From the IMG/VR virus record IMGVR_UViG_3300022200_000019, positions 124,001 to 188,000 of that record: a stretch of 64,000 nt of DNA; one strand, given 5' to 3'. Positions within the stretch are counted from its first letter, which is position 1. Every line of letters starts with the position of its first letter. Under the pieces are notes generated by a model. It did no database searches. It was not told the origin of the DNA and saw only the letters and a list, made by a program, of their open reading frames with translations. The position numbers were made by a program, and so were the translations under genes. This document shows positions 1-64,000 of the stretch, one piece after another.

Positions 1-272
1 AGTACATTATTGGTGGATGCCCACAGATTCCCAGCCATTGGGAAAAAGCCACCCATCCAACAGATCCCAACCAGAAAAAATGGGTCAAACCAGGAGTATT
101 AGATTTTCCTGTTAAACATGTGGTGGATGTGGATAAATTGCCTGTTCTAGTTTGGGATCTAGATCATTTAGATGCAAAAACCATATCAAAATTAGAAGAT
201 CTGATCAATGTCACCATCTGGCCGTACGCAAATTCAGGCACTTATCGCCGTAGAAAGCAACAAAATCAGTAA
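1..272 (+). CDS. Partial hypothetical protein (5' end outside window)
   Basis: Open frame from base 3 (YIIGGCPQIPSHW...RRRKQQNQ) to TAA at 270-272; not in the ORF track. Confidence 0.6.
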   Translation, partial: YIIGGCPQIPSHWEKATHPTDPNQKKWVKPGVLDFPVKHVVDVDKLPVLVWDLDHLDAKTISKLEDLINVTIWPYANSGTYRRRKQQNQ

Positions 273-338
273 CTTAGGCGCATAAATTTTACTAATAGGG
301 CCATAAAAACTTTCATCAAAAAATATGATTTTTTTGGG

Positions 339-366
339 TTGACGTATCCTGATGAATTGCTATCAT
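339..366 (+). promoter_or_regulatory. Sigma70-type early promoter
   Basis: TTGACG (339-344), 16 bp, TATCAT (361-366); SD AAGGAG precedes ATG 405. Confidence 0.65.
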
Positions 367-404
367 ACGCTTACTGTAAACAACAGCAACAAGGAGCACA
401 TAGC

Positions 405-551
405 ATGGACTACTACAACTTTGATGACGAAAACCAAATCGTAGACACCCTGGACTACGTAGATGTCGACAACTACTTCACCGATGACTACAATGCTGAT
501 GAAGCAGAGTGGTCAGACGATGACTTTGATGTTCTTTCTTTTGACGCTTAA
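405..551 (+). CDS. Very acidic 48-aa early protein
   Basis: Track ORF 339..551 re-started at ATG 405 (SD AAGGAG); 18 D/E, no K/R. Confidence 0.7.
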   Translation: MDYYNFDDENQIVDTLDYVDVDNYFTDDYNADEAEWSDDDFDVLSFDA

Positions 552-565
552 TCAGGAGTTCAAAA

Positions 566-1018
566 ATGGGTACTCGCAGCATGATTGCACAGATCACAGC
601 AGACGCTAACAATAACGTAGTAATCAAAAGTGTATACTGCCACTGGGATGGCTACCTGGAACACAACGGACGCATTCTTAACGAGTTTTACCAGGATCGC
701 AGCCGTGTAGCAGAACTACTTGAGCAGGGCGATATGAGCTCATTGGGTGCGCAGATTGGTGAAAAGCATGATTTTGATGAGCGTGTAGATGCTCAAGAAT
801 GGAAGGACACTCGCTGTACTTTTTATAAGCGTGATCGCGGCGAAGACAACGTTGATGCCCGCAAGTTCACTACTACTGATGAACTGCTTGAATACTTTGA
901 AGAATCCTGGTGCGAGTACTTGTATCTTCAGGATTTTGACGGTGTGTGGCACGTAATTGATCGCTATCACAACAACGACTTGGTAGAACTTGCAGAGGCG
1001 TTTAACCAGGCTGCGTAA
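566..1018 (+). CDS. Conserved phage hypothetical protein (MGTRS...YCHWDGY type)
   Basis: SD AGGAG; MGTRSMI...SVYCHWDGYLEHNG motif recalled from many phage proteins. Confidence 0.75.
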   Translation: MGTRSMIAQITADANNNVVIKSVYCHWDGYLEHNGRILNEFYQDRSRVAELLEQGDMSSLGAQIGEKHDFDERVDAQEWKDTRCTFYKRDRGEDNVDARKFTTTDELLEYFEESWCEYLYLQDFDGVWHVIDRYHNNDLVELAEAFNQAA

Positions 1019-1070
1019 GTCATTGATTTGGGGCTTATAGACCCATAAAAAACTTTTGTGCAAACAGTGG

Positions 1071-1099
1071 TTGACTGTTTTGGCGAAATTGAGTACACT
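1071..1099 (+). promoter_or_regulatory. Sigma70-type early promoter
   Basis: TTGACT-17 bp-TACACT. Confidence 0.8.
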
Positions 1100-1130
1100 A
1101 TGCACATAGTTTAACAACAAGGAGTGAACA

Positions 1131-1412
1131 ATGTACACAGTAGAAGTATACAAAGTAGACGGTCGTATCAAGAAGACCAAGGCTAACCCTAACGGTGAGC
1201 GTTTGGTTCGCAAAGTCGACCACAGCACCGCAGACCGTACGGCAGTTGAAGCTGTTTATGATTCTAAATTTCCTACTGCTAAAGGTTATCGTTATGAAAT
1301 CCACGAAACTTATGTAACTCGTAAAAACATGATGAATGGCAAGGAATTTCAAGAGCGTTACGATACACCGCACTATTGTTCACCTAGTTCAGAAGCATAC
1401 TGGAGCATGTAA
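1131..1412 (+). CDS. Hypothetical early protein
   Basis: SD AAGGAG, 93 aa, directly after promoter. Confidence 0.8.
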   Translation: MYTVEVYKVDGRIKKTKANPNGERLVRKVDHSTADRTAVEAVYDSKFPTAKGYRYEIHETYVTRKNMMNGKEFQERYDTPHYCSPSSEAYWSM

Positions 1413-1413
1413 G

Positions 1414-1584
1414 ATGATTATTCAAGAATACGAAATGGGCGAAACTGTAGAATACATGGGTCGCATCTGGGAAGTTGCTCAGTACGTAGAAGAGCAGCAT
1501 TTGGTAGAACTTGTAGACTGGGATAGCCAAACAACTGAGTGGGCACCAGCAGAACAAATTGCAGCATGTGATTTTGGATACTAA
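1414..1584 (+). CDS. Hypothetical early protein
   Basis: ATG 1414 just after upstream stop; in frame with track ORF 1336..1584. Confidence 0.65.
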   Translation: MIIQEYEMGETVEYMGRIWEVAQYVEEQHLVELVDWDSQTTEWAPAEQIAACDFGY

Positions 1585-1594
1585 GGAGTTAACT

Positions 1595-1831
1595 ATGGAA
1601 ACTTACACTGAAACTTACAAGGGCCGGGAGTATACTGTATATCATGGCTCACCTTTTGATCGCGGTGCTGCTGATTCATATTATGGACGTGGGCGTGATC
1701 CGCACTATTATCCAAACGGTTCATACAACGGCGAACCAGTAGTAGTACTCACAGCAGAAGAGCTTGACGCATACAATGCTGGTTTTGATCATAACGAACT
1801 TGTACTTCGTGACTTTAAGGATTGGGGTTAA
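1595..1831 (+). CDS. Conserved phage hypothetical protein (HGSPFDRGxADSYY type)
   Basis: SD AAGGAG, ATG 1595; motif recalled from phage early proteins. Confidence 0.75.
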   Translation: METYTETYKGREYTVYHGSPFDRGAADSYYGRGRDPHYYPNGSYNGEPVVVLTAEELDAYNAGFDHNELVLRDFKDWG

Positions 1832-1832
1832 C

Positions 1833-2066
1833 ATGAACGTGACCTTGCATTGTACAGACAAGGACCAAAATGTTGAGGCGGAAATACTAAATCGACGTGA
1901 TGGGGAATTCCTAGAAGTAGTAATTAATCGATCTATTAAGGTTAAACTACAATACAACAAGTCTAACCGAGTTTATGTTGGTTCTGCCGCTGGACTAGAA
2001 TTCACAGTTAAAGATGATGGTGTTCCAGAACAACACACCGTAAAAGAATTTAAACGTCGGAGATAA
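1833..2066 (+). CDS. Hypothetical protein
   Basis: ATG 1833 abutting previous stop; in frame with track ORF 1764..2066. Confidence 0.65.
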   Translation: MNVTLHCTDKDQNVEAEILNRRDGEFLEVVINRSIKVKLQYNKSNRVYVGSAAGLEFTVKDDGVPEQHTVKEFKRRR

Positions 2067-2068
2067 TT

Positions 2069-2188
2069 ATGAATCGTTTTCGTGCAGTTCTCAATCACCC
2101 AGGTTACAAGTGGTGGATGAAGTTGACAGATATCCTGCTCGCTGTTATACTAGCAGCATTGGTACTAACTTATTTTGTAGGAATTTAA
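2069..2188 (+). CDS. 39-aa membrane peptide
   Basis: MNRFRAVLNHPGYKWWMKLTDILLAVILAALVLTYFVGI; SD GGAG; fills the gap exactly; not in track. Confidence 0.55.
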   Translation: MNRFRAVLNHPGYKWWMKLTDILLAVILAALVLTYFVGI

Positions 2189-2189
2189 A

Positions 2190-2861
2190 ATGGCTACTGA
2201 AGCAGAAAAAGAAGCACTAGTAGAAACTCTCAAGTTTACCCCACGCACCTATGTTATCCAACTATGGGGCTATGGTGGTGAAGTAGTTATGGGTCGTGTT
2301 AAGCGCGAAGTATATGACTACTTTAAAGAGAATCAAGTTGACGTTGGCGAATACGCATATGACTGGGACAACGAACTAGAAGTCCCCGAAGACGTACAAC
2401 CGTTTACACCGGGCGAATGGCATAACTGCGATGACATTGTTCATGAATCGGGCATAGAAATGTCGGGCGTTTGTCATGTTACGGTATACGACGAAAACGG
2501 CAATGAAGTTTGGACGCACGGCCTGGATACCGCTGATCTAGACGAAGATGAAATTACAGTAATCGAATCTGAAGAATATTTTGCGCATTTTGAAGCACCG
2601 GGTACTGTGGTCTTTTACGGACAGAGTTTTGAAAAGGGTACCTTTATGGGCGGGCCAATTGAGCTCACTGCACCGTTTGATCCTACAAAGCTAAAATTCT
2701 ACTATAATGACATCGAAGGCTGGCCGTTGTGCAGCAACGTGGAATACGACGATCAGGACATCGAAGGACTGTTCGATGAGTATGATACCACTGGCAAGAG
2801 TTCAGACTTTTATATGTGGTTGGTTAACGAAGACGGAAGTCTAACCGGAGCAGATGAATGA
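2190..2861 (+). CDS. Acidic hypothetical protein
   Basis: 223-aa ORF in operon context. Confidence 0.8.
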   Translation: MATEAEKEALVETLKFTPRTYVIQLWGYGGEVVMGRVKREVYDYFKENQVDVGEYAYDWDNELEVPEDVQPFTPGEWHNCDDIVHESGIEMSGVCHVTVYDENGNEVWTHGLDTADLDEDEITVIESEEYFAHFEAPGTVVFYGQSFEKGTFMGGPIELTAPFDPTKLKFYYNDIEGWPLCSNVEYDDQDIEGLFDEYDTTGKSSDFYMWLVNEDGSLTGADE

Positions 2862-3037
2862 AAGACCTAATTGGACCAATTGTAATTCTTGTAGTTGCTG
2901 TATCGGTAATTGCGGGCGGATTCGTAGTACATCGTTGGTGGAATTATAACATGCCGTTTGGCTACGAAGATCAAGTTCGCGATACTGTATGTGAGATGCT
3001 CAAGCCAGAAGCACTACGCGAAGGAGCATGCAAATGA
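2858..3037 (+). CDS. 59-aa membrane-anchored protein
   Basis: MKDLIGPIVILVVAVSVIAGGFVVHRWW...; ATGA overlaps at both ends; not in track. Confidence 0.6.
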   Translation: MKDLIGPIVILVVAVSVIAGGFVVHRWWNYNMPFGYEDQVRDTVCEMLKPEALREGACK

Positions 3038-3273
3038 TTGATCGTGATCTACTAGTTACACTATGTGAAGGCAACGACTCAACCGTAGAGCTTTGTGCAG
3101 AACTGCTTGAAGTATTTCCAGATGCAGATTGGCCAGAACTTGCAGAGCATTTTGCTGATCGACTGCGTGCGTTCTATGACCCGGACAACGGTCAAACCGA
3201 AGAAGAGCACTACGAAAATAACCTTGCCTGGGGCGAAGATATCTTTGAAGAATATTTTGAGGAGTTTAAGTAA
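3034..3273 (+). CDS. Acidic hypothetical early protein
   Basis: ATGA overlap with upstream gene; in frame with track ORF 3028. Confidence 0.7.
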   Translation: MIDRDLLVTLCEGNDSTVELCAELLEVFPDADWPELAEHFADRLRAFYDPDNGQTEEEHYENNLAWGEDIFEEYFEEFK

Positions 3274-3509
3274 TGGCATTTGAATGGCCCAGAATCCACA
3301 AGTGGGAAGAAAACATTATTCGCGATATTGAAGAATCGGTTCAGGAATATGTTTTTGAGTACTATGGTGTAGACGAAATTACAGAACTAACCGAAGACCA
3401 GATTGCAGAAATTCAAGAGTTCTTTGAAGGCGAACACGAAGGCAGTATTATGAGCGCAGGGTTTTATACACTTCTTAACTGGTGGGAAAACGAGCAGTGG
3501 GAACCATGA
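3273..3509 (+). CDS. Acidic hypothetical early protein
   Basis: TAATG overlap; E-rich 78 aa. Confidence 0.7.
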   Translation: MAFEWPRIHKWEENIIRDIEESVQEYVFEYYGVDEITELTEDQIAEIQEFFEGEHEGSIMSAGFYTLLNWWENEQWEP

Positions 3510-3691
3510 CAATCTTCACAAGTAAAGGCAGTCAACTTACCGTAAAGACAGACCCAGTCGTACGTTTGGATAACGGTATTGAGATTTGGTTTGGCAAGAA
3601 GGGCGAGACCGTAGAGATCCCCGCCGTAGTTTGGGCTTATGCTGTTGCGCCGGCGATAGAACGCTTACAGAAACTAAAGAAGACACAATGA
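3506..3691 (+). CDS. Hypothetical protein
   Basis: ATGA overlap; in frame with track ORF 3482. Confidence 0.6.
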   Translation: MTIFTSKGSQLTVKTDPVVRLDNGIEIWFGKKGETVEIPAVVWAYAVAPAIERLQKLKKTQ

Positions 3692-3743
3692 ACGAAGATG
3701 AATACGATAATCAATAACTTATACGCCCATAAAAAACTTTTAT

Positions 3744-3772
3744 TTGACCTTTTTGGCTGATTTGAGTATAAT
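3744..3772 (+). promoter_or_regulatory. Sigma70-type early promoter
   Basis: TTGACC-17 bp-TATAAT. Confidence 0.85.
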
Positions 3773-3805
3773 ATACACATATTAAACAGCAACAAGGAGC
3801 GTGAG

Positions 3806-4021
3806 ATGATTAAGGAAATGCTTATTCACAACATTGCGTTTGAAGACGATTCTTGCGGCGAATACTGGGTAGATGCTGAAACTTTAGAATATATGTTTCC
3901 ATCTGAATACAACAAAACAATGAGCGAGAATGAGTATTTTACCCTCGCACTCAAGTATCTTGAGTTGTATGTTGGTGATGTGGAAAATGTTGACTACGCC
4001 AAGATTGATTATTGGAGATAA
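3806..4021 (+). CDS. Hypothetical early protein
   Basis: SD AAGGAG after promoter. Confidence 0.75.
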   Translation: MIKEMLIHNIAFEDDSCGEYWVDAETLEYMFPSEYNKTMSENEYFTLALKYLELYVGDVENVDYAKIDYWR

Positions 4022-4025
4022 AAGA

Positions 4026-4385
4026 ATGTTTTTTGATAGACAGAAGATAGTGTTCCGCCAGGATCCTGTTGATATTGGCACCATACTCAACGGTGCTACT
4101 CTCAAAGAGGTGATTGAGCAGTTGGAGGCACTAGACGAAGCCGCTTTGATTGCTACAGACAAGGAAGGCCGCACCTTGCTGGCTGAGAGCCGCTTCTCGG
4201 TAGAGTGGTACGGTTACGACGGTGGCTTTGAAGTATATCTCAACCACTATCGCTGGGAGACCGACGAGGAAATGGAACAGCGCATCGCCAAGGAGAGCCA
4301 AGCGACCATGAGCAAGGCATCCAAGAAAGAAGAGCGCGAGCGCAAGGAATATGAACGACTGCGGGCAAAGTTTGAGAATAGTTAA
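4026..4385 (+). CDS. Hypothetical protein with charged C-terminal helix
   Basis: ATG 4026 in frame with track ORF 3930; GC-richer than neighbours. Confidence 0.7.
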   Translation: MFFDRQKIVFRQDPVDIGTILNGATLKEVIEQLEALDEAALIATDKEGRTLLAESRFSVEWYGYDGGFEVYLNHYRWETDEEMEQRIAKESQATMSKASKKEERERKEYERLRAKFENS

Positions 4386-4395
4386 GGAGAGAGAC

Positions 4396-4644
4396 ATGAC
4401 TTTTAATACTTACGAAGACCGTGCTGCAAAGCGTAAGCAGGCTGAGCAGGTCATCCAAGACTTCCAAGAAGCGAGCCATCAGATCTTTGGTAGCCACTCA
4501 TATGCTGCTGGCTACTTGGGCTCAGCACTAATCATTCTAATGCTAGATCATTGTAGCGAAGACGAGATTGCTCGCGACCTGCGTCACATGATGGAATCCA
4601 CTATCCGATTCCAAAAAGAAGCACTGCTTAAAAAGTCAGCATAA
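4396..4644 (+). CDS. Hypothetical protein
   Basis: SD AAGGAG, ATG 4396. Confidence 0.75.
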   Translation: MTFNTYEDRAAKRKQAEQVIQDFQEASHQIFGSHSYAAGYLGSALIILMLDHCSEDEIARDLRHMMESTIRFQKEALLKKSA

Positions 4645-4691
4645 TGAAGGATGTATTCATCCGTTTGAAGAATCGTTAAGGAGAAAACAGA

Positions 4692-5054
4692 ATGAGCATT
4701 GTAGCAACTTGCGGACACACACTAGACAAAATTGAAGGGCTTGGTGTCACCTGCGCTCGCAAGGGTGTAAATCGCCAGGGCGAGAACGTTGTAGAGCATG
4801 TTACACTATGCTTCTCCTGCTATCGAAGCGCAGTAATGCGTGATGAAATTTTGCTGTCTGAAGAAGCAGAAGACGCCTGGCTCGATGGTGAATACTCGGA
4901 CGGACGCGAAGACTTGACACTGGACTTGCCCGATAGTACAATATACACATTGATGAAACAAGCACACGAAGAAGATATTACGTTTAATCAACACATCGAA
5001 AACATTCTTCGCAGTGAAATTGATCGTGTACTTGAGGAACAAGATGGACACTGA
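4692..5054 (+). CDS. Hypothetical protein, possible Zn-binding (CGH...CxxC) and ribbon-helix-helix-like C-terminus
   Basis: SD AAGGAG; TCGH, C, LCFSC; C-terminal ...AHEEDITFNQHIENIL. Confidence 0.6.
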   Translation: MSIVATCGHTLDKIEGLGVTCARKGVNRQGENVVEHVTLCFSCYRSAVMRDEILLSEEAEDAWLDGEYSDGREDLTLDLPDSTIYTLMKQAHEEDITFNQHIENILRSEIDRVLEEQDGH

Positions 5055-5229
5055 TGATTGGACAGTATTTGCTTTTCTCGCCAGCATTGTGCTGTTTATG
5101 GGCGTTATTGGTTGGACTGAGTACAAGTACAAGAAAGAGCACAATTGGTGCGAGCAGCAAGGCGGTTATCAAGTTAAAACTGATCGAGGCTGGCATTGTT
5201 TTGAAATGAAAGAAATCGTTAAGGACTAA
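5044..5229 (+). CDS. Small membrane protein
   Basis: One hydrophobic helix followed by C...GG...C motif. Confidence 0.6.
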   Translation: MDTDDWTVFAFLASIVLFMGVIGWTEYKYKKEHNWCEQQGGYQVKTDRGWHCFEMKEIVKD

Positions 5230-5233
5230 AAGG

Positions 5234-5692
5234 ATGCGTAAAGTATACTACACCAAGCAGGGCAACGAGTATGTTCCTGTAGAAGAATATGATCCAGACA
5301 TTATGGACGCACTTCCATACGGCACACATCTTACAGTTGTGAGACATGGTGGGCAAAGCAGACGCTACAATGTAGACCCTGCTGTTGCTCCGTTTGCGGC
5401 TGCGACACTAGCACTGGAAAACAAGTTGGCTGATATTATTCAGCAGGCTACGTATGCACAGCCTCATAAAAAACCTATTACAGAAGAACAGCGTGAGGCT
5501 TGGGAACGTTTTAGAGAAGTAATGGGCGATGAACTGGGTATGCTGAACCACCCAAGCATTATGGATGTGGCACGTAGGATTCTTGAAACTATTCAAGCAG
5601 AAGCAGAAAAGCAGTTAACTAATCCGGCAGTTTGTCAAGCATATGATGATTATGTGCTGTTAGCAACACTATCAAAGGAGTCAGCTGAATGA
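5234..5692 (+). CDS. Hypothetical protein
   Basis: 152-aa ORF, operonic. Confidence 0.75.
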   Translation: MRKVYYTKQGNEYVPVEEYDPDIMDALPYGTHLTVVRHGGQSRRYNVDPAVAPFAAATLALENKLADIIQQATYAQPHKKPITEEQREAWERFREVMGDELGMLNHPSIMDVARRILETIQAEAEKQLTNPAVCQAYDDYVLLATLSKESAE

Positions 5693-5826
5693 GTTGGCCA
5701 GTAGCATTTTCTTGGGTTGGTGGTATTTGGGGTGCGGCTGCTATGGTATGGGCATTCTGTTGGATGGCTGTGAGAATTTCACAAGCAAACAATCGCTTAC
5801 TTGAAACAATGGAAAAAACAAAATGA
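5689..5826 (+). CDS. 45-aa membrane peptide
   Basis: MSWPVAFSWVGGIWGAAAMVWAFCW...; ATGA overlaps at both ends, SD AAGGAG; not in track. Confidence 0.6.
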   Translation: MSWPVAFSWVGGIWGAAAMVWAFCWMAVRISQANNRLLETMEKTK

Positions 5827-6107
5827 AGTGGCTGCAAAATTGGTTTGATCGGCGTGTAGAAAACTCATGGAATCGTGCTGCTGAACGTAAAAAGGAAAGC
5901 ATCTCTCTTAGAGAAGTACGTGGCGATGATCGCAACGGTTTACAGATTCAAGTAACCAACGCAGTTGGTGGGCGTGTTGTACAGATTGGTATGTTTAATA
6001 AACAACAGCACGAGTACAATTACACTACATACATTATAACAGACGAACAAGATTTCAATCACGAACTTGCTAAGGCAATCACCGCAGAATCACTAAAGGC
6101 TGTATAA
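5823..6107 (+). CDS. Hypothetical protein
   Basis: 94 aa, coupled overlaps. Confidence 0.7.
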   Translation: MKWLQNWFDRRVENSWNRAAERKKESISLREVRGDDRNGLQIQVTNAVGGRVVQIGMFNKQQHEYNYTTYIITDEQDFNHELAKAITAESLKAV

Positions 6108-6292
6108 TGGATATTGATAAAATTGACACCGTAGAAGATGTGCCAGGAATCACCCGTGTAGAAGTTATTGACGAAACTGGACGTGCGTATGTAAACACAC
6201 GAGTCAATGGCACAGTACAGTACAGTCTACAAGACGGTGGACGCACTCTTAAAATCTTTTTACAGAGCAAACAAAATGAACATTCAGCATAA
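6107..6292 (+). CDS. Hypothetical protein (TRVEVIDETGRAYV type)
   Basis: TAATG overlap; motif recalled from phage proteins. Confidence 0.65.
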   Translation: MDIDKIDTVEDVPGITRVEVIDETGRAYVNTRVNGTVQYSLQDGGRTLKIFLQSKQNEHSA

Positions 6293-6692
6293 TCCAATTT
6301 ATAATAGTGACCTTGTAATCAAACACTACTCTGAGCGGGATGGTGTTCCGATCAAGTATGTTTGCACCTCTGCTTTGGACAATGAAGAGTTTGCTATGGA
6401 CATCTTCTATCGTGACACTCCTCATCCTGAGTTTGGTAATCGGTACTTTGGTCTGTATATGAATCGTTTTACCGAGCAGGTTATGATCACCAACGCCGAT
6501 GCCATTGAAGGTAAAGAGTTTGCTATGGTCGAAGACCTGAATGGCGATCTGGTTTATTCTCAGCATCGTCATGACTTTAGAATGATGAAGAATGGTAATA
6601 TGATCGATGGTGGTCGTGCCTATGTTCGTGCGAATGGTATGATTCGTTCCTTTGAAGTAAAGGACGGTGAGTTTGTGGAGATTAAAGAATAA
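6276..6692 (+). CDS. Hypothetical protein
   Basis: ATG 6276 in frame with track ORF 6207; IDGGRAY motif. Confidence 0.7.
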   Translation: MNIQHNPIYNSDLVIKHYSERDGVPIKYVCTSALDNEEFAMDIFYRDTPHPEFGNRYFGLYMNRFTEQVMITNADAIEGKEFAMVEDLNGDLVYSQHRHDFRMMKNGNMIDGGRAYVRANGMIRSFEVKDGEFVEIKE

Positions 6693-6816
6693 TGGATTGG
6701 GCAGTATATACAAAAGCAGAAGTAGAAGACTTGCTTAACGCTGAACGCGAGCAATGCGCTCGTCTTTGTGAAGAAACAAATCCAGAACTAGCAAAAGAGA
6801 TTCGAGAACGTATGTC

Positions 6817-7002
6817 ATGATGACTTCAGTTGTATTTTGGGTTTTTACAGTAGTAGCACCTAATGGTGTTATTGCTGTTTATGAGGAATACCCTACAGCA
6901 AAAGAATGCGCTGCGCATTTAACGGAATATACACGCATGAGTCTGTCAGAGTTTCGTGCTGATTGTAGCCCTCGACACAGAACTACGTGGACAAAGAAAT
7001 GA
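6817..7002 (+). CDS. Small hypothetical protein
   Basis: 61 aa, hydrophobic N-terminus, two Cys. Confidence 0.55.
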   Translation: MMTSVVFWVFTVVAPNGVIAVYEEYPTAKECAAHLTEYTRMSLSEFRADCSPRHRTTWTKK

Positions 7003-7169
7003 AACTAATGATAGCATACATTGCGTACTACTTAGGACATTGGATTAGTTTTCCGATGTATTGGTTTGATTGGGGCTGGCTATATCCAGCATACAATCGA
7101 CTAATGATTTGGAGCGCAGAACTTGACGACGAAGGAGTGATTTGGAGTGCACCAGATCGTAAGAGTTGA
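6987..7169 (+). CDS. Small membrane protein
   Basis: 60 aa, Trp-rich hydrophobic segment. Confidence 0.5.
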   Translation: MDKEMKLMIAYIAYYLGHWISFPMYWFDWGWLYPAYNRLMIWSAELDDEGVIWSAPDRKS

Positions 7170-7767
7170 ACCGGCTATTCCAGCATTCAATATTACTTGG
7201 AAAATTACTTCCAAGTGTAATTATGACTGCATGTATTGTCGTATAGAGGATCATAATCCAACTGCACAACATAAGTCTTTAAAAGAATTACAAGATATAT
7301 GGATGTCAATAATTAGTAAAAGCGCACATTTGAACCTTCCGTATAAAGTTGGAATTAGCGGCGGTGAGCCAGTATCAAACAAGGATTTTCTTCCGTTTAT
7401 CCAGTGGTTAAAGAATAGGCCAGAAAAAATATTTTTGTATTTGACTACCAATGGTAGTGCTAGTTTAGCATATTACAAACGTGTCGCTGAGATTGTTGAC
7501 GGATTATCGTTTAGTTTACATTCTGAACATGTACACGAAAGTAAATTCTTTAATACTGCACGAGAATTAGATAAACTTATGATACGTCCAGAAAAAAGTT
7601 TTCATGTAAATATCATGGATGAGTTTTGGAATCAAGACAGAATACCTATATATGAAGACTACCTTAAAAAATATGATATATCGTATAGTGTGAATTCTAT
7701 TAATTATACTCATAAAACTCGAAACAAACCTATATTACAAGGAAACAATGACCTTAGAAAATCATAA
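7147..7767 (+). CDS. Radical SAM protein (core only)
   Basis: CNYDCMYC (CxxxCxxC), ISGGEP, LTTNGS, SFSLH. Confidence 0.9.
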   Translation: MHQIVRVEPAIPAFNITWKITSKCNYDCMYCRIEDHNPTAQHKSLKELQDIWMSIISKSAHLNLPYKVGISGGEPVSNKDFLPFIQWLKNRPEKIFLYLTTNGSASLAYYKRVAEIVDGLSFSLHSEHVHESKFFNTARELDKLMIRPEKSFHVNIMDEFWNQDRIPIYEDYLKKYDISYSVNSINYTHKTRNKPILQGNNDLRKS

Positions 7768-8089
7768 AAACTATAATTGTATTGTGTATACCGACAGTAA
7801 TCAGCATTATTATCTTTCGGCTAATTGGATTCACAATAATAAATTGGATAATTGGGAAGGATGGCAATGTTATGCTGGAGTTAATCGCATTTATATTGAT
7901 GATGATAATGTATACGGTGGAAATTGCTTTAACGATTATTTAGGATCATTATCTGAGGGTTGGGAATTATTTTATAACACAACTACCTGTAAGAGAAAAA
8001 CTTGCACAGGATGTACTGACGATTTAATGATAGAAAAATATGCACCTGTATCTACACAAAGCAGCGAAGAAACTGAACATTCATCCTAG
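7748..8089 (+). CDS. Stand-alone SPASM/Twitch-like Fe-S domain
   Basis: GWQCYAG...IYID...GGNC...LG...CKRKTCTGCTDD Cys pattern; overlaps the radical SAM gene. Confidence 0.65.
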   Translation: MTLENHKNYNCIVYTDSNQHYYLSANWIHNNKLDNWEGWQCYAGVNRIYIDDDNVYGGNCFNDYLGSLSEGWELFYNTTTCKRKTCTGCTDDLMIEKYAPVSTQSSEETEHSS

Positions 8090-8375
8090 GCTGCTCAAAG
8101 CAGATGTCAAGCAAGGACGGTTACATCTAAACGATGACGGCTGCGTTGATTGTGAAGAATTAAAAGAGTTGTATCCAGATCAGTGGCAACGTGCGTATGA
8201 GTCCAATTTGGATTATTATGAAGGCATGAAAGAAACTGCTAAACAGTTAACTATGCCGGACGCAACTGATCTCGAAGCAAAACGTCTTTATCGTGCTATT
8301 CGTAAACTAGAAGCGGAGAACTACAGTTTGCGCAAACGAGTAGCAGACCTAGAAGCGCAACTGTATCGGCATTGA
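8040..8375 (+). CDS. Putative HTH DNA-binding protein with C-terminal coiled coil
   Basis: LHKAAKKLNIHPRLLKADVKQGRL resembles an excisionase/MerR-type HTH; heptad C-terminus. Confidence 0.55.
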   Translation: MHLYLHKAAKKLNIHPRLLKADVKQGRLHLNDDGCVDCEELKELYPDQWQRAYESNLDYYEGMKETAKQLTMPDATDLEAKRLYRAIRKLEAENYSLRKRVADLEAQLYRH

Positions 8376-8617
8376 ACCCTTATATAGAATACTCAGACAA
8401 GTTTGATCGGTTTGCTGCTGAGAAATTTCCTCATCAGCTTGATGTTGCGCTTGAATTAGGTTTACTTGATGAGTGTATGGAATGGTGCCGCAATAATCTA
8501 GAATACGAGTACCGCATTAACCAAACTTCGTTTAGCCTTAAAGATTGTCAATATCATTTTTACTTTGAAGATTCACAAGACGCCGTAGCATTTACATTAA
8601 GATGGGGCAAGAAATAA
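8372..8617 (+). CDS. Hypothetical protein
   Basis: 81 aa; ends FEDSQDAVAFTLRW, a motif recalled from jumbo-phage proteins. Confidence 0.65.
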   Translation: MNPYIEYSDKFDRFAAEKFPHQLDVALELGLLDECMEWCRNNLEYEYRINQTSFSLKDCQYHFYFEDSQDAVAFTLRWGKK

Positions 8618-8624
8618 ATAAAGC

Positions 8625-8993
8625 ATGAGCTGTAACAATGGAAAGGCATGCTCCACCAAATGGTGTGGGTGGCTACAGAGCCTAGCACAAATCGCTGTAG
8701 CTGGAGTTATCGTTTACGCTGGATTCATCGTAAATCAACACATGGAATCGTGGACTCGTGCTTTTGATCAGGGCAGCAAAGATTTACACAATATCAGTCG
8801 AGCAATGACCGAAATTGAAACTGACATGCGTATTATTAAAGTACAAATGGACGGTATGAATATCAATACTGCTGGATTAAATCAAAACTTTGCGCACTTA
8901 AATCGTCAGATGGATGCGATGAATTATCAAGTTGGCAGCATTCGTAATCGTTTCTCTCCAATGGGCATGATGCGTGGAATGATGCCATGGTAG
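8625..8993 (+). CDS. Single-TM coiled-coil protein
   Basis: TM helix then Met-rich heptads ending MGMMRGMMPW; TAAATA 4 nt upstream. Confidence 0.75.
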   Translation: MSCNNGKACSTKWCGWLQSLAQIAVAGVIVYAGFIVNQHMESWTRAFDQGSKDLHNISRAMTEIETDMRIIKVQMDGMNINTAGLNQNFAHLNRQMDAMNYQVGSIRNRFSPMGMMRGMMPW

Positions 8994-9163
8994 TATGTAA
9001 ATGTAGGGATATTAGAGAAGAAGATTACCCTACAGAAGCAGAACTAAAAGAACGCATCATGAAACCCGATTTTAATTGTGGGCAATGTCAGATGCGTTAT
9101 TTGATGGTTGACGAACAACCTAACACCCAGTATAATACAAAAACTCAGAGTACAGCCACTTAA
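8987..9163 (+). CDS. Bfd-like [2Fe-2S] ferredoxin (58 aa)
   Basis: MVVCKCRDIREEDYPTEAELKERIMKPDFNCGQC...: CxC...CGxC; below track length cutoff. Confidence 0.6.
   Translation: MVVCKCRDIREEDYPTEAELKERIMKPDFNCGQCQMRYLMVDEQPNTQYNTKTQSTAT
9108..9136 (+). promoter_or_regulatory. Sigma70-type promoter for ncRNA/tRNA transcript
   Basis: TTGACG-17 bp-TATAAT. Confidence 0.8.
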
Positions 9164-9272
9164 TACATATATGCGGACACTATGTCGACTACTGCTTCCG
9201 CGGGTCAGGTTACGGTTCGAAACGTTTACCGTTGTACTTTAAGTGTCCTGGGCATGACAATAATCTGCCCAT
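9145..9272 (+). ncRNA. Candidate structured (pseudoknotted) ncRNA upstream of tRNA-Trp
   Basis: Pairings 9147-56/9231-40, 9175-81/9242-48, 9249-54/9266-71; family not identified. Confidence 0.45.
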
Positions 9273-9280
9273 ATTATTTT

Positions 9281-9354
9281 GTAGGGATGGTATAATGGCA
9301 TTACGCTGGTCTCCAAAACCAGAGATTGAGGTTCGATCCCTTGTCCCTGCGCCA
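9281..9354 (+). tRNA. tRNA-Trp (CCA)
   Basis: Acceptor GTAGGGA/TCCCTGC, anticodon arm CTGGT-CTCCAAA-ACCAG, T-loop TTCGATC, encoded 3' CCA. Confidence 0.95.
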
Positions 9355-9391
9355 TTATTACTTAAATATAGTAAACAACGAGGTGACCAAA

Positions 9392-9496
9392 ATGAATATG
9401 GTTTGTGCTGTTTTGGACAGCGTAATTTTAGTACTTACTGTAATCACAATGTTTGCTGTTTTAAGAGGGTGGAAAAATGAAAAAGAAGCGCACTAA
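9392..9496 (+). CDS. 34-aa membrane peptide
   Basis: SD GAGGTG, TAAATA at 9363; MNMVCAVLDSVILVLTVITMFAVLRGW... Confidence 0.45.
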   Translation: MNMVCAVLDSVILVLTVITMFAVLRGWKNEKEAH

Positions 9497-9599
9497 AAAT
9501 CCAGTTGCTCGGTTTATGAATGATTTCAACAAGCCTGCAACACACCGAGACCGAACAAAATACTCGCGCAAAGCAAAACACACAAAACCTCTGTTGTAA
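9477..9599 (+). CDS. 40-aa basic protein, possibly ArfA-like
   Basis: MKKKRTKNPVARFMNDFNKPATHRDRTKYSRKAKHTKPLL; not in track. Confidence 0.55.
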   Translation: MKKKRTKNPVARFMNDFNKPATHRDRTKYSRKAKHTKPLL

Positions 9600-9619
9600 T
9601 ATTTTTATTTGTTTATATT

Positions 9620-10618
9620 ATGAGCAATATCTTTTTTGTTCCGTATCATAATAGCGGCGGACATTTTTTAACATGGTCAATGTATTATTTGTGTGGGTAC
9701 GACGAATATTTTTCAAAAGATGAAGACAAATATATATCTTTGCCAGAAATTGATAATACAATTACCCAGACTCGAAAAAATTTCCATATTTTTAAACCAA
9801 CAAAATCAAGAGGTTATAACGACACGTTAAACAAAATTGGAAAGGCGGAGTTTATCTATGCATCGGTAATTAGTGATGAGCTTGCAGCAAAACATCTTAA
9901 TATTGATCTTAACTATCAAGACGATAACCATAAAAAGCAACTAGAAGAATTTAATGCCGAAGATTCTATAAAACTTTTTAATATTTCAAAAGATTACCCG
10001 CTAGTATTTATTGATTATTGTGATTACGATTATCGCAATCAGTTTTATAATAATAGAAATCCACTATCACGATCATCTAAGAGTTATGATTCATTTGAGG
10101 ACGAACTTAAAGAGGTGGAATTGTTTTATTCATCTAAAACTGGTAATTATTTTGATGAAAATATTTGGGATCGTAGAGAAAAATTAGCATTAATGCTTAA
10201 CTACTTATATAAGAAATTTGACTATTATAAACATTTTGATAAAACTCTTCCTCATCTATACTATAATACAGATGATATCTGGAACGGGCTTGATTCAATT
10301 GTATACGAAATAGCAGAATTCTTTAATCAAAAAATTGATTATGATAGATTTACATCCTGGAAAATAATTTATTCGCGTTGGCGAGAGAATCATAAACAAT
10401 ATTTCTCTAGACATTTAAATAGAATTACACGTGCTATCGTTAATAACGAATATCTATCATTAAAACGTTTCGAAATGGATTTTTATAAAGAATGTTTAAT
10501 TCAAAGTTCATTAATTTATGATTACAATTTAAATTTAAAAACATGGGGTTTGGAAAAATTTCCAGAAAATACTCGGGATTTACACTCATTGCTTGAGCCA
10601 AATATACATGTGATTTAA
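9620..10618 (+). CDS. AT-rich hypothetical protein, possibly sulfotransferase-like
   Basis: 332 aa; N-terminal FFVPYHNSGGHFLTW loop; fold call is weak. Confidence 0.6.
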   Translation: MSNIFFVPYHNSGGHFLTWSMYYLCGYDEYFSKDEDKYISLPEIDNTITQTRKNFHIFKPTKSRGYNDTLNKIGKAEFIYASVISDELAAKHLNIDLNYQDDNHKKQLEEFNAEDSIKLFNISKDYPLVFIDYCDYDYRNQFYNNRNPLSRSSKSYDSFEDELKEVELFYSSKTGNYFDENIWDRREKLALMLNYLYKKFDYYKHFDKTLPHLYYNTDDIWNGLDSIVYEIAEFFNQKIDYDRFTSWKIIYSRWRENHKQYFSRHLNRITRAIVNNEYLSLKRFEMDFYKECLIQSSLIYDYNLNLKTWGLEKFPENTRDLHSLLEPNIHVI

Positions 10619-10727
10619 TTTGTTGTTTCTATACCACAATTTATGGTGTAAAATTTGCATTGTAAGTTCTCTCAAATTCTGTTTATAACCCTATAAAAAA
10701 TTGTTGAAAAAAACTCGCAAAATACGG

Positions 10728-10756
10728 TTGACCTTTTTGACTAGATCGGCTACAAT
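10728..10756 (+). promoter_or_regulatory. Sigma70-type early promoter
   Basis: TTGACC-17 bp-TACAAT. Confidence 0.85.
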
Positions 10757-10807
10757 ACTAGTATGAGCTAAGGGAAATAGGTCCCGCTCAATTACAGGAG
10801 AGTCAAA

Positions 10808-10978
10808 ATGACTAAGATGTATAAAGCAAAAATTATGCTTCCAAATGGTGTGCTTACAGAACGTCAAGCACGTGCGCAACATACACTCGAAGCCAAGCAG
10901 ATTTTTGAAACCTATGGTAAAGTTGTAGGCGGACCGTTTGAAGTTATGAACCCGCAAACTAACACTTCGTGGTTCTAA
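10808..10978 (+). CDS. 56-aa hypothetical early protein
   Basis: SD AGGAG, MTKMYKAKIMLPNG...; not in track. Confidence 0.7.
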   Translation: MTKMYKAKIMLPNGVLTERQARAQHTLEAKQIFETYGKVVGGPFEVMNPQTNTSWF

Positions 10979-11054
10979 TAAAATGGAAGTATTGTTTGTA
11001 CTACCGCTTGCATTTATTTTTTATTATGGAAACATTGTATAAGGAGATTTTATT

Positions 11055-11294
11055 GTGAATAAGGAAATTCTAAAAGTTATGGCAACTAACATTTCTAAAT
11101 TTGTTGCAGTTATCGGCAGTTACTTTGCAGTAACGGTTGGCACAGCATTTTTGGCAAACTACCTTTACGGCTGGGGTAAGCAGGAAGTATTCCTGTCTAC
11201 TATTTTGTTGTCAGCAGCAGCAATCGGTGTATGGGCGGCATACGACTACGCTAAGTGGAAAGTGGATTTTGACGCTAAATTTGGTAACAAGTAA
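11055..11294 (+). CDS. Two-TM membrane protein
   Basis: SD AAGGAG; two hydrophobic helices. Confidence 0.7.
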   Translation: MNKEILKVMATNISKFVAVIGSYFAVTVGTAFLANYLYGWGKQEVFLSTILLSAAAIGVWAAYDYAKWKVDFDAKFGNK

Positions 11295-11298
11295 GGAG

Positions 11299-11445
11299 AT
11301 GGGTATGTTTGAAGATGTTCGTAAAGAATTGGAAGAAAGCGTTCAACGTGTTCTGGATAAGTGCGATGCTATTATCGCTAAACTAGACGAAATGGAACGC
11401 ACGGAAATGGAATCAGAAGCACGGGAGGCAGACTACAATGGTTGA
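11299..11445 (+). CDS. Small coiled-coil protein
   Basis: SD AAGGAG, ATG 11299 in frame with track ORF 11137. Confidence 0.65.
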   Translation: MGMFEDVRKELEESVQRVLDKCDAIIAKLDEMERTEMESEAREADYNG

Positions 11446-11608
11446 TATGCAAAAGAATGCAGCAGAACTTCTTCGTTTTATGCAGGATGCACAGCGTTAT
11501 GGCTTGCGCGAAGAAGCAGCAGGGCAATACGCACATCTACAAGCACTAGCACGCGAAATGCGTATTGCACGAGTAGAACAGCGTTATGCTCATGTGGATA
11601 TCTTGTAA
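11438..11608 (+). CDS. 56-aa hypothetical protein
   Basis: SD GGAGG; MVDMQKNAAELLRFMQ...; not in track. Confidence 0.6.
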   Translation: MVDMQKNAAELLRFMQDAQRYGLREEAAGQYAHLQALAREMRIARVEQRYAHVDIL

Positions 11609-11733
11609 TGAAAACTCGTACCAAATGGATTTGGATCCACGTACTAGCAGCAGTACTTTTTATCCCACTGCTGTTTGTTACACTAGGATTGCACATTATT
11701 TCTAACCAAATTGCCGAAAAGCAGGAGGCATAA
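11608..11733 (+). CDS. 41-aa membrane peptide
   Basis: TAATG overlap; MKTRTKWIWIHVLAAVLFIPLLFV... Confidence 0.5.
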   Translation: MKTRTKWIWIHVLAAVLFIPLLFVTLGLHIISNQIAEKQEA

Positions 11734-11734
11734 A

Positions 11735-11980
11735 ATGGATTATGTAAGCGAAGCAACTGATTTTGACACCATTGCATACGGGCTCGAGCGTTATCAAGCA
11801 GATGCACTGGAAACACTATGGTTTGAAGAATTGCGACATTTTGAGGACAGCCCAGCAGAGCTTGTAGATGCAGCAAATGTTCTACTTGCAATATGTGGCA
11901 GTCCAAATCGTGTATCAAATGTCGCGTTTGATGAAGGGGATCGTGCGTATACTTGGCAGATTTCCCGTACACTACACTAA
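11735..11980 (+). CDS. Hypothetical protein
   Basis: SD GGAGG, ATG 11735. Confidence 0.65.
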   Translation: MDYVSEATDFDTIAYGLERYQADALETLWFEELRHFEDSPAELVDAANVLLAICGSPNRVSNVAFDEGDRAYTWQISRTLH

Positions 11981-12009
11981 CTTGTTGTAAAAATACAACA
12001 AAAAAGTGG

Positions 12010-12038
12010 TTGACACTGGTTGAAAAACCGTTTATATT
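12010..12038 (+). promoter_or_regulatory. Sigma70-type promoter with upstream palindrome
   Basis: TTGACA-17 bp-TATATT; TTGTTGTA-AAAA-TACAACAA at 11982-12001. Confidence 0.7.
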
Positions 12039-12071
12039 TTAATTTCCATAAACAAATTGAGGAAGACCAAA

Positions 12072-12347
12072 ATGACTCGTAACAAGACTAAAATGACTCG
12101 TAAGATGCGCACCCATACCATGGAAGACGCGGTCGTAAAAGCAATCATGAAGGGCCGTAAGAGCATTCATCGTTCTGCATTGTTTGCCATTGTAGATTAC
12201 ATGCACGGTCCTATCGAAGGATACGATTTGAATACCAGCATCCTGAATGAAGTAGCTGAAAATGTAAGCGCACTAACTGGACTGAATGTTCGCTATGATG
12301 ATTGCACTGACAAGGGCAATGAAAAGGCCAAGATTACCTGGGCTTGA
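12072..12347 (+). CDS. Hypothetical protein
   Basis: SD GAGG; 21-bp tandem duplication 12063-12104 gives two ATGs. Confidence 0.7.
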   Translation: MTRNKTKMTRKMRTHTMEDAVVKAIMKGRKSIHRSALFAIVDYMHGPIEGYDLNTSILNEVAENVSALTGLNVRYDDCTDKGNEKAKITWA

Positions 12348-12372
12348 CATTTAGATACATCAGCCATATAAT
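12344..12372 (+). promoter_or_regulatory. Sigma70-type promoter
   Basis: TTGACA-17 bp-TATAAT (full consensus). Confidence 0.9.
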
Positions 12373-12425
12373 ATGCACAAGAGTTAGGCAATGGGGCCTA
12401 ACTCGAATTTATCAAGGAGTCTATT

Positions 12426-12683
12426 ATGAAGAAAATGACTAAGACTACGCTCAAGAATAAGTTGAGCAAGGGTATTGCTACAGTAGCCTTCATCAAGAAA
12501 GACGGCACCAAGCGTGTTATGAAGGCAACCCTGGCACCAGAACATTTGCCAGTTGTTGAAGCACGGGCAAACGCAACCCCACGCAAGGAAAACCCAGATG
12601 TACTGGCTGTGTTCGACATGGAAAAGAAGGCATTCCGTTCTTTCCGTATTGACAGTATTCAGTCTTTTGAAATGGATTCCTGA
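12426..12683 (+). CDS. WYL_2/Sm-like SH3 beta-barrel protein
   Basis: VAFIKKDGTKRVMKATL...VFDMEKKAFRSFRIDSI. Confidence 0.8.
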   Translation: MKKMTKTTLKNKLSKGIATVAFIKKDGTKRVMKATLAPEHLPVVEARANATPRKENPDVLAVFDMEKKAFRSFRIDSIQSFEMDS

Positions 12684-13429
12684 TGTCTATTCAGGTTCAT
12701 CACGCAAAAGGTGATACTTCAGGATTCCTGAACGACTTCGCTGAACCAACCATCATCGAAGCCGACCAGGATATCTTGGCATATTTCTTGGCCAATACCG
12801 AGGCACAGAAAGACATTCCTGCTGGGATCCAGTGGAATAACGTGCTCATGAGCAATGACGATGATGTAGTTACACCCAGCGATTATCATCTGTTGTTTGC
12901 GCAGGATATTCGAACATTCTATCGTAATCGTATCATGATGCGCCGACTGAAAGGGCACCAACCTAGCCACTTCCAGAACAAGGTTTATCAGTTTGTGACA
13001 TCTGATAAACCAAATCAAATTGAAGTGGATAATCAGGGTATCATGATTAAACTTCCAGATTTTTATGTGTATGATCGAGCAATGGATCATTTGCATGAAA
13101 ACTATCATACCAAGTTTGAAAGCAATTTTAAACACAAATACAATTCCTTAAACATACTGGTTGAACCAGTAACATACACACTGTCTTTTGTGGAACACAC
13201 ACAGAAAAAAACCAAGAATATCAAAAATCACGAGTATTGGTTTGTTGATTCTGATCAGATTTTGCATAAACTAAGTTTTGATATTGAAAATCCACTGAAA
13301 CACTTGTTTGTAAAACATTTGAAATCTTCTAACGGTGTTTTGGATATTGCTGCCTGTCGTGTTCATGCATCAGTACCAGGATATGAAGATTTCGATTATC
13401 TGGAAATGGAACACTGGGAAATTCAGTAG
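12683..13429 (+). CDS. Hypothetical protein
   Basis: 248 aa, coupled start. Confidence 0.75.
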   Translation: MSIQVHHAKGDTSGFLNDFAEPTIIEADQDILAYFLANTEAQKDIPAGIQWNNVLMSNDDDVVTPSDYHLLFAQDIRTFYRNRIMMRRLKGHQPSHFQNKVYQFVTSDKPNQIEVDNQGIMIKLPDFYVYDRAMDHLHENYHTKFESNFKHKYNSLNILVEPVTYTLSFVEHTQKKTKNIKNHEYWFVDSDQILHKLSFDIENPLKHLFVKHLKSSNGVLDIAACRVHASVPGYEDFDYLEMEHWEIQ

Positions 13430-13442
13430 CTAAATAACCTGC

Positions 13443-13688
13443 ATGTTCTATAACGATCAACTTGAAACCATTATCCACGAATCAATTATTCGTGTTATGG
13501 GTGTACTATACGAAAGTCGTATTGTAGAAGGTGCCAACATGGGTGCCATGATGCGATTGTTTAATGTTGGTGAGGAAGTATGTTCTAAATATGACGACAT
13601 GCTCGTTGCATTTGACAATGACTTTTTTAATGATTACGAAAGTATCACTGGTATTGATCTGCGAGTAGCAGACCAAACGGTACACTAA
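13443..13688 (+). CDS. Hypothetical protein
   Basis: TAAATA 6 nt upstream. Confidence 0.7.
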   Translation: MFYNDQLETIIHESIIRVMGVLYESRIVEGANMGAMMRLFNVGEEVCSKYDDMLVAFDNDFFNDYESITGIDLRVADQTVH

Positions 13689-13969
13689 TGGAACGAGCAG
13701 TACACTTTTTAAAACGAAGTTATCACAGTGATCGCACGGCGTTTTACTTTGAAATGCTTTCGTTTATTTTCACAGTAGGCGCCAGTTTCAGTTTGGCATT
13801 CACTGCATCTGATCCTGATATGAGATACATCTACCCAGGGTTTTTTATTGGTAGTCTGTTTGGAATTTATGGCTATTATCGTAGAGAACTTGCATGGCCC
13901 ATGCTGTTAACTGCATACTTTGCATTTGTGAATGTATTTGGGTTTGGCGTGGCTATGCTGTGGTGGTAG
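13688..13969 (+). CDS. Small 3-TM membrane protein
   Basis: Three hydrophobic helices. Confidence 0.7.
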   Translation: MERAVHFLKRSYHSDRTAFYFEMLSFIFTVGASFSLAFTASDPDMRYIYPGFFIGSLFGIYGYYRRELAWPMLLTAYFAFVNVFGFGVAMLWW

Positions 13970-13970
13970 T

Positions 13971-15200
13971 ATGAACGGACAATATAATATCTGGAATAAA
14001 TGGGATCCTCTCAAAACAGTAATGTTAGGAGATTGTTATTCTGCTGAATTTTTTAGAGACATTAAAAACGCCCGTATACGTTCGTTGCTGATGCAGATTG
14101 CAGATGAAACACAAGAAGATTTAGCATATTATGAATCTGTTCTTAAAGATTTCGGCTGTAATGTTTTACGACCGAAACTTGATTTAAATGATAGTATTTT
14201 AAACTATGCAGATGTTAATGGAAAAGTAGCAGGATCTCAAGGAATACCTAGATCACCGTTGCAAACAAGAGATCATCAATTAGTAATCGGTAATAATTTA
14301 CTCTACACAGGGCAGGATCATAAAAGTATAAAAATATCACTTGACGAATATAACAAAAATTATGATCGTATTGTGGGGCTAATGACAGAACACGTTTTTG
14401 AAGGATACAGAGGTTCAATAGAAAGCGCACCGGATTGGCCTTCGTACGATGATTATGTACAATCGTATATTAATAATAGTGATATTAGTAATATTGATGC
14501 CATTAATCAAGAGTTCAAAGAAATACACGAAGACCAGAAAAATAATAATATACATTTTCCTGTTGAAGCACCATCTATTACAGTTGTTGGAAAAGATATC
14601 TATATTGATAGCCGTGATGTTAAATCTGAATTGTTTAATTATTATCTAACTAAATTAAAAATTCAGTATCCAAACTTTAGGGTGAATGTATTAACCATTG
14701 GCGGTCACAATGATGGGTGTTTTCATACTATTAAAGAAGGCGCAATTTTAAGTTTACAAGAAATTCAAACTTATGAAGACAGTTTTCCGGGCTGGGATGT
14801 TTGTTATCTTCCCGATCAAAGCTGGAGCAAGGTTACTGGATTTTTAAAAATAAAGGCTCAAGTTTACGGTAAATGGTGGGTACCTGGACAAGAAGATAAT
14901 GATGAATTTACACATTTTGTCGAAACCTGGCTCAATGACTGGGTAGGTTATGTTGAAGAAACTGTGTTTGACGTGAACGTATTAGTTTTAGATGAACATC
15001 ATGTGTGTGTAAATAACATGAATCCAACTGTTATTGAATTTCTTAAAAAACACAAAATGGAACCGGTTCATGTTCCCTGGAGACATCGATATTTCTGGGA
15101 TGGTGGTCTCCATTGTATTACACTTGATTTGTACAGAGATGGTGCACAACAAGATTATTTTCCAGAAAGAAAAACATCTATTTTTGATAAAGGATATTAA
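13971..15200 (+). CDS. Amidinotransferase (glycine/inosamine-phosphate amidinotransferase family)
   Basis: WDPLKTVMLG, HNDG, DGGLHCITLD catalytic-Cys motif; ATG 13971. Confidence 0.85.
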   Translation: MNGQYNIWNKWDPLKTVMLGDCYSAEFFRDIKNARIRSLLMQIADETQEDLAYYESVLKDFGCNVLRPKLDLNDSILNYADVNGKVAGSQGIPRSPLQTRDHQLVIGNNLLYTGQDHKSIKISLDEYNKNYDRIVGLMTEHVFEGYRGSIESAPDWPSYDDYVQSYINNSDISNIDAINQEFKEIHEDQKNNNIHFPVEAPSITVVGKDIYIDSRDVKSELFNYYLTKLKIQYPNFRVNVLTIGGHNDGCFHTIKEGAILSLQEIQTYEDSFPGWDVCYLPDQSWSKVTGFLKIKAQVYGKWWVPGQEDNDEFTHFVETWLNDWVGYVEETVFDVNVLVLDEHHVCVNNMNPTVIEFLKKHKMEPVHVPWRHRYFWDGGLHCITLDLYRDGAQQDYFPERKTSIFDKGY

Positions 15201-15201
15201 G

Positions 15202-15384
15202 ATGACAGCGACAACTCACGAAGAAATCGTTGCAGCGTATGAAACATACATTGCAGAAAACGAAAAGTTTGCAGACAAGAAAGTCAAGGCAGCAGCAGCT
15301 CGTGCTCGCAAGGCACTAATGGAAATTACCAAGCTCGCCAAGACTCGTCGTGCAGAAATCACTGCCGAAAAAGACGCAATGTAA
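15202..15384 (+). CDS. Histone H1/Hc1-like small basic protein
   Basis: ...ENEKFADKKVKAAAARARKALMEITKLAKTRRAEI; ATG 15202. Confidence 0.65.
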   Translation: MTATTHEEIVAAYETYIAENEKFADKKVKAAAARARKALMEITKLAKTRRAEITAEKDAM

Positions 15385-15385
15385 C

Positions 15386-15556
15386 ATGGCTCGTTATACT
15401 CTACCCGTGGTCGAAGACCCAGATACCGGCGAACTTATGCTAGAATTCACTGAAGAAGTTCTGCAAGAGCTTGATTGGGGGTTGGGAACTGTGTTACAAT
15501 GGACCGACAACGAAGATGGTACTTGGACACTGGCTAAAAAGGTAGATGACGAATGA
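15386..15556 (+). CDS. AbrB/MazE-like small DNA-binding protein
   Basis: VVEDPDTGELMLEFTEEVLQELDWGLGTVLQW pattern. Confidence 0.6.
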   Translation: MARYTLPVVEDPDTGELMLEFTEEVLQELDWGLGTVLQWTDNEDGTWTLAKKVDDE

Positions 15557-15987
15557 CCATGCATCTTGTTAGAGGCATGACGACTACTCGTGTCGCCAAG
15601 AGTAAACGCAAAATTACTCGAGTCGACCACGAGCGGTATGTCGAATCTCATCGAGAATACAACAAGCGTTTAAAACAACAACACAGACACGCTGAACGTC
15701 TAACGCTTGACCAATACATCGATTACGTACACGGCAAAAGCCCTGTGCGTGCTAAACAGATAAGTAAACATTACACACACGCAGAATATCAACCTAAAGA
15801 AGAACGTTATCAGCGTTCTGTACCAAATATTCCAAGTGTAGATTTACGTGGAAATTTTGTTACTAAAACAGAGCCCATGAAATACACAGGAACATTAGTT
15901 AAAGGAATTGCAACGATGCATAAATCCAATGCTGTTCCGGTAATTGATGATCAGCATGCAAAAGATATTTCTAAGATGCGTAGATAA
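15553..15987 (+). CDS. Conserved T4-like-phage hypothetical protein
   Basis: C-terminal YTGTLVKGIATMHKSNAVPV...KDISKMRR. Confidence 0.75.
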   Translation: MTMHLVRGMTTTRVAKSKRKITRVDHERYVESHREYNKRLKQQHRHAERLTLDQYIDYVHGKSPVRAKQISKHYTHAEYQPKEERYQRSVPNIPSVDLRGNFVTKTEPMKYTGTLVKGIATMHKSNAVPVIDDQHAKDISKMRR

Positions 15988-15990
15988 TAT

Positions 15991-16209
15991 ATGGCAAAAG
16001 ACGATAACATTACATTAACAGGTACAGTAGTAGAAGTACTACCAGGCGCAACAGTTCGCGTTCGCTTACATGAAGCACAAAAAGAAATTATTGGTTATAT
16101 CAGCGGACGTATGCGCAAGAATAACATCAAAGTTTTAATGGGCGATGATGTAGAAATTGAAGTTAGCCCATACGATTTATCTAAAGGACGTATCACACGT
16201 CGTAAATAA
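15991..16209 (+). CDS. infA: Translation initiation factor IF-1
   Basis: MAKDDNITLTGTVVEVLPG...ISGRMRKNNIKVLMGDDVEIEVSPYDLSKGRITRR. Confidence 0.95.
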   Translation: MAKDDNITLTGTVVEVLPGATVRVRLHEAQKEIIGYISGRMRKNNIKVLMGDDVEIEVSPYDLSKGRITRRK

Positions 16210-16243
16210 ATACTTAACACTCTTTTGAAACGGAGGGTTAAGT

Positions 16244-16498
16244 ATGACATTAGACCAAACAGCAATGAAACAAATCGTGTCTGAGTGCAAAGCTCAGAAT
16301 AAAAAACCTTGCTTGCGTATAAAACTAAGCAACAATGTTGTAGAGTTCCACTACGACAGTTGTTCAGATATGCATTATGGTGGTTGCTTTGCTTACACAA
16401 CAAATGGTGTAACTGTAAGTGCTCCTGCTGATTGCGAACATTTAGTTACTGGTCGCACACTCTATTATAACACTGATCAAGGATTTCAATTGCTATAA
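16244..16498 (+). CDS. Possible degenerate HesB/IscA-like protein
   Basis: N-terminus resembles IscA (TLDQTAMKQI...CLRIKL); lacks C-terminal CGCG. Confidence 0.35.
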   Translation: MTLDQTAMKQIVSECKAQNKKPCLRIKLSNNVVEFHYDSCSDMHYGGCFAYTTNGVTVSAPADCEHLVTGRTLYYNTDQGFQLL

Positions 16499-16521
16499 TG
16501 CATAAATATGTGAAAACATAA

Positions 16522-16917
<396 letters not shown>

Positions 16918-16921
16918 ACAT

Positions 16922-19309
16922 ATGGCGCAGCCAGTTTGGGTAACCGATCCAGGAAGTCTGGGCACAGTTGAAGAAGGAAAATTTTTCCAAATTCCACTGT
17001 CTGCTTTTGATCCAGATTATCCAAACGACACATCAAAAATCAGTTATCTGTTAATTTCTGGAGAACTTCCACAAGGCGTTCGTGTAGGAGCGTCTGGGTT
17101 AATAGAAGGCATTCCTCAGGCATTTGGATTAGTAGCTGGTGTTCCTGCTGAAGTTGGTGAAAATGTTACATCCAGATTTACGGTCAGAGTATACAATGAT
17201 TTAAACAGAATAAACGACAGAACATTTTCAATCACAGTGGTTGGTCAAGATGTGCCCACGTTTACTACACCACCAGGACAGATAGGCGCATATTATGATG
17301 GGGATTATGTAAATTATCAGATTGAGTTTAGTGATGATGATCCCAATGATGATGTTGAAATTTCAATAACCAATGGATTATTGCCGCCCGGACTTACATT
17401 ATCGTCTACTGGTGTTATCTCTGGGTACATAAAGCCAATCGCTGAGCTCGAAGAAAATGCCATCGCAGGCTGGGATCGTGATGGGTCTGCATTTGATGAA
17501 TTTCCATATGATTTTAGTTCAAGATCCATCAACAAAAATTATGAGTTTGTTTTAAAACTTTCAGATGGTAAACAATCAGAATTGAGAGCATTTTCTATAT
17601 TTGTTTACAGCAGAAATAGCACAACCGCAGATACCACTGACATTAGTGCTGATAATTCTTTTATCACCACTGACATAACAATATCCAGAAATCCATACAT
17701 TGATAATTATACACCGAATTTGGGCACATATACACATGATAATTTTTATGCCCATCAATTTGTTGGTGTTGATCCCGATGGTGATCAGGTTAGATTTATA
17801 TTTCTGGGAGGAACACTGCCGCCAGGTCTGCACTTGGACGAAGTAACCGGGTGGATGCTGGGGTATATTCCAGATATCGGCATTCAAAATCTCACATATA
17901 ATTTTACAATAAGAATTGCCAAACAAATTAATATATCTGCATATCGAGATTATGCCTTCAGTCTGGTGATATCTGGAAGTGTGGGTAATGATGTTACCTG
18001 GATAACAGATTCAGACCTGGGTACCATTGTCAATGGAAACATAAGCACGCTATCAGTATCAGCTGTGCATGTTAATAATATCAGATTAAACTATAGAATA
18101 AAATCTGGTTCGAACAGCAAACTACCGCAAGGGCTGAAACTAGAATCCAGTGGCAATATCATTGGTCGCGTTGGTTTTGAAACATTTTCGCTGGATGGCG
18201 GAGATACTACATTTGATAAAGATCTCAGAACCAGACTCTCCATTGACGAAACCACGTTTGACATGGTGTATGAATTCACAATTGAAGCCTACAACGATGA
18301 AGAAATTGTGAACATAGGAAAAACCTTCACAGTTGAAGTTGTTAAGCAATTTAAAAAACCCTGTCAGTGTTTGAGAATCGAAGCCTTGCCTCCAATCAAC
18401 GACAGAGCTGTAATTAACCAATTGGTCAACAATCAAGATATCTTTAGACCAGAATGGATTTATCGTGCTGATGATCTTTATTTTGGGGTACAGAAGAAAG
18501 TAAGGTATGAGCATGCTTATGCCATGAACCCAGTTCACGTTTCTGATTATATTGATGCTATGGTCACACACCATTATCGTAAAAAACTTATTCTGGGGGA
18601 AATTAAAACTGCCAGAGCACTGGATGACAACGATAATGTTTTATATGAAGTGATATACAGCCAGATCATAGACGATCAAGTTAACAAACAGGGCGAAAGT
18701 GTTTCCGAAAGTGTTCGGCTAAAATACCCAATCAACGCAGGAGATAGCACAGAAATTAATACTGTTTACCCAAACAGTTTAGAAAACATGCGTAACACTG
18801 TGATTGATAGCATTGGCAAGACTGCAGACGTTCTGCCAAGATGGATGTTAAGCAAACAAGAAGATGGATCAATTCTGGGATTTGTTGCTGCTTGGGTAAT
18901 TGCGTACACCATACCAGGAAGATCAAAACAAATTGCATACAACATCACTGAACAGTTTGGCGATGAATTAAATAAAATTGATTTTATTGCTGATCGATAT
19001 ACCCTAGATGGATCGGTATCTCAGAATTGGGACATTGATGCACAACGCTGGAGCACTTCGTCTTTAACTACTTTTGACAGAGAAAACATCAATAACCAAT
19101 TGGTGATTACCGGTGATACTGATATTTACAGTGCTGACGATAACATCTGGCCCACGGCTGATCACGCTGCCGCTGACGCATCAGCTGAAACAATATTTGA
19201 TGGCAACAGTACCAAATTCATAACTAGTATTAGTATTCATGAGTATACAGACAGATACGATAAATATATATTATTTCCACAAACAAGGATTATAGAACAT
19301 GGCGAGTAA
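16922..19309 (+). CDS. Virion protein with putative Ig (He_PIG-like) repeats
   Basis: Repeated GELPQG/GLLPPG/GTLPPG/KLPQG-L-x-L-x-x-x-G-x-I-x-G units. Confidence 0.8.
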   Translation: MAQPVWVTDPGSLGTVEEGKFFQIPLSAFDPDYPNDTSKISYLLISGELPQGVRVGASGLIEGIPQAFGLVAGVPAEVGENVTSRFTVRVYNDLNRINDRTFSITVVGQDVPTFTTPPGQIGAYYDGDYVNYQIEFSDDDPNDDVEISITNGLLPPGLTLSSTGVISGYIKPIAELEENAIAGWDRDGSAFDEFPYDFSSRSINKNYEFVLKLSDGKQSELRAFSIFVYSRNSTTADTTDISADNSFITTDITISRNPYIDNYTPNLGTYTHDNFYAHQFVGVDPDGDQVRFIFLGGTLPPGLHLDEVTGWMLGYIPDIGIQNLTYNFTIRIAKQINISAYRDYAFSLVISGSVGNDVTWITDSDLGTIVNGNISTLSVSAVHVNNIRLNYRIKSGSNSKLPQGLKLESSGNIIGRVGFETFSLDGGDTTFDKDLRTRLSIDETTFDMVYEFTIEAYNDEEIVNIGKTFTVEVVKQFKKPCQCLRIEALPPINDRAVINQLVNNQDIFRPEWIYRADDLYFGVQKKVRYEHAYAMNPVHVSDYIDAMVTHHYRKKLILGEIKTARALDDNDNVLYEVIYSQIIDDQVNKQGESVSESVRLKYPINAGDSTEINTVYPNSLENMRNTVIDSIGKTADVLPRWMLSKQEDGSILGFVAAWVIAYTIPGRSKQIAYNITEQFGDELNKIDFIADRYTLDGSVSQNWDIDAQRWSTSSLTTFDRENINNQLVITGDTDIYSADDNIWPTADHAAADASAETIFDGNSTKFITSISIHEYTDRYDKYILFPQTRIIEHGE

Positions 19310-20186
19310 CATTAACCCAAATAACATTGATACAGCATATCCAGTAGCTGGTCAGGATAACGATAGTCAGGGGTTTCGTGATAATTTCACAAATATCAAA
19401 TCAAACTTTGAGTTTGCAGAAAACGAAATCGAAGACCTACAAGGCAAAGTTATTTTAAAAAGTGCATTGACTGGAACTAGCTTAGACAATGACATGTCAG
19501 GAGCCATTATATCAGCAGTGACCCTCAAAGATCCCAGAGAATCTGTAGATACACTGGGAACCATTACTGGCACAACCACAGTTAATGTTGCAGATGCACC
19601 ATATCAAACAGTAACTACTAGTGGTAACATTACACTAGCATTTACTGGTTGGCCAACATCTGGACATTCCAAGGTGCGTGTTGCTATCACAATTGCCAAC
19701 ACTAGTCATACAGTAACCTTACCAGTTGCAGTCGACACAGGACTGAACACTATTCAGGGCATTGACGGTAATAGAGTTATTACTTTTGCTGCTACGGGAA
19801 AATATGAACTTGAATTCAGTACTAGCAACGGTGGCAGTTCAATCACAGTCCGTGATTTAAGTCGTGTAGCAACATTTAACGCATTCGAAGAAACACCAGT
19901 ATCTGATAGTACTGTAAATGATGCAAATATGAATTATATTGGTTCCTGGGCAACAACAGCCGCGGGCGCCGGCGATATTGATTTACCGGACGGCACGGAA
20001 GGTCAGCTAAAAAGTTTTGGCTTATCGTACGACGGTGGTGATTTAACAATCAATGTCACAAGTGCTGCTTGGAACTCTGGTTCTACTGGTACTATTACAC
20101 TTAATGACGTTGGCGATGCATGTATTCTTCAATACATGAACAGCAGATGGTTCGTTGTGGGAAATAACGGCTGCACTATTGCATAA
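19299..20186 (+). CDS. Virion structural protein
   Basis: MASNINPNNIDTAYPVAGQDNDSQGFRDNF; T/G/S-rich beta composition. Confidence 0.7.
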   Translation: MASNINPNNIDTAYPVAGQDNDSQGFRDNFTNIKSNFEFAENEIEDLQGKVILKSALTGTSLDNDMSGAIISAVTLKDPRESVDTLGTITGTTTVNVADAPYQTVTTSGNITLAFTGWPTSGHSKVRVAITIANTSHTVTLPVAVDTGLNTIQGIDGNRVITFAATGKYELEFSTSNGGSSITVRDLSRVATFNAFEETPVSDSTVNDANMNYIGSWATTAAGAGDIDLPDGTEGQLKSFGLSYDGGDLTINVTSAAWNSGSTGTITLNDVGDACILQYMNSRWFVVGNNGCTIA

Positions 20187-20191
20187 TTTAA

Positions 20192-20220
20192 TTGACTTAA
20201 TCACGAGGTCCGTGTATAAT
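20192..20220 (+). promoter_or_regulatory. Sigma70-type promoter
   Basis: TTGACT-17 bp-TATAAT with extended TG. Confidence 0.85.
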
Positions 20221-20243
20221 TCCATAAATTAACAGGAGAATAC

Positions 20244-20645
20244 ATGGACCTTTCATCTTATATGCGCTTCGTTGAAAGCGTGACATCCGAACAATCAAAC
20301 AACGTTGATAGTTTTTTAGAAACTGTTGATAAACTAGCCACAACCAGCACAGTCAATATGCCCTTGCTCATAACCGCAGCAATTGGACTAGCAGCAGAAA
20401 GCGGCGAATTTTGCGAAATTCCTAAAAAAATCTTCTTCCAAGAAAAGCCATTAAATACTGACACTATTTTTCACATGAAGCGCGAACTCGGCGATATTAT
20501 GTGGTACTGGGTAAATGCTTGCCGCGCACTCGGGTTAGATCCTAACGATGTAATTGAAGAAAATGTGCGCAAACTTGAAGCACGTTATCCAGGTGGTGAA
20601 TTTGATAGTTGGTTCTCAGAGAATCGCAAAGCCGGAGACTTGTAA
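20244..20645 (+). CDS. MazG-like nucleoside triphosphate pyrophosphohydrolase
   Basis: GLAAESGEFCEIPKK...KRELGDIMWY...NVRKLEARYP. Confidence 0.9.
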   Translation: MDLSSYMRFVESVTSEQSNNVDSFLETVDKLATTSTVNMPLLITAAIGLAAESGEFCEIPKKIFFQEKPLNTDTIFHMKRELGDIMWYWVNACRALGLDPNDVIEENVRKLEARYPGGEFDSWFSENRKAGDL

Positions 20646-20884
20646 TGGAACATCCGTTTCTTAACACTGAAGAAATTGTAAAAATGAAAATAGAAGATAT
20701 TCAGAGTAAGATAACGGAGTTAACGAACAAGTTAAGTATTGCACACAGCACTAGCAATAGTTATCTGGTACATCAGGTTAGCATGGCTCTTGAAACATAT
20801 AACGTAGCGATGCAAAAGAAACTTTCTGAAATGTTCCCCAAAGACACTGAAGAAAAATATAAAGATAAGATTGATATTAAATGA
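20645..20884 (+). CDS. Hypothetical coiled-coil protein
   Basis: TAATG overlap; in frame with track ORF 20609. Confidence 0.7.
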   Translation: MEHPFLNTEEIVKMKIEDIQSKITELTNKLSIAHSTSNSYLVHQVSMALETYNVAMQKKLSEMFPKDTEEKYKDKIDIK

Positions 20885-21495
20885 ATGTAAGACTAAATTA
20901 CGACTTTGATTTTACTGCTGGTATCTGGATGGATGATGAACTTCGATTCAACCGATACAAGTTAGGCATATATATGATTACTGGAACCAACAACAGTTAT
21001 AATCAAAGTACAGCCATGGAACGCATTAGATATTTTTTAGGCAAGGTATCGCGCAGCGTTTTCATCCATCAAGAAAATACAGAAACCATTGAAAAATTAA
21101 TTGATCTTGGTATTCCGATCATTACGTTGCCGGGCGATCCATATGATCAGTTTGTTGAGCTTGCTCTTTATCGTAAGTTTAATGCAATAACAGAAGGCAA
21201 CATAATTGTTACTGATATTGAATTTGCTAGTTTATTTGGAGACTTTATCAATTACTTGCACTGTGACGAAGAAGACCTGGGCCCGTTTGCTGAAGATAAT
21301 TGGTGGAGCAAACCCACACTGGAACAATTTGATAAAAAGCTCTTGCACAAGGGGAAAAACGTTGTTAAAATTACACGTTATCCAGACTGGAAAGAAGTTG
21401 ATCTAGGCTGGGAAGAGGAAATCGAAGACGACGTTGAATACGTCGTCGAGTTCACCCCAGATAATTCTGTAACATTTGAAAAAGATGAAAATTGA
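20881..21495 (+). CDS. Hypothetical protein
   Basis: 204 aa, acidic C-terminus. Confidence 0.75.
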   Translation: MNVRLNYDFDFTAGIWMDDELRFNRYKLGIYMITGTNNSYNQSTAMERIRYFLGKVSRSVFIHQENTETIEKLIDLGIPIITLPGDPYDQFVELALYRKFNAITEGNIIVTDIEFASLFGDFINYLHCDEEDLGPFAEDNWWSKPTLEQFDKKLLHKGKNVVKITRYPDWKEVDLGWEEEIEDDVEYVVEFTPDNSVTFEKDEN

Positions 21496-21970
21496 CGTTT
21501 ACGGGCAACTAGTATATACAGAACAAGATGTTTGCGACGAGTTAATGCGTAATCCAGTGTTAGAGGATTATGGTACGTTTCTTGTTGAAAATTTACCAGA
21601 CATTGATAACATTGTTAAACAATATCGTGAACCAGATGTTGATGTTGAAGAATTTCACAAGCAAAACCAACAACAGTGGTTTATGCCGGCGGAATACAAA
21701 AATCTTGATATAGCAAAACATATTTTAGATTTGTGCAACACAGACGATGAATTACAACGTGTCGGCGAAGAGTTATTGTTATATCAAGAACGAGATCTTT
21801 TTGACTTGTTACGCTATCTGCTTTACCTGGTAGACACAATGAAAAAACATAATATCATCTGGGGTGTGGGCAGAGGGTCAAGTGTAGCAAGTTACGTATT
21901 ATATCTTATCGGCATACATCGTGTGAATTCAATGTATTACGATTTAGATCCCAGAGAATTCTTGCGCTAA
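21485..21970 (+). CDS. DNA polymerase III alpha (DnaE)-like fragment
   Basis: EELLLY...GVGRGSSVASYVLYLIGIHRVNSMYYDLDPREFLR matches DnaE GPGRGS...LGIT.VDP...FERFL. Confidence 0.85.
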   Translation: MKIDVYGQLVYTEQDVCDELMRNPVLEDYGTFLVENLPDIDNIVKQYREPDVDVEEFHKQNQQQWFMPAEYKNLDIAKHILDLCNTDDELQRVGEELLLYQERDLFDLLRYLLYLVDTMKKHNIIWGVGRGSSVASYVLYLIGIHRVNSMYYDLDPREFLR

Positions 21971-21997
21971 ATATGCGTATATAATGGAGAAGCTATA

Positions 21998-22489
21998 ATG
22001 GCAAAAACATACAGAACAGCGAAAGGAAAAACTGTTGACATTGGTGCGCTGTTGAGTCAAAATGAAGATGTTCGTGCAGTAGGTAACATGAATGTTAACG
22101 CACGCGGTGATCTTATTGACAGTCAAAATAAAACAATTGAACGCAAATCTAAACAAGTTCAGAAACAATACCGCAAACAAATTGGTAATCGTGTAACCGA
22201 TGATGTTGTTTATTCTAGTAGGCGTGCAGCAGAAGCAGCGCAAAATGCCGCTAGTATTGCAGAAGAATATGCTAAAAAAGAACCTGTTGAAGTTCAAAAA
22301 GAGGTTAAAGAAGAAGTTAATGTTGCGCCGCCGGTTCCAACAGTAGATCCAGCAATCGAGGCTATCGAAGAACCTCAAGCAAAAGGCGGATTAGCAGCAG
22401 CTCTTGCAAAGGCACGGCAAGTCAAACAAGAACCACTAAAAACTGCCAGACAACAAGCAAAAGAACAACCGGGCGTTAAGAAAATTTAA
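21998..22489 (+). CDS. Hypothetical late protein
   Basis: TAAATA 21968, SD GGAG; VGNMNVNARGD motif. Confidence 0.8.
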   Translation: MAKTYRTAKGKTVDIGALLSQNEDVRAVGNMNVNARGDLIDSQNKTIERKSKQVQKQYRKQIGNRVTDDVVYSSRRAAEAAQNAASIAEEYAKKEPVEVQKEVKEEVNVAPPVPTVDPAIEAIEEPQAKGGLAAALAKARQVKQEPLKTARQQAKEQPGVKKI

Positions 22490-22491
22490 TT

Positions 22492-22902
22492 ATGAGTACT
22501 CTAGTAACACATAAAATCACAGGATTGCGTGCAATCAAGGATCATGTTCTGGTAACAGACATGAATTTTCACGAAAGATTTACTGAAGGCGGTATCATTA
22601 TTCCTGGTGACAACGGAACCACTGCTGGAATCAGACCTCGCTGGGCGATGGTGGTAGCTGTGGGTCCAGAACAACATGATGTCAAAGTTGGTGAATTTAT
22701 TCTGGTGGATCATGGTCGTTGGACTCGAGGAGTCGCTGTGGAGATGGAGGGGAATCCGGCGGTCGTCAGGCGTGTTGATGCCAAGGATATCTTGCTTTCC
22801 AGCGATGAACCACACACAGATGATACTTTTAGCAGTGCGCAACAAGCACGTTTAGACCGCACTCGCACTGAAGGATCCATGCATAACTCGCATAACTGGT
22901 AA
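22492..22902 (+). CDS. groES: GroES/Cpn10 co-chaperonin
   Basis: LRAIKDHVLV...TEGGIIIP...VVAVGP...VKVGEFIL...DILL; C-terminal extension. Confidence 0.9.
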   Translation: MSTLVTHKITGLRAIKDHVLVTDMNFHERFTEGGIIIPGDNGTTAGIRPRWAMVVAVGPEQHDVKVGEFILVDHGRWTRGVAVEMEGNPAVVRRVDAKDILLSSDEPHTDDTFSSAQQARLDRTRTEGSMHNSHNW

Positions 22903-23129
22903 TGCTTCAACCACAAACCAAACACGGCGTTGAGGCAATGGAGTCCATTCGCATGCTTGTGTTAGAAATGCATTCGGGATTTAATGACGGATTTATTGCA
23001 AGTCACTATAAACGCGATTTGTTTATTATCAAACATCTATTAGAACAAATCTACAACAACGCTCCTACCTTTTCAAACGAAGAAGAATGGGAGCATGAAC
23101 TTTTACTTGACAAACTCTCCGAAAAATAG
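22902..23129 (+). CDS. Hypothetical protein
   Basis: TAATG overlap. Confidence 0.7.
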   Translation: MLQPQTKHGVEAMESIRMLVLEMHSGFNDGFIASHYKRDLFIIKHLLEQIYNNAPTFSNEEEWEHELLLDKLSEK

Positions 23130-23141
23130 TATTATACGACT

Positions 23142-24056
23142 ATGAAAGAACTATGGACTGAAAAGTGGCGTCCTCGCACAGTCAAGGACTATGTGTTTCG
23201 TGACGAAGCGCAGCGTAAACAAGTACAGGGTTGGATAGATTCTGGTGCTATTCCACACTTACTATTCTCAGGTGCTCCTGGTGTAGGTAAAACTACACTA
23301 GCAAAAATACTCATTAATGAACTTGACGTTAACGAATATGATGTGCTTGAAATCAACGCAAGTCGTGAAAACTCTGTTGATACTATCCGAGAAAAAATTA
23401 CTGGATTCGTAGCCACAATGCCATTTGGTGCATTTAAAGTGGTGCTATTAGATGAAGCTGATTATATTTCTCCAAATGGTCAGGCTGCGCTGCGCGGCGT
23501 AATGGAAACATATCATGCAAGTGCCAGATTTATTCTTACCTGTAACTATCCAAATCGTATTATCCCTGCTCTACATTCTAGATGCCAAGGATTCCATATC
23601 GAGCGTGTGGATATTGTTGAGTTTACTGCTCGTATGGCTAACATACTTCTTAGTGAAGGGGTTAATTTTGAGCTAGATACGCTGGATACATACGTTAAAG
23701 CAACATATCCGGATTTGAGAAAGTGTTTGAATATGTGTCAAATGAATGTAACCGATGGACACTTAATCAAGCCAAACGGTGATGAAGGTGGTTCGCAGGA
23801 TTACAAACTACAAGTAGTAGACTTGTTTAAAGCAGGCAAGATTAAAGAAGCTCGCAATATGCTTACTTCAAGTGTGCGTCCAGAAGATATGGAAGAACTG
23901 TATCGGTGGATGTATGACAACTTGGAGTTGTGGGGCGACACAGACGAAAAGAAGGATAAAGCTATCCTTACTATCCGCACCGGACTTGTTAATCATAGTT
24001 TTGTAGCGGATCCGGAGATTAATCTCTCAGCAACATTAGTAGAGTTAACATCATGA
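23142..24056 (+). CDS. Clamp-loader AAA+ subunit (T4 gp44/RFC small subunit-like)
   Basis: WTEKWRP, GAPGVGKTT, LLDEAD, LHSRC. Confidence 0.95.
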   Translation: MKELWTEKWRPRTVKDYVFRDEAQRKQVQGWIDSGAIPHLLFSGAPGVGKTTLAKILINELDVNEYDVLEINASRENSVDTIREKITGFVATMPFGAFKVVLLDEADYISPNGQAALRGVMETYHASARFILTCNYPNRIIPALHSRCQGFHIERVDIVEFTARMANILLSEGVNFELDTLDTYVKATYPDLRKCLNMCQMNVTDGHLIKPNGDEGGSQDYKLQVVDLFKAGKIKEARNMLTSSVRPEDMEELYRWMYDNLELWGDTDEKKDKAILTIRTGLVNHSFVADPEINLSATLVELTS

Positions 24057-24346
24057 GATATTTTATGGCAACATATGCGCAAAAGGCAAACGGATCATTT
24101 GATGAAGCAGTGCGTGTAGACAAAAGATTGCGTAATCGAGATCTAGCAGAAGCTAGTGTTATTATGGATTTTAAGGAACGCAAAGTAGTAAAACTTCGAC
24201 TAGAAGATGGCACAGTAGGCGATAAAAATTGGGACAGAGTTTGGTTGTATTATCACCAGCACTATAAGGATTTAATTGAAGATTTAGGAAGAGCAAATGG
24301 ATACGAAGTTGAAGTTGAAACAGAAGCAGAACCTAGCCAAGGTTAA
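24053..24346 (+). CDS. Hypothetical protein
   Basis: ATGA overlap. Confidence 0.7.
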   Translation: MRYFMATYAQKANGSFDEAVRVDKRLRNRDLAEASVIMDFKERKVVKLRLEDGTVGDKNWDRVWLYYHQHYKDLIEDLGRANGYEVEVETEAEPSQG

Positions 24347-24349
24347 AAA

Positions 24350-24886
24350 ATGATCATTGACATTGCAAAACTAACGGATTTTACAACCAACCATAATCAT
24401 GACGCAGAAGTAGCTGTCCAAACATGGATGTGTGATGTATACAATCTAGAATCTGGTACTGTCACACAGGGGTTTGACCCAACATTTGATTTCGTGGTGA
24501 GCGGACAGCGTATCGAACTTAAAATTTCATCTAAGGGAACATCAAACGGCATGATTGAACTCATGCGAGACAACTATTCACCGTCTGGACTATCCGCTAC
24601 GAAATCCGATATTCACGCATTTTTAAATCCAGCAGGAAACGGAATTGCAAAATTACGTTTGATTAAGACAAATGAACTAATTGCATTCTATTTTAGAAAC
24701 ACAAAAAATCGAACCTTAATTCCATCAGATGGTAATAAGCGTGGATCTTATATGGCTCCAATGAACTTTAAAGACCACAAAGATCTAATGATTGGTGAGT
24801 GCAGTTATGCCGACGGCAAGTTTGATCTTTCAACTATGAAAGACAATACATTTGCCAGATCCAATATTTTAAAAATGTTTGCATAG
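24350..24886 (+). CDS. Putative PD-(D/E)XK nuclease-fold protein
   Basis: E...PTFD-FVVSGQRI-ELK spacing. Confidence 0.5.
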   Translation: MIIDIAKLTDFTTNHNHDAEVAVQTWMCDVYNLESGTVTQGFDPTFDFVVSGQRIELKISSKGTSNGMIELMRDNYSPSGLSATKSDIHAFLNPAGNGIAKLRLIKTNELIAFYFRNTKNRTLIPSDGNKRGSYMAPMNFKDHKDLMIGECSYADGKFDLSTMKDNTFARSNILKMFA

Positions 24887-24895
24887 GTTATTGTA

Positions 24896-25486
24896 ATGAA
24901 ACACAAAAGAATTTTGGTTGACGCTGATGGTGTTTTATTAGATTGGATGTATGCTTTTGATCAATGGATGATCCGTCATGGATTTCAAGTAAAAGATCCA
25001 AACGGATATAAAGTAGACGAGCGTTTTTACATTGAGCATGATAAAGGCAAGATGTATGCCAAGATGTTTAATGAAAGTGCGTGGATTCGCAAACTTCCAC
25101 CACACAAAGATGCTATTCACTATGTAAAGAAATTACATCAAGAACACGGTTATGTATTCCACGTAATTAGTTCGCTTAGTGATGATGAATATTCTCAGCA
25201 CCTGCGTACTAAGAACTTGCGTGAATTGTTTGGTGATACTGTGTTTGAAAAGTATGTATATTTGGACACAGGTGCAGACAAGGACAATGCGTTATTGCCG
25301 TACAAGGACTCTGGTTGTTATTGGGTAGAAGATAAGCCAGAAAACAGCGAATTAGGCTATAATATGGGGCTAACTCCACTACTTATGGAGCATGACCATA
25401 ACGCTGATCACGTTAGTGATAACGTGAAGCGTGTACAAAACTGGCGCGAAGTTTACGAAATTATTACCGAGAACGACACGTATTAA
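24896..25486 (+). CDS. HAD-family 5'(3')-deoxyribonucleotidase
   Basis: LVDADGVLLDW, WVEDKPEN. Confidence 0.85.
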   Translation: MKHKRILVDADGVLLDWMYAFDQWMIRHGFQVKDPNGYKVDERFYIEHDKGKMYAKMFNESAWIRKLPPHKDAIHYVKKLHQEHGYVFHVISSLSDDEYSQHLRTKNLRELFGDTVFEKYVYLDTGADKDNALLPYKDSGCYWVEDKPENSELGYNMGLTPLLMEHDHNADHVSDNVKRVQNWREVYEIITENDTY

Positions 25487-26468
25487 GGCATATATAGGGT
25501 TTGCCTGACATTATATCAGGTAAATCCCACGACTTCTGCAATGTTGTAAACCATTCAACACATTCGCTTAGAGGATATTCCAGTGCATTGTTATTTTTAA
25601 TCATTGGTTTAATTTGCGAGTTGCCAGGTTGGTGCATAGTTTCCGGGTAAAATCCCGTAAAACAACATGGATATATAGAACCGTCGGCTGCTAGATAAAT
25701 TTCTTGGTTTTGCATAGATATACAGTTTAATCTCGACGATTCGTCTATGTCTATTGACATTTTTATCGATGGATCAAACCAAGATAAATGATTGTTCAAT
25801 AAATCAGTAACTTTAGGTATGCCGCCAGGCCATCCATTAGTTCCTATCCAATATTCAAACTCTCCTTTTCTAGAATACACAGGGGTTTGGTTTCTTCCTT
25901 GGTCCCACAGTGTGAAATCTGTAAACCCAAGATCTTTTGCTAATGCCTTGCATTCGTTGATCTGATGTTTGTTATGCATAAATGGTATAAATTTCCAAAC
26001 AGCATTTCCGTTATTGTTAATAACAGATTTCGCGTTAGCAATAACTTTATTCCAATTCGTGTCTATTCTATAGGTGCTATGGGTATCTTCTAACCCATCC
26101 AATGCAAATAATATAGTGATGCGTCTATTTGCTAATTGTGCCCACCATTCTGGAGTATTAGCACTACCGTTAGTTTCGATTTGTATTTGCGAAGTGCTGT
26201 TAGTTAGAAAGTAATCAACTATTTTTAGCGCATCCTTGGCGTTAGAAAAGTCGCCAAGGTTACCATTAAAGTTAACATGCCTGATTTGCTTTAAAAAATC
26301 AATAGAAAATATTTTCTGTATATCTTCTAATAAAAGTTCTGTTATCGGGTACCCAGAATTATAAGAATATCCGCGATAATTTCTCATGCACATTGGGCAC
26401 CTAGCATTGCATCTAGTGGTTAACTCAATGTGCAGAGAACGTATACTGTTGATATCTAGCATCAACAT
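25464..26468 (-). CDS. Radical SAM protein with SPASM/Twitch domain
   Basis: CNARCPMC, FNGNLGD, IETNGS, ADGSIYPCC, C-terminal CxxxC; probable true start ATG 26462. Confidence 0.9.
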   Translation of the reverse strand: MLMLDINSIRSLHIELTTRCNARCPMCMRNYRGYSYNSGYPITELLLEDIQKIFSIDFLKQIRHVNFNGNLGDFSNAKDALKIVDYFLTNSTSQIQIETNGSANTPEWWAQLANRRITILFALDGLEDTHSTYRIDTNWNKVIANAKSVINNNGNAVWKFIPFMHNKHQINECKALAKDLGFTDFTLWDQGRNQTPVYSRKGEFEYWIGTNGWPGGIPKVTDLLNNHLSWFDPSIKMSIDIDESSRLNCISMQNQEIYLAADGSIYPCCFTGFYPETMHQPGNSQIKPMIKNNNALEYPLSECVEWFTTLQKSWDLPDIMSGKPYICLNTCRSR

Positions 26469-26477
26469 ATTTACATA

Positions 26478-27188
26478 TTAATTCTGGTATAAATTTAAAA
26501 CTGTGTCAATAATTCTGTGTCGTTGAATGTCCTTGGTCGATAATTTACAAACAGTGATGCCAGATGTCTGTTCTTGAAGTCTAGCACAAAGATCAATAAG
26601 ACCATTTTCAGACTTACGGCGATCTGTTTGTTCTACGTCACCTGTTACAACAACCTTACTACCTTCACCAATACGTGTTAGTAGCATTTTCATTTGTCCA
26701 GGAGTGGCGTTTTGCATTTCATCTCCGATAATCCAAGCGTTTTTGAATGTGCGACCTCTCATAAATGCTAGTGGGGCAACTTCCACAATTTGTTCTTCTA
26801 ACATTCTTGCGATCTCTTGAGGCGTGTAATATTCACGTAATACGTCTAGTAATGGACGAGTCCAAGGTGCCATTTTTTCCTCAAGGGTACCTGGTAAGAA
26901 GCCATGCTGCTCATCTTCTACGCCTACTGCTGGTCTTGTTAGTACAATACGTTCGCAACGCCCCATTCTAAAACAACGGATTGCCGCTTGCATTGCTAGA
27001 TATGTTTTGCCTGTACCTGCTGGGCCATAAGCAATAACAATGTCAGTGCTTGGATCAAGTAATCCTACAATATAGTTCTCTTGATTAAGTGATTTAGGAA
27101 TTAACTCTGTTTGTCTTAGCTGTGTTTTTAATGCTGAATTAAAGTTAATAGTATTTTCATCTTTCTTTAAACGTTTGTTTCTAGCCAT
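26478..27188 (-). CDS. phoH: PhoH-family ATPase
   Basis: GPAGTGKT, LTRP, GFLPG, FMRGRTF, DEMQN, GD..Q; TAAATA (-) at 27212-27217. Confidence 0.95.
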   Translation of the reverse strand: MARNKRLKKDENTINFNSALKTQLRQTELIPKSLNQENYIVGLLDPSTDIVIAYGPAGTGKTYLAMQAAIRCFRMGRCERIVLTRPAVGVEDEQHGFLPGTLEEKMAPWTRPLLDVLREYYTPQEIARMLEEQIVEVAPLAFMRGRTFKNAWIIGDEMQNATPGQMKMLLTRIGEGSKVVVTGDVEQTDRRKSENGLIDLCARLQEQTSGITVCKLSTKDIQRHRIIDTVLNLYQN

Positions 27189-27348
27189 ATATCTCCTTCC
27201 TGACTTAATTTTATTTAAGGCCGCAATCAGATCAATATTACAGCTCAGTTATTGAAAATATTTTCGAGCTAAATAAATTTTTTGCACCCCTGAAAAACTT
27301 AAAATCACAAAATATATTCCCAGTCCTGTATCGCGCATACATAGTGTT

Positions 27349-27948
27349 ATGAACTTACCCAAACGTTTATTCTTTACAGGCGTACCAGGTTCTCGGTGGA
27401 GCGGCATTGCGCAGGTGCTAGAAGCACTACCAGGATTTAATACCACAGATCGCACACCAGAACGAACATACGAACACCATGCATACACAGGGCATGTGGG
27501 TGCATATTTTGGGCGTGGCATGGAATTCCCAGCTGAGCTGGATTTAGATACAATTGATAGTGCATGGACCGATCCAGCAGCTGGTACACAGATTGTTAAA
27601 AGTCATGACTGGGCGTATAAACTCAATGAAATACGAGCTGTTGCTAAAGAAAACGGAGATTGGATAATGCTTGTTTACCGTCCCGATTTAGCGAGTCAAG
27701 CATGGTGGCACGAGGCCGGTGGATTCCAAATTAAATATCCAAACTACGGTGTATACCGAGACCATGCAGGAATGCTTGCAGAGATTGTAGCACAAAACAA
27801 GGCTATACTAAAATTTGGCCGGGACGTTCTTGCTCGTTGGGATTATTTTGATGCGTCTTGGATTGCTGCAAAGTTTGGCATTCCGATTAATGATATTCCA
27901 GACATAACACCCTGGGATGACATACTCGTATCGGTGATAAAAATATGA
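27349..27948 (+). CDS. Hypothetical protein with P-loop-like N-terminus
   Basis: FFTGVPGSRWSG, VKSH; sulfotransferase-like fold is a guess. Confidence 0.65.
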   Translation: MNLPKRLFFTGVPGSRWSGIAQVLEALPGFNTTDRTPERTYEHHAYTGHVGAYFGRGMEFPAELDLDTIDSAWTDPAAGTQIVKSHDWAYKLNEIRAVAKENGDWIMLVYRPDLASQAWWHEAGGFQIKYPNYGVYRDHAGMLAEIVAQNKAILKFGRDVLARWDYFDASWIAAKFGIPINDIPDITPWDDILVSVIKI

Positions 27949-29195
27949 AAAATATATTAATAGTTGGAGATAGCTTTGCGGCCGACTGGACAGTAAAATA
28001 TAAAGATCATTATTTAGGATGGCCAAATTTGCTAGCAACTGACTTTAACGTAACTAATTTGGCGCAAGCCGGATGCGGGGAATATAAAATTTGGTTGCAA
28101 TTAACAAGTATTGATATTAAAGATTATGACTTCATTATTGTTAGTCATACTAGTCCATCTAGAATATATGTTAAAAACCATCCAATACACAACACTGATA
28201 CATTGCACAAGAACAGCGATTTAATTTACAATGATATTGTTAATCATTCAAAAAAACACAAAGAATTAAATGTTATAGTTAAATTTTTTGAAGAATATTT
28301 TGATTTGGATCAATCTGAATTTGTGCATAAATTAATACAACAACAAATTATTGACTATATAAAAGAAAAAACAGATGCGACAATTATAGAATTGTCGCAT
28401 ATCAAAGGAAATATTATACCTAATGCACGAGACACAATACAAGCTGAATTTTTATATCATGAAAAGCGGGCTGGGTTAATTAACCATTATACGCCCGACG
28501 ACAACAAAAAAGTATTTAATATACTAAAAAGCATAATTAATGAGCCGATATTACGTAATATCTCAGCTTTCAAATTTTCATTTCGTAAATCTGCATTTGA
28601 AGGATCTGATGACAAGTTAATATTGTATGAATATAACTCTCGTGGATTTCGAGATGCAGAATGGCCAAAATCAATCAACGAACTTAAAAAATGTATATGG
28701 TGTTTTGGCGATAGCCAAACAGTCGGTGTCGGTGATGCCTATGAAAATACCTGGCCTAAATTGTTAGAAAAAAAAATTAATAAACGTTGTATTAACGTTA
28801 GCATGGTTGATGCTAGCAACGATTGGATTTTCGATAGAGTTAAAATGATCATTGATGTTATAAAACCAAAATTTATTGTAATACAATGGTCTTTTCTGCA
28901 TCGGTATGAAGAAAATGCCGAGCAAAAACACTTTTGTGCCAATGAAATACTCGAGGATGATCTACGTTTAATTGACAAATTTGAAAAACAATATGACATT
29001 ATTGAACAACTAGCAAAGAAGAATAATGTTAAAATTATACATTCGTCGGTTCCGAACGATATATTAAATAACTGTCTTGAAATAATTGTAGAAGACTTTG
29101 CTCGCGATAGTTGTCACTATGGCGTTAAAACAGCAAATACATACACAGACAATGTTATTAAAAAAATAAAAGAATATGAACAGAAAGATTTTTAA
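27945..29195 (+). CDS. Tandem SGNH/GDSL-like hydrolase domains
   Basis: IVGDSFA...NLAQAGCG and CFGDSQT...NVSMVDAS; AT-rich. Confidence 0.75.
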   Translation: MKNILIVGDSFAADWTVKYKDHYLGWPNLLATDFNVTNLAQAGCGEYKIWLQLTSIDIKDYDFIIVSHTSPSRIYVKNHPIHNTDTLHKNSDLIYNDIVNHSKKHKELNVIVKFFEEYFDLDQSEFVHKLIQQQIIDYIKEKTDATIIELSHIKGNIIPNARDTIQAEFLYHEKRAGLINHYTPDDNKKVFNILKSIINEPILRNISAFKFSFRKSAFEGSDDKLILYEYNSRGFRDAEWPKSINELKKCIWCFGDSQTVGVGDAYENTWPKLLEKKINKRCINVSMVDASNDWIFDRVKMIIDVIKPKFIVIQWSFLHRYEENAEQKHFCANEILEDDLRLIDKFEKQYDIIEQLAKKNNVKIIHSSVPNDILNNCLEIIVEDFARDSCHYGVKTANTYTDNVIKKIKEYEQKDF

Positions 29196-29883
29196 TAAAC
29201 TCTTAGAAATAGTTAAGACAAGTCCGCAACTGCTGCTTGATAACCATTTATTAGGACAGGCCATTGCTGGGGAATTCAACGTTAAATTGGATGTTGTTAA
29301 CATCGACATTATTAAATTGGTTAACCAAATTGAAGAAGCTGTATTAGAACAATACTTCTCAAGGACATGGCAGCCCGAAACTAAAAAGTACAAGTATAGC
29401 GGACTAGCTATCATTGATCAAGTAAACTCGCTGAATCCAGATGCAGTACTTGACGCTGGCTGTGGATATAACGAGTTTAAAGGGAAGATTCAAAATTTAA
29501 CAGGCATCGATCCGTATAATGATCGTGCTGACATTAACGCACATATTTTAGACTACAAAACTGATGTAGAATACGATGTTGTTATTTGTTTAGGTAGTAT
29601 CAACTTCGGCACAGCTGATAAGATTTTTCAAGAAGTGCAGAAAGTGGTTAAATTAACTAAACCAGGCGGCTTAATTATCTTTCGCGTAAATCCTGGTATT
29701 CAACACGTTGCTAGAGAAAGTAAATGGATTGATTTTTTTGAGTGGGACATACCGTTCATTTTGAACGTAGCATATGCATTAAATTGTTCGGTAAAAGAAT
29801 TACACACAGATACATCACAAGATAAAAATCAGACATTGCTCAATGGCGAACGTTTATATTTTGTACTAGAAAAACAGCACTAA
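29176..29883 (+). CDS. Class I SAM-dependent methyltransferase
   Basis: VLDAGCGYN, GIDP, YDVVICLGSINF, LTKPGG. Confidence 0.85.
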   Translation: MNRKIFNKLLEIVKTSPQLLLDNHLLGQAIAGEFNVKLDVVNIDIIKLVNQIEEAVLEQYFSRTWQPETKKYKYSGLAIIDQVNSLNPDAVLDAGCGYNEFKGKIQNLTGIDPYNDRADINAHILDYKTDVEYDVVICLGSINFGTADKIFQEVQKVVKLTKPGGLIIFRVNPGIQHVARESKWIDFFEWDIPFILNVAYALNCSVKELHTDTSQDKNQTLLNGERLYFVLEKQH

Positions 29884-29976
29884 ATACCTCAAAACAACGA
29901 GTGTTGTTTGTTTCTTTGAATAAAAATTGCTGATAGCGATTGCTCTATGTATTAACATATGTCATAATAGGAAATC

Positions 29977-31434
29977 ATGTCACCTGATCATATCCTTTGG
30001 TTAATAGCTGGTATTATTTACGGACTGGTAGTAGGTATTATTCCTGTTGCTGGCGCAACAACCGGCTTGATTACAGTATTTTCATTTATTGGTATCTTTC
30101 AATACGGCGATCCTTATGCCGGGGTAGTATTCACTACAGCGTTAGTCGCAGCAAGTGCCATTGGCGATTCGTTCGCCAGCGTAGTAATGAATATCCCAGG
30201 TGCCAATGGTAGTGCCGCTACAATGATTGATGGATTTCCACTAGCACGTAAAGGTAAAGGAGCATATGCTCTATCCTCTGCAATTACTACGAGCACAATT
30301 AACGGCTTATTATGGGGAGTAATAGTATTTTATATGCTGCCATATTACGGAAGTCTAATGATGATACTAGGAGTTCCGGAAATATTTGGGTTAATGATAT
30401 TGGCATTAACGTGCATTGTATTCCTAAACAATCAGTATTGGGTGCGTGGTATAATTGCTATTGCATTGGGTATATTCTTAGGCTTAGTGGGAACAGACCC
30501 AGATACAAATGCAGCACGTTGGACAGGTGGCTGGTTCTATTTAGAAGATGGCATTCAAATAATGGCGCTACTATCTGGACTGTTAGCATTTCCTGAACTA
30601 ATTGAAGGATTACGCAATCATGGTAAACCAACCCCGCTTACCTCAAGAACACAATGGGGGCAAGTATGGGATGGTATTAAGGACAGTTGGCGCTATCGCT
30701 GGTTAGGCTTTAGAGGCGGTGTAGTTGGTGCTATTGTAGGCGCACTTCCTGGTTTAGGCGGCAATATTGCTGACTGGATGGCTTACGCACAAACAACAGC
30801 TACTTGTAAAAATGAAAAAATTCCGTTTGGTCAAGGAAATATTAAAGGTGTTATTGGTTGTGAGGGTGCCAACAATGCACATAAAGCAACCGCATATTTG
30901 CCGACTGTTTTGTTTGGTATTCCCGGTGCTCCGTTTGCCGCCGTAGTACTGGGACTGTTTTCATATCTCGGTTTTGAACTAGGTTCTATTAGCCTATTAG
31001 ATGACAAACAATTTTTTGAAAGTCTTACTGCCGGTTATATGTGGGCATTGGTACTCACTTTCCCTGTTGCATTATTAACTATACGTTGGTTAACAATGAT
31101 GACTCAATTACCGTTTAAGTATTTCTTTTGGCCTATTCTAGCAACTATTGTTTGGGCAAGCGTACAATACACAGGTGGGTGGGAAGATTATGCTGTATTA
31201 GTTATTTTTACGATATTAGGTTTATTCTTACGCAAATACAAGTTTAGTCGTCCGGCTCTTGTTATTGGCTTTATTTTATCCGACAAAATCGAAGCACTAT
31301 ATAAACAAGTGAGTGTTCTTTATACGCCAGAACAGTTGATCTCTCGTCCAGGATTTGTTATAATACTCGTGTTAACTGTGATTGCACTAGTATATGGACT
31401 GTTCTTTCACAAAAACAAAATTGAATTCACTTAA
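29977..31434 (+). CDS. Tripartite tricarboxylate transporter permease (TctA-like)
   Basis: NIPGANGSAATMIDGFPLA, LGLVGTDP, GNIKGVIGCEGANNA, LFGIPG; many TM helices. Confidence 0.9.
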   Translation: MSPDHILWLIAGIIYGLVVGIIPVAGATTGLITVFSFIGIFQYGDPYAGVVFTTALVAASAIGDSFASVVMNIPGANGSAATMIDGFPLARKGKGAYALSSAITTSTINGLLWGVIVFYMLPYYGSLMMILGVPEIFGLMILALTCIVFLNNQYWVRGIIAIALGIFLGLVGTDPDTNAARWTGGWFYLEDGIQIMALLSGLLAFPELIEGLRNHGKPTPLTSRTQWGQVWDGIKDSWRYRWLGFRGGVVGAIVGALPGLGGNIADWMAYAQTTATCKNEKIPFGQGNIKGVIGCEGANNAHKATAYLPTVLFGIPGAPFAAVVLGLFSYLGFELGSISLLDDKQFFESLTAGYMWALVLTFPVALLTIRWLTMMTQLPFKYFFWPILATIVWASVQYTGGWEDYAVLVIFTILGLFLRKYKFSRPALVIGFILSDKIEALYKQVSVLYTPEQLISRPGFVIILVLTVIALVYGLFFHKNKIEFT

Positions 31435-31443
31435 GGAGAAACT

Positions 31444-32613
31444 ATGAAAAAGTGGTTGGCCGCAATGGCTATGTTTGTCGCGTTACCTGCGAGCGCAACA
31501 TATACAATGATTATTCCGCAGGAAGCAGGCGGCGGTACTAGTGTATGGGCTAGTATTATTGCTAAACATCTCGAAAAGCATCTAGGTGAAGAGATTGTAT
31601 TACAGCACATTCCGGGTGCTCGCGATATTCCAGCATTTAACAAATTTCACAATGAACTACAGAACGATGACAAAACTATTATGGTAAGTCATGGTGGCAA
31701 TGCTGAAAGTTACCTCATTGAGGAAGTTGATTACAACTACAAGGAATATGAGCCTATTGGCGGTATGAATCTGTCAATTGTAACTGCTGGTCGCACAGGC
31801 ACTGATCCAACCAAGGATCCAATCCGCTTTAGTTCTGGTTCAGGAAATAACCCGGATGTAATGGCATTTACATTGCTTGCGTGCGGTGAGTTGCCTACAA
31901 TTGATGATTATGTTGCGTGTTTTAAAGATAAAGTTACATTTGTTAAGGGCATGAAATCTGGTGATCGTCGTCTTGCATTTATGCGTGGTGAACTAAATGC
32001 TACTCGCGAATCAACCGCTGCGTTTATTAAGCACGTCCAGCCATTGATTGATAAAGGCGAAGCAGAACTTTGGTTCAGTCACGGTGTACTTGATCTTGAA
32101 ACTGGCTTAGTTATGCCCGACGACAACTATTCCGTTGGTAGTTTTGATCAATACTATTTCCAGAAGTACAGTAAAAACCCAAGTGGTCCGTTGTACGATG
32201 CATACATCCTTGTAAAGCAGTATCGCGATGCACTACAGAAAGCACTATGGATGCGTAAAGGTAACCCAAATGCGCCAGCAGTTAAGGCTGCACTTGTAGC
32301 AATGCTTGCTGATCCAGAAGCACAGGCTGCTATTGAAAAGAAAGCAGGTAAGTATGGCTGGAATGTTGGCCCAGATTTGCTCAAAGCTGTAGACATTCTA
32401 AGTAACTTAACCAAGCGTCAAGCACTACAGGATCTTGTTCAATTCCAAGCTGAGGCACTTGGTGTTAAGGCTGTGTACAAAGCAGACATCACTGTGGATG
32501 CCAACGCTGCTGAACGTATGGTGAACAATACCTCACGCAGATTAGACCAAGCAGAAGAATCCTCTCTTAGTGCAACTGATCGTGCAATTAAATGGGTTAA
32601 AGACTTGTTCTAA
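31444..32613 (+). CDS. Periplasmic solute-binding protein (TctC/Bug-like)
   Basis: Signal peptide, IIPQEAGGGTSVW, IPG motif; adjacent to tctA-like gene. Confidence 0.7.
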   Translation: MKKWLAAMAMFVALPASATYTMIIPQEAGGGTSVWASIIAKHLEKHLGEEIVLQHIPGARDIPAFNKFHNELQNDDKTIMVSHGGNAESYLIEEVDYNYKEYEPIGGMNLSIVTAGRTGTDPTKDPIRFSSGSGNNPDVMAFTLLACGELPTIDDYVACFKDKVTFVKGMKSGDRRLAFMRGELNATRESTAAFIKHVQPLIDKGEAELWFSHGVLDLETGLVMPDDNYSVGSFDQYYFQKYSKNPSGPLYDAYILVKQYRDALQKALWMRKGNPNAPAVKAALVAMLADPEAQAAIEKKAGKYGWNVGPDLLKAVDILSNLTKRQALQDLVQFQAEALGVKAVYKADITVDANAAERMVNNTSRRLDQAEESSLSATDRAIKWVKDLF

Positions 32614-32970
32614 ATGGAATTGCTACTAACAAACGCAATTTATGTATCATATCGTTTGTTAGTTAGCGGGCCAATAGTTCGTACATTAAACAGGTATCTT
32701 ACGTATTACTTGGCTGTGTTTGTAATGGCACAGTTAAGTTTTGCGTATGATACCTTCGTCTTTGGATACTATTTTAATGCTCAGGAATTACCCCACATAT
32801 TAGATTACTTGTATTCTGATTTATTGTACACGTTACGAGTTATTGCTGCTTGGTGGGTAATTAAGCAATTATGGAATTGGATTGGCAACTATTGGATAGC
32901 GGTATTCTTAGGTGCTGAATTAACTTTTGTAACAGACTATTTCATTTTTAAAGATTTATTTGTAGGCTAA
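32614..32970 (+). CDS. Small multi-TM protein (possible TctB analogue)
   Basis: 118 aa, mostly hydrophobic; follows the binding protein. Confidence 0.6.
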   Translation: MELLLTNAIYVSYRLLVSGPIVRTLNRYLTYYLAVFVMAQLSFAYDTFVFGYYFNAQELPHILDYLYSDLLYTLRVIAAWWVIKQLWNWIGNYWIAVFLGAELTFVTDYFIFKDLFVG

Positions 32971-33104
32971 ATACATTTGGTATCGCAAGATACTATCCAT
33001 TTTGTGTTTGAATTATTTACAACAACGAGTGTTGTTGGTCTTTAGAGTTAAAGTCTTTTAAATAAGACAAACATTCACATTTTAAACATAAAGAGGATAT
33101 TCAA

Positions 33105-33788
33105 ATGTCATTTAACGCAAAAGCCTACGTGGCACAAGTTAAGGCGGATAATGCAGAACTATTTGCTGCTAGCCGTGAAAACGCAAAAAACTACTTCACT
33201 AGCAACCCTTCAAAAGAAGAATTAGTAGATCACTTCGTTGGTCGTATGGTTAATGAGCGTATGAACATGGTTGAAATTTCAAACCGTGTTGCTTCTATGC
33301 CAGCCGATACTAGCCCAGAAGAATTAGAAATGCTATCAAAGCAAGCCTTTGACGAAGCAGTTCACTTCAAGCTAGTTAAAGAAGTTATCGAACACATTGC
33401 CGGTGGTGAAATCAATGTTGCTGAAAAGATTGAATCGGCAGCAGGCGCAGAAGTTGCAGAAGGTAACTACGCTAAGGGTGCTACCCTACTAGCTAAGTAC
33501 GAAGCATCTACTGATCCAGTTTCACTAGCACTATATCAGCTAATTGCTGAAGGCCGTGCTGAGCAAGTTTGGGACGAAATGGCTAACTGCATCGAAGATA
33601 CATACGTATCTAGCCGTTATGCAAAGATCGCTCGTGACGAAGGTTTCCACAGCAACATCGGTGCTTGGAAGCTAGAAAAAATGCTAGAAGCTAACCCAGC
33701 TCTAGTTGCCCGTGTTGAAGAATTAGCACCACAAATGCGTGCTGACCTAATGCACATCAGCAACGAGAATACTGCTCTAGCAGCATAA
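33105..33788 (+). CDS. Ferritin-like di-iron protein
   Basis: Two ExxH motifs (DEAVH, DEGFH) plus NERMN, IAEGR; strongly biased codons. Confidence 0.75.
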   Translation: MSFNAKAYVAQVKADNAELFAASRENAKNYFTSNPSKEELVDHFVGRMVNERMNMVEISNRVASMPADTSPEELEMLSKQAFDEAVHFKLVKEVIEHIAGGEINVAEKIESAAGAEVAEGNYAKGATLLAKYEASTDPVSLALYQLIAEGRAEQVWDEMANCIEDTYVSSRYAKIARDEGFHSNIGAWKLEKMLEANPALVARVEELAPQMRADLMHISNENTALAA

Positions 33789-34327
33789 TGAATATTGGAC
33801 TCACTCAACGAGTCTTAGTTCATAACCAACAAGCGTATGACTCAATAGATCAAGCGTGGTATCGCTACCTAGAGGGTCATACGCTTTCTTTTATTCCTAA
33901 TAGAACAGATCAAGACTTTAAGCAATTAGCAGACACACTAGACTGTCTTATAATTACCGGCGGCGACGATAGTCCACTGCGACGTATAACCGAATTAAAA
34001 ATAGCAACAGAAATGATGAAACAGCAAAAACCTATATTAGGCGTTTGTCATGGAGCATTTTTGTTACAAGATGTGTTAGGCGGAAAAATCAAATCTGTCA
34101 ATGGCCATTATGATACAGAGCATACAGTATATTATAACAATCAAGAATTTACAGTTAACAGTTACCATACATTGAGCATTGAATCAGCACATGGAAAAAC
34201 ACTAGTTGTCGATTCCAATAATAATGCCGAAGCATGGATAGATGGCAATATTGCTGGTATTGTATGGCATCCTGAACGTATGGAACAACCTTGGCTACCA
34301 AATGAAATTTTTAAATTAATATTTTAA
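33788..34327 (+). CDS. Class I glutamine amidotransferase / PuuD-like (peptidase C26)
   Basis: LIITGG, GVCHG, VNSYH, WHPE. Confidence 0.9.
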   Translation: MNIGLTQRVLVHNQQAYDSIDQAWYRYLEGHTLSFIPNRTDQDFKQLADTLDCLIITGGDDSPLRRITELKIATEMMKQQKPILGVCHGAFLLQDVLGGKIKSVNGHYDTEHTVYYNNQEFTVNSYHTLSIESAHGKTLVVDSNNNAEAWIDGNIAGIVWHPERMEQPWLPNEIFKLIF

Positions 34328-34336
34328 CATCCCGTC

Positions 34337-34365
34337 TTGACGCATGATATATACTAATGTATAAT
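34337..34365 (+). promoter_or_regulatory. Sigma70-type promoter of amt
   Basis: TTGACG-17 bp-TATAAT. Confidence 0.85.
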
Positions 34366-34431
34366 GACAATCATAAGTGAGTTATTATACACTTATAAAC
34401 GTAAGACAATTTAATATTAAGGAGTTTTTAT

Positions 34432-35586
34432 ATGGAATTAGGCTATGCCTTAAACACCTTCTACTTCCTCATGTCAGCGGTGCTGGTTATGTGGATGGCA
34501 GCAGGTTTCACTATGTTGGAAGCAGGTAGTGTTCGAGTAAAGAATGTTACTGAAATCCTTGTTAAGAATGTTTCGCTTTATGCAGTAGCATCTCTTACAT
34601 ATCTTTTCTTAGGTTATGAACTAATGTACGGTTGGAGCCAGCCTGAAGATCACGCCATGATGAGTGATTTCTTCTTCCAGGTTGTGTTTGTAGCAACCGC
34701 AATGTCGGTTGTATCAGGTGCAGTTGCTGAACGAAAGAAACTTTGGTCTTTCTTGGTCTTTGCAGCAGTTTTCACCGCAGTCATTTATCCAATCCAAGGT
34801 TCTTGGTCTTGGGGCGGCGGCTGGTTGTCTGAAGCAGGATTTTTTGACTTTGCCGGTTCAGGTATTGTACACATGGCAGGTGCAGCAGCAGCATTAGCAG
34901 CAGTATTGCTAATTGGTCCACGTGCCGGTAAGTACGTTGATGGCAAGCCAGTAGCAATTCATGGATCTAACAGTGGTCAAGTAGCACTGGGTATGTTGAT
35001 TCTTTGGATGGGTTGGTTTGGGTTCAACGGTGGTTCTCAGTTGTCTATCATTGGTAACGAAAACGCAGATGCAGTTGCTCAAATCTTTGTAAACACAAAT
35101 ACAGCGGCAGCAGCAGGTTTGATTGTTGCTATGTTGTTGTCTAAGTTGTGGACTGGTAAGACTGCTCTTAACGCAACAGTAAATGGTGCATTGGCAGGTT
35201 TGGTTGTTATTACTGCTGACCCACTTACACCTTCTGCTGAAATGGCAGCACTATACGGTGGACTTGGTGGTTTGATTGTAGTGCCAGCAATGTCTCTGCT
35301 TGAAAAGTGGGGTATTGATGATCCAGTGGGTGCTATCTCGGTTCATGGTGTCGCAGGTATTCTAGGTCTGCTACTTGTTCCTGTACTTAACGCCGATGCT
35401 ACTCTAATGGCACAGTTGATCGGTACTGGCGCAATCTTTGGATTCGTATTTGTTGCTTCATTGATTGTATGGACAGTTTTGAAGTACACAATTGGCATTC
35501 GTGTCGGCGAAGAAGAAGAGCTTGCTGGTTCAGATATGTGGGAAGGCACAGGCGCTGCTTATCCTGACTTTATGAATAACAAGTAA
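34432..35586 (+). CDS. amt: Ammonium transporter
   Basis: GFTMLEAG, GAVAER, DFAGSGIVH, WFGFNGGS, DDPVGAISVHG (both His present). Confidence 0.97.
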   Translation: MELGYALNTFYFLMSAVLVMWMAAGFTMLEAGSVRVKNVTEILVKNVSLYAVASLTYLFLGYELMYGWSQPEDHAMMSDFFFQVVFVATAMSVVSGAVAERKKLWSFLVFAAVFTAVIYPIQGSWSWGGGWLSEAGFFDFAGSGIVHMAGAAAALAAVLLIGPRAGKYVDGKPVAIHGSNSGQVALGMLILWMGWFGFNGGSQLSIIGNENADAVAQIFVNTNTAAAAGLIVAMLLSKLWTGKTALNATVNGALAGLVVITADPLTPSAEMAALYGGLGGLIVVPAMSLLEKWGIDDPVGAISVHGVAGILGLLLVPVLNADATLMAQLIGTGAIFGFVFVASLIVWTVLKYTIGIRVGEEEELAGSDMWEGTGAAYPDFMNNK

Positions 35587-35607
35587 ACACAAATCTTACG
35601 TTGCATC

Positions 35608-35632
35608 AAAGCAGCCTTCGGGCTGCTTTTTT
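35608..35632 (+). terminator. Rho-independent terminator
   Basis: AAAGCAGCC-TTCG-GGCTGCTTT followed by a T run. Confidence 0.9.
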
Positions 35633-35644
35633 ATTGGTAAACCT

Positions 35645-35688
35645 TGTAACAAAAATTTAACAAAAGTGTAATAAAACGGTAACGGTTT
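35645..35688 (+). promoter_or_regulatory. Pho-box-like array (4 x 11-bp direct repeats) upstream of pstS
   Basis: TGTAACAAAAA/TTTAACAAAAG/TGTAATAAAAC/GGTAACGGTTT in exact 11-bp register. Confidence 0.7.
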
Positions 35689-35729
35689 TATGTTTAAATA
35701 ATGTTGATAAAACAAGGAGAAAAGAAGCA

Positions 35730-36686
35730 ATGAAAAGACTAATTGCGTTTTTTGCCGCACTGGCAATTAGCACAAGTGCTTTCGCAGGGGCGAAAGTAGA
35801 CACACAGTTACCAAACTATCATAAAGTTTCAGGTGTTAGTGGTAATTTAAACTCGGTGGGCTCAGATACATTAGCAAATTTAATGACTATGTGGGCTGAG
35901 GAATTTCGTAAAATATATCCTAATGTTAACATTGGTATTCAAGCAGCGGGATCAAGCACTGCCCCGCCAGCACTAACTGAAGGAACTTCAAATGTTGGTC
36001 CAATGAGTCGTAAGATGAAGGATAAAGAACTACAAGCATTTGAGGCAAAGTATGGATATAAACCAACTGCTATTCCTGTTGCTATTGATGCGTTAGCAGT
36101 ATTTGTTAACAAGGACAATCCTATTAAAGGATTAACGATTGCTGAAGTTGACGCAATCTTCTCAAGCACAAGAAAGTGCGGTGCTAAACAAGACGCAATT
36201 AAATGGGGCGATGTAGGGTTAACTGGCTCCTGGACAAATCGCACAATTCAATTGTATGGTCGTAATTCTGTATCTGGCACCTACGGCTACTTTAAGAAAA
36301 AAGCACTTTGTAAAGGGGATTACAAAAATGATGTAAATGAACAACCAGGTTCAGCATCTGTAGTACAAAGTGTCACAGGTAGTATAAATGGCATTGGTTA
36401 CTCAGGTATGGGTTACAAGACTTCTGGTGTAAAAACTGTTCCATTAAGCAAGAAAGGCGGTCCATACGTGGACGCAACACCTGAAAATGCATTAAATGGT
36501 TCATACCCACTGGCACGTTTTTTATACATTTATGTAAACAAGGCTCCTAATAAGCCGTTAGATCCAATGACATACGAATTTATTCGTATGGTTCTATCCA
36601 AGCAAGGACAAACAGTTGTAGTCAAAGATGGCTATGTTCCGTTACCTGCTGATATGGCTGAGAAATTATTGAAAACTGTTCAATGA
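35730..36686 (+). CDS. pstS: Phosphate ABC transporter substrate-binding protein
   Basis: Signal peptide; [48 protein letters not shown]. Confidence 0.95.
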
Positions 36687-36712
36687 TAACTATCTAGACT
36701 GCAACAAAAATT

Positions 36713-36738
36713 AAAGCAGCCTTCGGGCTGCTTTTTTT
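36713..36738 (+). terminator. Rho-independent terminator identical to the one at 35608
   Basis: AAAGCAGCCTTCGGGCTGCTTTTTTT; T-tract overlaps TATAAATA (36738-36745). Confidence 0.9.
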
Positions 36739-36750
36739 ATAAATAGTATT

Positions 36751-37311
36751 ATGGATAAAGATTTTTTCAAAGACGATAAGGCATATTGGCAGATTGCTGA
36801 TGAAGTTAAAGGCATTTATCTGAGTGATGGCTCAATGGCAAGTTTAATTGACTTTGAGCGTGTATTAGATGAAGTAGACATCTACGCTTTTGCTAACTGG
36901 GAAGATGGCGAACTTGTTAAAGGCCCAGACATCGGACGTTATAAAGTAACTTGTACTTTTATGTGGCCAGAGCGTATGATGCCTGATCCACGTGGTGCTA
37001 AACGTTTATTACCGTTTGACTGCGATGTATCGTTTTTGAAAACTGTTCTACAAGTTCCTGCTAAAGTTAAATCGTATGATGACTTTAAGCCCGGTACTAA
37101 AAAACCAAAAATGATTGACATGCCAGTATGGCTTGTTGAAATCACTATGCCAAAGGATCTAATGTCAGATATTCGCACTGGTTCAATTGAACTAGAAGGT
37201 CAGGATATTGATCTAGAAGATCTGGACGCAGCATACGAACAAGACTTAGATCAACAAGAAACTCAAGACATCGAAACACAAGAAGAAGCAGACGAAGCAT
37301 TTGCAGGTTAA
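36751..37311 (+). CDS. Conserved jumbo-phage hypothetical protein
   Basis: 186 aa; TATAAATA 5 nt upstream; acidic tail. Confidence 0.8.
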   Translation: MDKDFFKDDKAYWQIADEVKGIYLSDGSMASLIDFERVLDEVDIYAFANWEDGELVKGPDIGRYKVTCTFMWPERMMPDPRGAKRLLPFDCDVSFLKTVLQVPAKVKSYDDFKPGTKKPKMIDMPVWLVEITMPKDLMSDIRTGSIELEGQDIDLEDLDAAYEQDLDQQETQDIETQEEADEAFAG

Positions 37312-37312
37312 T

Positions 37313-37855
37313 ATGAATAACGAACAACTTAATGAAGGACTAGAATTTAAAGATCTAGAAGGCATTGTAAAGCCTACTGTGTTTATTGATGAGTTTGCTA
37401 GTAAAATGGGCTCAGATGATGAAGTAAGTGTAGTTAGTTTTTATGTTCGTAACAACCGAGCAGCAAACGATCTAGTTAATTGGTTTGAAAAAGGCTATGA
37501 CTTTGTGCTTGATGCAGATCGCAGTCCAGGCGAAGTTCGACCAAATCGTTATCTAGTCTATGTCGAGATGAAACGCCGCAACACATTACCAGAATGGATT
37601 CAAGAATTACTATATGATTTAAATACACTAACCGAACACGAATCGGAAAATTCTTGGACCGTGGGATACAAAGGTGAAGAATTTCCGTTTACTGTAGAAG
37701 ATATACGCAGTCGTGTTATTCTAAGTCCAGTCAAGTACAGAGAGGCAAAAGAAGCAGGGCTAAACGAAATGCGCATTGCTGCTGGACTAAAAACCAAATC
37801 AACTCGCAATAACGATTCAGATATCAAAAATTTTGTTGCACTTGCCGGTCTTTAA
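37313..37855 (+). CDS. Hypothetical protein (LNE-type leader)
   Basis: MNNEQLNEGLEFKDL; in frame with track ORF 37301. Confidence 0.75.
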   Translation: MNNEQLNEGLEFKDLEGIVKPTVFIDEFASKMGSDDEVSVVSFYVRNNRAANDLVNWFEKGYDFVLDADRSPGEVRPNRYLVYVEMKRRNTLPEWIQELLYDLNTLTEHESENSWTVGYKGEEFPFTVEDIRSRVILSPVKYREAKEAGLNEMRIAAGLKTKSTRNNDSDIKNFVALAGL

Positions 37856-37866
37856 TACATAATTAT

Positions 37867-38670
37867 GTGAAAAAATATAACAGATTAATTTCTTTTGGAG
37901 ATAGTTTTGTCTGGGGCAGTGAGTTATCAGATTGTTTGACCGCTTCTCCAAAAGAAATTGTGAATAATCCAGAAAAATTCCCCAACGAATTAAAATTCAT
38001 TCAAGATCGAAAAATTGGACCTTGTTCTGAAGTAAACATCAACGGCGAAATTAGCTCGTTATTTGCAGGATATAGTCTTAGTACTTGGCCTGCACTGTTA
38101 GCCACATACCTAAATCTAGAATATAGATGTGTGGCATATCCTGGAATTAGTAACCAAACTATTATTCGCAAATTAGTAAAATTTCTTCCAGAAATAAATT
38201 CTACAGATTTAGTTGTCATTGACTGGACTTTTATAGATAGATGGGACTATGTTGATATTAACGAACCCCGTATCGAATATCAATGGAAAACATTGCGTCC
38301 AACATCAGATAAAAAAACAAAAATTGAAAAATTTTATTTTGACGCAGTTCAAAGCGAACTCTGGAATAAATGGGAATCATTAAGAGCCATCATGCTGGTA
38401 GTACATTTGCTTAGATCGAGAGACATCGATTTTATCATGACCTCAGAAGATACACTGATACTTGATGAAAACTACCATACTCCTTCATATATAAGGAACG
38501 CACAAACTGAAATTAAAAATCATATAAACTGGTTCGAAGACAATGGGTTTTATCATTGGTCGATAAATCAAGGATTTCTTCGAGGTAAAGAAAATGATCA
38601 TCCATTAGAAGATGCACACCAAGCAGCATTTGAATACATAATAGAAAATCAATGGCATTTAGAATTCTAA
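37867..38670 (+). CDS. SGNH/GDSL-like hydrolase
   Basis: SFGDSFVWG, YPGISN, NDHP. Confidence 0.75.
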   Translation: MKKYNRLISFGDSFVWGSELSDCLTASPKEIVNNPEKFPNELKFIQDRKIGPCSEVNINGEISSLFAGYSLSTWPALLATYLNLEYRCVAYPGISNQTIIRKLVKFLPEINSTDLVVIDWTFIDRWDYVDINEPRIEYQWKTLRPTSDKKTKIEKFYFDAVQSELWNKWESLRAIMLVVHLLRSRDIDFIMTSEDTLILDENYHTPSYIRNAQTEIKNHINWFEDNGFYHWSINQGFLRGKENDHPLEDAHQAAFEYIIENQWHLEF

Positions 38671-39077
38671 TAATGGGCCTATCTGGTGCGGGCAAAACCA
38701 CACTGGCAAAAAAACTTGTTGACGGACTAAAAAAATATGAATTTGATGTGGCATGGTTTAACGCAGATGATGTGAGAGAATTAACAAACAACTGGGATTT
38801 TTCTGCAGAAGGACGAATTTTACAAGCGCATACACTAAAGCGCATGGCAGATGAGGCTCCCAATGATATCATAGTTGCTGATTTTATTGCTCCACTTGCG
38901 CAACAGCGTGCAATATTTAATCCCAACTTTATTATATGGGTCGATACCATTGGATCCAGTCAATACACAGACACCGACAGTGTTTTTGAAACACCAGCCT
39001 TTGTTAACTACTACATTTCTGATTGGGACGAACAACACGAAGCAAATATCTTACATTTACTTCTAGAAGATGAATAA
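38652..39077 (+). CDS. Adenylyl-sulfate kinase-like (CysC-type) P-loop protein
   Basis: ILIMGLSGAGKTTLA, NADDVR, FIAP, FETP. Confidence 0.75.
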   Translation: MAFRILIMGLSGAGKTTLAKKLVDGLKKYEFDVAWFNADDVRELTNNWDFSAEGRILQAHTLKRMADEAPNDIIVADFIAPLAQQRAIFNPNFIIWVDTIGSSQYTDTDSVFETPAFVNYYISDWDEQHEANILHLLLEDE

Positions 39078-39828
39078 TCCGTACCATATATTAGGCGTTT
39101 CTCCAAACGCATCACCAGAACAGATTAAAAAGGCTTTCAAGCAGCTAGCCATGAAGCATCATCCTGATCGCGGCGGCGACGAAGCAGAGTTTAAAAAAAT
39201 CAACGAAGCATATGCTATACTAAGCGATCCTGAACGCAAGCAACAGCACGACAATCCTGGATTTAATTTCAGACACACCGCAGGTGGAAACTTTCATGAT
39301 GTGTTTGATGAATTTTTCAGACAGCAAAGACAACAGCGCACATCAACTGTTAGATTATCGTTGTATATTGATTTAAAAACCGCAGCCACAGGCGGGGAAA
39401 AACTCGTAAGTTTACAAACTACTAACGGCCCACAAGCAGTGGAAATCGAAATTCCCGAAGGTATTAACGATGGCGATACTGTGCGTTATCCTCAGTTACT
39501 CAGGCACAGCGACTTACAAGTTACATTTCGCATACATCCAGATAAAACATGGCAGCGTCAGGGGAACAATCTAACACGCGAGCTTGAACTGGATTTCTGG
39601 GATTTTATTCTAGGCAGCAAAGTTGAAGTGGAAACCATCTACGGCGATCGCATCGCGTTAACTGTGCCACCAAAATCACATCCAGGAACACTGATGCGGA
39701 TTAAAACCAAAGGCATGCGTGGCAAATATGCAGGCCAGACTGGAGATATGTTTGTAAAACTTACTGCTAAACTCCCAGAAGATTTGCCAGAAGAGCTAAT
39801 TGATACCCTAAAAAGGTTGCGCCAATAA
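39070..39828 (+). CDS. DnaJ-class II (CbpA-like) co-chaperone
   Basis: J-domain with HPD; DnaJ C-terminal domain; no Zn finger. Confidence 0.9.
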   Translation: MNNPYHILGVSPNASPEQIKKAFKQLAMKHHPDRGGDEAEFKKINEAYAILSDPERKQQHDNPGFNFRHTAGGNFHDVFDEFFRQQRQQRTSTVRLSLYIDLKTAATGGEKLVSLQTTNGPQAVEIEIPEGINDGDTVRYPQLLRHSDLQVTFRIHPDKTWQRQGNNLTRELELDFWDFILGSKVEVETIYGDRIALTVPPKSHPGTLMRIKTKGMRGKYAGQTGDMFVKLTAKLPEDLPEELIDTLKRLRQ

Positions 39829-39836
39829 ATATTTTT

Positions 39837-40190
39837 ATGTTAAAATTAGTCAAAACGCCAAAGAAAAAGAAGCCAACAGATTGTACATTTGAAAAGCCAG
39901 TTGACAATCAAAAAACAGCAGTTAAAATGTTAATGTGCTGTAACAGTAATAACAGAGAATATGTAATTGGCCCAGATGTAGGTTTAGATTTAAATGTATT
40001 GGTAACAAAAACAAAACCAAATTATTATTTCAATCCGGCTATAGTTGATAATGGTGTGCAATATCAAGATTACTTAGGTAACACAATGCACACAGATACA
40101 ATAACAGAAGCAATGCAAGAAGCATTAACAAGACTTGCAGGAACTAGAAGAACCAGGAAAAAAACGGATGCAAATCAATCCAGAAATTGA
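39837..40190 (+). CDS. Degenerate peptide deformylase-like protein
   Basis: VIGPDVGLDLNVLV...FNPAIV echoes PDF motif I; HExxH absent. Confidence 0.4.
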   Translation: MLKLVKTPKKKKPTDCTFEKPVDNQKTAVKMLMCCNSNNREYVIGPDVGLDLNVLVTKTKPNYYFNPAIVDNGVQYQDYLGNTMHTDTITEAMQEALTRLAGTRRTRKKTDANQSRN

Positions 40191-42453
40191 ACAAATCACA
40201 GATTATGCAATTACTATTGCAAAGAAAAAAGAACATCATTACGTGTTAATCGAACATTTATTGCTTAGTTTAATACGCTTTGAACCATTTAATAACGTAC
40301 TAGTAAAGTATGGTGTTGAAGTTGATTTATTAGATCAAGAACTAGACTACTATCTTGACAGTTTAGTAAATCTTACAAACAAAGACTACGATGGACATCC
40401 AAAACGCACAAATGGTCTAGAGCGTGTGTTTAACCGTGCCGGTACACAAGTATTGTTTACAGGCCGTCGTTATATTACTACTGTTGATTTGTATCTTAGT
40501 ATTACTTCTGAAACCAACAGTCATGCACAATATTTTCTGTTAAAATACGGAGTCGAAAAAGAAGCATTTACTTCGTTCTGGAATGAAAATTACAAACAAG
40601 GCAAAGTTACTCTTAACGACGATCAAATTAAAGAAGTACTTGAGGAGCATTGCACTAACTTAAATGCACTTGCTCGTGAAGGAGATCTAGAACCGCTTAT
40701 TGGTCGTTCTGCAGAATTACAAGATGCAATTGAAATTCTTGCTAAAAAGTTCAAGTCTAATGTATTGATGATCGGCGATCCAGGTGTTGGTAAAACTGCT
40801 ATTGTAGAAGGGCTTGCACAAAAGATCGAAAATAGCGATGTACCAGAATTTCTTAAAGACCATGAAATCTGGAGTTTGGAAGTTGGTTCATTGCTTGCTG
40901 GATCTAAGTATCGCGGCGAGTTTGAAGAAAAATTTAAAGATGTTATTAAAGCACTAGAAGCAACCGATAATGCTATTTTGTTTATTGACGAAGCACACAC
41001 TATGCACGGTGCTGGTGCTGGATCAAATTCAAGTCTGGACATGGCCAACATGCTCAAGCCGGCAATCACCAAAGGAAAACTAAAAGTAATTGCTTCCACT
41101 ACCTGGGAAGAATACTACGAGACTTTTGAAAAAGATCGTGCCATGATGCGTCGATTCTATAATCTTTCAATCGATGAACCAGATCACGATACTACAATTA
41201 AGATTCTTCAAGGACTCAGCGAACGATTAGAAGAATATCACGATGTTGAAATTGATTCTGCTGCTATTACTACCGCAGTTGACTTAGGAACACGCTATAT
41301 TCACGATCGTAAGAATCCAGACAAGTCAATTGATTTGCTTGACGCTGCTTGTGCTAAACAACGTGCCAAAGATAACTCAGGTGTAATCATTACTGCCGAT
41401 TTAATTTACGCAGAAGCAAATAAATTAACCGGAATTCCTCAAGAACGCTTAAAAAATGAGGATTGTGATAAGGTTCGTAACCTTGAATCACGTGTTAAGG
41501 AACGATTATACGGACAAGACGAAGTCGTTGATACCGTACTGAAGCGTATTAACGTTTCATTTGCTGGACTTAATTCTGATAATAAACCTGTTGCTAGTTT
41601 CTTGTTCTTGGGCCCAACTGGCACAGGTAAAACTGAACTTGCTAAACTGCTAAGTGAAAACTTGGATATGGAATTGTTACGTTATGATATGAGTGAGTAT
41701 CAAGAAAAACACACAGTATCAACACTTATTGGCGCACCACCGGGTTATGTTGGGTATGAAGATTCTAACTTAGGCGGCGGTAAGTTAATTAACGATTTGT
41801 CTAAAGATCCTTTTAGTATTATTTTGTTTGACGAAATTGAAAAAGCGCATCCAGATGTAAGCAATGTGTTGTTATCAATGCTCGACGAAGGTAAAATTAC
41901 ATCAAGTTCGGGCAAAACCGTAAACTGCACTAATGCTATTATTATTCTTACATCTAACTTAGGTGCTCGTGATAATGAAAACAATAATATCGGTTTTGGC
42001 ACTGATCTAGAGCGCACTGGTTCTGAAGATAAAGCACTCAAAGAATACTTTAAACCAGAACTACGTAATCGCTTAGATGCTATTGTTAAATTTAACAAAC
42101 TAGATACACTAAGTATTAAGAAGATTGTTAATAAATTCTTAAATCAACTCAAAAAGAATTTGTCTAAGAAAGGTATCGCAATTAATGTCACCGAGCCAGT
42201 TGTTGAATATCTAGCAGAAGTTGGATATGACAAGAAGATGGGCGCACGTCCGCTGGCACGTAAAATTGACGAACTATTAAAAGTTCCGCTAAGTGAAAAA
42301 ATTCTGTTTGAAAATTTGCGTGATACTGACATTAACATTCGTTTAACCACAGAAAATACCATAGAATTTGTAAATAAAAATAGCGGCGGTCAAGAAGCTT
42401 CTGTGAACAAAGATGGACTCATTGTACTGGACCAATTCAAACCTAAAGCATAA
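40168..42453 (+). CDS. ClpA/ClpB-family AAA+ unfoldase
   Basis: Clp N-domain, GDPGVGKT, FIDE, GPTGTGKT, LFDEIEKAHP, IGF loop, MGARPL; ATG 40168. Confidence 0.95.
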   Translation: MQINPEIEQITDYAITIAKKKEHHYVLIEHLLLSLIRFEPFNNVLVKYGVEVDLLDQELDYYLDSLVNLTNKDYDGHPKRTNGLERVFNRAGTQVLFTGRRYITTVDLYLSITSETNSHAQYFLLKYGVEKEAFTSFWNENYKQGKVTLNDDQIKEVLEEHCTNLNALAREGDLEPLIGRSAELQDAIEILAKKFKSNVLMIGDPGVGKTAIVEGLAQKIENSDVPEFLKDHEIWSLEVGSLLAGSKYRGEFEEKFKDVIKALEATDNAILFIDEAHTMHGAGAGSNSSLDMANMLKPAITKGKLKVIASTTWEEYYETFEKDRAMMRRFYNLSIDEPDHDTTIKILQGLSERLEEYHDVEIDSAAITTAVDLGTRYIHDRKNPDKSIDLLDAACAKQRAKDNSGVIITADLIYAEANKLTGIPQERLKNEDCDKVRNLESRVKERLYGQDEVVDTVLKRINVSFAGLNSDNKPVASFLFLGPTGTGKTELAKLLSENLDMELLRYDMSEYQEKHTVSTLIGAPPGYVGYEDSNLGGGKLINDLSKDPFSIILFDEIEKAHPDVSNVLLSMLDEGKITSSSGKTVNCTNAIIILTSNLGARDNENNNIGFGTDLERTGSEDKALKEYFKPELRNRLDAIVKFNKLDTLSIKKIVNKFLNQLKKNLSKKGIAINVTEPVVEYLAEVGYDKKMGARPLARKIDELLKVPLSEKILFENLRDTDINIRLTTENTIEFVNKNSGGQEASVNKDGLIVLDQFKPKA

Positions 42454-43114
42454 AATTAGAGAATCTAATCGTTTATTTTACGATCAGTATCGTTATTGTG
42501 CTTCGGGTGAATTGAGTTACACAAAACTTCTTCGCGGACTGGATCGGAAAACACTGGAACATAGATTAAAAACCTATCGTTCAATGAACAAAACTGATTT
42601 TGGTTATTTCTTTTATAGTTATAATCAACGTCGCCGACAAATTACTGATCAAACAGAATCGAATTTATATAACTTTTTGGATTTAATAGAAAGCATAGAT
42701 GTTGATCATAAGCTAGTTCTGGGCTGGCACGATTTTTATTTTTATACCAATGATACTGGATCTATTGACCAGATTTTAACTGCTGATGGGGTGTATGCTA
42801 AACCAGTTGTTGAAACTGTACTAACGCACCCCTTGAAAACTATTGTTAGAAAGCGCAGTGAATACCAATATAGATGTTACCTGGCTAACGCAGTAATTTC
42901 TGAATCTCAACAAAATCATTTAGTTAAATTTTTTAAAAATCACACAGATAACATAAAATTAAGCAAAACTTTTAGCGAATGGTTGAATAAAGAATATAAG
43001 TATTGCAGAGATTACTTTTTCTTTGACCATAACGACACAGGTTTACCTCTGTTACTTGAGATGATAGTCCCAGGGCTGGTTAAAGAAACATTAGAAATTA
43101 TTACACAGGATTAA
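42413..43114 (+). CDS. Hypothetical protein
   Basis: 233 aa. Confidence 0.7.
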   Translation: MDSLYWTNSNLKHKIRESNRLFYDQYRYCASGELSYTKLLRGLDRKTLEHRLKTYRSMNKTDFGYFFYSYNQRRRQITDQTESNLYNFLDLIESIDVDHKLVLGWHDFYFYTNDTGSIDQILTADGVYAKPVVETVLTHPLKTIVRKRSEYQYRCYLANAVISESQQNHLVKFFKNHTDNIKLSKTFSEWLNKEYKYCRDYFFFDHNDTGLPLLLEMIVPGLVKETLEIITQD

Positions 43115-43119
43115 ACATA

Positions 43120-43287
43120 ATGGCTAGAATTCAAGAAGAAACACTAACGATTAAAGTTAGCAAATTATTTAGAGACACAGATCAAGACGAAATTCTTGTT
43201 ACTGCTGATTTAACCGCACAGCTTGAAATGGTTCTACAAGAACTAGTTGGTGCCGGTGTATTGGTTGAAATTTACAAAGGTGAATAG
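43120..43287 (+). CDS. 55-aa hypothetical protein
   Basis: MARIQEETLTIKVSKL...LVGAGVLVE; not in track. Confidence 0.7.
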   Translation: MARIQEETLTIKVSKLFRDTDQDEILVTADLTAQLEMVLQELVGAGVLVEIYKGE

Positions 43288-43721
43288 TGGACACTGTAAA
43301 ATTTTCTTGCGTTGTTAACACAAATATTCCGTCAAACCCAATACATCTACAAATCATGTTAGACGAAGCTGTCGTGTTTGACAAGGATGTAACTGCCGAA
43401 GAAACTGTATCTTTTGAAGTTGTCGAAGACGACAAAGAGCATGAAATTCGTTTTTTAATTTCTGGTAAAAACGATGCGCATATTATTCGTGATAATGCTG
43501 GAAACATTCTAGATAGCACCGAGCTATCCATTACCAACCTTTCATTCGACGATGTGGGCATCAATAACATTATCATGGTTTCTCCACTGGAATATAAACA
43601 CGACTTCAACGGTAACGATGCTGAAATTGTCGATAAGTTTTATAACATTGCCGGTTGCAATGGCGAAATTACGTTAAATTTCACAACTCCAATATATCTT
43701 TGGTTACTCGAAAACATGTAG
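43287..43721 (+). CDS. Hypothetical beta-rich protein
   Basis: 144 aa; ends FTTPIYLWLLENM. Confidence 0.75.
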   Translation: MDTVKFSCVVNTNIPSNPIHLQIMLDEAVVFDKDVTAEETVSFEVVEDDKEHEIRFLISGKNDAHIIRDNAGNILDSTELSITNLSFDDVGINNIIMVSPLEYKHDFNGNDAEIVDKFYNIAGCNGEITLNFTTPIYLWLLENM

Positions 43722-43748
43722 TACTGTGTTTTAAATAAATACAGTATC

Positions 43749-44732
43749 ATGAATTTAAAAGAACTAGATAGTTTTAAACTAGGCGATGCAGTTAACTTCC
43801 ACGAAGAACTAAATCCTGCTCTCTGGGAAAACGAAATGATGCGCTCAGACGTGCGCAAAGCACTGTTACGCATTGCCGCAGATTTCCAAGAGTTCTTAGG
43901 TGTTAAAGATCTAGCAGTAGAAGATGTTCGCGTTTCCGGGAGTAACGCAGCATATTCATATACGCCACATTCAGACATTGACTTACACTTGATTGTTGAC
44001 TTTGACCAAATCAACAACGATGAAGTGTATCAAGAGTTATTCAACGCAAAAAAGTTTCAATATAACCAAGAGCATAATATTAAAGTTCGTGGTTATGATG
44101 TAGAACTGTATGTTCAGGACGCAACCCAACCACACGCCAGTTTAGGTGAATATAGTGTAGCACGTGATGAGTGGACTCGCATTCCAACAAAGCAGCGTGC
44201 CAACCTAGACGATTTTGCAACACGTCAAAAATACGATAAACTCAAAGGCTTAGTTATGGCTGCGTTGGTTAGTAAAAAACTAAACATGGTAGATGACGTA
44301 ACAGATGTTGTTAAACGTTATCGTCGTGCTGGACTAGCAGAGGGTGGTGAGTTTAGCCCAGAAAATTTAGCATTCAAAATGTTACGTACTCAAGGTTATA
44401 TTGAAAGACTTTGGAAACATCGTAGTGAACTAGAAGATCGTGAACTTAGTTTAGAGCAAGCCGAATCTATTGTAGAAGCAGCAATACGCGAATTAGAATT
44501 ACATCAGGTATTAGCAGAAATGAAATTATCAGACTTTTTACCCAAAAAAACCCGAGAGCAAAATCAAGCAGATGAGCGTATGGCTATCGACGCAATGATG
44601 GTTTTAAGTACTTCAACTGAATACGCAATTGAAGATATTGTAAGGGCTGTAGAAGCGGCTTTAGAAACCGGAAAAGTTCACAATCGAAAAGATCTTTTAC
44701 AAATGGCGGCAGATATATTAGAAAAACAATGA
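43749..44732 (+). CDS. Pol-beta-superfamily nucleotidyltransferase
   Basis: SGSNAAYSYTPHSDIDLH, YDVELY. Confidence 0.8.
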   Translation: MNLKELDSFKLGDAVNFHEELNPALWENEMMRSDVRKALLRIAADFQEFLGVKDLAVEDVRVSGSNAAYSYTPHSDIDLHLIVDFDQINNDEVYQELFNAKKFQYNQEHNIKVRGYDVELYVQDATQPHASLGEYSVARDEWTRIPTKQRANLDDFATRQKYDKLKGLVMAALVSKKLNMVDDVTDVVKRYRRAGLAEGGEFSPENLAFKMLRTQGYIERLWKHRSELEDRELSLEQAESIVEAAIRELELHQVLAEMKLSDFLPKKTREQNQADERMAIDAMMVLSTSTEYAIEDIVRAVEAALETGKVHNRKDLLQMAADILEKQ

Positions 44733-46093
44733 AAGACTTTCACGTACTAGCATTAAGTAACGATAATGGAGTAAGAACCTACGCTATTCTAGCAGGCGAA
44801 AAACCCATTGGCCGTGCTGTGCGCAAGGGCAAAGAAATTGCGTTTCAAGTAACCGGATATCCTCCGCAACGAGAACACGGTAGTAACGTAGAACGTATTA
44901 TCGCCAAATGGTTAGATAGTCATTATGTTGACTTACAAGAAGGTGATGTAATATTACATCCTCGTTTTAAAGCACAGCAACAAGAAAAAGAAAGACTTGA
45001 TCAACTGATTGCTGACTATCAAAAACAAGCTGCTGCCGAAGAAGCTGATTTAAAAAGATTAGCAACTTTTTGGTGGAATAACGACGAAAGTCCAGAGGTT
45101 GAACAACTACTGGCACGCATGGGTTGGGAAATCGGCCAAGATGAAGGATATGATGACGAGCCCGGAGCATTTGTAGTACAGATAGGCGACGAAGATGGTG
45201 ACAGCTTTCTTTCTTGGTCGCCGGATGATTTAAGAAACAATGTAACAGAAGGCGACGTTGTTAAACACAAATTTGGACTAAAGCAACAACAAAAGAATAA
45301 AACCAAATATCGTTTTTATCAAGAAATCAAAGACGATATTCCTGTATTTGATCGCGGCAGATATGCGGCTGTAAAGCCACGATACATTGCGTCGCACAGA
45401 CATCCGGAAAACCTAGAACCATTTGATCACTTTGAAGTAGAACCAAGTAATTCGGGAGCCAATGGCAGAATAATTGGCATTACCCGAGACGGGATGCGAG
45501 TATTAGCCGATGTGTCGAGACTAGCACATGCAGAAGCATTCGCTGATGCGTGGAACAGAGGTGGATTTTCTGATAAAGATCCTAGTCGAGAACCGCTGGA
45601 TACATTAGAAAGTCGCCGTTCAAGTGCAGCACTAAAAGGGATTAATCTAGCAGAGAATCCAACAAACGAAGCTGGGTACGAAAGTTCTTGGCAAAAGCGT
45701 TATAGAACAGATCCGGAATTCCGCGAGCGTCAAAAACAAAACGAACGCAATCGCAGAAAGAATCCAGAATACGCAGAGAAGAAACGCGAATACCAACGCG
45801 AGCGTTCACGTAAGTTATATGCTGATCCAGACTGGCGCAAAGAAGACCTAGCAAGACGCAGAGATGTGTATGCTGCTAACAAAGACGCAGTATTAGCCAA
45901 ACGTCGTGAGTTAATGAAAGATCCAGCATATGCTGCTCGTAAAGCAGAATATTGGAAACAAGACGCTGCTAAACGTAAAGAATTAACACAAAAGTTCCAA
46001 CAGTTATTACAGGATCCAGATTTTAACCCTGCTAAACTACCAACAGCAGAACTTAAAAAGTTTATTAAATTTTTAGAAAAAGGAAGAGTATAA
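44729..46093 (+). CDS. Modular hypothetical protein (candidate head polyprotein)
   Basis: Repeated (L/V)xE-GDV junctions; charged helical C-terminus. Confidence 0.75.
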   Translation: MKDFHVLALSNDNGVRTYAILAGEKPIGRAVRKGKEIAFQVTGYPPQREHGSNVERIIAKWLDSHYVDLQEGDVILHPRFKAQQQEKERLDQLIADYQKQAAAEEADLKRLATFWWNNDESPEVEQLLARMGWEIGQDEGYDDEPGAFVVQIGDEDGDSFLSWSPDDLRNNVTEGDVVKHKFGLKQQQKNKTKYRFYQEIKDDIPVFDRGRYAAVKPRYIASHRHPENLEPFDHFEVEPSNSGANGRIIGITRDGMRVLADVSRLAHAEAFADAWNRGGFSDKDPSREPLDTLESRRSSAALKGINLAENPTNEAGYESSWQKRYRTDPEFRERQKQNERNRRKNPEYAEKKREYQRERSRKLYADPDWRKEDLARRRDVYAANKDAVLAKRRELMKDPAYAARKAEYWKQDAAKRKELTQKFQQLLQDPDFNPAKLPTAELKKFIKFLEKGRV

Positions 46094-46770
46094 TGTCATC
46101 ATTGAACGAAGATCCAATTAGAGATCTACTAAACAAGTTATTTGGTAAAAAGTCCGACGCACCTACTGCGGATACCGGATCGGAAGATAATATGGACAAT
46201 GCTGCTAATACCGGTGACATTACTCCAGGTCAAAGTTATAGTAGCGCAGCATCATTTGCTGACAAATATGATCGTAGCCCGATTAAAACATATGACTTAC
46301 CTCCTTCAGATGTAAAAGCAGCGAATCCTCCGGGAACAGAGAACGAGCCTTTTGACATTGACGCTATGAATAAAGCAGATTCTTTAAGAAATCTATTTAA
46401 AAGAGATGAGCCAAGAAAGCCTGTTACTGTTAAGAACGTTGAACCTAAGAAACCAGGCGAATATACTGGTGTTACAAAAGCAGTCGACGATGCTGCAACA
46501 TGGGTTGGAGATAAAGTAGATCAAGGTTGGGGTGCTGTTAAAGATTTCTTCAATGAACCAAGCACACCAGAACCAGCAGCAGATGATGAATCCGGTTGGT
46601 TAGACGGTGTTGTTGATCGCTATAAAAGATTCTATGGCGTCGGCGACAAGGAAGCAGAAACTCCTAAACCTGCGTCTAAGCCAGCAGATAGCGATGCTGC
46701 TAGATCAGCCAACGACGCACTAAACAGACTAATGGCAGATCCAGAATTTAGAAAGATGTTGGATCAATAA
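46093..46770 (+). CDS. Low-complexity candidate internal head protein
   Basis: MSSLNE-DP leader; D/K/P/A-rich. Confidence 0.7.
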   Translation: MSSLNEDPIRDLLNKLFGKKSDAPTADTGSEDNMDNAANTGDITPGQSYSSAASFADKYDRSPIKTYDLPPSDVKAANPPGTENEPFDIDAMNKADSLRNLFKRDEPRKPVTVKNVEPKKPGEYTGVTKAVDDAATWVGDKVDQGWGAVKDFFNEPSTPEPAADDESGWLDGVVDRYKRFYGVGDKEAETPKPASKPADSDAARSANDALNRLMADPEFRKMLDQ

Positions 46771-48662
46771 TGAACCTTTACGATCTATTTGAAGCCTTAG
46801 TTGGTCATGACATGCCTCGCAGCAAGAAATATAGCAGCGATCAGTCTGACTTTGAAATACAGCCGCAACTAGGTGAATTAATAGATCGTATCGAAGCAGG
46901 CGAAATCAAACCTAAAATTGTAAAACTAAACCCACAGAAATTACAAGCAACGCAAGGATGGCTAGATACTCGCAATGGTGGCGGTGCGCCATTGCTAGAT
47001 CGCTATACAAAATTACCTGTTATTCTTAAAGATCAATCAGGATATCATATCTTAGACGGGCACCATAGAACATCCCACGCTCTTAGTAAAGGACAACAAT
47101 CGATTAAAGTTTATCTATTTCGCATGCCCGACGATTTAAGCGAAGCATCGTTTGCTGATTTAAAGAAACTGGTTCCTGTGTATAATGTTGATGAATGGTC
47201 ACAAGAATTAGGTATTCCACGTAAGGTAGCATACTTATACGGCGAACTTGGTTACTTACAACGCGGCAAACCAGAACAGATTATGGTTAAAGTTCAACAT
47301 TTTATGGGCGGTGGCGGAGTTGTTCCGTTTTGCTTAGAACACGTAGGTGACTTGTCAGATCGTATGACACCTAGACATCCATTACATTGGAGTTATGGTG
47401 CTGTAAAAGAAAAAGCAGAAAAAACATACAGATCGTTAACACACAGTTATGGATTTGAGCGCGAGTTCCAAGAGAACCTAGACGCTACAATCGAATATCA
47501 AAAGATTGAAAATCCAGATGAGTATCGTGAGCGTGTATATCGTGCTATGCAAATGTATGCCGATGCACATAAAGAATTGCTTCCATACTGCCACACAGAT
47601 ATTCACAAGAATGCTGTATATGCTGCTATCTCATTGGGTGAAAGAAAGTTTGATGATGCTGCTACCTTTGTAGGTGCAATCAAACGTCTTTGTGCTAGCG
47701 AAGAAAGTTATCACAATGCGCTAAGAGCATATGATAAAAAACTAGATGGCAAACTAGCAGGCGAAGAAGTACTAGACGAAGCGGGCGAATGGTGGAAAAC
47801 ATTTTCAGATGTAGTTTCTGGATCAAAAAAAGCATATGATACCGCAGTTATTGCTGGTCCCAAATGGCAAGCAGCAATTGATAGCAAAGATCCAGTTGTA
47901 ATTGATCAAGGTATTAAAGACTTAGCAAAAGACTTAGGTATGGATCCAAACGATCCAAAATACAAGCAATGGGCAGGCAGTATGCGTTACAAAGCATACA
48001 AAGCAGCGGATATTAAACACGATGTAACACGAGATGCTGAACGTAAAGCCTATGCTGCTGATCCACGACACTGGAAGGAACTTGAAATTCCCGGTTATGA
48101 TGAACCCTGGGTTACATTTAGTAAGCCATCCCCACGTGGTATTCCGCTTCGTGTAGGCGGTGACAAAGTAGATGAAGAGGCTCTTGACCGTTTTGAGATA
48201 GGCATGGGATTAGAGCAGATGCATAACAATGACATTGCTCTTGTTGGTGGCATGCGTTCAGGATCAAGCCCTGCTAACTTAACACGTTTAAAATATAGCA
48301 TTTATGATGTTCCTATGCTAAAACAACTAAAGCAAACAGGTGGCAATCAAAATGACGCACTCATGGGCCATGTTGAATTAATGGTAGAAGATGGCACAGG
48401 CGATCTTATTGGTTTAATTAACATCGAAATGAAGCGCGGCGGCAAACGCCAAGGTTACGGCTCACAAGTTGTGCGTTCTATTATTGATAGTCCGTTTGCT
48501 CGCAAGCCATTTAGAATCTACGATATACAAAAGAAAGCTGTGGGTTTTTGGAAGAAGATGGGTGTAGAGTTTACACACTCAGACTTTAAAACTCCTATTG
48601 CGCCGACTCAGCTGCCCAGGCTTGCATTGGGACCAGGGAATATATTTGGAATCATACGATGA
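46770..48662 (+). CDS. ParB/Srx-like + GNAT acetyltransferase modular protein with CTS-like leader
   Basis: MNLYDLFE; LQATQ...PVILK...ILDGHHR; KRQGYGSQVV...AVGFWKKMG. Confidence 0.75.
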   Translation: MNLYDLFEALVGHDMPRSKKYSSDQSDFEIQPQLGELIDRIEAGEIKPKIVKLNPQKLQATQGWLDTRNGGGAPLLDRYTKLPVILKDQSGYHILDGHHRTSHALSKGQQSIKVYLFRMPDDLSEASFADLKKLVPVYNVDEWSQELGIPRKVAYLYGELGYLQRGKPEQIMVKVQHFMGGGGVVPFCLEHVGDLSDRMTPRHPLHWSYGAVKEKAEKTYRSLTHSYGFEREFQENLDATIEYQKIENPDEYRERVYRAMQMYADAHKELLPYCHTDIHKNAVYAAISLGERKFDDAATFVGAIKRLCASEESYHNALRAYDKKLDGKLAGEEVLDEAGEWWKTFSDVVSGSKKAYDTAVIAGPKWQAAIDSKDPVVIDQGIKDLAKDLGMDPNDPKYKQWAGSMRYKAYKAADIKHDVTRDAERKAYAADPRHWKELEIPGYDEPWVTFSKPSPRGIPLRVGGDKVDEEALDRFEIGMGLEQMHNNDIALVGGMRSGSSPANLTRLKYSIYDVPMLKQLKQTGGNQNDALMGHVELMVEDGTGDLIGLINIEMKRGGKRQGYGSQVVRSIIDSPFARKPFRIYDIQKKAVGFWKKMGVEFTHSDFKTPIAPTQLPRLALGPGNIFGIIR

Positions 48663-49120
48663 GAGCAAACGAATTTATCAGCGAAATTAACCTAGATCCA
48701 CGCTCGTGGTTTGGTGCTGGACAAATGGGTGGCCGTGGAGGCAGTGGCTCTCAAGCAGTTGCTACTGGCGGACGCACAGCACCAGCAACCGCCAAACCAA
48801 ATCTAGGTAAATTTGAACGTACACCAGATGGAAAGATCATTGATCCACAAGGACAGGTAGTTAATCCACGCACAGGCGATCCGTATACAAAAGCAGACGT
48901 AACCAGAGACACTGGTAAGAGTCCAGAGTTTAAGAGTATATCTCCAGAGCGTTCACACTATGCTAGAACTACACAAGCAGACCGTGTTAGAGACGAACGT
49001 GCTGCACGCAACATGGAACGTTATGCCGATGAATACCAAGCAGCAAAAACTAGATGGCAAGAAAAAGGTGATGCTGCTTCATTTGGCGATATGATAAAGA
49101 TTCTAAACAGAGTAGATTAA
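48659..49120 (+). CDS. CTS-leader hypothetical protein
   Basis: MRANEFISE; Gly-rich. Confidence 0.75.
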   Translation: MRANEFISEINLDPRSWFGAGQMGGRGGSGSQAVATGGRTAPATAKPNLGKFERTPDGKIIDPQGQVVNPRTGDPYTKADVTRDTGKSPEFKSISPERSHYARTTQADRVRDERAARNMERYADEYQAAKTRWQEKGDAASFGDMIKILNRVD

Positions 49121-49353
49121 TGCGTGAATTGAGATATAACACGGAAACATTAGGTTTTTCGTCACCAGACGATAGTTGTTATCTAGATCCCAGCGATCCT
49201 ATACACGAATTTCGTCGCACAGGCAATGCTGCTGCATTAAATCAACCACGACGTATTCCAGTTGCACAACAGTTTGCAGAACATGAACGTAAAATGGAAT
49301 TAGCAAAAGCACAGGGTATTCGTCCTGGTTCCCCAGCATGGTATATGTTATGA
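49120..49353 (+). CDS. Hypothetical protein
   Basis: DDSCYLDPSDPIHE...GIRPGSPAW. Confidence 0.7.
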   Translation: MRELRYNTETLGFSSPDDSCYLDPSDPIHEFRRTGNAAALNQPRRIPVAQQFAEHERKMELAKAQGIRPGSPAWYML

Positions 49354-50174
49354 AAGTATCAGAAATTATTTGCGAAGGCACTGGTATCGACCAGCACATC
49401 GCGCCGGAATTATTGCAACAACAAGTAAATCAAATCATTGATGCTATTAAAGCAGGCGGTTATTTGTTAACGGATGCTGATAAAGCCTTGCTCGATTATG
49501 CACGTAAACAAAAAATCTATCATCCAGATGAAATTGCGAATAACAAATTCCATAAATCAATAATCGCATCTGTTAAGCCGTTGCTAAAAAAAATAGAACA
49601 GCTATGGTCTGAACCACGCGATATAACCAGTGATGTTGAAGCAATTATTGGTGAGCCTATTCTTACCCTTCATCAAAAAATAAAACCATTGCTTGCAAAT
49701 CCTAATAGACAACCAATGGATTATGTTGTGCGAGCAAACTTAACACAATTATTAATTGCTGCTGCATGCCCAAAAAACAATGGCACTTGGGATACCAGCA
49801 CAGCCAAATGCTATTCAAACAATTATCCTTGGATATTAGATCAGGTGAAGGAAAAGTATCGTGCTAAAGACAGAAAACGCCGTGCCAACATGACTCCAGA
49901 TGAAAGAGAAGAGGTTCAGGCTAAAGACAGAGAATATCAGCAACAAAGACGGGATACCATGACTCCAGCTGAAAGAGAAGAGTATTTGGCTTACGACAGA
50001 GAACGGAAACGTAACCGTCTTGCCAACATGTCTCCAGCTGAAAGAGAAGAGTATCGGGCTAAACATAGAGAATATTACCAACAGTGGACGGCTAACATGT
50101 CTCCAGCTAAAAGAGAAGAGTATTTGGCTAAAAAAAGAGAACGGCAACAACGGCGGAAGGCCAAGAAAAAATGA
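49350..50174 (+). CDS. CTS-leader protein with 23-aa charged repeats
   Basis: MKVSEIICE; ATG 49350. Confidence 0.75.
   Translation: MKVSEIICEGTGIDQHIAPELLQQQVNQIIDAIKAGGYLLTDADKALLDYARKQKIYHPDEIANNKFHKSIIASVKPLLKKIEQLWSEPRDITSDVEAIIGEPILTLHQKIKPLLANPNRQPMDYVVRANLTQLLIAAACPKNNGTWDTSTAKCYSNNYPWILDQVKEKYRAKDRKRRANMTPDEREEVQAKDREYQQQRRDTMTPAEREEYLAYDRERKRNRLANMSPAEREEYRAKHREYYQQWTANMSPAKREEYLAKKRERQQRRKAKKK
49890..50165 (+). repeat. 4 x 69-bp coding tandem repeat
   Basis: ATG(A/T)CTCCAG(A/C)T(G/A)AAAGAGAAGAG... = M(T/S)P(A/D)(E/K)REE...RE. Confidence 0.9.
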
Positions 50175-50374
50175 AAGTATCAGAAATCATCAACGAAGGT
50201 GTAGGACGTATTACGCCGCAAAACCAAACACAGGATGTCGGTCCTGATCAAGTTTCTATTGAAGCAAAGAAATTAGGTTTTAAAGTAGATCGGGATGGTC
50301 GCCCACCACTTTTAAGTTCAAACGCAAAGAAAAACACAAATCCTAACACACTATTCAATCTTGGCATAAATTAA
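50171..50374 (+). CDS. Small CTS-leader protein
   Basis: MKVSEIINE-GVGRIT... Confidence 0.75.
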   Translation: MKVSEIINEGVGRITPQNQTQDVGPDQVSIEAKKLGFKVDRDGRPPLLSSNAKKNTNPNTLFNLGIN

Positions 50375-50377
50375 TAC

Positions 50378-51088
50378 ATGTCAGATGTGATATATTGCTC
50401 CGGAGATTCGTGGACCTACGGCGCCGGTCTTAATAATCTTAACGATTCGTTTTGTTATCAATTGTCTACATTAATAAATGTCGACTGCGTTAATCTAGGC
50501 GTTAATGGCGGTAGTAACAGCGGAATGTTTAACGAAGTATTTAATCGACTCGACAAAATAAACAATAGTAAATACGATCGTGGTTATATTATACTAACAT
50601 TTACCGAAAATGGAAGAGATATACGAGATTTTAAAAATCGCCCATTTGATTACATATCCGCATATAAAGATATGGTTCATAATTATAACTTTTACACCTG
50701 TGTATTGGATGATATTGAATATGAGTGGGAAGTCAAGCTATCTCAACTCAGAGAAAAAATAGATCCAAGGTTTCGTATCATAACAGGATGTAATTTTGCC
50801 AAGCCAAAAAATATAAAACTAGATATTCAAGAGCCATGGATTTCATTATTAGGTTATAATAAGTTAGTGCCAAGACTTACCTGCGTTGAAACAACTAATA
50901 CATTAAATGAAATATTAGGTATTGAATCTTCCGACGACCATAAACTGTGGTTAATTGACCATGGGCAACAACCAATTGATATATATAACTTTTTTGATCA
51001 GTGCTCGTATATGTTAGATCATGATCGAGGGCATCCTAATAAGGTCGGACATCAAATCTGGGCAGAGAGGATACTATGCGAGCTCTAA
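50378..51088 (+). CDS. SGNH/GDSL-like hydrolase
   Basis: SGDSWTYG, NLGVNGGSN, RGHPNKVGH. Confidence 0.8.
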   Translation: MSDVIYCSGDSWTYGAGLNNLNDSFCYQLSTLINVDCVNLGVNGGSNSGMFNEVFNRLDKINNSKYDRGYIILTFTENGRDIRDFKNRPFDYISAYKDMVHNYNFYTCVLDDIEYEWEVKLSQLREKIDPRFRIITGCNFAKPKNIKLDIQEPWISLLGYNKLVPRLTCVETTNTLNEILGIESSDDHKLWLIDHGQQPIDIYNFFDQCSYMLDHDRGHPNKVGHQIWAERILCEL

Positions 51089-51780
51089 TCGGATATACTG
51101 GATTCATCGGCGGAGTATTGCAAGGACAAATTAGATTTGATTTAACATTTAATTCAGTGAATATTAATGATCTTCCAGAACATAACATTGATATACTATA
51201 TTGTGCTGCACCAACTGGCAGTAGAATGTATGCTAGCGAATATCCAGCACAGGACCTAGAAAACACTAACAAATTAATAGAAACATTAGAAAAATCTAAC
51301 ATTAAAAAATTTATTTTAATTGGCACAGTAGATTCAATACATGCATTAAACACGTCATATGGTCGTAACAGAAAAATGTTAGAAGATTTTGTTAAATTTA
51401 AATTTAAAGATTATCATATTGTTAGACTATGTTCATTAATACATTCAGACATTAAAAAAAATGTACTCTATGATTTAAAACATAAAAAATATCTAAATAA
51501 AATTAATAAAGAACAAGTTAACCAATGGTATCCATTGGATCGGTTACATAGCGACATACAAAAAAATATTTCAATGAATATCAGAGAATCAAATTTTGTC
51601 AGTGAACCCATATCAAATTTAGAAATTATTAACAATTTATACCCGGGTCTCGATGTTGGTTATTGTAAAAATACAGAACCATATAATTTAAAGTGTTGCG
51701 ATACTGTAGACTATCTAATAAGTAAAACAGAAATATTTAAAGAAATGGAAAAATATATTGGGCATGCTATTACAAAATAA
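51076..51780 (+). CDS. NAD-dependent epimerase/dehydratase-like protein
   Basis: LIGYTGFIGG, YGRNRK. Confidence 0.8.
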   Translation: MRALIGYTGFIGGVLQGQIRFDLTFNSVNINDLPEHNIDILYCAAPTGSRMYASEYPAQDLENTNKLIETLEKSNIKKFILIGTVDSIHALNTSYGRNRKMLEDFVKFKFKDYHIVRLCSLIHSDIKKNVLYDLKHKKYLNKINKEQVNQWYPLDRLHSDIQKNISMNIRESNFVSEPISNLEIINNLYPGLDVGYCKNTEPYNLKCCDTVDYLISKTEIFKEMEKYIGHAITK

Positions 51781-52852
51781 AGGTGGGATGTTCGAACCGT
51801 TACGGTGGAGTGGGAGCATTCGGGACTTTCCTTATTTTAACGAGTATCCGTGGCTTGAACGTTATAAAACTAAAAACTATTATGTTGGTGCAAGTGCCGC
51901 TTGGGATTTTTTTCAAGATCTACCCATTGGGTTTGACGCATATATCTTTATCCATCATGTAGAGTTATGCGATCCTAAATGGCTCAAACAACAACAAAAA
52001 AGAGTCAATACGCCGTTTTATGTTCTGTTGTCGGGAAATGACTATAACATTAATATTCCAAATACTACTTTTATTCCATATACACATTGGCACTATGATT
52101 TACAAAAAATAGTTGACTGGTGGGGTATACAAAAAACACCCGACCATAAAAAATATAAATTTAGTGCAGTTAATAATAGAATTACACAAGCAAAAGTTTG
52201 GATTACCACTAAGTTATTAATTTCTAGTAGAAATGAATCATTAATAATTAATAATCCAAATTGGATTGAAAGTAAGAATATACATAACTGGGAGCATTGT
52301 GGAAATCCTATTCTAGACGAGTTGACCGATATTTTTTTACAAGAGTTCATCGACTTAGAACTCAAAGACGAGTTTGATAAGGATAAAAATTTTCAAAGGT
52401 ATAATTCTAATCCATGGCAGCCATTATATACAGACACCTCTATACATTTTACAAACGGTAGCCATCATTATAGTTTTATGATGGATGACTATTTTCCATA
52501 CACGTTTCCCGGACCGCATATTGATGAAAAAACATTTAAATGCTTAGTAGCAGGTACTGCATTTATACCAGTTGCGCAATTTGAAATTTATAAATCGTTG
52601 GAAAATTTTGGATTACAGTTTGATTATGGTTTTAACACTGAATGGGATAACGACCCTGGTAACTTGTCAAGATTTGAAAACATTATAAAATTAATTGATT
52701 TGCTAAATGATTACTCAAAAGAAGAACTGTACAGCAAAACAAAAGACATCTCAATTTATAATCAACAATACATATTTGATGGCAAATTCTATAAAAATTG
52801 CGAATTACACAATGAAGAATGCATTGAACAGTTGCATCAACTAATAGCATAA
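51758..52852 (+). CDS. Hypothetical, possibly glycosyltransferase-like protein
   Basis: IDEKTFKCLVAGTAFIP resembles GT10/exostosin-type C-terminal motif; AT-rich. Confidence 0.55.
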   Translation: MGMLLQNKGGMFEPLRWSGSIRDFPYFNEYPWLERYKTKNYYVGASAAWDFFQDLPIGFDAYIFIHHVELCDPKWLKQQQKRVNTPFYVLLSGNDYNINIPNTTFIPYTHWHYDLQKIVDWWGIQKTPDHKKYKFSAVNNRITQAKVWITTKLLISSRNESLIINNPNWIESKNIHNWEHCGNPILDELTDIFLQEFIDLELKDEFDKDKNFQRYNSNPWQPLYTDTSIHFTNGSHHYSFMMDDYFPYTFPGPHIDEKTFKCLVAGTAFIPVAQFEIYKSLENFGLQFDYGFNTEWDNDPGNLSRFENIIKLIDLLNDYSKEELYSKTKDISIYNQQYIFDGKFYKNCELHNEECIEQLHQLIA

Positions 52853-52862
52853 ATACGTCTAT

Positions 52863-55091
52863 ATGAACTTAAATGACATCCTCAACGAAAAAATTAAGAA
52901 AGTACATGGTAAGTGGGCCCTGGTAAGCAAAAGCGATCCGGATAAAGTCTTACAATATTATCATGGCAAAGACCATCCTAGCAAAGAATGGGAAAAGAAA
53001 GTTGAGCGTCGTGTTCATGCATTCTCAGAAGCAGAAAGTTTAGACAAAACCATTGATAGAATGCGTAACTTAGATATCGATGATATCGAACACCTGAAGC
53101 GTTATTCAAACCCACAATTAAAAGATTGGTTAAAACGCTTAACAGCAGCAAATAAAAACAATATTGGTTCAGCACTTAATACATTAGACACTATGGGTCC
53201 TATTGCTAAACCATTTGCTAAGTCATTTGTACAAAAGCAATTTCCAGGCATCGACGATACAGAGTTTGACCAAGCCTGGAAGTTCTGGCAAGAAACTGAT
53301 CCAGCAACTCGTTCAGCAGTTACTAAAGGTGACTTGACTACGCTTGATCCAAGAGACGAACATGGCTTTGTTAAAGAAGCCAATAATGACATAGTAGCGA
53401 ACAGTATCAATGAATACAATACCGACGGCATTGATCCAGGAAACGATGAACTATTTGTGCCTATGGGTCTGCTCAACCGTTTTGAAGATAATGGGTGGTA
53501 TGCATTTGACGGCGGTCGAGATCAAGCGGTGTTAGCCAAACGCAACATACCTTATGTGCTGAAAATTGTAGGTCAAGGATCGCACAACAGAATTGACGCA
53601 GTTCGCCAGTATGTTGATTTCTTTCGTCGCAATCAACATAATCCACATTTTCCCAAAGTGGGTAGTGATAAAACACTAACCTGGGAAGGCAAAAAATACT
53701 ATGCTTACGCTCAAGAAAAACTTATAGATTTACCGGGTGATGCGGTGATGGATTATCTCGAAGATACTATGCAATCATTTGGTCACAGCGGAAAACAGCC
53801 TAACTTTGACAAAATACCCCAGGGGCTGTCAGCAAAGCAAGTTAAAGGTTTAATGAATGCTATTAGTGAGTTGCTTGCATCGGGCATAGGCAATAATCGT
53901 GCGTTTGATTTGGGTAATGTCCTGAATATTATGAAACGAAAAAATGGACAGCTAGTGATTGTTGATCCATTTAGTTCTCACGATCGTTTAGATCCTAGCG
54001 AAGAATACGTGAGCGAAACAGATGATTATGATGCTTGGTTAGAAAAAGCCAAAAAACGTGCAGAAAAGCAAGCAGCAAAAAAACGTGCTGAATTACAGCA
54101 AGTAATGAAGGGCATCGAAACCGATCCAGAAAAACTAGCATTACAAGGTACAATTCAAGCGGCACGCGGTGAGCTTAGTAAGCGTAAGCGTGAAGCATTG
54201 GCTAAGATGGAGCAAATGAAACAAATTTACTCTGAGTTTTCTGATGAAGAATTAGATAAAATTATCGGGCGTTATTCAAAAGGTCCAGGTGCTGGTTCAG
54301 ATTTTGTGGAATGGTTAAAGTCCATTAAACAAGAACGCGAAGACGAGCGGTCTGGTGTTCAACAACGACAGGATGTATTTAGAAGCGTGGCAGGACCCAT
54401 GCAAGGCAAACAAAGCCAAAAGGCTGCACCTGCACAAGGTAAACCATGGACACAGTTAGGTATGACTCGTGATGAATTTAGAAAAATTCTAAACAACCCA
54501 CAACATCCTCGTCATAGAGAAATTAAACAATTACACGATCAGTATAAACAAGTCGACGAAGATTTAACTCGCAGAGATTTCTTAAAAGGTGTCGCAGGCG
54601 GGGCAATGGCGCTAGGGGCTATGAAAGCTGCTAAAGCATTAGGATTAAAAGATCCTACCAGATCCACAGACACTGATGATCAGTACCAGAGATTCACAGG
54701 CGCAAAACCTGCACCATTGTATGCTAAACCAGACCTGGATCCAGAACGTAAATGGAACCGTGTGGGTGTCAATCAACCAGGCGGTCAGTTCAGCATTGTG
54801 CTACACAAAGACTTTGATTTATATTTGTATTTTGTAACACGTGATTTTTCCACATCGCCCTATGCCTACATAGAATTACAGGATGGTGAAAAATATAAAT
54901 TCCGCATTCGTACTCTGAAAAACGATACATTTACCATCGAAGATCCCAGAATGGCAGCAACACTATTGAATTATCAAGGTAAATTCAATCTGTATGTTGG
55001 CGATGACGTGTACACATTTAACATCATGCCCAGTCAGGAATCCAAAGTATTATATCGCTGGTGGAAAGAAGGCACACATCAGGGATTGTGA
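52863..55091 (+). CDS. CTS-leader modular protein: kinase-like domain + internal Tat-signal module
   Basis: MNLNDILNE; GGRDQAV...VLK...FDLGNVLNIM...IVDP; VDE-DL-TRRDFLK. Confidence 0.75.
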   Translation: MNLNDILNEKIKKVHGKWALVSKSDPDKVLQYYHGKDHPSKEWEKKVERRVHAFSEAESLDKTIDRMRNLDIDDIEHLKRYSNPQLKDWLKRLTAANKNNIGSALNTLDTMGPIAKPFAKSFVQKQFPGIDDTEFDQAWKFWQETDPATRSAVTKGDLTTLDPRDEHGFVKEANNDIVANSINEYNTDGIDPGNDELFVPMGLLNRFEDNGWYAFDGGRDQAVLAKRNIPYVLKIVGQGSHNRIDAVRQYVDFFRRNQHNPHFPKVGSDKTLTWEGKKYYAYAQEKLIDLPGDAVMDYLEDTMQSFGHSGKQPNFDKIPQGLSAKQVKGLMNAISELLASGIGNNRAFDLGNVLNIMKRKNGQLVIVDPFSSHDRLDPSEEYVSETDDYDAWLEKAKKRAEKQAAKKRAELQQVMKGIETDPEKLALQGTIQAARGELSKRKREALAKMEQMKQIYSEFSDEELDKIIGRYSKGPGAGSDFVEWLKSIKQEREDERSGVQQRQDVFRSVAGPMQGKQSQKAAPAQGKPWTQLGMTRDEFRKILNNPQHPRHREIKQLHDQYKQVDEDLTRRDFLKGVAGGAMALGAMKAAKALGLKDPTRSTDTDDQYQRFTGAKPAPLYAKPDLDPERKWNRVGVNQPGGQFSIVLHKDFDLYLYFVTRDFSTSPYAYIELQDGEKYKFRIRTLKNDTFTIEDPRMAATLLNYQGKFNLYVGDDVYTFNIMPSQESKVLYRWWKEGTHQGL

Positions 55092-55411
55092 CCGTATAGG
55101 TCTTGTGTGGACAACATCTCCCATTTGTCCCATTCAGGACGCCAGTGATATTTGTATTCTCTGACTTTGCGAACCACCGTGGTAGACACATAATCACGGC
55201 AACCGCCAAACGGATCGCAATGTCTGGCTGATTTATCCTCTATGTGATATTGTTCCACAGGAGATTCATAATCTTTGGCACGATACTGATCCTGGCTGGT
55301 CGCCCATTCCCAGATTGCAGTGCTTGCCAGACTGATGCCCAGCGAATCCAGAAATGCTGGAGCCGCTGGACTATACAGACTAATTGTGGCGATCAGAATC
55401 AGCTGGCGCAT
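55079..55411 (-). CDS. Secreted hypothetical protein
   Basis: Signal-peptide-like N-terminus. Confidence 0.65.
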   Translation of the reverse strand: MRQLILIATISLYSPAAPAFLDSLGISLASTAIWEWATSQDQYRAKDYESPVEQYHIEDKSARHCDPFGGCRDYVSTTVVRKVREYKYHWRPEWDKWEMLSTQDLYGHNP

Positions 55412-55980
55412 TAACGACGTTCTAGATCTTCAAATGCACGTGCAGCCGCAGATTCATCTGTGACTGTGATGGATTCAGCCACAGCAACTTTTTCGGAAAT
55501 GCCAAGAGACAGGTTAATGTATGCACGATACATGGTTCCTTCCTTGAACACAGCCTTGTTGACTACACGATAACCGTTCACAGGAACATCTTTAAATTCG
55601 CTGACAGACACAAACTCGTTGGTCTGTGTAGAGTCGCTGGTTACGCTCTTGCGATTATCTGCGGTATACTGCTTAAATTTACCTGAAGTAAGAGCAGATA
55701 CTTTGTCGCCCAGTTTGATCTTAGCACTATGCAATGCTTTCTCCATTGCAAATTCCATGTCATCTGCGAGACCAGTTGCAGCAGCATAGATAATGCTACC
55801 ATCTTCAACACCTGGATCCAGATACCATACAGGTACAATTTCCTTCTTTTCAAGTGGCACAACACCAACAACGTCAACACCGCCGACCTTGTCTTCTGCT
55901 TCCATTCGTGCTACACTGCTGTTAGACGCACAACCGCCCACAAAGGCAGCAGCCATAGCAATTACGATTACCTTTTTCAT
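55411..55980 (-). CDS. Lipoprotein (LPP20-like)
   Basis: MKKVIVIAMAAAFVGG-C lipobox; PVWY...IYAAATG...A..KAL..AK..L. Confidence 0.75.
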   Translation of the reverse strand: MKKVIVIAMAAAFVGGCASNSSVARMEAEDKVGGVDVVGVVPLEKKEIVPVWYLDPGVEDGSIIYAAATGLADDMEFAMEKALHSAKIKLGDKVSALTSGKFKQYTADNRKSVTSDSTQTNEFVSVSEFKDVPVNGYRVVNKAVFKEGTMYRAYINLSLGISEKVAVAESITVTDESAAARAFEDLERR

Positions 55981-56129
55981 TTCTTTGTAACTCCAGTAGA
56001 GTCAATAATTTGAGACTTAACAGAATTATAATCTGCTTCGAGTCCCGCCATTGTGCCCTTGAATGGGTTAATACCTGTAGCACAAACAGCAAGAGCAACG
56101 GCAAGTACTACAATAATCAAAGTTTTCAT
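55977..56129 (-). CDS. 50-aa exported peptide
   Basis: MKTLIIVVLAVALAVCATGINPFKG...; SD AGGA; ATGA overlap with lipoprotein gene; not in track. Confidence 0.6.
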   Translation of the reverse strand: MKTLIIVVLAVALAVCATGINPFKGTMAGLEADYNSVKSQIIDSTGVTKK

Positions 56130-56166
56130 AATTAAAATTCATTCCTATATTGCGAAATGTATCTAT

Positions 56167-56194
56167 ATTATACACAATGCTAATCTAATGTCAA
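56167..56194 (-). promoter_or_regulatory. Sigma70-type promoter of the reverse operon
   Basis: TTGACA-16 bp-(TG)TATAAT on the - strand. Confidence 0.75.
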
Positions 56195-56221
56195 CCATTA
56201 ATTTTGTTGCATAAATACAAC

Positions 56222-56491
56222 ATGCGTGCCACAGAATTTTTAACAGAATCTTATCCAACAGTAACAATGAATTACCAGCAGTTTCTCGTTGAAGAACCTG
56301 TAAAAAGTTCATGGATTGAAGATTTATCTTATGTTGAATTCAAAGACGGATCTGGTGGTGTAAACATGACCACAAAGGGTGGCCGCACTTATTTTATCGA
56401 AGACGTACCATACGAAGTCTACGAACGCTGGTTAAAAGCTCTTAGCAAAGGCAAATTCTGGTGGTCAGACATCAAATACTTCTATACTTAA
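56222..56491 (+). CDS. KTSC-domain protein with CTS-like leader
   Basis: MRATEFLTE; VKSSWIEDLSY...GRTY...VP..VY..W..A.SKGKF...IK..Y. Confidence 0.8.
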   Translation: MRATEFLTESYPTVTMNYQQFLVEEPVKSSWIEDLSYVEFKDGSGGVNMTTKGGRTYFIEDVPYEVYERWLKALSKGKFWWSDIKYFYT

Positions 56492-56509
56492 TACCCGCAT
56501 AAATAGTAG

Positions 56510-57835
56510 ATGCGAGCAAGAGATTTCATTCTACTAGAATACAAGCACGACGTTACGATGAGAAACTATGGTGAAAAGTTTCGCGATCGCATGCTTGGCG
56601 ATATGACCATTACTGCTAGTACTCAGAGTAAACTAGAAGATGCTAAAGCTAAAGGCATAGGTCCGTCCAGTGATACGTTCACTCCAGGCTATCTAAGAAG
56701 AATCGAACAATCAGATCCAACTCCAAATCGAGAATACACACAGTGGATGGTGCGTAGTTATATTAACCGTGTTGTTAATTATTACGAAGACGTATTATCT
56801 ACACTTGCGGGCTTTGCTGGTATGTTTAACGAGCTTAAAATACATCGTCGTTTACCAGAAAAATATCGCGACATTAATCAAATCAAAACTCGAGAAATCT
56901 TTCGTGATGCTTATCGAGCAGTTGCTGATCGATATGAAGAATTCCGCGACGAACAGCAAGAACAGAAACCACTAAGCAAAGGCCACGCACAAGAAGTCTA
57001 CAACGGACCAGAAGTGAGAATCATCCATCCTGTAGACCAAGCGGCTGCTTGTTACTATGGGCAAGGTACACAGTGGTGTACTGCTAGTACACGCAGCCAA
57101 AATTACTTTAATGATTACAACAACGAAGGTCCGTTATTAATACTAATTCCCAAGAAGCCAGCGCATGAAGGCGAGAAATATCAATTACATGCTGCTAGCG
57201 AACAAGTTATGGACGAGCATGACAGTTCTGTTCCAATGGGTCACGTAGTAAGTAGATTCCCCAATACCAATCTTGGAGAGATTCTAATTAAATTTGATCC
57301 TGAATGGAAAGACTTTGCAGAACTAATGCATCCAGATGATCTTAAACGAATTGTTCGTTTGTATAACCAAAGACTTGTAAACTTTAACAAATGGATCTTG
57401 GATCAATACACCCAAAACAGCTCAATGTCAAAACAGCAACAACAAGAACTAAAAGCTGCTGCGGAACGTGCTGGTTGGCCAAACGCTGGTACATTCACAT
57501 ACGATCAGTTTGCTGAATATCTACGTACTGGATCTATCCATTCTAAGGAACGTTTTATAAGAACACTAGTTGATCTATCTTATGATTTATTAATCCCGCA
57601 TTTAAGAAGCAATGACGCTCTTGAGCAGTTTGACAAGACTCCTAGAGATGTTTTAAATACTCAAGGAATGGTAGGATTAAGCAAAAGAAACTTTGTTCAA
57701 ACATGGACAGTATTATTAAATGACTGGAGAATTCGGTTTAGTGATGAAGATCCAGATTGGGCAACATATGTTGGGCCTACTAACAACAGCATGTATAATA
57801 ACGCAGTAGGGTATACCGATTGGAGTAGCCGATGA
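56510..57835 (+). CDS. CTS-leader paralogue 1 (DPTPN / YYGxGTxWCTA family)
   Basis: MRARDFILLE; shared core with three downstream genes. Confidence 0.85.
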   Translation: MRARDFILLEYKHDVTMRNYGEKFRDRMLGDMTITASTQSKLEDAKAKGIGPSSDTFTPGYLRRIEQSDPTPNREYTQWMVRSYINRVVNYYEDVLSTLAGFAGMFNELKIHRRLPEKYRDINQIKTREIFRDAYRAVADRYEEFRDEQQEQKPLSKGHAQEVYNGPEVRIIHPVDQAAACYYGQGTQWCTASTRSQNYFNDYNNEGPLLILIPKKPAHEGEKYQLHAASEQVMDEHDSSVPMGHVVSRFPNTNLGEILIKFDPEWKDFAELMHPDDLKRIVRLYNQRLVNFNKWILDQYTQNSSMSKQQQQELKAAAERAGWPNAGTFTYDQFAEYLRTGSIHSKERFIRTLVDLSYDLLIPHLRSNDALEQFDKTPRDVLNTQGMVGLSKRNFVQTWTVLLNDWRIRFSDEDPDWATYVGPTNNSMYNNAVGYTDWSSR

Positions 57836-59166
57836 GAGCTCGTGAATTTATCGTAGAATATAAACGCGACATTACCATGAAAAACTGGTACGACAAGATC
57901 TTACGGCAACAAATGGTCGATAAAACCTACACCACACACGCTCAAAATGAAATCAGAGATTGGCTGGAAAAACGTGCTCGAGGAGAACTAACTCAACTTG
58001 AACAAGAGTTGTTAGATCAATCAGTCGAAATGATAGTAAGACAATTTGAATCTGCAGATCCAAGTCCAAACAAACAGTATGTACAATGGATGTTGCGTAT
58101 TTGGACCAATCCAAATGGTGTTGGCAGAATCGAAGATGTTACGTCCACAACAGCAGAAATGCTACACAAGTACCACGAACTAAAACAACGCAATCGTTTG
58201 CCTATTGACATTCGCGACATTAACCAGGTTAAGGATATGCGAACACTGGAAAAGTTGCACGATGATGTGGATCGTTTATATGCATTACTAGATAAAGATA
58301 AAATAGCAGCAATGCCAAAAGGCTCTGCTCGTGAAGTATATAACGGACCAGATTTTAGACTTATCGTTCCAGAAGATGAAGCAGCCGCTTGTTATTATGG
58401 CCAAGGAACACGCTGGTGTACGGCAGCAACCAAGGGTCATAATATGTTTGATCACTATAGTAAGGCTGGCCCTATCTACATTCTCATTCCTAAAAAGCCA
58501 GAGTATGAAGGTGAAAAATATCAATTACACGGCGCATCACGCCAATCAATGGATGAACGAGATCAGCCATACTATATTGGTAATTTACTTGGCAGATTCC
58601 CTGAGCTAAAAGAAATATTATTTTCTACTGATGATTTTTATAGTTGGGTTGAGATAATGCCGGATGCTTTTGTTGAGGATGGCGTTGCTACCTGGAATGC
58701 GTATGCTGCGAAACATTTTAAAGAATGGGGTCTAACACAAGTATTGACTGGTTGGACGCGAACTGCTAAGAATCGCGGCGAGATTGTGGATGTACAAAAA
58801 ACCTGGGAAAAGGTTAGAAAAGTATTGCTTGACTTGCTAGCAAATAGCGAAGTTTCAGTAGCAGACTTTTATGATGCTGCTACACAGACGCACATCAAAG
58901 GCGATACTGGTGCTACAGATGCTGAAAATGAGTTTGCTCGAATACTTTCATATGCGTGGAAGTATAACCTGATAGAAGCGTTAAAAGCCGGTTATCTGGG
59001 TGTGAATGCTAAGGTTAGTTTAGAACATCCTGAATGGGATATTACAGTTCGTGTAATAGATTCTGAAGCGAACGCCTGGAAAGATTCCACTGCCGAGTGG
59101 AGCAATGACGAGGGCTGGGAATTCTCCATTAATGATCCCGAAGATACTCGCTACAATGAGGACTAA
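57832..59166 (+). CDS. CTS-leader paralogue 2
   Basis: MRAREFIVE; DPSPNKQYVQW, ACYYGQGTRWCTA. Confidence 0.85.
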   Translation: MRAREFIVEYKRDITMKNWYDKILRQQMVDKTYTTHAQNEIRDWLEKRARGELTQLEQELLDQSVEMIVRQFESADPSPNKQYVQWMLRIWTNPNGVGRIEDVTSTTAEMLHKYHELKQRNRLPIDIRDINQVKDMRTLEKLHDDVDRLYALLDKDKIAAMPKGSAREVYNGPDFRLIVPEDEAAACYYGQGTRWCTAATKGHNMFDHYSKAGPIYILIPKKPEYEGEKYQLHGASRQSMDERDQPYYIGNLLGRFPELKEILFSTDDFYSWVEIMPDAFVEDGVATWNAYAAKHFKEWGLTQVLTGWTRTAKNRGEIVDVQKTWEKVRKVLLDLLANSEVSVADFYDAATQTHIKGDTGATDAENEFARILSYAWKYNLIEALKAGYLGVNAKVSLEHPEWDITVRVIDSEANAWKDSTAEWSNDEGWEFSINDPEDTRYNED

Positions 59167-59168
59167 AT

Positions 59169-60485
59169 GTGAGAGCCAAAGAGTTTTTATTAGAATATAA
59201 CAGAGACATCACCAAAAAGAACTATGGTGACAAGATTGTTCTGCGCTGGGGCGTGGGAGCTGTTAGCAGTGGATTAAGCATTCGCCGTGTACACGACAAG
59301 ATTCTTGCTGGCGAACCATTGGATGCCAACGAACAAAATGTTTATGATGAAGCAGTTGCTAACATTATTAACAAAGCAGAAATTGCTGACCCAACTCCAA
59401 ACAAACAATATGTACAGTGGCTTGTTCGTGCGTGGATCAATAAACTGCTAAGACTTGCTGAAGATATTCTTTCATCAGGCAGTGAGTTTGTTAAAATGTG
59501 GCACGAGTTAAAAACTCACCGTATGCTACCGCCAAATTACACAGACATTAACAGAATTAAAACACCGAGCGATTGGAATCAGGCCTGGGTGGATATTCGA
59601 GCAGCATACGAAAACTTCAAACCCAAGAAGCCAATGCCCAAAGGCAAGGCACGTGAACTGTTAAACAATGCGGAAGTAAGAATCGTTCGCCCAGAAAATG
59701 AAGCAGCGGCTTGCTATTACGGACAAGGCACACAGTGGTGTACGGCTGCTACAGAAACACGCAACTTGTTTGATCATTATCACAAAGATGGCGATCTAAG
59801 TATCTTTATTCCTAAGAATCCACGGTACGAAGGTGAAAAATATCAACTGTGGGTCAATAACGACACTGGTGGATATCAGTTAATGAACGAACAAGACGAT
59901 CCACTTGAATACGGCCTAGAAGAACTAACAGACAGATTTAATACATTAACTTATGAGATTTTAGAAAAACTACATCCAGCACTAATGAAACATCCTGAAT
60001 TTAACACTGAAGAATTTGAGTCAGTTAAACGGCAAATTGCTGTTAACCTATTCAAAAATGGATACTTCAAATTAGCATATAGCGATCTAATTAATATGCT
60101 TGATGATTCATTTGACGAATACGACAAAGATTCCATTAATTATATGAAAGAAATGTTTATGGAAATGGAAGCTGAAGTGTTGCGAGCTATTAACAATGTT
60201 GGATACGATGAACTCGCATTTAATGATCCTGGTGTAACATTCCCTGAGTTACCCAATGCTGTATTTAGATGGCTTGAATACATGACTGATGACACCAACA
60301 TGTGGGGCGATTGGGCTGACGACGAATATATGGTAGGCTTTATCAGCAACATTGAAGCCTGGTTTAACAGACAAACAAATTGGGACAAGCGTAATCAGAA
60401 TCAAACTCTGATACCGTACTACAGCATCAAACAAGACGAAAAAACTGGAAAGTGGGAAGTAGAGTACGAAGGCCCGTGGACATGA
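59169..60485 (+). CDS. CTS-leader paralogue 3
   Basis: (GTG)RAKEFLLE; DPTPNKQYVQW, ACYYGQGTQWCTA. Confidence 0.85.
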   Translation: MRAKEFLLEYNRDITKKNYGDKIVLRWGVGAVSSGLSIRRVHDKILAGEPLDANEQNVYDEAVANIINKAEIADPTPNKQYVQWLVRAWINKLLRLAEDILSSGSEFVKMWHELKTHRMLPPNYTDINRIKTPSDWNQAWVDIRAAYENFKPKKPMPKGKARELLNNAEVRIVRPENEAAACYYGQGTQWCTAATETRNLFDHYHKDGDLSIFIPKNPRYEGEKYQLWVNNDTGGYQLMNEQDDPLEYGLEELTDRFNTLTYEILEKLHPALMKHPEFNTEEFESVKRQIAVNLFKNGYFKLAYSDLINMLDDSFDEYDKDSINYMKEMFMEMEAEVLRAINNVGYDELAFNDPGVTFPELPNAVFRWLEYMTDDTNMWGDWADDEYMVGFISNIEAWFNRQTNWDKRNQNQTLIPYYSIKQDEKTGKWEVEYEGPWT

Positions 60486-61885
60486 GAGCAAACGATTTAA
60501 TTTTTGAATACAAGCGTGACGTAACCGTAAAGAATTATACTGACAGACTGATTGATCGTATGATCAGCGATGGCAGTGTCGAACGTATGACGTTTGGCGG
60601 CAATGGATGGGGTTACACCACAGATGATATGTTTGATATGGTTCGCGGCATTCAGTGGCAGAATCAACCGCCGTTGACTCCAGAAAAAGTAGAAGCAGCC
60701 AAGGAAATATTTGCGAGAGGTGCTATTACACAAATTGAGCAAGCAGATCCTACCAGTAAAAAAGCCTACACAGAATGGTTGGTAATGGCATATATCAACA
60801 GTATATTTGTGCGTTGGGAAGACATATTCTCAACTGGAACTGATTTCTTAGCAATGTATAACGACCTAAAGCAACGCAACTTATTTAATAAAGTCGATAC
60901 TCTTAAAGCAGTATCAAACATTAAACAAATCAACAATCGCGAAAGATTTAGATGGGCATATACTACAATTTCAAACGCACACGATTTTTATCTCGGTCAA
61001 ACCACAGACATTGATCGCGGCGATGCTGAAGAAATCCACAACGGACCAGAAGTTCGTGTACTAAAAGTAAACGATCAAAAAGCAGCGTGTTATTATGGAC
61101 GCGGCACAGAATGGTGTACAGCAGCAACACGTTCTCGCAATATGTTTGATCACTATAACCGTACTGGAAACATATACATATTCATTCCTAAAAAGCCACA
61201 GCACGACGGTGAAAAATATCAGTTCTGGGCAGGCGACGATGGGCGCAACGTTGATATTCAACTAATGGACGAACACGACGAGCCAGTAGATTTTGAAACC
61301 TGGGACAATCGTTTTCCAGGATTGGGCATCAAATACTTGTATGATCTTGAACCTAAGGTATTGAGTCAGTTTGTTATGTTTAACCGAAAGCGATTTGATT
61401 ATATCATAGCCGAAGTTGTTGAACTTTTACAAAACAACTGGAAATGGGATGTCGTTGCTGACTGGGAGCATGACGATGATTATTATTGGCAATGGTTGCG
61501 TGACGAAGGTTACATAGATGACGAAGGCGACTTTGATGATGATAAAATGGAAAAAGACGGCATAAACTATCTAGAGTTTAACGACGATTTGCGCCGAGGA
61601 CTAAACGACGTGTTTGACGCTTTTGAAGAACTTACACCGTCAGAACTCAATAATTTTTATAGTGATGACAATGGTGGACCATTGGACTTCTACCGTATGA
61701 TTGATACCTTAGGTGACTGGATAGAAGATCAAGCCGGCAGTCACTATGAAAGTTTATTCAAAGATGCCGGTAATTTCATTGCCAATAATATTGGCAGTTA
61801 CTCAGATAAGGAAGGTAACTTTAAGGTAGATCATGTTGCTAATATTCGCGGTACACCTTATCTAGCGCATCCAGCTAGACGATAA
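60482..61885 (+). CDS. CTS-leader paralogue 4
   Basis: ATG 60482, MRANDLIFE; DPTSKKAYTEW, ACYYGRGTEWCTA; acidic C-terminus. Confidence 0.85.
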   Translation: MRANDLIFEYKRDVTVKNYTDRLIDRMISDGSVERMTFGGNGWGYTTDDMFDMVRGIQWQNQPPLTPEKVEAAKEIFARGAITQIEQADPTSKKAYTEWLVMAYINSIFVRWEDIFSTGTDFLAMYNDLKQRNLFNKVDTLKAVSNIKQINNRERFRWAYTTISNAHDFYLGQTTDIDRGDAEEIHNGPEVRVLKVNDQKAACYYGRGTEWCTAATRSRNMFDHYNRTGNIYIFIPKKPQHDGEKYQFWAGDDGRNVDIQLMDEHDEPVDFETWDNRFPGLGIKYLYDLEPKVLSQFVMFNRKRFDYIIAEVVELLQNNWKWDVVADWEHDDDYYWQWLRDEGYIDDEGDFDDDKMEKDGINYLEFNDDLRRGLNDVFDAFEELTPSELNNFYSDDNGGPLDFYRMIDTLGDWIEDQAGSHYESLFKDAGNFIANNIGSYSDKEGNFKVDHVANIRGTPYLAHPARR

Positions 61886-61915
61886 ACTAAATACTATATC
61901 AAAGAGAAAAATATC

Positions 61916-62494
61916 ATGAACTTATCCGAAGAACTCAGAAAATATGCCAATATCTTAAATGAAGAACGCACAGACGAATACTTTGATTATGGCGACGATG
62001 CCGATACCAGCAATGAACCAGCAGGTATGCCGTTTTATAAACTGCCTGCAAAAAGTTCAGCAGTAAAAATCACAAATAAAGCGCACCAAGCCGGACTAAA
62101 CACAGTTGAGTTTCAAGGACAATATCTGAGTGTTTCGCCTAACCAAGCCGATCGGCTGGAAGAACTAATGCGTGCCATGCGCATGCAGTTTACGCCGGTA
62201 ACGGGTGTTCCTGATTGGGGTGCAGATGATTCACATCTAAGTCGCAAAGAACGTGCTCGTGGCATGCCATATAAATTTAGCGAAAACAAATCGGTAATTC
62301 GTAAAAGATTTCCCAAATTAGAAAAAGCAATTATTCAAGATCAAGATCCAGAGTTGGCATCTCTGTATGCCATAAAGGTAATCGGAGGCAGATGGCCCGA
62401 AGCAGAACCAGTGATTGCCAAAGATTCAGAGTCGGCATCTCTGTATGCCCGATATATACTCAAAGGTCCTTGGCCCGAAGCAGGGATCAAATGA
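61916..62494 (+). CDS. Candidate head protein with 26-aa C-terminal repeat
   Basis: MNLSEELRKYANILNE; ASLYA..(V/I)..G(R/P)WPEA x2. Confidence 0.75.
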   Translation: MNLSEELRKYANILNEERTDEYFDYGDDADTSNEPAGMPFYKLPAKSSAVKITNKAHQAGLNTVEFQGQYLSVSPNQADRLEELMRAMRMQFTPVTGVPDWGADDSHLSRKERARGMPYKFSENKSVIRKRFPKLEKAIIQDQDPELASLYAIKVIGGRWPEAEPVIAKDSESASLYARYILKGPWPEAGIK

Positions 62495-62904
62495 GAGCAA
62501 GAGAATTCACATCTGAAGCAGATATGACACGTAGAGATTTTCTCAAACGTGCAGCAGCAACACTGGCAGCACCAGCAGTAGCAAAGGCTGGTCCTCCGGT
62601 TAGTGACGAAACTACCCAAGCAGTTGATCTAGCACAAGATCCAAACTGGATGCCACTATACAAAGACGGCGAACCAGTTACTGCTCCTCCATATGCTCAA
62701 GAGTTATATGGCAAGGGTTATCCAAAAGATACAGATTATCGTCCCGTTGATCCAATTGATTCGTTTGAAAAAGACCCAGACGTTCAGAGATTCTATGATC
62801 TCAAAGCAAAACGTTGTTTGGCAAACCGTGGCACACCAGTAAAGGATGCGCAAGGTAACATAGATTGTACGCAAGTACGTGGTAAAGCATCGCAAACATG
62901 GTAG
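62491..62904 (+). CDS. CTS-leader protein with Tat signal
   Basis: ATG 62491; MRAREFTSE-ADM-TRRDFLK-RAAATLAAPAVAKA. Confidence 0.8.
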   Translation: MRAREFTSEADMTRRDFLKRAAATLAAPAVAKAGPPVSDETTQAVDLAQDPNWMPLYKDGEPVTAPPYAQELYGKGYPKDTDYRPVDPIDSFEKDPDVQRFYDLKAKRCLANRGTPVKDAQGNIDCTQVRGKASQTW

Positions 62905-62910
62905 AGGTTG

Positions 62911-63150
62911 ATGGGAAAGATATTAAAATTTCCAACTGAAAAAACTTTTACTTGTATGCTGCCAGACGACTGGGCAGACCCAGAAAACCCTACGCAATAC
63001 GAAATCGCTAACACAATGCGCACATTACGTCAGATGATGACAGAGTGCGAAAAAGAATATCACAAAACACAATCCCCTGCGTTAACTGTACAAATCAATA
63101 AAATTAAATCCTGTATACAGTTAATGTACAGTTATTATCGCTCAGACTAA
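62911..63150 (+). CDS. Hypothetical protein
   Basis: SD GAGG; MGKILKFP. Confidence 0.65.
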   Translation: MGKILKFPTEKTFTCMLPDDWADPENPTQYEIANTMRTLRQMMTECEKEYHKTQSPALTVQINKIKSCIQLMYSYYRSD

Positions 63151-63190
63151 CCTGTATAAATATTTTTAACATGTAGCACAGGAGTCTACC

Positions 63191-63430
63191 GTGAGCGATG
63201 ATATCTTTGACGACATTGAACTCACAGGCATTGAACGCTTTAATAGCCACTTGAACGAGGATATCAAAGACCGTGCCTATCGCTATGTTACACATAGTCC
63301 AGAGTACCACAGAGTACCTCTTAGCGAACTCAGAAGAATACGCAGCAAAGCAAAAAAACTAAAAAGAAGCTATAAAAAACAACAACGCAAGCAATCTCAA
63401 GACATTTCCAAACGCTACGGCGGTCGTTGA
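63191..63430 (+). CDS. Basic hypothetical protein
   Basis: TATAAATA 63155, SD AGGAG, GTG start. Confidence 0.7.
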   Translation: MSDDIFDDIELTGIERFNSHLNEDIKDRAYRYVTHSPEYHRVPLSELRRIRSKAKKLKRSYKKQQRKQSQDISKRYGGR

Positions 63431-63449
63431 TTACTAGCATAAATACTGT

Positions 63450-63770
63450 ATGAAAGATACAGTATTCGTAAAACTCTGTGTGGATTTACACTGTGACTGG
63501 CAGGGGTTGCCACCAGATTACCGTATCTATGTGGACAATGAATTGTTTGCTGAACGCACTTATCGTTGGGAAAAACCTGTATACCTGACAGAAATTCTTC
63601 AGATTAATGCAGTGCCTGACACAGAATATCTGGTCACACTGGACGATTTTGCACCACAGATTGCAAATTTCAAGATGTCAAACCACAGAGTTGAATATTG
63701 TGACTTGCCTGTGGAATTTAACAAGTGTAAAGACAAAAAATTTAGGTTTAAAGTTAAAAATGAAAGTTAA
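63450..63770 (+). CDS. Hypothetical beta-rich protein
   Basis: TAAATA 4 nt upstream; YRIYVDNELFAERTY. Confidence 0.75.
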   Translation: MKDTVFVKLCVDLHCDWQGLPPDYRIYVDNELFAERTYRWEKPVYLTEILQINAVPDTEYLVTLDDFAPQIANFKMSNHRVEYCDLPVEFNKCKDKKFRFKVKNES

Positions 63771-63897
63771 TGAGATAATTTCAGAAATGACCAGTGCTGG
63801 TGCTGTTGCCGCAGTAGCGCAACCATTAGGCGGCACAATTAGTCGTAACCAGGGCGTATATACCAAACCAAAAAAGAAAAAGAAGGGTAAAAAATGA
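63760..63897 (+). CDS. 45-aa CTS-leader basic peptide
   Basis: MKVNEIISE-MTSAGAVAAVAQP...KPKKKKKGKK; ATG 63760. Confidence 0.7.
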   Translation: MKVNEIISEMTSAGAVAAVAQPLGGTISRNQGVYTKPKKKKKGKK

Positions 63898-64000
63898 ACG
63901 ATCCACAAATGAATAATATTCTAGCACGACTCAATTCTGTTGGCACTAAACCAGCAAGTGCATCCAATAACCGTAGTTCTAGCGCAGGCGACCCGGCCAT
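63894..64000 (+). CDS. Partial CDS (runs off window)
   Basis: ATGA overlap; MNDPQMNNILARLNSV... open to the end. Confidence 0.6.
   Translation, partial: MNDPQMNNILARLNSVGTKPASASNNRSSSAGDPA

What the first reader, a model, noticed from the sequence alone, without database searches (positions are those of the whole stretch)
29881..33104. Shared structured 5' leaders with GAGU-loop hairpins upstream of tctA and the ferritin-like gene
Seen: the identical 16-mer AACAAC-GAGT-GTTGTT occurs at 29893-29908 and 33021-33036, each shortly after a TAAATA; the closing pair differs compensatorily (A-T versus C-G). The 33.0 kb leader also has GTATC-GCAA-GATAC (32980-32993), a second GAGT-loop hairpin CTTTA-GAGT-TAAAG, GTCTT/AAGAC, and a 12-bp helix TTTGTGTTTGAA (33001-12) / TTTAAACATAAA (33081-92, two G-U pairs) ending right at the SD GAGGA. 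Inference: a cis-regulatory RNA (protein- or ligand-responsive) or a palindromic operator co-regulating the cluster.
Basis: partly seen in the sequence, partly recalled or inferred. Interest (0 to 1): 0.6.

Follow-up and report, generated by a model that had tools for sequence, protein, structure and literature searches.

The report
Conserved GAGU-loop hairpin in phage leaders
Two neighbouring nutrient-uptake operons of an uncultured giant phage carry the same small RNA hairpin (7-bp stem, GAGU loop) in their leaders. The hairpin is kept in several related phage lineages through compensating mutations, so it is probably a real, undescribed control or stability element, though what it binds is unknown.

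Summary
The window is part of a 213-kb record of an uncultured jumbo myovirus. The 16-mer occurs only twice in that record, in the leaders of tctA and of a ferritin-like (R2-like di-iron) gene.

It is not chance. It is the core of a 7-bp hairpin with an invariant GAGU loop. I found the hairpin in the window's clade, two more distant lineages of the ferritin-like gene, and a further phage group where it heads a tctC-tctA cassette. In 10 distinct copies, 70 of 70 stem positions pair and 6 of 7 pairs show double (compensatory) changes. There are six G·U cells and no A·C cell, which points to an RNA on the mRNA strand.

Outside the window's ferritin leader, the hairpin starts 4-8 nt after TAAATA, the most enriched intergenic hexamer and a T4-late-like promoter motif. 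It would therefore sit at the 5' end of the transcript.

The ferritin leader also folds into a conserved structure (z = -6) whose long helix covers the Shine-Dalgarno. That helix does not vary, so covariation cannot test it.

The hairpin is not a terminator and matches no Rfam family. The trans-acting partner and the effect on expression are unknown. No RNA data were available.

The parts
29881..29886 (+). TAAATA promoter-like motif of the tctA leader. Its TAA is also the stop codon of the upstream 235-aa methyltransferase-like gene.
   Evidence: Sequence. TAAATA is the most enriched intergenic hexamer at 6.4-fold, with 29 copies against 7 on the other strand. A spacer of 4-7 nt to 20 start codons. 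ATAAATA is predicted as a late promoter in related jumbo phages (PMC5259590).
29892..29909 (+). GAGU hairpin, copy 1: AAACAAC-GAGT-GTTGTTT. It starts 5 nt after TAAATA.
   Evidence: It is 100% conserved in L091 and L094/95 while the flanks diverge. The same motif stands ahead of tctC in group X contigs. Covariation.
29884..29976 (+). tctA leader (93 nt), with AGGAAA as the Shine-Dalgarno. Present in some strains and absent in others.
   Evidence: Absent in L085, L087, L088, L092 and L093 (ATGA overlap).
29977..32970 (+). tctA (485 aa), a TctC-like binding protein (389 aa) and a small TctB-like membrane protein (118 aa).
   Evidence: Pfam TctA at 8.5e-89. The 389-aa protein is 34% identical to the protein encoded next to tctA in L184. 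The 'TctC-like' and 'TctB-like' names are inferred from gene position only.
32968..32973 (+). TAAATA motif of the ferritin-like gene leader. Its TAA is the stop codon of the TctB-like gene.
   Evidence: CTAAATA is kept in all 7 close strains.
32978..32995 (+). Hairpin I: TGGTATC-GCAA-GATACTA. It starts 5 nt after TAAATA, at the predicted 5' end of the transcript.
   Evidence: Loop variants are GCAA, GCGA and AGGA, and L092/93 carry a U·G stem variant. In L088 it is replaced by an unrelated hairpin, AGCATT-ACTTA-AATGCT, at the same place.
32994..33012 (+). 5' strand of the long-range helix: UAUCC (anti-SD, 32994-98), a bulged A, then UUUUGUGUUUGAA.
   Evidence: MFE. Alifold consensus. Invariant in 8 strains.
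33020..33037 (+). GAGU hairpin, copy 2: CAACAAC-GAGT-GTTGTTG, inside the long helix.
   Evidence: In relatives the stem changes A-U to G-C twice, C-G to U·G once, and shows a G·U intermediate in L088.
33040..33068 (+). Weak inner stems (CTTTA-GAGT-TAAAG; GTCTT..AAGAC) and a non-conserved inner TAAATA (33059-64).
   Evidence: The loop is GAG in relatives, the inner TAAATA is absent in relatives, and the folds differ between strains.
33081..33100 (+). 3' strand of the long helix, running into the Shine-Dalgarno (GAGGA 33093-97; GGAUA pairs with UAUCC).
   Evidence: The translation initiation region of this gene ranks third least accessible of 85 genes.
33105..34327 (+). Ferritin-like (R2-like di-iron) gene (227 aa) and a class-I glutamine amidotransferase (179 aa): the operon behind the second leader.
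   Evidence: There are 221 relatives in IMG/VR and none in cultured phages.

Best explanation
The 16-mer is the core of a conserved RNA stem-loop with a 7-bp stem of free sequence and a fixed GAGU tetraloop. It is carried in the 5' leaders of auxiliary nutrient-uptake operons of a clade of uncultured jumbo myoviruses.

Shown:
- It is selected as a hairpin on the mRNA strand.
- It recurs ahead of tct cassettes and of the ferritin-like gene in several lineages.
- Except in the window clade's ferritin leader, it begins 4-8 nt after the TAAATA motif.

Inferred:
- TAAATA is a T4-late-type promoter with +1 about 5-6 nt downstream. The hairpin, or hairpin I in the window's ferritin leader, would then form the extreme 5' end of the transcript, where a stem-loop protects mRNA from 5'-end-dependent decay.
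- Because the loop is invariant while the stems drift, and because copy 2 sits in an internal position, I think the GAGU loop is also read by a common trans-acting factor. The most likely candidate is a phage or host RNA-binding protein. That would tie expression of the tct operon to that of the ferritin-like/amidotransferase operon.
- In the ferritin leader the hairpin is nested in a conserved long-range helix of 13 + 4-5 bp that pairs the Shine-Dalgarno with an upstream UAUCC. Translation of that gene is therefore probably held down until the helix is opened or cut.
For: Hairpin under selection:
- In 10 distinct copies from 4 lineages, 70 of 70 stem cells pair and 6 of 7 pairs have double changes.
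- The covariation score is 0.683 against 0.281 for shuffles (0 of 500 as high), and slid registers collapse to 26-70% paired.
- The loop GAGU is invariant.
- There are six G·U or U·G cells and no A·C cell.
- Among close strains the ferritin copy goes from CAACAAC/GUUGUUG to CAGUAGC/GCUGCUG, with CAACAGC/GUUGUUG as an intermediate.

Recurrence:
- L098 (68% aa), L049/L054 (58% aa), and group X (L177, L178, L184, L191, L192).
- In group X it follows a 50%-identical homologue of the window's upstream gene and precedes tctC-tctA.
- Model R1 finds no other copy in the genome or in about 1.2 Mb of related loci.

Promoter reading:
- TAAATA enrichment and strand bias.
- Spacer peak of 4-7 nt to 20 of 55 start codons.
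- In 42 non-redundant distant homologues, TAAATA is followed by a hairpin (median start 4 nt; mean z = -2.46; p = 2e-11). The upstream gene is mostly divergent there, so the hairpin cannot be its terminator.
- Related jumbo phages have a predicted ATAAATA late promoter. The DNA polymerase is nearest to Atu_ph07, Phosso and CBB.

SD masking:
- z = -6.
- The same fold appears in 7 strains at -31 to -34 kcal/mol.
- Accessibility rank is 3 of 85.
- L098 has its own UAUCCUUUA/UAAAGGA pairing.
Against: - No transcript data: no RNA run was listed. The promoter, the +1 position and even co-transcription are all inferred.
- No gp55-like late sigma was found in the 61%-complete record. This is inconclusive, because the control genomes did not ring either.
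- The long helix never varies, so it has no covariation support.
- Much of the hairpin variation comes from close strains, so independent events are few: roughly 4 lineages plus 2-3 strain-level changes.
- The broader family of TAAATA-proximal hairpins shows no strand asymmetry (E+ -8.5 against E- -7.7 kcal/mol, p = 0.22).
- Five close strains do without the tctA leader entirely, so it is dispensable.
- No candidate binding protein was identified.
- C(GAGU)G is not a known stable or protein-bound tetraloop (and my own recollection of tetraloop tables).
Confidence: 0.6

Rival explanations
1. Generic 5'-terminal stabiliser only. The hairpin merely caps the 5' end of late-promoter transcripts against RNase E/RppH-type decay. 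The GAGU loop and the identity of the two copies reflect common descent, not recognition by a factor.
For: Hairpins of unrelated sequence occupy the same place after TAAATA in 42 homologous leaders and in L088. Hairpin I, not the GAGU hairpin, is 5'-terminal in the window's ferritin leader. The amt leader also begins with a hairpin just after a TTGACG-17-TATAAT promoter. From established knowledge, the sequence of a 5'-terminal stem-loop does not matter for stabilisation (Emory, Bouvet and Belasco 1992; from memory).
Against: The loop is invariant across lineages whose proteins are only 34-68% identical, while 6 of 7 stem pairs changed. Copy 2 lies 47 nt from the predicted 5' end yet is still maintained by compensatory changes.
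Confidence: 0.25
2. Palindromic DNA operator. The inverted repeat binds a dimeric phage or host transcription factor at the promoter of both operons.
For: It is an inverted repeat that overlaps the predicted transcription start. It is identical in two promoter regions. Type-A distant homologues share the outer arms TACAA..TTGTA with an AAAATTTT centre, and show no strand asymmetry in folding energy.
Against: Half-site sequences are not conserved (AACAAC, AGTAGC, GTGCAAC, CAGTAGA) while complementarity is. Single changes are always G·U-compatible on the + strand (6 against 0 A·C), and these break DNA symmetry. The conserved part is the asymmetric centre GAGT.
Confidence: 0.08
3. Cassette-boundary repeat, like the promoter/stem-loop PeSL modules of T4-type phages. 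The promoter-plus-hairpin module brackets the tctABC cassette because recombination between such modules moved the cassette. The identity reflects that history rather than shared regulation.
For: - The two copies bracket exactly tctA-tctC-tctB, and apart from the hairpin the leaders share only CTAAATAC.
- The island is a mosaic among strains of 75-90% DNA identity. The GDSL-like gene, amt+pstS, an extra gene after tctB and the tctA leader itself each come and go, with junctions at TAAATA/hairpin modules.
- In L083 the tct genes lie downstream of the ferritin/amidotransferase pair.
- Identical UUCG terminators bracket pstS.
- PeSL biology: PMC2839356 and PMC4122927.
Against: This does not explain loop invariance with stem covariation, or why the motif precedes tct genes in distant phages at the same junction. 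The shared stretch of 16-19 nt is short for homologous recombination. No sigma-70 early promoter is present at these two sites. This reading can hold alongside the main one.
Confidence: 0.15
4. Intrinsic terminator or attenuator ending the upstream genes (the methyltransferase-like gene, and tctB).
For: Each copy follows a stop codon. Copy 1 is followed by GTTTCTTTG, which is conserved in L091 and L094.
Against: The stem is A/U-rich with only 2 G-C pairs, and the terminator scan did not call it, whereas the real terminators here are AAAGCAGCC-TTCG-GGCTGCTTT plus a T-run. Copy 2, L098, L049 and group X have no U-tract. In distant homologues the upstream gene is divergent.
Confidence: 0.05
5. 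The 134-nt ferritin leader is a ligand-sensing riboswitch, a three-way junction closed by the SD-masking helix. The GAGU hairpin would be one of its arms.
For: There is a stable, conserved multi-stem fold with the SD in the closing helix. The downstream genes concern metal and nitrogen metabolism.
Against: No Rfam match appears even at E <= 10. The architecture is not kept in L098, L049 or the type-A/B homologues. The same hairpin also occurs alone in the short tctA leader.
Confidence: 0.07

Closest known systems
PeSL (promoter-early stem-loop) cassettes of T4-type phages (Arbiol et al. 2010, PMC2839356; Comeau et al. 2014, PMC4122927)
   Same: Both are short composite promoter + stem-loop modules repeated in a hyperplastic region. 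They flank non-essential or auxiliary genes that are gained and lost between close strains.
   Different: PeSLs carry a sigma-70 early promoter and a G/C-rich terminator stem placed in or before the promoter. Here the motif is late-type TAAATA, the stem is A/U-rich, it follows the promoter, and it has a fixed GAGU loop with covarying stems. Recombination at these sites was not shown. A closer PeSL look-alike exists elsewhere in this genome: the 22-mer hairpin in front of TTGACA-17-TATAnT.
5'-terminal stabilising stem-loops of bacterial and phage mRNAs (e.g. the ompA 5' UTR; Emory, Bouvet and Belasco 1992, from memory)
   Same: The hairpin is placed at, or within a few nucleotides of, the predicted transcript 5' end. 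Stem sequence is free and pairing is maintained.
   Different: Loop sequence is irrelevant in those elements, whereas here it is invariant. One copy here is internal. The 5' ends are not mapped.
Phage lambda N leader (nutL boxB hairpin plus an RNase III-sensitive stem controlling N translation), from memory
   Same: A promoter-proximal small hairpin with a specific loop lies upstream of a long stem that governs access to the Shine-Dalgarno of the first gene. The same hairpin type is repeated in two operon leaders.
   Different: boxB is a 5-bp stem with a GNRA-like pentaloop, paired with boxA and read by N. Here there is no boxA and no N homologue, and antitermination is not indicated. The resemblance is one of layout only.
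T4 late-gene translational masking (lysozyme gene e, soc, gene 49, I-TevI: SD hidden in long early transcripts, with a late TATAAATA promoter inside the hairpin), from memory
   Same: A T4-late-like motif and an SD-masking hairpin occur in the same leader. In the window a TAAATA (33059) lies between the two strands of the masking helix.
   Different: That inner TAAATA is absent from all close relatives, so the mechanism is not conserved here.

Membership tests
Any Rfam 15 family | Covariance-model score at or above the family's gathering threshold | tested here: not met
   The gathering scan of the whole window gave only a tRNA. The E <= 10 scan of 29800-33200 gave only eukaryotic snoRNA/miRNA-type noise far below threshold.
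PeSL cassette | Strong sigma-70 consensus early promoter (TTGACA-17-TATAAT with an AT-rich upstream region) inside the module | tested here: not met
   No hit of 10 or more matches out of 12 lies in either leader. The motif present is TAAATA.
PeSL cassette | Adjacent stable stem-loop acting as a terminator or attenuator | tested here: inconclusive
   A stem-loop is present, but it is A/U-rich, lies downstream of the promoter motif, and lacks a U-tract in most lineages. Terminator activity cannot be tested here.
PeSL cassette | Indels and replacements between close genomes with ends at the modules | tested here: met
   In L088 an extra gene joins at 32995, right after a TAAATA + hairpin module. 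The amt+pstS indel ends at TAAATA 36740. The tctA leader is present or absent between strains.
Intrinsic (Rho-independent) terminator | G+C-rich stem followed directly by a U-tract | tested here: not met
   It is not called by the scan, which does find the UUCG terminators at 35608 and 36713. There are only 2 G-C pairs, and copy 2 and the other lineages have no U-tract.
T4-type late promoter | TATAAATA-like element with no -35 box, upstream of many genes at a fixed short distance from the start site | tested here: inconclusive
   The TAAATA core is enriched 6.4-fold and strand-specific. The spacer peaks at 4-7 nt before 20 start codons. The usual context is (G)CA-TAAATA rather than TA-TAAATA. 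Start sites are not mapped.
T4-type late promoter | Phage-encoded gp55-type late sigma factor | tested here: inconclusive
   phrog_234 and phrog_12791 were not found in the record. However, the record is only 61% complete and the control genomes gave no signal either.
lambda-type nut site (boxA/boxB) | boxB 5-bp stem with a GNRA-like pentaloop, a nearby boxA, and an N-type antiterminator | not tested
   The loop is a tetraloop GAGU, which is not GNRA. No search was made for boxA or for an N homologue.
Conserved cis-regulatory RNA hairpin (generic class) | Base pairing maintained by compensatory substitutions across homologues, on the transcribed strand | tested here: met
   70 of 70 cells paired, 6 of 7 pairs with double changes, 0 of 500 shuffles as good, and only G·U exceptions. 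Alifold on close strains gives the same result.

The most novel reading that the evidence does not exclude
The GAGU hairpin is the operator of a so far unidentified phage-encoded RNA-binding regulator. That regulator would jointly switch a small regulon of nutrient-acquisition genes (TTT-family transporter; ferritin-like/amidotransferase, and through read-through amt) in a widespread clade of uncultured aquatic jumbo phages. In the ferritin leader it would work together with an SD-masking long-range helix. This would be a phage-owned post-transcriptional circuit for auxiliary metabolic genes.
Probability: 0.25. Interest if true: 0.65.

Novelty: new member of a known kind. Interest (0 to 1): 0.45.

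Why it matters
Auxiliary metabolic genes of environmental phages are usually catalogued as gene lists, and almost nothing is known about how their expression is controlled. This locus offers a compact, testable cis-element. It has real comparative support and links two nutrient-uptake operons in an uncultured jumbo-phage clade whose ferritin-like marker gene has hundreds of relatives in metagenomes.

It also adds a second leader with a masked ribosome-binding site. If the element binds a factor, it could be used to find the regulator and to define a phage regulon. If it is only a 5' cap-like stabiliser, it still documents a consistent 'late promoter + 5' hairpin' design. It also shows, in natural strain variation, how promoter/hairpin modules mark the seams of cassette shuffling.

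Tried and rejected
- **Chance repeat.** Rejected.
- **Terminator.** Rejected (plus the lack of U-tracts in other lineages).
- **Coding.** The ferritin leader holds a 22-codon TTG-to-TAG frame with no SD. Between strains its changes are all non-synonymous (TTTSVVG to TVASAAD), and the candidate frames in L098 and the window differ in phase. I therefore reject a leader peptide (read).
- **Recent intragenomic copy as the full explanation of the identity.** Weakened, because the same hairpin heads tct genes in distant group X phages.
- **T4 lysozyme-style inner late promoter.** The inner TAAATA is not conserved.
- **Second GAGT hairpin in L098.** It is more likely part of a 13-bp helix.
- **Fur, NtcA or Pho-type boxes in the two leaders.** No convincing match by eye; not pursued.
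- **RNA evidence.** The look-up of sequencing runs listed no RNA run.
- **Cultured relatives.** No cultured phage has the region or the ferritin-like gene. The TctA matches in cultured-phage records are under 30% identical and look bacterial.
- **Pattern scan for the CAGTAG-type stem**. It returned only the contigs of L049 and L054 plus coding-sequence chance hits.
- **Strand-asymmetry test on the wider hairpin family.** Not significant.
- **gp55 search.** Negative but uninformative.
- **One script** died on a faulty shuffle routine and was rerun with mononucleotide shuffles.

Full report
**Where the window lies.** It is bases 124,001-188,000 of a 212,917-nt IMG/VR virus record that CheckV rates 61% complete. 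The DNA is 39% G+C, and almost all genes are on the + strand. The record encodes a tail sheath, tail tube, large terminase, class I RNR and a family-B DNA polymerase. The polymerase is nearest (42-50% aa) to jumbo myoviruses Atu_ph07, Phosso, XacN1-like phages, CBB and the PBECO4 group.

The finding sits in an island of auxiliary genes:
- phoH on the minus strand
- an unknown 199-aa gene
- a GDSL-like gene
- a 235-aa methyltransferase-like gene
- tctA, a TctC-like gene and a TctB-like gene
- a ferritin-like (R2-like di-iron) gene
- a class-I glutamine amidotransferase
- amt
- a PstS-like gene

**The observation.** The 16-mer has two copies in the window and in the whole record. Exact 16-17-mers do repeat by chance in 213 kb. 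However, the genome has only 34 intergenic tetraloop hairpins with stems of 6 bp or more, and this identical pair is among them. The ferritin leader is strongly structured at -38.4 kcal/mol, z = -6.0. The tctA leader is not, apart from its hairpin (z = 0.0). Rfam has nothing here.

**TAAATA.** This hexamer is the most enriched in intergenic DNA of the genome, at 6.4-fold, with 29 intergenic copies against 7 for its reverse complement. It stands upstream of many + strand genes, usually as (G)CA-TAAATA.

The spacer between it and the start codon has a sharp peak. Twenty of 55 genes have 4-7 nt, none has 0-3 or 8, and the rest have 15-40 nt and carry a Shine-Dalgarno. In T4 the late promoter TATAAATA lies about 5 nt before +1 (established knowledge). 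An ATAAATA late-promoter motif and a gp55-like sigma have been predicted for the related jumbo phages CBB and GAP32 (PMC5259590).

I therefore read TAAATA as a late-type promoter with +1 about 5-6 nt downstream. This is an inference. No gp55 homologue turned up in this incomplete record, and no RNA run was listed.

**Comparative evidence, distant homologues.** It has none in cultured phages.

In 42 non-redundant leaders, a conserved (G/C)(A/G)TAAATA(A/T) lies 60-100 nt before the ATG. A hairpin follows it, starting at a median of 4 nt after the motif. These segments fold better than shuffles (mean z = -2.46, p = 2e-11). The stems differ between phages: ACAACAG..CTGTTGT, ACAAAGAG..CTCTTGT, GTGATAAG..CTTATCAC and GTGTATCGATACAC. 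In most of these loci the upstream gene is divergent, so the hairpin cannot be its terminator. Folding energies of the two strands do not differ significantly (p = 0.22).

**Comparative evidence, close strains.** Contigs L085-L095 carry proteins 97-99% identical and DNA 75-90% identical. In the ferritin leader the GAGU hairpin reads:
- CAACAAC-GAGT-GTTGTTG in the window, L091 and L094/95
- CAGTAGC-GAGT-GCTGCTG in L085, L086, L087, L092 and L093
- CAACAGC-GAGT-GTTGTTG in L088

That amounts to two A-U to G-C double changes, one C-G to U·G change, and one G·U intermediate, with the loop untouched.

Hairpin I keeps its stem while its loop varies (GCAA, GCGA, AGGA), and it has a U·G variant. In L088 an extra gene has been inserted after tctB. 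The junction lies exactly at 32995, and that gene brings its own CTAAATA plus an unrelated hairpin at the same spacing.

The tctA leader, with the hairpin unchanged but the flanks diverged, is present in the window, L091 and L094/95. It is absent in L085, L087, L088, L092 and L093, where the upstream gene and tctA overlap in ATGA.

**The same hairpin in other lineages.**
- L098 (68% aa): TAAATA-ACATA-GTGCAAC-GAGT-GTTGTGC.
- L049/L054 (58% aa): GCATAAATA-ATAATG-CAGTAGA-GAGT-TCTACTG.
- A pattern scan of IMG/VR found five contigs (L177, L178, L184, L191, L192) with GGATAAATA-N8-GCAAC-GAGT-GTTGC.

In those five contigs the motif follows a homologue of the window's 235-aa gene (50% aa). It precedes a tctC-like gene (34% aa) and tctA (Pfam 1.5e-75). 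This is the same junction as in the window, in phages that are far apart.

On ten distinct copies:
- all 70 stem cells pair
- 6 of 7 pairs show double changes
- no shuffle of 500 reaches the observed values
- slid registers fall to 26-70% paired
- the loop is invariant
- the non-Watson-Crick cells are six G·U and no A·C

This pattern is what an RNA hairpin on the + strand would produce. A DNA palindrome or a minus-strand RNA would not. Two caveats apply: the number of independent lineages is small, and the group X contigs were found with a pattern that fixed the inner four pairs and the loop. A covariance model built from TAAATA plus the hairpin finds no further copy in the rest of the genome or in about 1.2 Mb of related loci. 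GAGT loops are not generally enriched in those loci.

**The ferritin leader fold.** All seven close strains fold the same way, at -31 to -34 kcal/mol. The elements, in order, are:
- a 5' hairpin at the predicted +1
- UAUCC pairing with the GGAUA of the Shine-Dalgarno region
- a one-base bulge or 1x1 loop
- a 13-bp helix (two G·U pairs) enclosing the GAGU hairpin and variable inner stems

RNAalifold recovers the helix and the hairpin. The helix is invariant, so covariation says nothing for or against it. L098 masks its SD with its own UAUCCUUUA/UAAAGGA pairing, which supports the theme.

Among 85 genes of the genome with an SD-like motif, the ferritin-like gene has the third least accessible initiation region. 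amt has the least accessible, and tctA is average.

**Interpretation.**
- *Shown:* a conserved + strand hairpin with a fixed GAGU loop, shared by the leaders of tct cassettes and ferritin-like genes, and placed just after a promoter-like motif.
- *Inferred:* it forms or lies near the 5' end of late-type transcripts; it stabilises them; and, because the loop is fixed and one copy is internal, it is read by a common factor.
- *Inferred:* the ferritin-like gene is additionally under translational control through SD masking.

The plain-stabiliser, DNA-operator, terminator, riboswitch and cassette-seam readings are weighed in the rival list. The cassette-seam (PeSL-like) reading is compatible with the main one and has real support from the strain mosaic. 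It does not explain the loop conservation.

**Novelty.** No Rfam family matches, and a literature search found no described GAGU tetraloop element. The kind of element, a 5' leader stem-loop or operator, is well known. This would be a new member of that kind, so far restricted to a clade of uncultured aquatic jumbo phages.

Noticed in passing
window 35608-35632 and 36713-36737: Two identical 25-nt UUCG-loop terminators (AAAGCAGCC-TTCG-GGCTGCTTT + T-run) stand either side of the PstS-like gene. In strains L094/L095 the whole amt+pstS block (about 34321-36738) is absent, and the junction falls right at the TAAATA of the next gene (36740).
   Followed up: partly
window 11982-12003 and genome 115674-115695 (L169:15674-15695): An identical 22-mer hairpin, TTGTTGTA-AAAA-TACAACAA(AA), lies 6-7 nt upstream of near-consensus sigma-70 promoters (TTGACA-17-TATACT and TTGACA-17-TATATT) in two divergent intergenic regions. 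This is a much closer look-alike of T4-type PeSL modules than the finding itself.
   Followed up: partly
whole genome G000; e.g. window 8615, 13431, 36740, 39826, 52850, 56500, 63440: Twenty of 55 genes with a nearby TAAATA have it exactly 4-7 nt before the start codon, with no Shine-Dalgarno. This suggests either leaderless late mRNAs or a non-SD initiation signal.
   Followed up: partly
window 35641-35690: Upstream of the PstS-like gene there are four direct repeats phased at 11 nt (TGTAACAAAAA / TTTAACAAAAG / TGTAATAAAAC / GGTAACGGTTT). The layout resembles a PhoB-type Pho box, so host phosphate-starvation control of the phage pstS is possible.
   Followed up: no
window 34328-34431: The amt leader has the best sigma-70-like promoter of the region (TTGACG-17-TATAAT, 34337-34365). 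About 14 nt downstream lies a hairpin, ATAAGTG-N10-CACTTAT. The amt initiation region is the least accessible of 85 genes tested.
   Followed up: partly
window 27000-37000 against L085-L095; L083: The auxiliary-gene island is a strain-level mosaic. The GDSL-like gene (27945-29195) is missing in several strains. L094 has about 600 extra nt between tctA and tctC, and L088 has an extra 242-aa gene after tctB. In L083 the order is ferritin-like, amidotransferase, tctA, tctC, tctB with no intergenic gaps.
   Followed up: partly
L007, L009, L012, L024, L039 (about 22 nt before the ferritin-like ATG): Many distant homologues carry the perfect palindrome TTAAATATATTTAA just before the SD. It offers TAAATA on both strands, facing the divergent upstream gene across the shared hairpin. 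Overlapping divergent 5' UTRs are therefore possible, which might explain why that hairpin family shows no strand asymmetry.
   Followed up: no
window 9281-9354: A single tRNA-Trp (CCA) gene lies in the phage window.
   Followed up: no

What the first reader, a model, noticed from the sequence alone, without database searches (positions are those of the whole stretch)
43749..63897. Cassette of candidate capsid-packaged, co-injected proteins sharing a T4 CTS-like leader
Seen: at least 13 genes in 20 kb start with a related short leader ending in Glu. Examples: MRANEFISE (48659), MRATEFLTE (56222), MRARDFILLE (56510), MRAREFIVE (57832), MRAKEFLLE (59169), MRANDLIFE (60482), MRAREFTSE (62491), MKVSEIICE (49350), MKVSEIINE (50171), MKVNEIISE (63760), MNLYDLFE (46770), MNLNDILNE (52863), MSSLNE (46093). 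The downstream sequences are otherwise unrelated (except the four paralogues), and similarity is visible at DNA level (ATGAGAGC..., ATGAAAGT...). Established: T4 internal proteins carry a 10-aa capsid-targeting sequence (MKTYQEFIAE) removed by prohead protease gp21 after Glu in hydrophobic-X-E sites; T4 IPI and Alt are packaged, injected and act on the host. Inference: this phage packages a large, enzymatically diverse arsenal (GNAT, ParB-like, kinase-like, KTSC, Tat-signal modules, possibly the nucleotidyltransferase) for delivery with the DNA, for example for anti-defence or host takeover.
Basis: partly seen in the sequence, partly recalled or inferred. Interest (0 to 1): 0.9.

Follow-up and report, generated by a model that had tools for sequence, protein, structure and literature searches.

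The report
Shared capsid-targeting leader on phage cargo genes
An uncultured 213-kb T4-related jumbo phage puts the same nine-residue N-terminal tag, very like the tag phage T4 uses to load proteins into its head for injection, on 13 mostly unrelated genes in one cassette. The same tag fronts about 70 unrelated protein families in related phages, so it may offer a simple way to list candidate injected proteins.

Summary
Twelve of the 13 listed genes, plus one just beyond the window, start with M-[RKN]-[AVLF]-x-[DE]-[FLI]-[ILFT]-x(0-2)-E. There is no other strict match in any frame of the 155 kb (73%) of the genome I read; shuffles give 0.06.

Only the four 440-aa paralogues are related to each other. 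A matrix trained only on distant metagenomic homologues of those paralogues ranks three unrelated cassette genes 3rd to 5th of 8,752 start peptides. Its five-residue core puts T4 ipIII, ipII and gp24 first in 53 kb of T4.

In 77 related viral contigs, 257 ORFs carry the leader (0-2 in shuffles). With this phage's 13 they form 73 cargo clusters, including a superoxide dismutase and a GH19 hydrolase. In three contigs leader genes lie beside portal, S77 protease and Gp23 capsid genes. A PA5oct homologue is a mass-spectrometry virion protein.

Best reading (about 0.7): a T4-type capsid-targeting propeptide cut after Glu by the prohead protease. This is a known mechanism, here in a new lineage and on a larger scale.

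New detail: two proteins have a canonical Tat signal directly after a hydrophobic-x-Glu site.

Not shown: packaging, cleavage, injection, or this genome's own protease.

The parts
46770..48662 (+). Leader gene, 630 aa. Leader MNLYDLFE. ParB-like DGHHR region (about nt 47007-47201) and a GNAT-like C-terminus (about nt 48183-48608).
   Evidence: Regex hit. Pfam ParBc_2 E=0.0086, below threshold. The C-terminal 142 aa are 42% identical to GNAT-annotated P0132. Eleven orthologues (57-100% identity) all keep the leader.
48659..49120 (+). Leader gene, 153 aa. Leader MRANEFISE. Basic (pI 9.6), Gly/Pro-rich and probably disordered.
   Evidence: The external matrix ranks it 4th of 8,752 start peptides. 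pI. ATGA overlap with the previous gene.
49350..50174 (+). Leader gene, 274 aa. Leader MKVSEIICE. Basic (pI 9.6), with a Lys/Arg-rich repeat tail.
   Evidence: ATGA overlap with the previous gene.
50171..50374 (+). Leader gene, 67 aa. Leader MKVSEIINE. Basic (pI 9.8).
   Evidence: An orthologue with a leader is present in L227.
52863..55091 (+). Leader gene, 742 aa, multi-domain. In order: leader MNLNDILNE; a 50-aa KKVxGKWALVS module (nt 52881-53033); a protein-kinase-like domain (nt 53406-54032); a charged linker; a predicted internal cut after V-D-E566; a Tat signal (nt 54561-54638); and a C-terminal beta-rich domain.
   Evidence: Pfam TAT_signal E=0.00097 at aa 567-585. Sequence. All 13 orthologues keep the V-x-E | DLTRRDFLKG junction, although its position ranges from 356 to 569. 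Module context. AF2 model pLDDT 76; the top 50 PDB fold matches are all kinases or pseudokinases. An ATAAATA box lies 10 nt upstream of the ATG.
56222..56491 (+). Leader gene, 89 aa. Leader MRATEFLTE, followed at aa 16 by a second leader-like MNYQQFLVE. KTSC-like C-terminus.
   Evidence: ranks 3rd and 7th. Pfam KTSC E=1.3e-4, below threshold. JGI start. An ATAAATA box lies 7 nt upstream of the ATG.
56510..61885 (+). Four tandem paralogues: 56510-57835, 57832-59166, 59169-60485 and 60482-61885 (441, 444, 438 and 467 aa). Leaders are MRARDFILLE, MRAREFIVE, (V)RAKEFLLE and MRANDLIFE, each followed by a conserved Y-[KN]-R. The conserved core (AACYYGQGTRWCTA) has no known function.
   Evidence: Paralogy. 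A family of more than 778 metagenomic proteins keeps the N-terminus at 30-45% identity. The PA5oct homologue gp205 is annotated as a structural protein by ESI-MS/MS. AF2 pLDDT 88; residues 1-7 are disordered and the first helix starts at residue 12. No PDB fold match; BFVD hits include the PA5oct structural protein and a weak PcfJ-like match.
62491..62904 (+). Leader gene, 137 aa. Leader MRAREFTSE, directly followed by a canonical Tat signal (TRRDFLK, a hydrophobic stretch, then A-K-A; nt 62518-62589).
   Evidence: Pfam TAT_signal E=0.001. The orthologue in L269 (46% identity) keeps both the leader and the Tat signal. JGI start.
63760..63897 (+). Leader gene, 45 aa. Leader MKVNEIISE. Very basic (pI 10.9) with a Lys-rich tail.
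   Evidence: JGI start. Orthologue in L269.
43749..46770 (+). Three upstream genes without the leader: 43749 (nucleotidyltransferase-like), 44729 and 46093. They sit in the same + strand block, downstream of an ATAAATA box at 43735. Whether they are cargo is not established.
   Evidence: No regex or matrix hit. Pfam NTP_transf_2 E=0.0076, below threshold; phrog_36119 E=2.6e-43. Box.
50378..52852 (+). Low-GC (0.34) island of three genes without leaders: SGNH/GDSL-like, NAD-binding epimerase-like, and a 364-aa unknown. It interrupts the cassette and is probably not part of the system.
55079..55980 (-). Two minus-strand genes: a 110-aa signal-peptide protein and a 189-aa lipoprotein with a weak retropepsin-like hit. 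They interrupt the cassette and are not part of the system.
43735..63445 (+). ATAAATA boxes (the core of the T4 late-promoter consensus) ending 3-8 nt before the ATG of genes 43749, 52863, 56222, 56510 and 63450. They start at 43735, 52849, 56211, 56499 and 63439 and head the cassette's transcription blocks.
   Evidence: Nine such sites in the window against 3.35 expected; none of 100 shuffles reached 9. All are on the + strand and eight sit at predicted gene starts.

Best explanation
The nine-residue N-terminus (consensus M-R-A-[RKN]-E-F-[LI]-x-E, with MKV/MKI and MNL variants) is a T4-type capsid-targeting propeptide. Proposed steps, all inferred by analogy with T4:

1. The genes are expressed late.
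2. The leader binds the scaffolding core, so the cargo is built into the prohead.
3. The S77 (gp21-family) prohead protease cuts after the Glu, with a hydrophobic residue at P3. This frees the mature cargo inside the head. The same kind of cut would also occur at internal hydrophobic-x-Glu junctions of the multi-domain members.
4. The cargo leaves the head with the DNA at the next infection.

The cassette between the ClpA-like gene and the DNA polymerase is a variable region where new cargo is recruited simply by acquiring the leader.

Shown here: the motif, its confinement to this cassette, its modular attachment to about 70 unrelated cargo families, its likeness to the T4 leaders, and its linkage to T4-type head genes in relatives.
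For: Specificity in this genome:
- 13 strict matches, all at gene starts within 18.6 kb, and none elsewhere in six frames of 155 kb. That stretch holds RNR, ligase, helicases, UvsX, DNA polymerase, clamp loader and Clp genes.

Independent recognition:
- A matrix trained only on 26 N-termini of distant external homologues of the paralogues ranks the unrelated genes 56222, 48659 and 62491 3rd to 5th of 8,752 start peptides (19-24 bits). The best hit outside the cassette scores 4.2 bits.
- The five-position core of that matrix, run over 53 kb of T4 (2,130 start peptides), ranks ipIII, ipII and gp24 first to third.
- Published T4 mutagenesis puts targeting at residues 4 and 7 and processing at residues 8 and 10 of the 10-residue leader (PMC9026906). 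Aligned from the Glu, T4 residues 7, 8 and 10 correspond to the F, L/I and E that are most conserved here.

Modularity:
- 257 leader ORFs in 77 related IMG/VR loci against 0-2 in shuffles. 249 of them are on the family's strand and 217 lie at ORF beginnings, with up to 12 in one locus.
- Together with this phage's 13 they form 73 cargo clusters, 41 of them singletons.
- A Fe/Mn superoxide dismutase carries the leader as an 11-residue graft: its residue 15 aligns with residue 4 of PDB 1ues.
- MRA-, MKI- and MNL-type leaders alternate within single cargo families and in front of the same KWALVS module.

Links to the head:
- In L254, L267 and L279 leader genes lie 1.3-2.6 kb downstream of a portal - S77 protease - scaffold - Gp23 capsid module.
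- Two contigs hold both leader arrays and a Gp23-type capsid gene.
- PA5oct gp205, a homologue of the paralogues, is annotated as a virion protein by ESI-MS/MS, and PA5oct encodes an S77 protease.

Expression and accessibility:
- ATAAATA boxes, the core of the T4 late-promoter consensus, head the cassette's transcription blocks.
- The AF2 model leaves residues 1-7 disordered ahead of the first helix.

Internal junctions that fit the same cut site:
- V-[DAE]-E directly before a Tat signal in all 13 orthologues of gene 52863.
- [LIV]-x-E-[TY]-L before 12 of the 13 internal copies of the KWALVS module (13th: V-N-E-M-L).
Against: - There are no proteomic or N-terminal data for this phage or for any phage with this exact leader.
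- No S77 protease, Gp23 capsid protein or portal was found in contig positions 51,476-206,847. They must lie in the unread 57 kb, but that is an inference.
- The PA5oct homologue aligns only with residues 64-246, and its own N-terminus fits the motif poorly.
- The cargo has no sequence relation to T4 internal proteins, and no PHROG 'internal virion protein' family was hit.
- Four of the 13 proteins are large (630, 742 and about 440 aa) and acidic, unlike the small basic T4 internal proteins.
- The conserved hydrophobic-x-Glu before internal modules could be part of those modules' fold rather than a cleavage site.
- The ATAAATA box lies so close to the ATG that its role as a promoter is itself uncertain.
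Confidence: 0.7

Rival explanations
1. The targeting is right but the purpose is different. The leader loads proteins into the prohead, but most cargo serves head assembly or DNA condensation, as proposed for T4 IPIII and the basic internal proteins. It would not be an injected anti-defence or takeover arsenal.
For: - Five of the 13 proteins are small or disordered and basic, several with Lys/Arg-rich tails (48659, 49350, 50171, 63760; pI 9.6-10.9).
- The T4 literature assigns IPIII a role in head morphogenesis and reports that the internal proteins contact DNA through lysines (PMC9026906; PMC3012670).
- In some relatives the genes sit inside the head module.
Against: - The cargo includes enzyme-like domains with no obvious assembly role: kinase-like, GNAT-like, superoxide dismutase and GH19.
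- A related polyvalent protein with a leader-like N-terminus (outside the motif) carries an Acb1 anti-CBASS domain.
- Content varies from phage to phage and 41 of 73 clusters are singletons. That pattern is typical of conflict genes, not of assembly parts.
Confidence: 0.12
2. The leader is a tag for the phage's own proteostasis machinery, serving as a degron or adaptor signal rather than a capsid address. The phage encodes ClpA-like, ClpX, ClpP, ClpS, DnaJ and HSP20 proteins.
For: - The ClpA-like gene lies 4.3 kb upstream of the first leader gene (40135-42453).
- ClpX, ClpP and ClpS are encoded elsewhere on the contig.
- The leader starts Met-basic-small or hydrophobic, loosely like some ClpX N-terminal recognition motifs (from my own knowledge, not tested).
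- In the paralogue family a Tyr follows the Glu. It would be a ClpS N-degron if exposed.
Against: - T4 has no Clp genes, yet its established leaders are the top hits of the matrix.
- PA5oct's homologue is found in virions.
- Leader genes sit in head modules in relatives.
- A degron does not explain hydrophobic-x-Glu junctions in front of a Tat signal.
- Whether the 77 relatives encode Clp proteins was not tested.
Confidence: 0.08
3. The similarity is a nucleic-acid feature. It could be a shared translation-initiation region, or a short homology used to shuffle cassettes by recombination, with no function as a peptide.
For:
- T4-type phages are known to shuffle genes at conserved promoter-terminator cassettes (PMC2839356 and PMC4122927, listed).
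- The region is a variable insert compared with Atu_ph07.
Against: - Conserved residues use varied synonymous codons: Ala GCA/GCT/GCC/GCG = 71/37/28/9, Arg by six codons, Phe TTT/TTC = 106/39.
- The upstream contexts differ: some leaders follow an ATAAATA box, others an ATGA overlap with the previous gene.
- The peptide is conserved across homologues that are only 30-45% identical.
- The same hydrophobic-x-Glu signature recurs inside proteins.
- 27 nt is too short for efficient homologous exchange (from my own knowledge).
Confidence: 0.04
4. The leader is an export-related N-terminal extension. These would be proteins made during infection and sent to the envelope, and the Tat-signal members are simply ordinary Tat substrates with a long n-region.
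For: - Gene 62491 has a textbook Tat signal beginning at residue 10.
- Tat n-regions can be long (from my own knowledge).
- Envelope-directed genes (a lipoprotein and a signal-peptide protein) lie nearby.
Against: - Eleven of the 13 leader proteins have no hydrophobic or Tat segment after the leader.
- The leader is acidic and short.
- In gene 52863 the Tat signal lies 566 residues from the N-terminus. It cannot work unless the protein is cut just before it, which points back to a Glu-specific protease.
Confidence: 0.04

Closest known systems
[quoted passage not shown]
   Same: - Short N-terminal leader on otherwise unrelated proteins.
- Met-basic-small start, an acidic-Phe-Ile/Leu-x-Glu core, hydrophobic P3 and Glu P1.
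- Preceded by the core of the late-promoter consensus.
- The phage has T4-type replication and chaperone genes.
- A matrix derived from this system ranks T4 ipIII, ipII and gp24 first.
   Different: - One residue shorter.
- 13 carriers in one genome against about 4 in T4, most of them in a single 19-kb cassette.
- Cargo up to 742 aa, often acidic and multi-domain.
- No sequence homology of the cargo to T4 internal proteins.
- Tat signals behind predicted cut sites.
- No experimental evidence, and this genome's protease has not been located.
Polymorphic internal-protein loci of T-even phages (Repoila et al. 1994, as cited in PMC3012670; PMC9026906 section 3.1)
   Same: A variable locus in which diverse, unrelated genes share only a conserved CTS-like leader. 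It is interpreted as an arms-race toolbox.
   Different: - Known from close relatives of T4 that infect enterobacteria, with small basic proteins.
- Here it occurs in a distant, uncultured jumbo-phage lineage related to PA5oct, Rak2 and Atu_ph07.
- It has about 70 cargo families and enzyme-sized cargo.
Head ejection proteins and propeptides of the giant phages phiKZ, 201phi2-1 and SPN3US (PMC5694885, PMC10052503)
   Same: - Jumbo phages with many internal head proteins, including paralogue families.
- Conserved N-termini among diverged paralogues.
- Protease cuts after Glu.
   Different: - Those propeptides are mostly longer than 100 residues, and the cut motif has a small residue (A/S/G)-x-E.
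- That lineage is not T4-like in replication.
- Here the leader is 8-10 residues with a hydrophobic P3, as in T4.
Polyvalent proteins of phages and conjugative elements (Iyer et al. 2017, PMC5512222)
   Same: - Multi-domain proteins combining ParB-like, GNAT, nucleotidase and other enzyme domains, predicted to be packaged and injected.
- Gene 46770 (ParB-like + GNAT-like) and gene 52863 (module + kinase-like + Tat domain) have this character.
- The KWALVS module of 52863 recurs inside 850-1,180-aa proteins that carry NT5C, GNAT, ParB, glucosaminidase and Acb1 domains.
   Different: That work predicted packaging from gene context and, in the passages I read, described no N-terminal targeting leader. 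Here an explicit leader and conserved hydrophobic-x-Glu inter-domain junctions suggest both the address and polyprotein-like processing.
Phage P1 Dar anti-restriction proteins packaged in the head (PMC9024508, PMC12810830; listed)
   Same: Defence-countering proteins are incorporated into the capsid during assembly and delivered with the DNA.
   Different: A different phage lineage and incorporation pathway. No shared sequence, and no short Glu-terminated leader is known to me. I did not test this.

Membership tests
T4-type CTS / internal-protein system | Short (about 7-20 aa) N-terminal leader ending in Glu, with a hydrophobic residue two positions before it | tested here: met
   13 genes match. 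The consensus from 210 relatives is M-R-A-x-E-F-[LI]-x-E.
T4-type CTS / internal-protein system | The leader is shared by proteins that are otherwise unrelated | tested here: met
   BLASTP all-against-all within the cassette. 73 cargo clusters among 270 leader proteins.
T4-type CTS / internal-protein system | Sequence likeness of the leader to the experimentally defined T4 leaders | tested here: met
   The externally trained core matrix ranks T4 ipIII, ipII and gp24 first to third of 2,130 start peptides. ipI and alt score low with this matrix.
T4-type CTS / internal-protein system | The genome encodes a gp21-family (Peptidase_S77) prohead protease and a Gp23-type capsid protein | tested here: inconclusive
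   Neither was found in contig positions 51,476-206,847, which is 73% of the contig. The remaining 57 kb could not be fetched. Both are present beside leader genes in relatives L254, L267 and L279 and in PA5oct. A gp31/GroES-like head-morphogenesis gene is in the window.
T4-type CTS / internal-protein system | Late expression | tested here: inconclusive
   ATAAATA boxes are enriched (9 against 3.35 expected) and head five cassette blocks. No transcript data exist, and the box lies unusually close to the ATG.
T4-type CTS / internal-protein system | The proteins are present in the mature head with the leader removed | not testable with these tools
   The only support is indirect: the PA5oct homologue gp205 is annotated as a structural protein by ESI-MS/MS, and the PA5oct paper did not analyse processing.
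T4-type CTS / internal-protein system | The leader is sufficient to package a foreign protein | not testable with these tools
   Needs a fusion experiment. The leader grafted onto a superoxide dismutase is a natural analogue, not a test.
T4 internal protein families (IPI, IPII, IPIII, Alt) by homology | Sequence homology of the mature protein | tested here: not met
   No PHROG or Pfam hit to internal virion proteins or Alt. The cargo families are new or uncharacterised.
Polyvalent proteins (Iyer et al. 2017) | Two or more domains of disparate biochemical activity in one polypeptide of a phage or conjugative element | tested here: met
   Gene 52863 has a KWALVS module, a kinase-like fold, a Tat signal and a C-terminal domain. 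Gene 46770 combines ParB-like (weak) and GNAT-like regions. Most other cassette members have one domain or are disordered, so the cassette as a whole is not a set of polyvalent proteins.
Tat (twin-arginine) export substrates | N-terminal S/T-R-R-x-F-L-K motif, then a hydrophobic stretch and an A-x-A site | tested here: inconclusive
   The motif is exact in 62491 (from residue 13) and in 52863 (from residue 569). Pfam scores are 19.4 bits against a cut-off of 22.7. In 52863 the signal is internal, so it is N-terminal only if the protein is cut.

The most novel reading that the evidence does not exclude
A capsid-to-periplasm relay. Cleavage after the leader Glu of gene 62491, and after the conserved internal V-x-E of gene 52863, would expose a canonical Tat signal at the new N-terminus inside the head. 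After injection into the next host's cytoplasm, the host Tat system would export these folded proteins to the periplasm. Injected phage proteins would then act on the envelope from the first minutes of infection.

A parallel possibility concerns the four paralogues. The same cut would give them an N-terminal Tyr, which is a ClpS/ClpAP N-degron, and so a built-in lifetime after injection.
Probability: 0.15. Interest if true: 0.85.

Novelty: new variant of a known kind. Interest (0 to 1): 0.62.

Why it matters
If the leader is a capsid address, a nine-residue pattern becomes a practical way to read out the injected proteome of a large uncultured group of jumbo phages. It already flags 270 proteins in about 70 families from 78 contigs.

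Proteins delivered with the DNA act before any phage gene is expressed, so they are good candidates for counter-defence and host-takeover functions. One related polyvalent protein with a leader-like N-terminus already carries an Acb1 anti-CBASS domain.

The finding would also extend the T4 packaging tag, used in the laboratory to load foreign proteins into heads, to a different and larger capsid. It would suggest that polyvalent proteins are processed like polyproteins at hydrophobic-x-Glu junctions.

The Tat signals behind predicted cut sites raise a testable idea that I did not find described in the T4-head and giant-phage reviews I read: routing of injected proteins to the periplasm.

Tried and rejected
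Locating this phage's own prohead protease and capsid gene failed, by several routes.
- I walked the source contig with all 12 encoding-contig look-ups. This covered positions 51,476-206,847. Two look-ups were lost on sister contigs or a variant protein.
- tblastn with T4 and PA5oct portal, protease, scaffold, capsid, sheath, tube and neck proteins found nothing in that stretch.
- Scans of IMG/VR with the PA5oct capsid protein and with a capsid alignment each returned 80 other contigs.
- An exact 36-mer showed that the contig is in IMG/VR as UViG_3300022200_000019, but it returned only 5.8 kb.
- Cluster look-ups of six capsid proteins, three from metagenomes with sample numbers near the sister contigs', found none on the 212,917-bp contig.

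Other searches that led nowhere:
- Megablast of the cassette and of a core region against cultured phages gave no match.
- tblastn of the first 27 residues of a paralogue against cultured phages gave no match.
- A profile of the paralogue family against PDB sequences, and its AF2 model against PDB folds, gave nothing significant.
- The Atu_ph07 interval between ClpA and the DNA polymerase holds no leader genes, so the cassette is lineage-specific.
- The CcrBL9 homologue of the paralogue core has no leader.

Rejected as members: 46093 (MSSLNE), 43749 and 61916 (MNL starts without the rest of the motif).

Considered and set aside: a DNA-level explanation, and an export-signal explanation for the leader itself.

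Full report
SOURCE AND SETTING

The window is positions 124,001-188,000 of a 212,917-bp metagenomic contig: JGI sample 3300022200, Ga0196901_1000001, also held as IMG/VR UViG_3300022200_000019. It has no near-identical relative among cultured phages.

Its proteins place it among jumbo phages with a T4-like core.
- The DNA polymerase is 42-50% identical to those of Sinorhizobium phage Phosso, Agrobacterium phage Atu_ph07, Vibrio phage 2.275.O and Rak2-like phages.
- The ClpA-like ATPase is about 40-45% identical to those of Phosso, Atu_ph07 and the PA5oct group.
- The window also holds a T4-type clamp loader, a gp31/GroES-like head-morphogenesis gene and baseplate or fibre genes.
- The gene order clamp loader ... 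DnaJ - ClpA - [interval] - DNA polymerase is shared with Atu_ph07. There the interval is 11 kb and has no leader genes; here it is 25 kb and holds the cassette.

THE OBSERVATION

A six-frame scan of all start codons with the pattern M-[RKN]-[AVLF]-x-[DE]-[FLI]-[ILFT]-x(0-2)-E finds 12 matches in the window. All are on the + strand between 46770 and 63760, and all are at gene starts. Shuffled sequence gives 0.06.

- Four of the starts are those chosen independently by JGI's gene caller. Six overlap the preceding stop codon as ATGA.
- A thirteenth member lies 1.4 kb past the window end.
- I joined overlapping, 100%-identical pieces of the contig into 155,372 bases, 73% of the genome. The strict pattern still hits only these 13.
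- That stretch includes ribonucleotide reductase, ligase, helicases, a RecA/UvsX homologue, DNA polymerase, clamp loader and a full Clp set.
- A looser pattern adds one gene at contig position 84,270, among unannotated genes next to a tailspike-like gene.
- One listed item, MSSLNE at 46093, is not a member.
- Only the four tandem genes in 56510-61885 are paralogues. The rest share nothing significant beyond the leader.

AN INDEPENDENT TEST OF THE MOTIF

The pattern above was fitted to the data, so I built a matrix from other sequences. The paralogue family has more than 778 metagenomic relatives. The 120 best listed, at 30-45% identity, almost all keep an N-terminus of the form MR[AYF]xE[FL][LI]xEY.

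- The matrix used 26 distinct N-termini of the distant relatives only. It ranks the unrelated cassette genes 56222, 48659 and 62491 3rd to 5th among 8,752 start-codon peptides (19-24 bits). The best peptide outside the cassette scores 4.2 bits.
- I fetched two T4 regions from the phage collection and scanned them with the five-position core of the same matrix. Among 2,130 start peptides the top three are ipIII, ipII and gp24.
- All three are N-terminal propeptides known to be removed by gp21. The ipIII leader is the capsid-targeting sequence defined by experiment, and the identical ipII leader is inferred to be one (PMC9026906; PMC5694885).
- T4 mutagenesis places targeting at residues 4 and 7 and processing at residues 8 and 10 of the 10-residue leader. 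Aligned from the Glu, T4 residues 7, 8 and 10 correspond to the Phe, Leu/Ile and Glu that are most conserved here.
- Conserved residues are encoded by varied synonymous codons, so selection acts on the peptide.

THE LEADER IS A MOVABLE MODULE IN A WHOLE GROUP OF PHAGES

An alignment of the paralogue family retrieved 77 further IMG/VR loci, 1.27 Mb in all.

- They contain 257 ORFs of at least 40 aa that start with the leader, against 0-2 in shuffles. Of these, 249 are on the same strand as the family member and 217 lie within 20 codons of the upstream stop. One locus has 12 in about 10 kb.
- With the first 12 residues removed, these 257 plus this phage's 13 fall into 73 clusters, 41 of them singletons.
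- Identifiable cargo includes a GH19 hydrolase and a Fe/Mn superoxide dismutase.
- The dismutase shows the principle plainly. Its residue 15 aligns with residue 4 of a solved bacterial enzyme, so the leader is an 11-residue graft on an ordinary enzyme.
- The core domain of the paralogues also occurs without any leader in the siphovirus CcrBL9.

LINKS TO THE HEAD

- In three retrieved loci (L254, L267, L279) the leader-bearing family member lies 1.3-2.6 kb downstream of a T4-type module: portal, Peptidase_S77 protease, scaffold and Gp23 capsid protein. In L267 it is followed by a second leader gene.
- Two large contigs hold both leader arrays and a Gp23-type capsid gene.
- In PA5oct, a homologue of the paralogues (gp205; 34% identity over residues 64-246) lies in an array of similar-sized genes, several of which, including gp205, are annotated as structural proteins by ESI-MS/MS. 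PA5oct also encodes an S77 protease 38% identical to T4 gp21. The PA5oct paper reports 93 virion proteins but did not analyse processing.
- The AF2 model of gene 57832 is confident (pLDDT 88) except at residues 1-7. These precede the first helix, as expected of an exposed peptide.
- ATAAATA, the core of the T4 late-promoter consensus, is enriched 3-8 nt upstream of start codons (9 observed, 3.35 expected). It heads five blocks of the cassette.

INTERNAL JUNCTIONS

Gene 62491 has, directly after its leader Glu, a textbook twin-arginine signal. Its 46%-identical orthologue keeps both elements.

Gene 52863 (742 aa) has the same Tat motif starting at residue 567, directly after V-D-E.
- All 13 orthologues keep V-[DAE]-E followed by DLTRRDFLKG.
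- The middle of the protein varies, so the junction lies anywhere from residue 356 to 569.
- An internal Tat signal is useless unless the chain is cut just before it. The cut site has the T4 protease signature.

A 50-residue module (KKVxGKWALVS...) shows the same pattern.
- It follows the leader in 52863 and in 960-1,000-aa proteins with an MRA-type leader.
- It also occurs inside 12 multi-domain proteins of 416-1,183 aa and near the N-terminus of a thirteenth, after [LIV]-x-E-[TY]-L in 12 of these 13 copies and V-N-E-M-L in the other.
- Those proteins carry nucleotidase, GNAT, ParB, glucosaminidase and, in one case, an Acb1 anti-CBASS domain above Pfam's threshold.
- This fits polyprotein-like processing of polyvalent proteins (PMC5512222). 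The conserved residues could instead belong to the module's fold.

WHAT THE CARGO IS IN THIS WINDOW

- 46770: a weak ParB-like region plus a GNAT-like C-terminus, 42% identical to a GNAT-annotated protein.
- 52863: the KWALVS module, then a protein-kinase-like fold (model pLDDT 76; the top 50 PDB matches are all kinases or pseudokinases, TM-scores only 0.3-0.5), then the Tat signal and a C-terminal domain.
- 56222: a sub-threshold KTSC hit and a second leader-like peptide at residue 16.
- The four paralogues: a confident model with no PDB match. It resembles only uncharacterised phage and giant-virus proteins, the PA5oct virion protein and, weakly, PcfJ-like proteins.
- 48659, 49350, 50171 and 63760: small or disordered and basic, like classical internal proteins.
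- The nucleotidyltransferase-like gene at 43749 has no leader.
- A low-GC three-gene island (50378-52852) and two minus-strand envelope genes (55079-55980) interrupt the cassette and are not part of it.

MECHANISM, RIVALS AND LIMITS

The best-supported reading (about 0.7) is a T4-type capsid-targeting propeptide:
1. late synthesis;
2. binding to the scaffolding core;
3. incorporation into the prohead;
4. cleavage after Glu by the S77 protease;
5. delivery with the DNA.

Every step after the sequence facts is inferred by analogy.

The main gap is that I could not find this genome's own protease or capsid gene. They are not in the 155 kb I read, and the other 57 kb could not be fetched with the calls allowed.

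Rivals:
- The cargo is packaged but serves assembly or DNA packing rather than host takeover (0.12).
- The leader is a tag for the phage's own Clp machinery (0.08).
- The similarity is a nucleic-acid feature (0.04).
- The leader is an export extension (0.04).

The last two are contradicted by codon variation and by the lack of any hydrophobic segment in most members.

COMPARISON WITH WHAT IS KNOWN, AND NOVELTY

The principle is established for T4 and its close relatives: diverse internal proteins that share only a conserved targeting leader. It has been called an evolutionary mechanism for recruiting proteins into the head (PMC3012670; PMC9026906). Giant phiKZ-like phages use much longer propeptides and a small-residue-x-Glu motif (PMC5694885).

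What is new here:
- the lineage, uncultured jumbo phages with a T4-like core;
- the scale, 13 carriers in one genome and about 70 cargo families in relatives;
- enzyme-sized and multi-domain cargo;
- the Tat signals placed behind predicted cut sites.

I rate it a new variant of a known kind with interest 0.62. It is well above ordinary, because the motif gives a usable handle on the candidate injected proteome of a large uncultured phage group.

Noticed in passing
window 8614, 36739, 39825, 43735, 52849, 56211, 56499, 63156, 63439 (+ strand): ATAAATA, the core of the T4 late-promoter consensus, ends only 3-8 nt before an ATG. There are 9 sites against 3.35 expected, and 8 are at predicted gene starts with no Shine-Dalgarno sequence in between. 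If these are promoters, the transcripts would be leaderless or nearly so. Otherwise the box may be a translation-initiation signal.
   Followed up: partly
window 22492-22902, 39070-39828, 40135-42453; contig positions about 97.8-100.7 kb (L101) and about 117.8 kb (L090): An unusually full phage-encoded proteostasis set: GroES/gp31-like, DnaJ and ClpA-like in the window; ClpX, ClpS, HSP20 and ClpP elsewhere on the contig. A ribosomal protein S21 gene is also present.
   Followed up: no
L101:12185-19114 (contig positions about 101-108 kb): Curli-type secretion genes on a phage genome: CsgF, CsgG, a FecR-domain protein and a weak curlin-repeat protein. A CHASE2-guanylate cyclase (680 aa) follows them.
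   Followed up: no
window 56510-61885 and alignments A1, A3: In the paralogue family Glu9 and Tyr10 are invariant or nearly so (E9 >=90%, Y10 invariant in the 41-row A3). Cleavage after Glu9 would leave an N-terminal Tyr, a bacterial N-degron read by ClpS/ClpAP, and this phage itself encodes ClpS and a ClpA-like protein.
   Followed up: partly
window 52881-53033; P0187-P0207: A 50-residue module (KKVxGKWALVS...QYYHG) with no Pfam match recurs at 55-77% identity (38-45% in two) inside large multi-domain phage proteins. These carry NT5C, GNAT, ParB, glucosaminidase, cytidylyltransferase and Acb1 domains.
   Followed up: partly
window 50378-52852: A low-GC (0.34) island of three genes sits inside the cassette: SGNH/GDSL-like, NAD-binding epimerase-like, and a 364-aa unknown. 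It looks like a separately acquired sugar- or envelope-modifying set.
   Followed up: no
window 55079-55980 (- strand): The only minus-strand genes in the cassette: a lipoprotein with a weak retropepsin-like (Zn_protease) hit and a small signal-peptide protein. They may be envelope or exclusion functions.
   Followed up: no
L221:3883-4221 (contig position 84,270): A 112-aa gene starting MNIRDIIRE is the only leader-like start outside the cassette in the 155 kb read. It sits among unannotated genes upstream of a pectate-lyase-fold, tailspike-like gene.
   Followed up: no
L003-L007, compared with window 53,450-64,000: Sister contigs from other samples carry the same cassette with small differences: genes of 94 vs 89 aa, 414 vs 441 aa and 479/490 vs 485 aa, one 64-aa gene absent, and a second 79-aa gene. 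The cassette varies within the population.
   Followed up: partly
window 9281-9354: A single tRNA-Trp (CCA) gene lies among small early-type genes.
   Followed up: no

What the first reader, a model, noticed from the sequence alone, without database searches (positions are those of the whole stretch)
44729..55091. Large CTS-region genes look like polyproteins with internal hydrophobic-X-E junctions
Seen: module boundaries coincide with xxE sites. In 46770: LFE, LSE-ASF, LDE-AGE, VDE-EAL bracket the ParB-like domain, two unknown modules and the GNAT domain. In 52863: LNE, FSE, VKE-ANN, VSE-TDD, VDE-DLTRR bracket the kinase-like and Tat modules. In 44729: LQE-GDVILHPRFKAQQQEK and VTE-GDVVKHKFGLKQQQKNK are a repeated junction motif. 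Inference: unrelated effector modules are strung together under one packaging leader and released by the prohead protease, a plug-in architecture that lets new domains be captured.
Basis: inference. Interest (0 to 1): 0.7.

Follow-up and report, generated by a model that had tools for sequence, protein, structure and literature searches.

The report
Phage effector chains with cut-site junctions
A giant T4-headed phage strings unrelated enzyme modules into long proteins, and each module is joined by the same short "aliphatic-x-Glu" motif that ends its capsid-targeting-like leader, so the chains look built to be loaded into the head and diced by the head protease, though no cleavage has been shown.

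Summary
Their raw number equals chance, but their placement does not. In 11 orthologs of the 46770 protein, LSE125, LDE337 and VDE469 are kept 11/11. Two of them sit in indel-rich linkers, and one ortholog swaps its last module right after the Glu.

In relatives of the 52863 protein, a small "KWALVS" domain (65/65 copies, 42 internal) and a kinase-fold module (36/36, 24 internal) are always directly preceded by L/I/V-x-E. The same motif ends the N-terminal leader MRAxEF(I/L)xE when the module stands alone. Modules are inserted or deleted exactly at the Glu. The leader matches T4's capsid targeting sequence MKTYQEFIAE.

The contig is a 213-kb piece of a Rak2/PA5oct-like jumbo phage with a T4 gp23-type capsid protein. 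It breaks just where relatives carry the gp21-type protease. Internal Tat and Sec signal peptides follow junctions directly.

Best reading: head-targeted polyvalent polyproteins cut at L/I/V-x-E by the prohead protease. Packaging and cleavage are inferred, not shown. This is a new variant of known kinds.

The parts
43734..43741 (+). AATAAATA, a T4-late-promoter-like motif 7 nt before the ATG of gene 43749, the first gene of the abutting or overlapping run 43749-49120
   Evidence: The related CATAAATA is 16:0 strand-biased and precedes structural-looking genes.
43749..44732 (+). 327-aa nucleotidyltransferase-like protein. It has a leader-like start MNLKELDSF and an in-frame fossil leader LAE|MKLSDFLPKK near its C-terminus.
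   Evidence: Pfam NTP_transf_2 is weak (E 0.0076) and phrog_36119 scores 2.6e-43. The internal leader was found. Homologs P0116 and P0124 carry the leader MKIxxIVNE and a downstream KWALVS domain.
44729..46093 (+). 454-aa three-module protein with no canonical leader. Module A is residues 1-71, module B 72-174, and module C plus a basic repeat tail 175-454.
44942..45250 (+). 103-aa cassette (module B). It is inserted exactly after LQE71 and ends with VTE174, and it is absent from orthologs P0017, P0018, P0021, P0024 and P0026. Its core (WWxxDE..GWEIGQDEGYD) sits behind MRLxEF leaders in GH19 chitinases, GNATs and other proteins.
   Evidence: alignment A4 and BLAST map. In P0027 the leader MRASDFIKE is followed directly by GDVVKNKFGLKQQQKNK.
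46093..46770 (+). 225-aa acidic, low-complexity protein (pI 4.6). Function unknown, no family match.
46770..48662 (+). 630-aa polyprotein candidate. Order: leader MNLYDLFE(8) | ParB-like 9-125 | helical module 126-337 | module 338-469 | GNAT-like 470-630.
   Evidence: Orthologs A1 and model. ParBc_2 is weak (E 0.0086), but the DGHHR motif is present. GNAT is supported by atlas features at 0.94 and TM 0.55-0.61 over about residues 473-630, and by GNAT chains as the top PDB profile hits.
47136..47144 (+). junction LSE123-125|ASF
   Evidence: Kept as aliphatic-x-E in 11/11 orthologs with six different P2 residues and an indel-rich upstream flank. Model confidence drops from residue 125.
47772..47780 (+). 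junction LDE335-337|AG
   Evidence: 11/11 conserved. It lies inside the low-confidence stretch 321-360. The homologous module of Salicola phage SCTP-2 gp47 ends here, at that protein's C-terminus.
48168..48176 (+). junction VDE467-469|EAL
   Evidence: 11/11 conserved with an indel-rich flank. Ortholog P0010 carries a different GNAT module from exactly this point. The module stands alone behind the leader MRINEVIVQD in L005.
48659..49120 (+). 153-aa basic, Gly-rich protein with the leader MRANEFISE|
49350..50174 (+). 274-aa basic protein with the leader MKVSEIICE| and C-terminal basic repeats. The mechanical ORF starts at 49338.
   Evidence: (STPR-like, weak)
50171..50374 (+). 67-aa protein with the leader MKVSEIINE|
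50378..52852 (+). Three genes without leaders (GDSL/SGNH-like, NAD-binding-like, unknown) in a low-GC island.
52848..52855 (+). CATAAATA late-promoter-like motif 7 nt before the ATG of gene 52863
52863..55091 (+). 742-aa polyprotein candidate. Order: leader MNLNDILNE(9) | KWALVS domain 10-56 | helical 57-172 | 12-aa spacer | kinase-fold 185-385 | coiled basic module 386-566 | Tat-signal plus beta domain 567-742.
53370..53414 (+). double junction VKE172|ANNDIVANSINE184|YNT in front of the kinase-fold module
   Evidence: It lies in the low-confidence stretch 164-192. P0053 joins HGFIKE directly to TDDYD, so the kinase cassette is inserted Glu-to-Glu. All 36 homologous modules are preceded by aliphatic-x-E.
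54009..54017 (+). junction VSE383-385|TDD at the end of the kinase cassette
   Evidence: low-confidence stretch 374-387
54552..54638 (+). Junction VDE564-566 followed at once by the Tat-type signal DLTRRDFLKGVAGGAMALGAMKAAKA. There is no in-frame start codon in the 24 codons before the twin arginines.
   Evidence: Pfam TAT_signal scores 19.4 bits against a cut-off of 22.7. The motif is conserved in P0052, P0054 and P0056. DNA was read.

Best explanation
The genes at 46770 and 52863, and the leader genes around them, encode head-internal 'polyvalent' effector polyproteins of a jumbo phage with a T4-type head.

Proposed steps:
1. A roughly 9-residue N-terminal leader, M-(R/K/N)-x-x-(D/E)-(F/L/I)-(I/L/F)-x-E, works like T4's capsid targeting sequence and takes the chain into the prohead core.
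2. The gp21-family prohead protease cuts after Glu in L/I/V-x-E. This removes the leader and separates the modules at the linkers. The modules are ParB-like, helical, GNAT, mini-kinase, basic coiled modules and a Tat-signal beta domain.
3. The pieces are then ejected with the DNA.

Because every module begins right after such a Glu, any leader-bearing gene can be fused in frame behind another. The leader's end becomes an internal cut site, so modules are gained, lost and swapped as cassettes.

Shown here: the anatomy, the junction rule, the cassette indels, the T4-type head lineage and the late-promoter-like motifs.
Inferred: packaging, cleavage, the enzyme responsible and ejection.
For: 1. 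Junction rule. P1 is Glu in 65/65 copies of the KWALVS domain (42 of them internal), P3 is L/V/I in 64 and M in 1, and P2 has 14 different residues. All 36 kinase-fold homologs, 24 of them internal, are preceded by aliphatic-x-E. Stand-alone P0158 and P0200 start exactly at P1', so the motif is not part of the fold.

2. Leader end equals internal junction.
- MRASDFIKE|GDVVKNKF in P0027 matches VTE|GDVVKHKF here.
- MRAQEFISE|INAPDEL in P0062 matches INE|YNT..DEL here.
- QLDE|ISRRDLLK in P0056 matches QVDE|DLTRRDFLK here.

3. Cassette indels fall exactly at Glu. These are module B of the 44729 protein, the kinase module relative to P0053 and the C-terminal module swap in P0010.

4. Eleven orthologs keep the three internal sites of the 46770 protein despite indel-rich flanks.

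5. The sites fall in low-confidence linkers of the AlphaFold models.

6. Leaders match T4 sequences read from the T4 record: IPII and IPIII MKTYQEFIAE, and Alt MELITELFDE. Codons within the leaders vary, which points to selection on the protein.

7. Lineage.
- The capsid protein matches Pfam Gp23 at 6.6e-99 and is 68% identical to that of Vibrio phage 2.275.O.
- 2.275.O, PA5oct, SCTP-2 and RAS14 all carry Peptidase_S77, placed two genes upstream of the capsid gene, exactly where this contig is cut.
- The capsid protein N-terminus keeps L-(L/T)-E|G.
- PA5oct gp150 starts MKINDIITE and is annotated as detected in virions by ESI-MS/MS.

8. gp21 cuts after L/I-x-E, and a 10-residue capsid targeting sequence is sufficient for packaging (PMC9026906).

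9. Conserved internal Tat and Sec-type signal peptides directly after junctions only make sense if a new N-terminus is created there.

10. CATAAATA or AATAAATA motifs precede both structural-looking genes and these genes.
Against: - No protease gene lies on the 213-kb contig, and there is no proteomic or N-terminal data for this phage.
- The [LIVFM]xE count is at chance, and other such sites lie inside folded domains. Accessibility would therefore have to decide which sites are cut.
- V is frequent at P3 and F occurs (FSE56), whereas the published gp21 motif is L/I-x-E.
- The 44729 protein has no N-terminal leader.
- The nearest cultured relative, 2.275.O, shows no MRxx(D/E)F starts, and three other jumbo phages of this kind show only chance-level numbers. 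Leaders starting MK/MN were not scanned for in those genomes.
- The 46770 model is poor (mean pLDDT 52), so its last two borders rest mostly on alignments.
- All junction statistics come from homologous families, so the counts are not independent events.
Confidence: 0.6

Rival explanations
1. Fusion scars. The aliphatic-x-Glu joints are leftovers of the leaders of once-separate genes, kept as harmless flexible linkers. The proteins then act as uncleaved multidomain polyvalent proteins, whether packaged or not.
For: Fossil leaders are visible in frame: LAE|MKLSDFLPKK in the 43749 protein and ANNDIVANSINE in the 52863 protein. Polyvalent proteins that stay unprocessed are known, for example the N4 virion RNA polymerase (PMC5512222).
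Against: Scars should decay. Instead P3 and P1 are kept in 65/65 and 36/36 module copies and in 11/11 orthologs, while P2 and the flanks vary freely. Internal Tat and Sec signals would be useless without a cut.
Confidence: 0.2
2. The leader and junctions are read by something other than the prohead protease. Candidates are another phage or host protease, or the phage's own Clp/ClpS system acting on new N-termini. In that case the proteins work in the infected cell rather than in the virion.
For: The contig encodes ClpX, ClpP, ClpS-like and ClpA/B-like proteins next to this locus. Several predicted new N-termini are Tyr. SCTP-2 gp47 carries an HExxH module, and zincin processing is the published proposal for polyvalent proteins.
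Against: No peptidase domain was found in the window's leader proteins. The motif equals the gp21 specificity and the T4 capsid targeting sequence. A protein with this kind of leader is annotated as a virion component in PA5oct.
Confidence: 0.1
3. The conserved gene starts serve translation of leaderless late mRNAs, and the internal motifs are coincidence.
For: CATAAATA lies only 4-7 nt before the ATG of several leader genes, which leaves no room for a Shine-Dalgarno site. [LIVFM]xE is common, and its counts are at chance.
Against: The same leader peptide heads genes in the middle of overlapping runs that have no promoter motif (46770, 48659, 57832, 60482). Codons vary while the residues are kept. 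Coincidence cannot give 65/65 and 36/36.
Confidence: 0.05

Closest known systems
T4 capsid targeting sequence and internal proteins (IPI-III, Alt), processed by the gp21 prohead protease
   Same: A short N-terminal leader of the pattern M-basic-x-x-x-E-F-(I/L)-x-E ends in the protease motif. The cargo behind a conserved leader is hypervariable. The head module is of T4 type.
   Different: T4 cargo is mostly one module per leader, and cuts remove terminal propeptides. Here up to six unrelated modules follow one leader, with the cut motif repeated at each joint. The leader is usually one residue shorter, and V is common at P3. The protease itself is not on the contig.
Polyvalent proteins of phages and conjugative elements (Iyer et al. 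2017, PMC5512222)
   Same: Unrelated conflict domains (ParB_N, GNAT, nucleotidyltransferase, kinase or zeta-like, amidoligase, NT5C) are strung in one polypeptide with extensive shuffling. Relatives at the same locus reach 1695-2938 aa.
   Different: That work proposes processing by built-in zincin or assemblin-like peptidase domains, and its text has no occurrence of 'capsid targeting'. Here no peptidase domain was found in the chains. The joints instead carry a separate protease's motif, identical to the leader end.
Ejection and inner-body proteins of phiKZ-like phages (SPN3US gp245, phiKZ gp175 substrates)
   Same: Many head-internal proteins are cut after Glu by a gp21-related protease, and some propeptides are cut at several sites (PMC10052503).
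   Different: The motif there is A/S/G-x-E. Apart from the protease's own self-cleavage, all identified cuts there produce N-terminal propeptides, not strings of separate functional modules.
Twin-arginine (Tat) signal peptides
   Same: The T-R-R-D-F-L-K motif, a weakly hydrophobic Ala/Gly stretch and A-K-A are conserved in four relatives.
   Different: The signal lies 566 residues inside the precursor, and the Pfam score is below the cut-off (19.4 vs 22.7). It could act only after a cut.

Membership tests
T4-type CTS-targeted internal head proteins | N-terminal leader of about 10 residues ending in (L/I)-x-E, with hydrophobic residues at the targeting positions | tested here: met
   At least 15 genes on the contig start M(R/K/N)xx(D/E)(F/L/I)(I/L/F)xE. 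MRSLSEFLTE has the exact spacing of T4 MKTYQEFIAE. The 44729 protein lacks such a leader.
T4-type CTS-targeted internal head proteins | gp21-family (Peptidase_S77) prohead protease in the same genome | tested here: inconclusive
   There is no match on the 213-kb fragment. The contig starts at the gp23 gene, and relatives have the order portal, two small genes, protease, scaffold, capsid. S77 is present in 2.275.O, PA5oct, SCTP-2 and RAS14.
T4-type CTS-targeted internal head proteins | Protein is present in the mature head and cut after the Glu | not testable with these tools
   The only indirect evidence is PA5oct gp150 (MKINDIITE...), which its GenBank record annotates as found by ESI-MS/MS.
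T4-type CTS-targeted internal head proteins | Late expression together with head genes | tested here: inconclusive
   CATAAATA or AATAAATA lies before genes 43749, 52863, 56222 and 56510 and before structural-looking genes, with a 16:0 strand bias. Exact TATAAATA is not enriched. No transcript data were examined.
Polyvalent proteins (Iyer et al. 2017) | Two to 15 unrelated effector-type domains in one phage polypeptide, with shuffled architectures | tested here: met
   Module maps. Pfam domains in relatives P0113, P0131, P0120, P0098 and P0115. Kinase fold. GNAT.
Polyvalent proteins (Iyer et al. 2017) | Built-in processing peptidase (zincin MPTase or assemblin-like) in the chain | tested here: not met
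   No peptidase family was found in the ten proteins of the locus. An HExxH module is seen only in SCTP-2 gp47.
Tat signal peptide | S/T-R-R-x-F-L-K, a moderately hydrophobic stretch and an A-x-A site | tested here: met
   TRRDFLKGVAGGAMALGAMKAAKA. The pattern is kept in P0052, P0054 and P0056. Pfam scores 19.4 bits, under the 22.7 cut-off.
Tat signal peptide | Located at the N-terminus of the exported polypeptide | tested here: not met
   The signal starts at residue 567 of 742, with no in-frame start codon nearby. The feature would be met only after the proposed cut at E566.
Protein-kinase-like fold | Bilobal kinase fold with a conserved Lys, a catalytic-loop Asp/Asn and a metal-binding Asp | tested here: inconclusive
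   Foldseek PDB hits are all kinases or aminoglycoside phosphotransferases, with E about 3e-4 and TM by target 0.2-0.4. The consensus GEGRDQ..K..DLxxxxNI..GQLVIxDPxS is conserved. Activity is untested.

The most novel reading that the evidence does not exclude
The prohead protease does more than trim leaders. By cutting at the joints it unmasks cryptic Tat and Sec signal peptides. Fragments delivered into the cytoplasm with the DNA would then be re-exported by the host's own translocons into the periplasm. One capsid-loaded chain would therefore seed effectors in two compartments of the newly infected cell.
Probability: 0.2. Interest if true: 0.85.

Novelty: new variant of a known kind. Interest (0 to 1): 0.68.

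Why it matters
If the joints are cut, this is a simple and general grammar for phage-delivered weaponry: one leader, then any number of modules, each headed by L/I/V-x-E.

- It would link two ideas that have been described separately, T4's capsid targeting sequence and polyvalent proteins.
- It would explain how giant phages capture and shuffle effector domains in frame.
- It would allow internal-protein cargo and mature fragment borders to be predicted from sequence in uncultured T4-headed jumbo phages.
- It gives a natural template for multi-cargo packaging in T4-type delivery vectors.
- The internal Tat and Sec signals raise a directly testable question: can ejected proteins be re-routed to the periplasm?

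Tried and rejected
- Megablast of the region against phage records found no match.
- Back-translated pattern scans of viral contigs with the 52863 protein found nothing.
- PHROGs gave no function for the three proteins.
- Exact TATAAATA is not enriched; the C/A variant is the biased one.
- The MRxx(D/E)F start-pattern scans of PA5oct, 2.275.O, SCTP-2 and RAS14 gave chance-level numbers. That exact leader form is therefore lineage-restricted. Related MK-type leaders do occur there in the few genes read.
- A first mixed-fragment alignment (A2) was misaligned and discarded. A3 was used instead.
- The all-against-all BLAST breakpoint test showed only modest enrichment (40% vs 22% within 6 residues), because local alignment ends are fuzzy. 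The family-by-family counts are cleaner.
- The phiKp24 cryo-EM paper gives no cleavage data.
- Chance as the sole explanation was rejected because of the 65/65 and 36/36 counts and the exact cassette borders.

Full report
**What the window is**

The window is bases 124001-188000 of a 212,917-bp linear viral contig that CheckV rates 61% complete. The contig starts with a gene that matches Pfam Gp23, the T4 major capsid protein family, at E 6.6e-99. Its closest cultured relative is Vibrio phage 2.275.O (348.9 kb, 68% identity). Next come PA5oct-like and other Rak2-like jumbo phages.

In 2.275.O and PA5oct the genes just upstream of the capsid gene run portal, two small proteins, a gp21-type prohead protease, then scaffold. 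The protease aligns with T4 gp21 through the conserved His and GVSSRG blocks and passes the Peptidase_S77 cut-off. My contig is cut exactly there, so its lack of a protease match is uninformative. SCTP-2 and RAS14, the only cultured phages with tblastn matches to the 46770 and 52863 proteins, also have Peptidase_S77.

**Checking the observation**

Counting alone gives no signal. The question therefore becomes whether the listed sites are special by position.

**The 46770 protein (630 aa)**

Eleven full-length orthologs with 57-95% identity exist. In their alignment:
- E8, LSE125, LDE337 and VDE469 are kept as aliphatic-x-Glu in 11/11 sequences.
- At residues 123 and 467 the upstream flank is full of indels and P2 varies (six residues at 123).
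- Ortholog P0010 carries a different GNAT module that begins immediately after the Glu of the last site.
- The N-terminal and second modules occur in two sequence types that recombine independently across the first junction.

The AlphaFold model is weak overall (mean pLDDT 52). It does resolve a ParB-like domain (about 32-122) and a helical domain (about 166-320), with confidence collapsing from residue 125 and over 321-360.

The helical module matches the C-terminal half of SCTP-2 gp47 and ends where that protein ends. The last module is GNAT-like by language-model features, by predicted structure over about residues 473-630 and by profile search. It stands alone as a 149-aa gene behind the leader MRINEVIVQD in a related 64.7-kb viral contig.

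**The 52863 protein (742 aa)**

An exhaustive HMMER search found 196 relatives, nearly all of which match only one piece.

*Small domain.* Residues 10-56 form a small domain (KVxGKWALVS...) found at N-termini, in the middle or at the end of proteins of 61 to 2938 aa. In 65 distinct copies, 42 of them internal:
- the residue before the domain is Glu in 65/65;
- P3 is L (34), V (15), I (15) or M (1);
- P2 takes 14 different residues.

Two stand-alone versions start exactly at the first domain residue, so the triplet is not part of the fold.

*Kinase-fold module.* Residues 195-372 are modelled at pLDDT 85-97 and hit only kinases and aminoglycoside phosphotransferases in the PDB. In 36/36 homologs the module is preceded by aliphatic-x-Glu. 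In 12 of them this is the end of the leader MRAxEF(I/V)xE, and in 24 it lies deep inside a longer chain.

Relative P0053 joins HGFIKE directly to TDDYD, whereas the window has VKE|ANNDIVANSINE|..kinase..YVSE|TDDYD. The kinase cassette is therefore inserted from Glu to Glu.

*Model and sites.* The model places LNE9, FSE56, VKE172, INE184 and VSE385 in low-confidence stretches, and VDE566 just before one. Only ISE336 and FVE483 lie in well-modelled regions.

**The 44729 protein (454 aa)**

The homologs are mosaic. Five orthologs lack residues 72-174. The insertion begins right after LQE71 and ends with VTE174, and it starts with a diverged copy of the GDV.H.F..KQQQ start of the next module.

In P0027 the same module follows the leader directly (MRASDFIKE|GDVVKNKF...). 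In P0034 it is flanked on both sides by RLEKGVAE. The inserted module B occurs right behind MRLxEF leaders in GH19 chitinases, GNATs and other proteins.

This protein has no leader of its own, which weakens "one packaging leader" for it.

**The leader**

At least 15 genes on the contig start M(R/K/N)xx(D/E)(F/L/I)(I/L/F)xE, and so do most metagenomic relatives. Read from the T4 record, IPII and IPIII start MKTYQEFIAE and Alt starts MELITELFDE. One gene here, MRSLSEFLTE, has identical spacing. Codons differ between leaders, so the peptide is what is conserved.

The published work on T4 states the following (PMC9026906):
- Ten residues are enough to target a protein into the head.
- Residues 8 and 10 govern processing.
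- gp21 cuts after L/I-x-E.
- The capsid targeting sequence may be a way for T4-like phages to load varied proteins.

Three further points fit this picture. PA5oct gp150 starts MKINDIITE, sits in the gp67 position and is annotated as detected in virions. The capsid proteins of this group keep L-(L/T)-E|G near the N-terminus. The scaffold proteins are crowded with such sites.

**Relation to polyvalent proteins**

Relatives that carry the small domain include chains of 1695 and 2938 aa. These combine cytidylyltransferase-like, DUF5661, ParB_N, GNAT, amidoligase, DUF6934 and NT5C domains. The 1695-aa chain lies at the same locus, downstream of DnaJ-like and Clp genes, in a related contig.

This is the "polyvalent protein" class of Iyer et al. 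That work proposes processing by built-in zincin peptidases and does not discuss capsid targeting sequences. In SPN3US, all identified prohead-protease cuts except the protease's own self-cleavage produce N-terminal propeptides. I found no paper that describes leader-equivalent joints.

**Signals after junctions**

VDE566 is followed at once by TRRDFLK, an Ala/Gly stretch and AKA. The pattern is kept in P0052, P0054 and P0056. There is no in-frame start codon in the 24 codons before the twin arginines, and the stretch is too weakly hydrophobic for a membrane anchor. P0054 also has a Sec-type signal straight after NLSE. Such signals are hard to explain unless a new N-terminus is made at the Glu.

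**Expression**

CATAAATA occurs 16 times on the coding strand and never on the other. It lies 4-37 nt before structural-looking genes and before 52863, 56222 and 56510, and AATAAATA precedes 43749. By analogy with T4's late promoter TATAAATA (my own knowledge), this suggests late expression. No transcript data were examined.

**Verdict**

The plug-in architecture is well supported. Packaging and cutting by the prohead protease is the most economical mechanism (confidence 0.6) but remains inferred. The main alternative is that the joints are uncut fusion scars.

Noticed in passing
window 52848-52855, 56210-56217, 56498-56505, 63438-63445; 43734-43741 (AATAAATA): CATAAATA is 16:0 strand-biased over the whole contig and lies just upstream of genes. 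Where it lies only 4-7 nt before the ATG there is no room for a Shine-Dalgarno site, so some late mRNAs may be leaderless.
   Followed up: partly
window 50378-52852: A low-GC island (0.34-0.36) holds three genes without leaders: GDSL/SGNH-like hydrolase, NAD-binding-like and unknown. It is wedged between leader genes and looks like a separately acquired sugar- or lipid-modifying cassette.
   Followed up: no
window 56510-61885: Four tandem paralogs of about 440 aa start at 56510, 57832, 59169 (GTG start) and 60482. All begin MRAxxFIxE|Y(K/N)RDxT, which would leave an N-terminal Tyr after a cut. They give only weak matches to phrog_28193 and phrog_17056.
   Followed up: partly
window 55079-56194, minus strand: A perfect sigma-70 promoter (TTGACA-16-TATAAT, 56194-56167) faces two minus-strand genes that encode a lipoprotein-like protein and a signal-peptide protein. 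This is an oppositely oriented unit that is probably read by the host polymerase.
   Followed up: no
L003 7-2157 and protein P0012: Another phage lineage strings ART-like, ParB-like, GNAT and the same MRSG/GNAT-like module with a different repeated linker, (K/T)(A/V)DDGVLGQ. This suggests lineage-specific joint motifs for the same kind of effector chain.
   Followed up: partly
L001 3257-4558 (Salicola phage SCTP-2 gp47): The order is leader MKVKQITE, an HEMVH zincin-like motif, an acidic linker with VDE and INE, then the helical module of the 46770 protein. The neighbouring paralogs gp45, gp46 and gp48 share the start MKVKHITQYLFESYK.
   Followed up: no
window 44520-44732 (inside gene 43749): The last 70 residues of the nucleotidyltransferase-like protein begin with an in-frame Met and a leader (LAE|MKLSDFLPKK). 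This appears to be a once-separate small leader gene now fused to it.
   Followed up: partly
window 39070-42453 and contig 97760-118426: The phage encodes DnaJ-like and ClpA/B-like proteins (the latter matches phrog_4871 at 3.6e-234). By N-terminal sequence it also encodes ClpX-, ClpS- and ClpP-like proteins, which amounts to an unusually complete Clp set beside the effector locus.
   Followed up: no
window 45650-46090 and 49850-50170: The C-terminal tails of the 44729 and 49350 proteins are basic helical repeats (DPE(F/Y)..RE(Y)..R.R, with a weak STPR-like Pfam hit). They are plausible DNA-binding tails for head-internal proteins.
   Followed up: no
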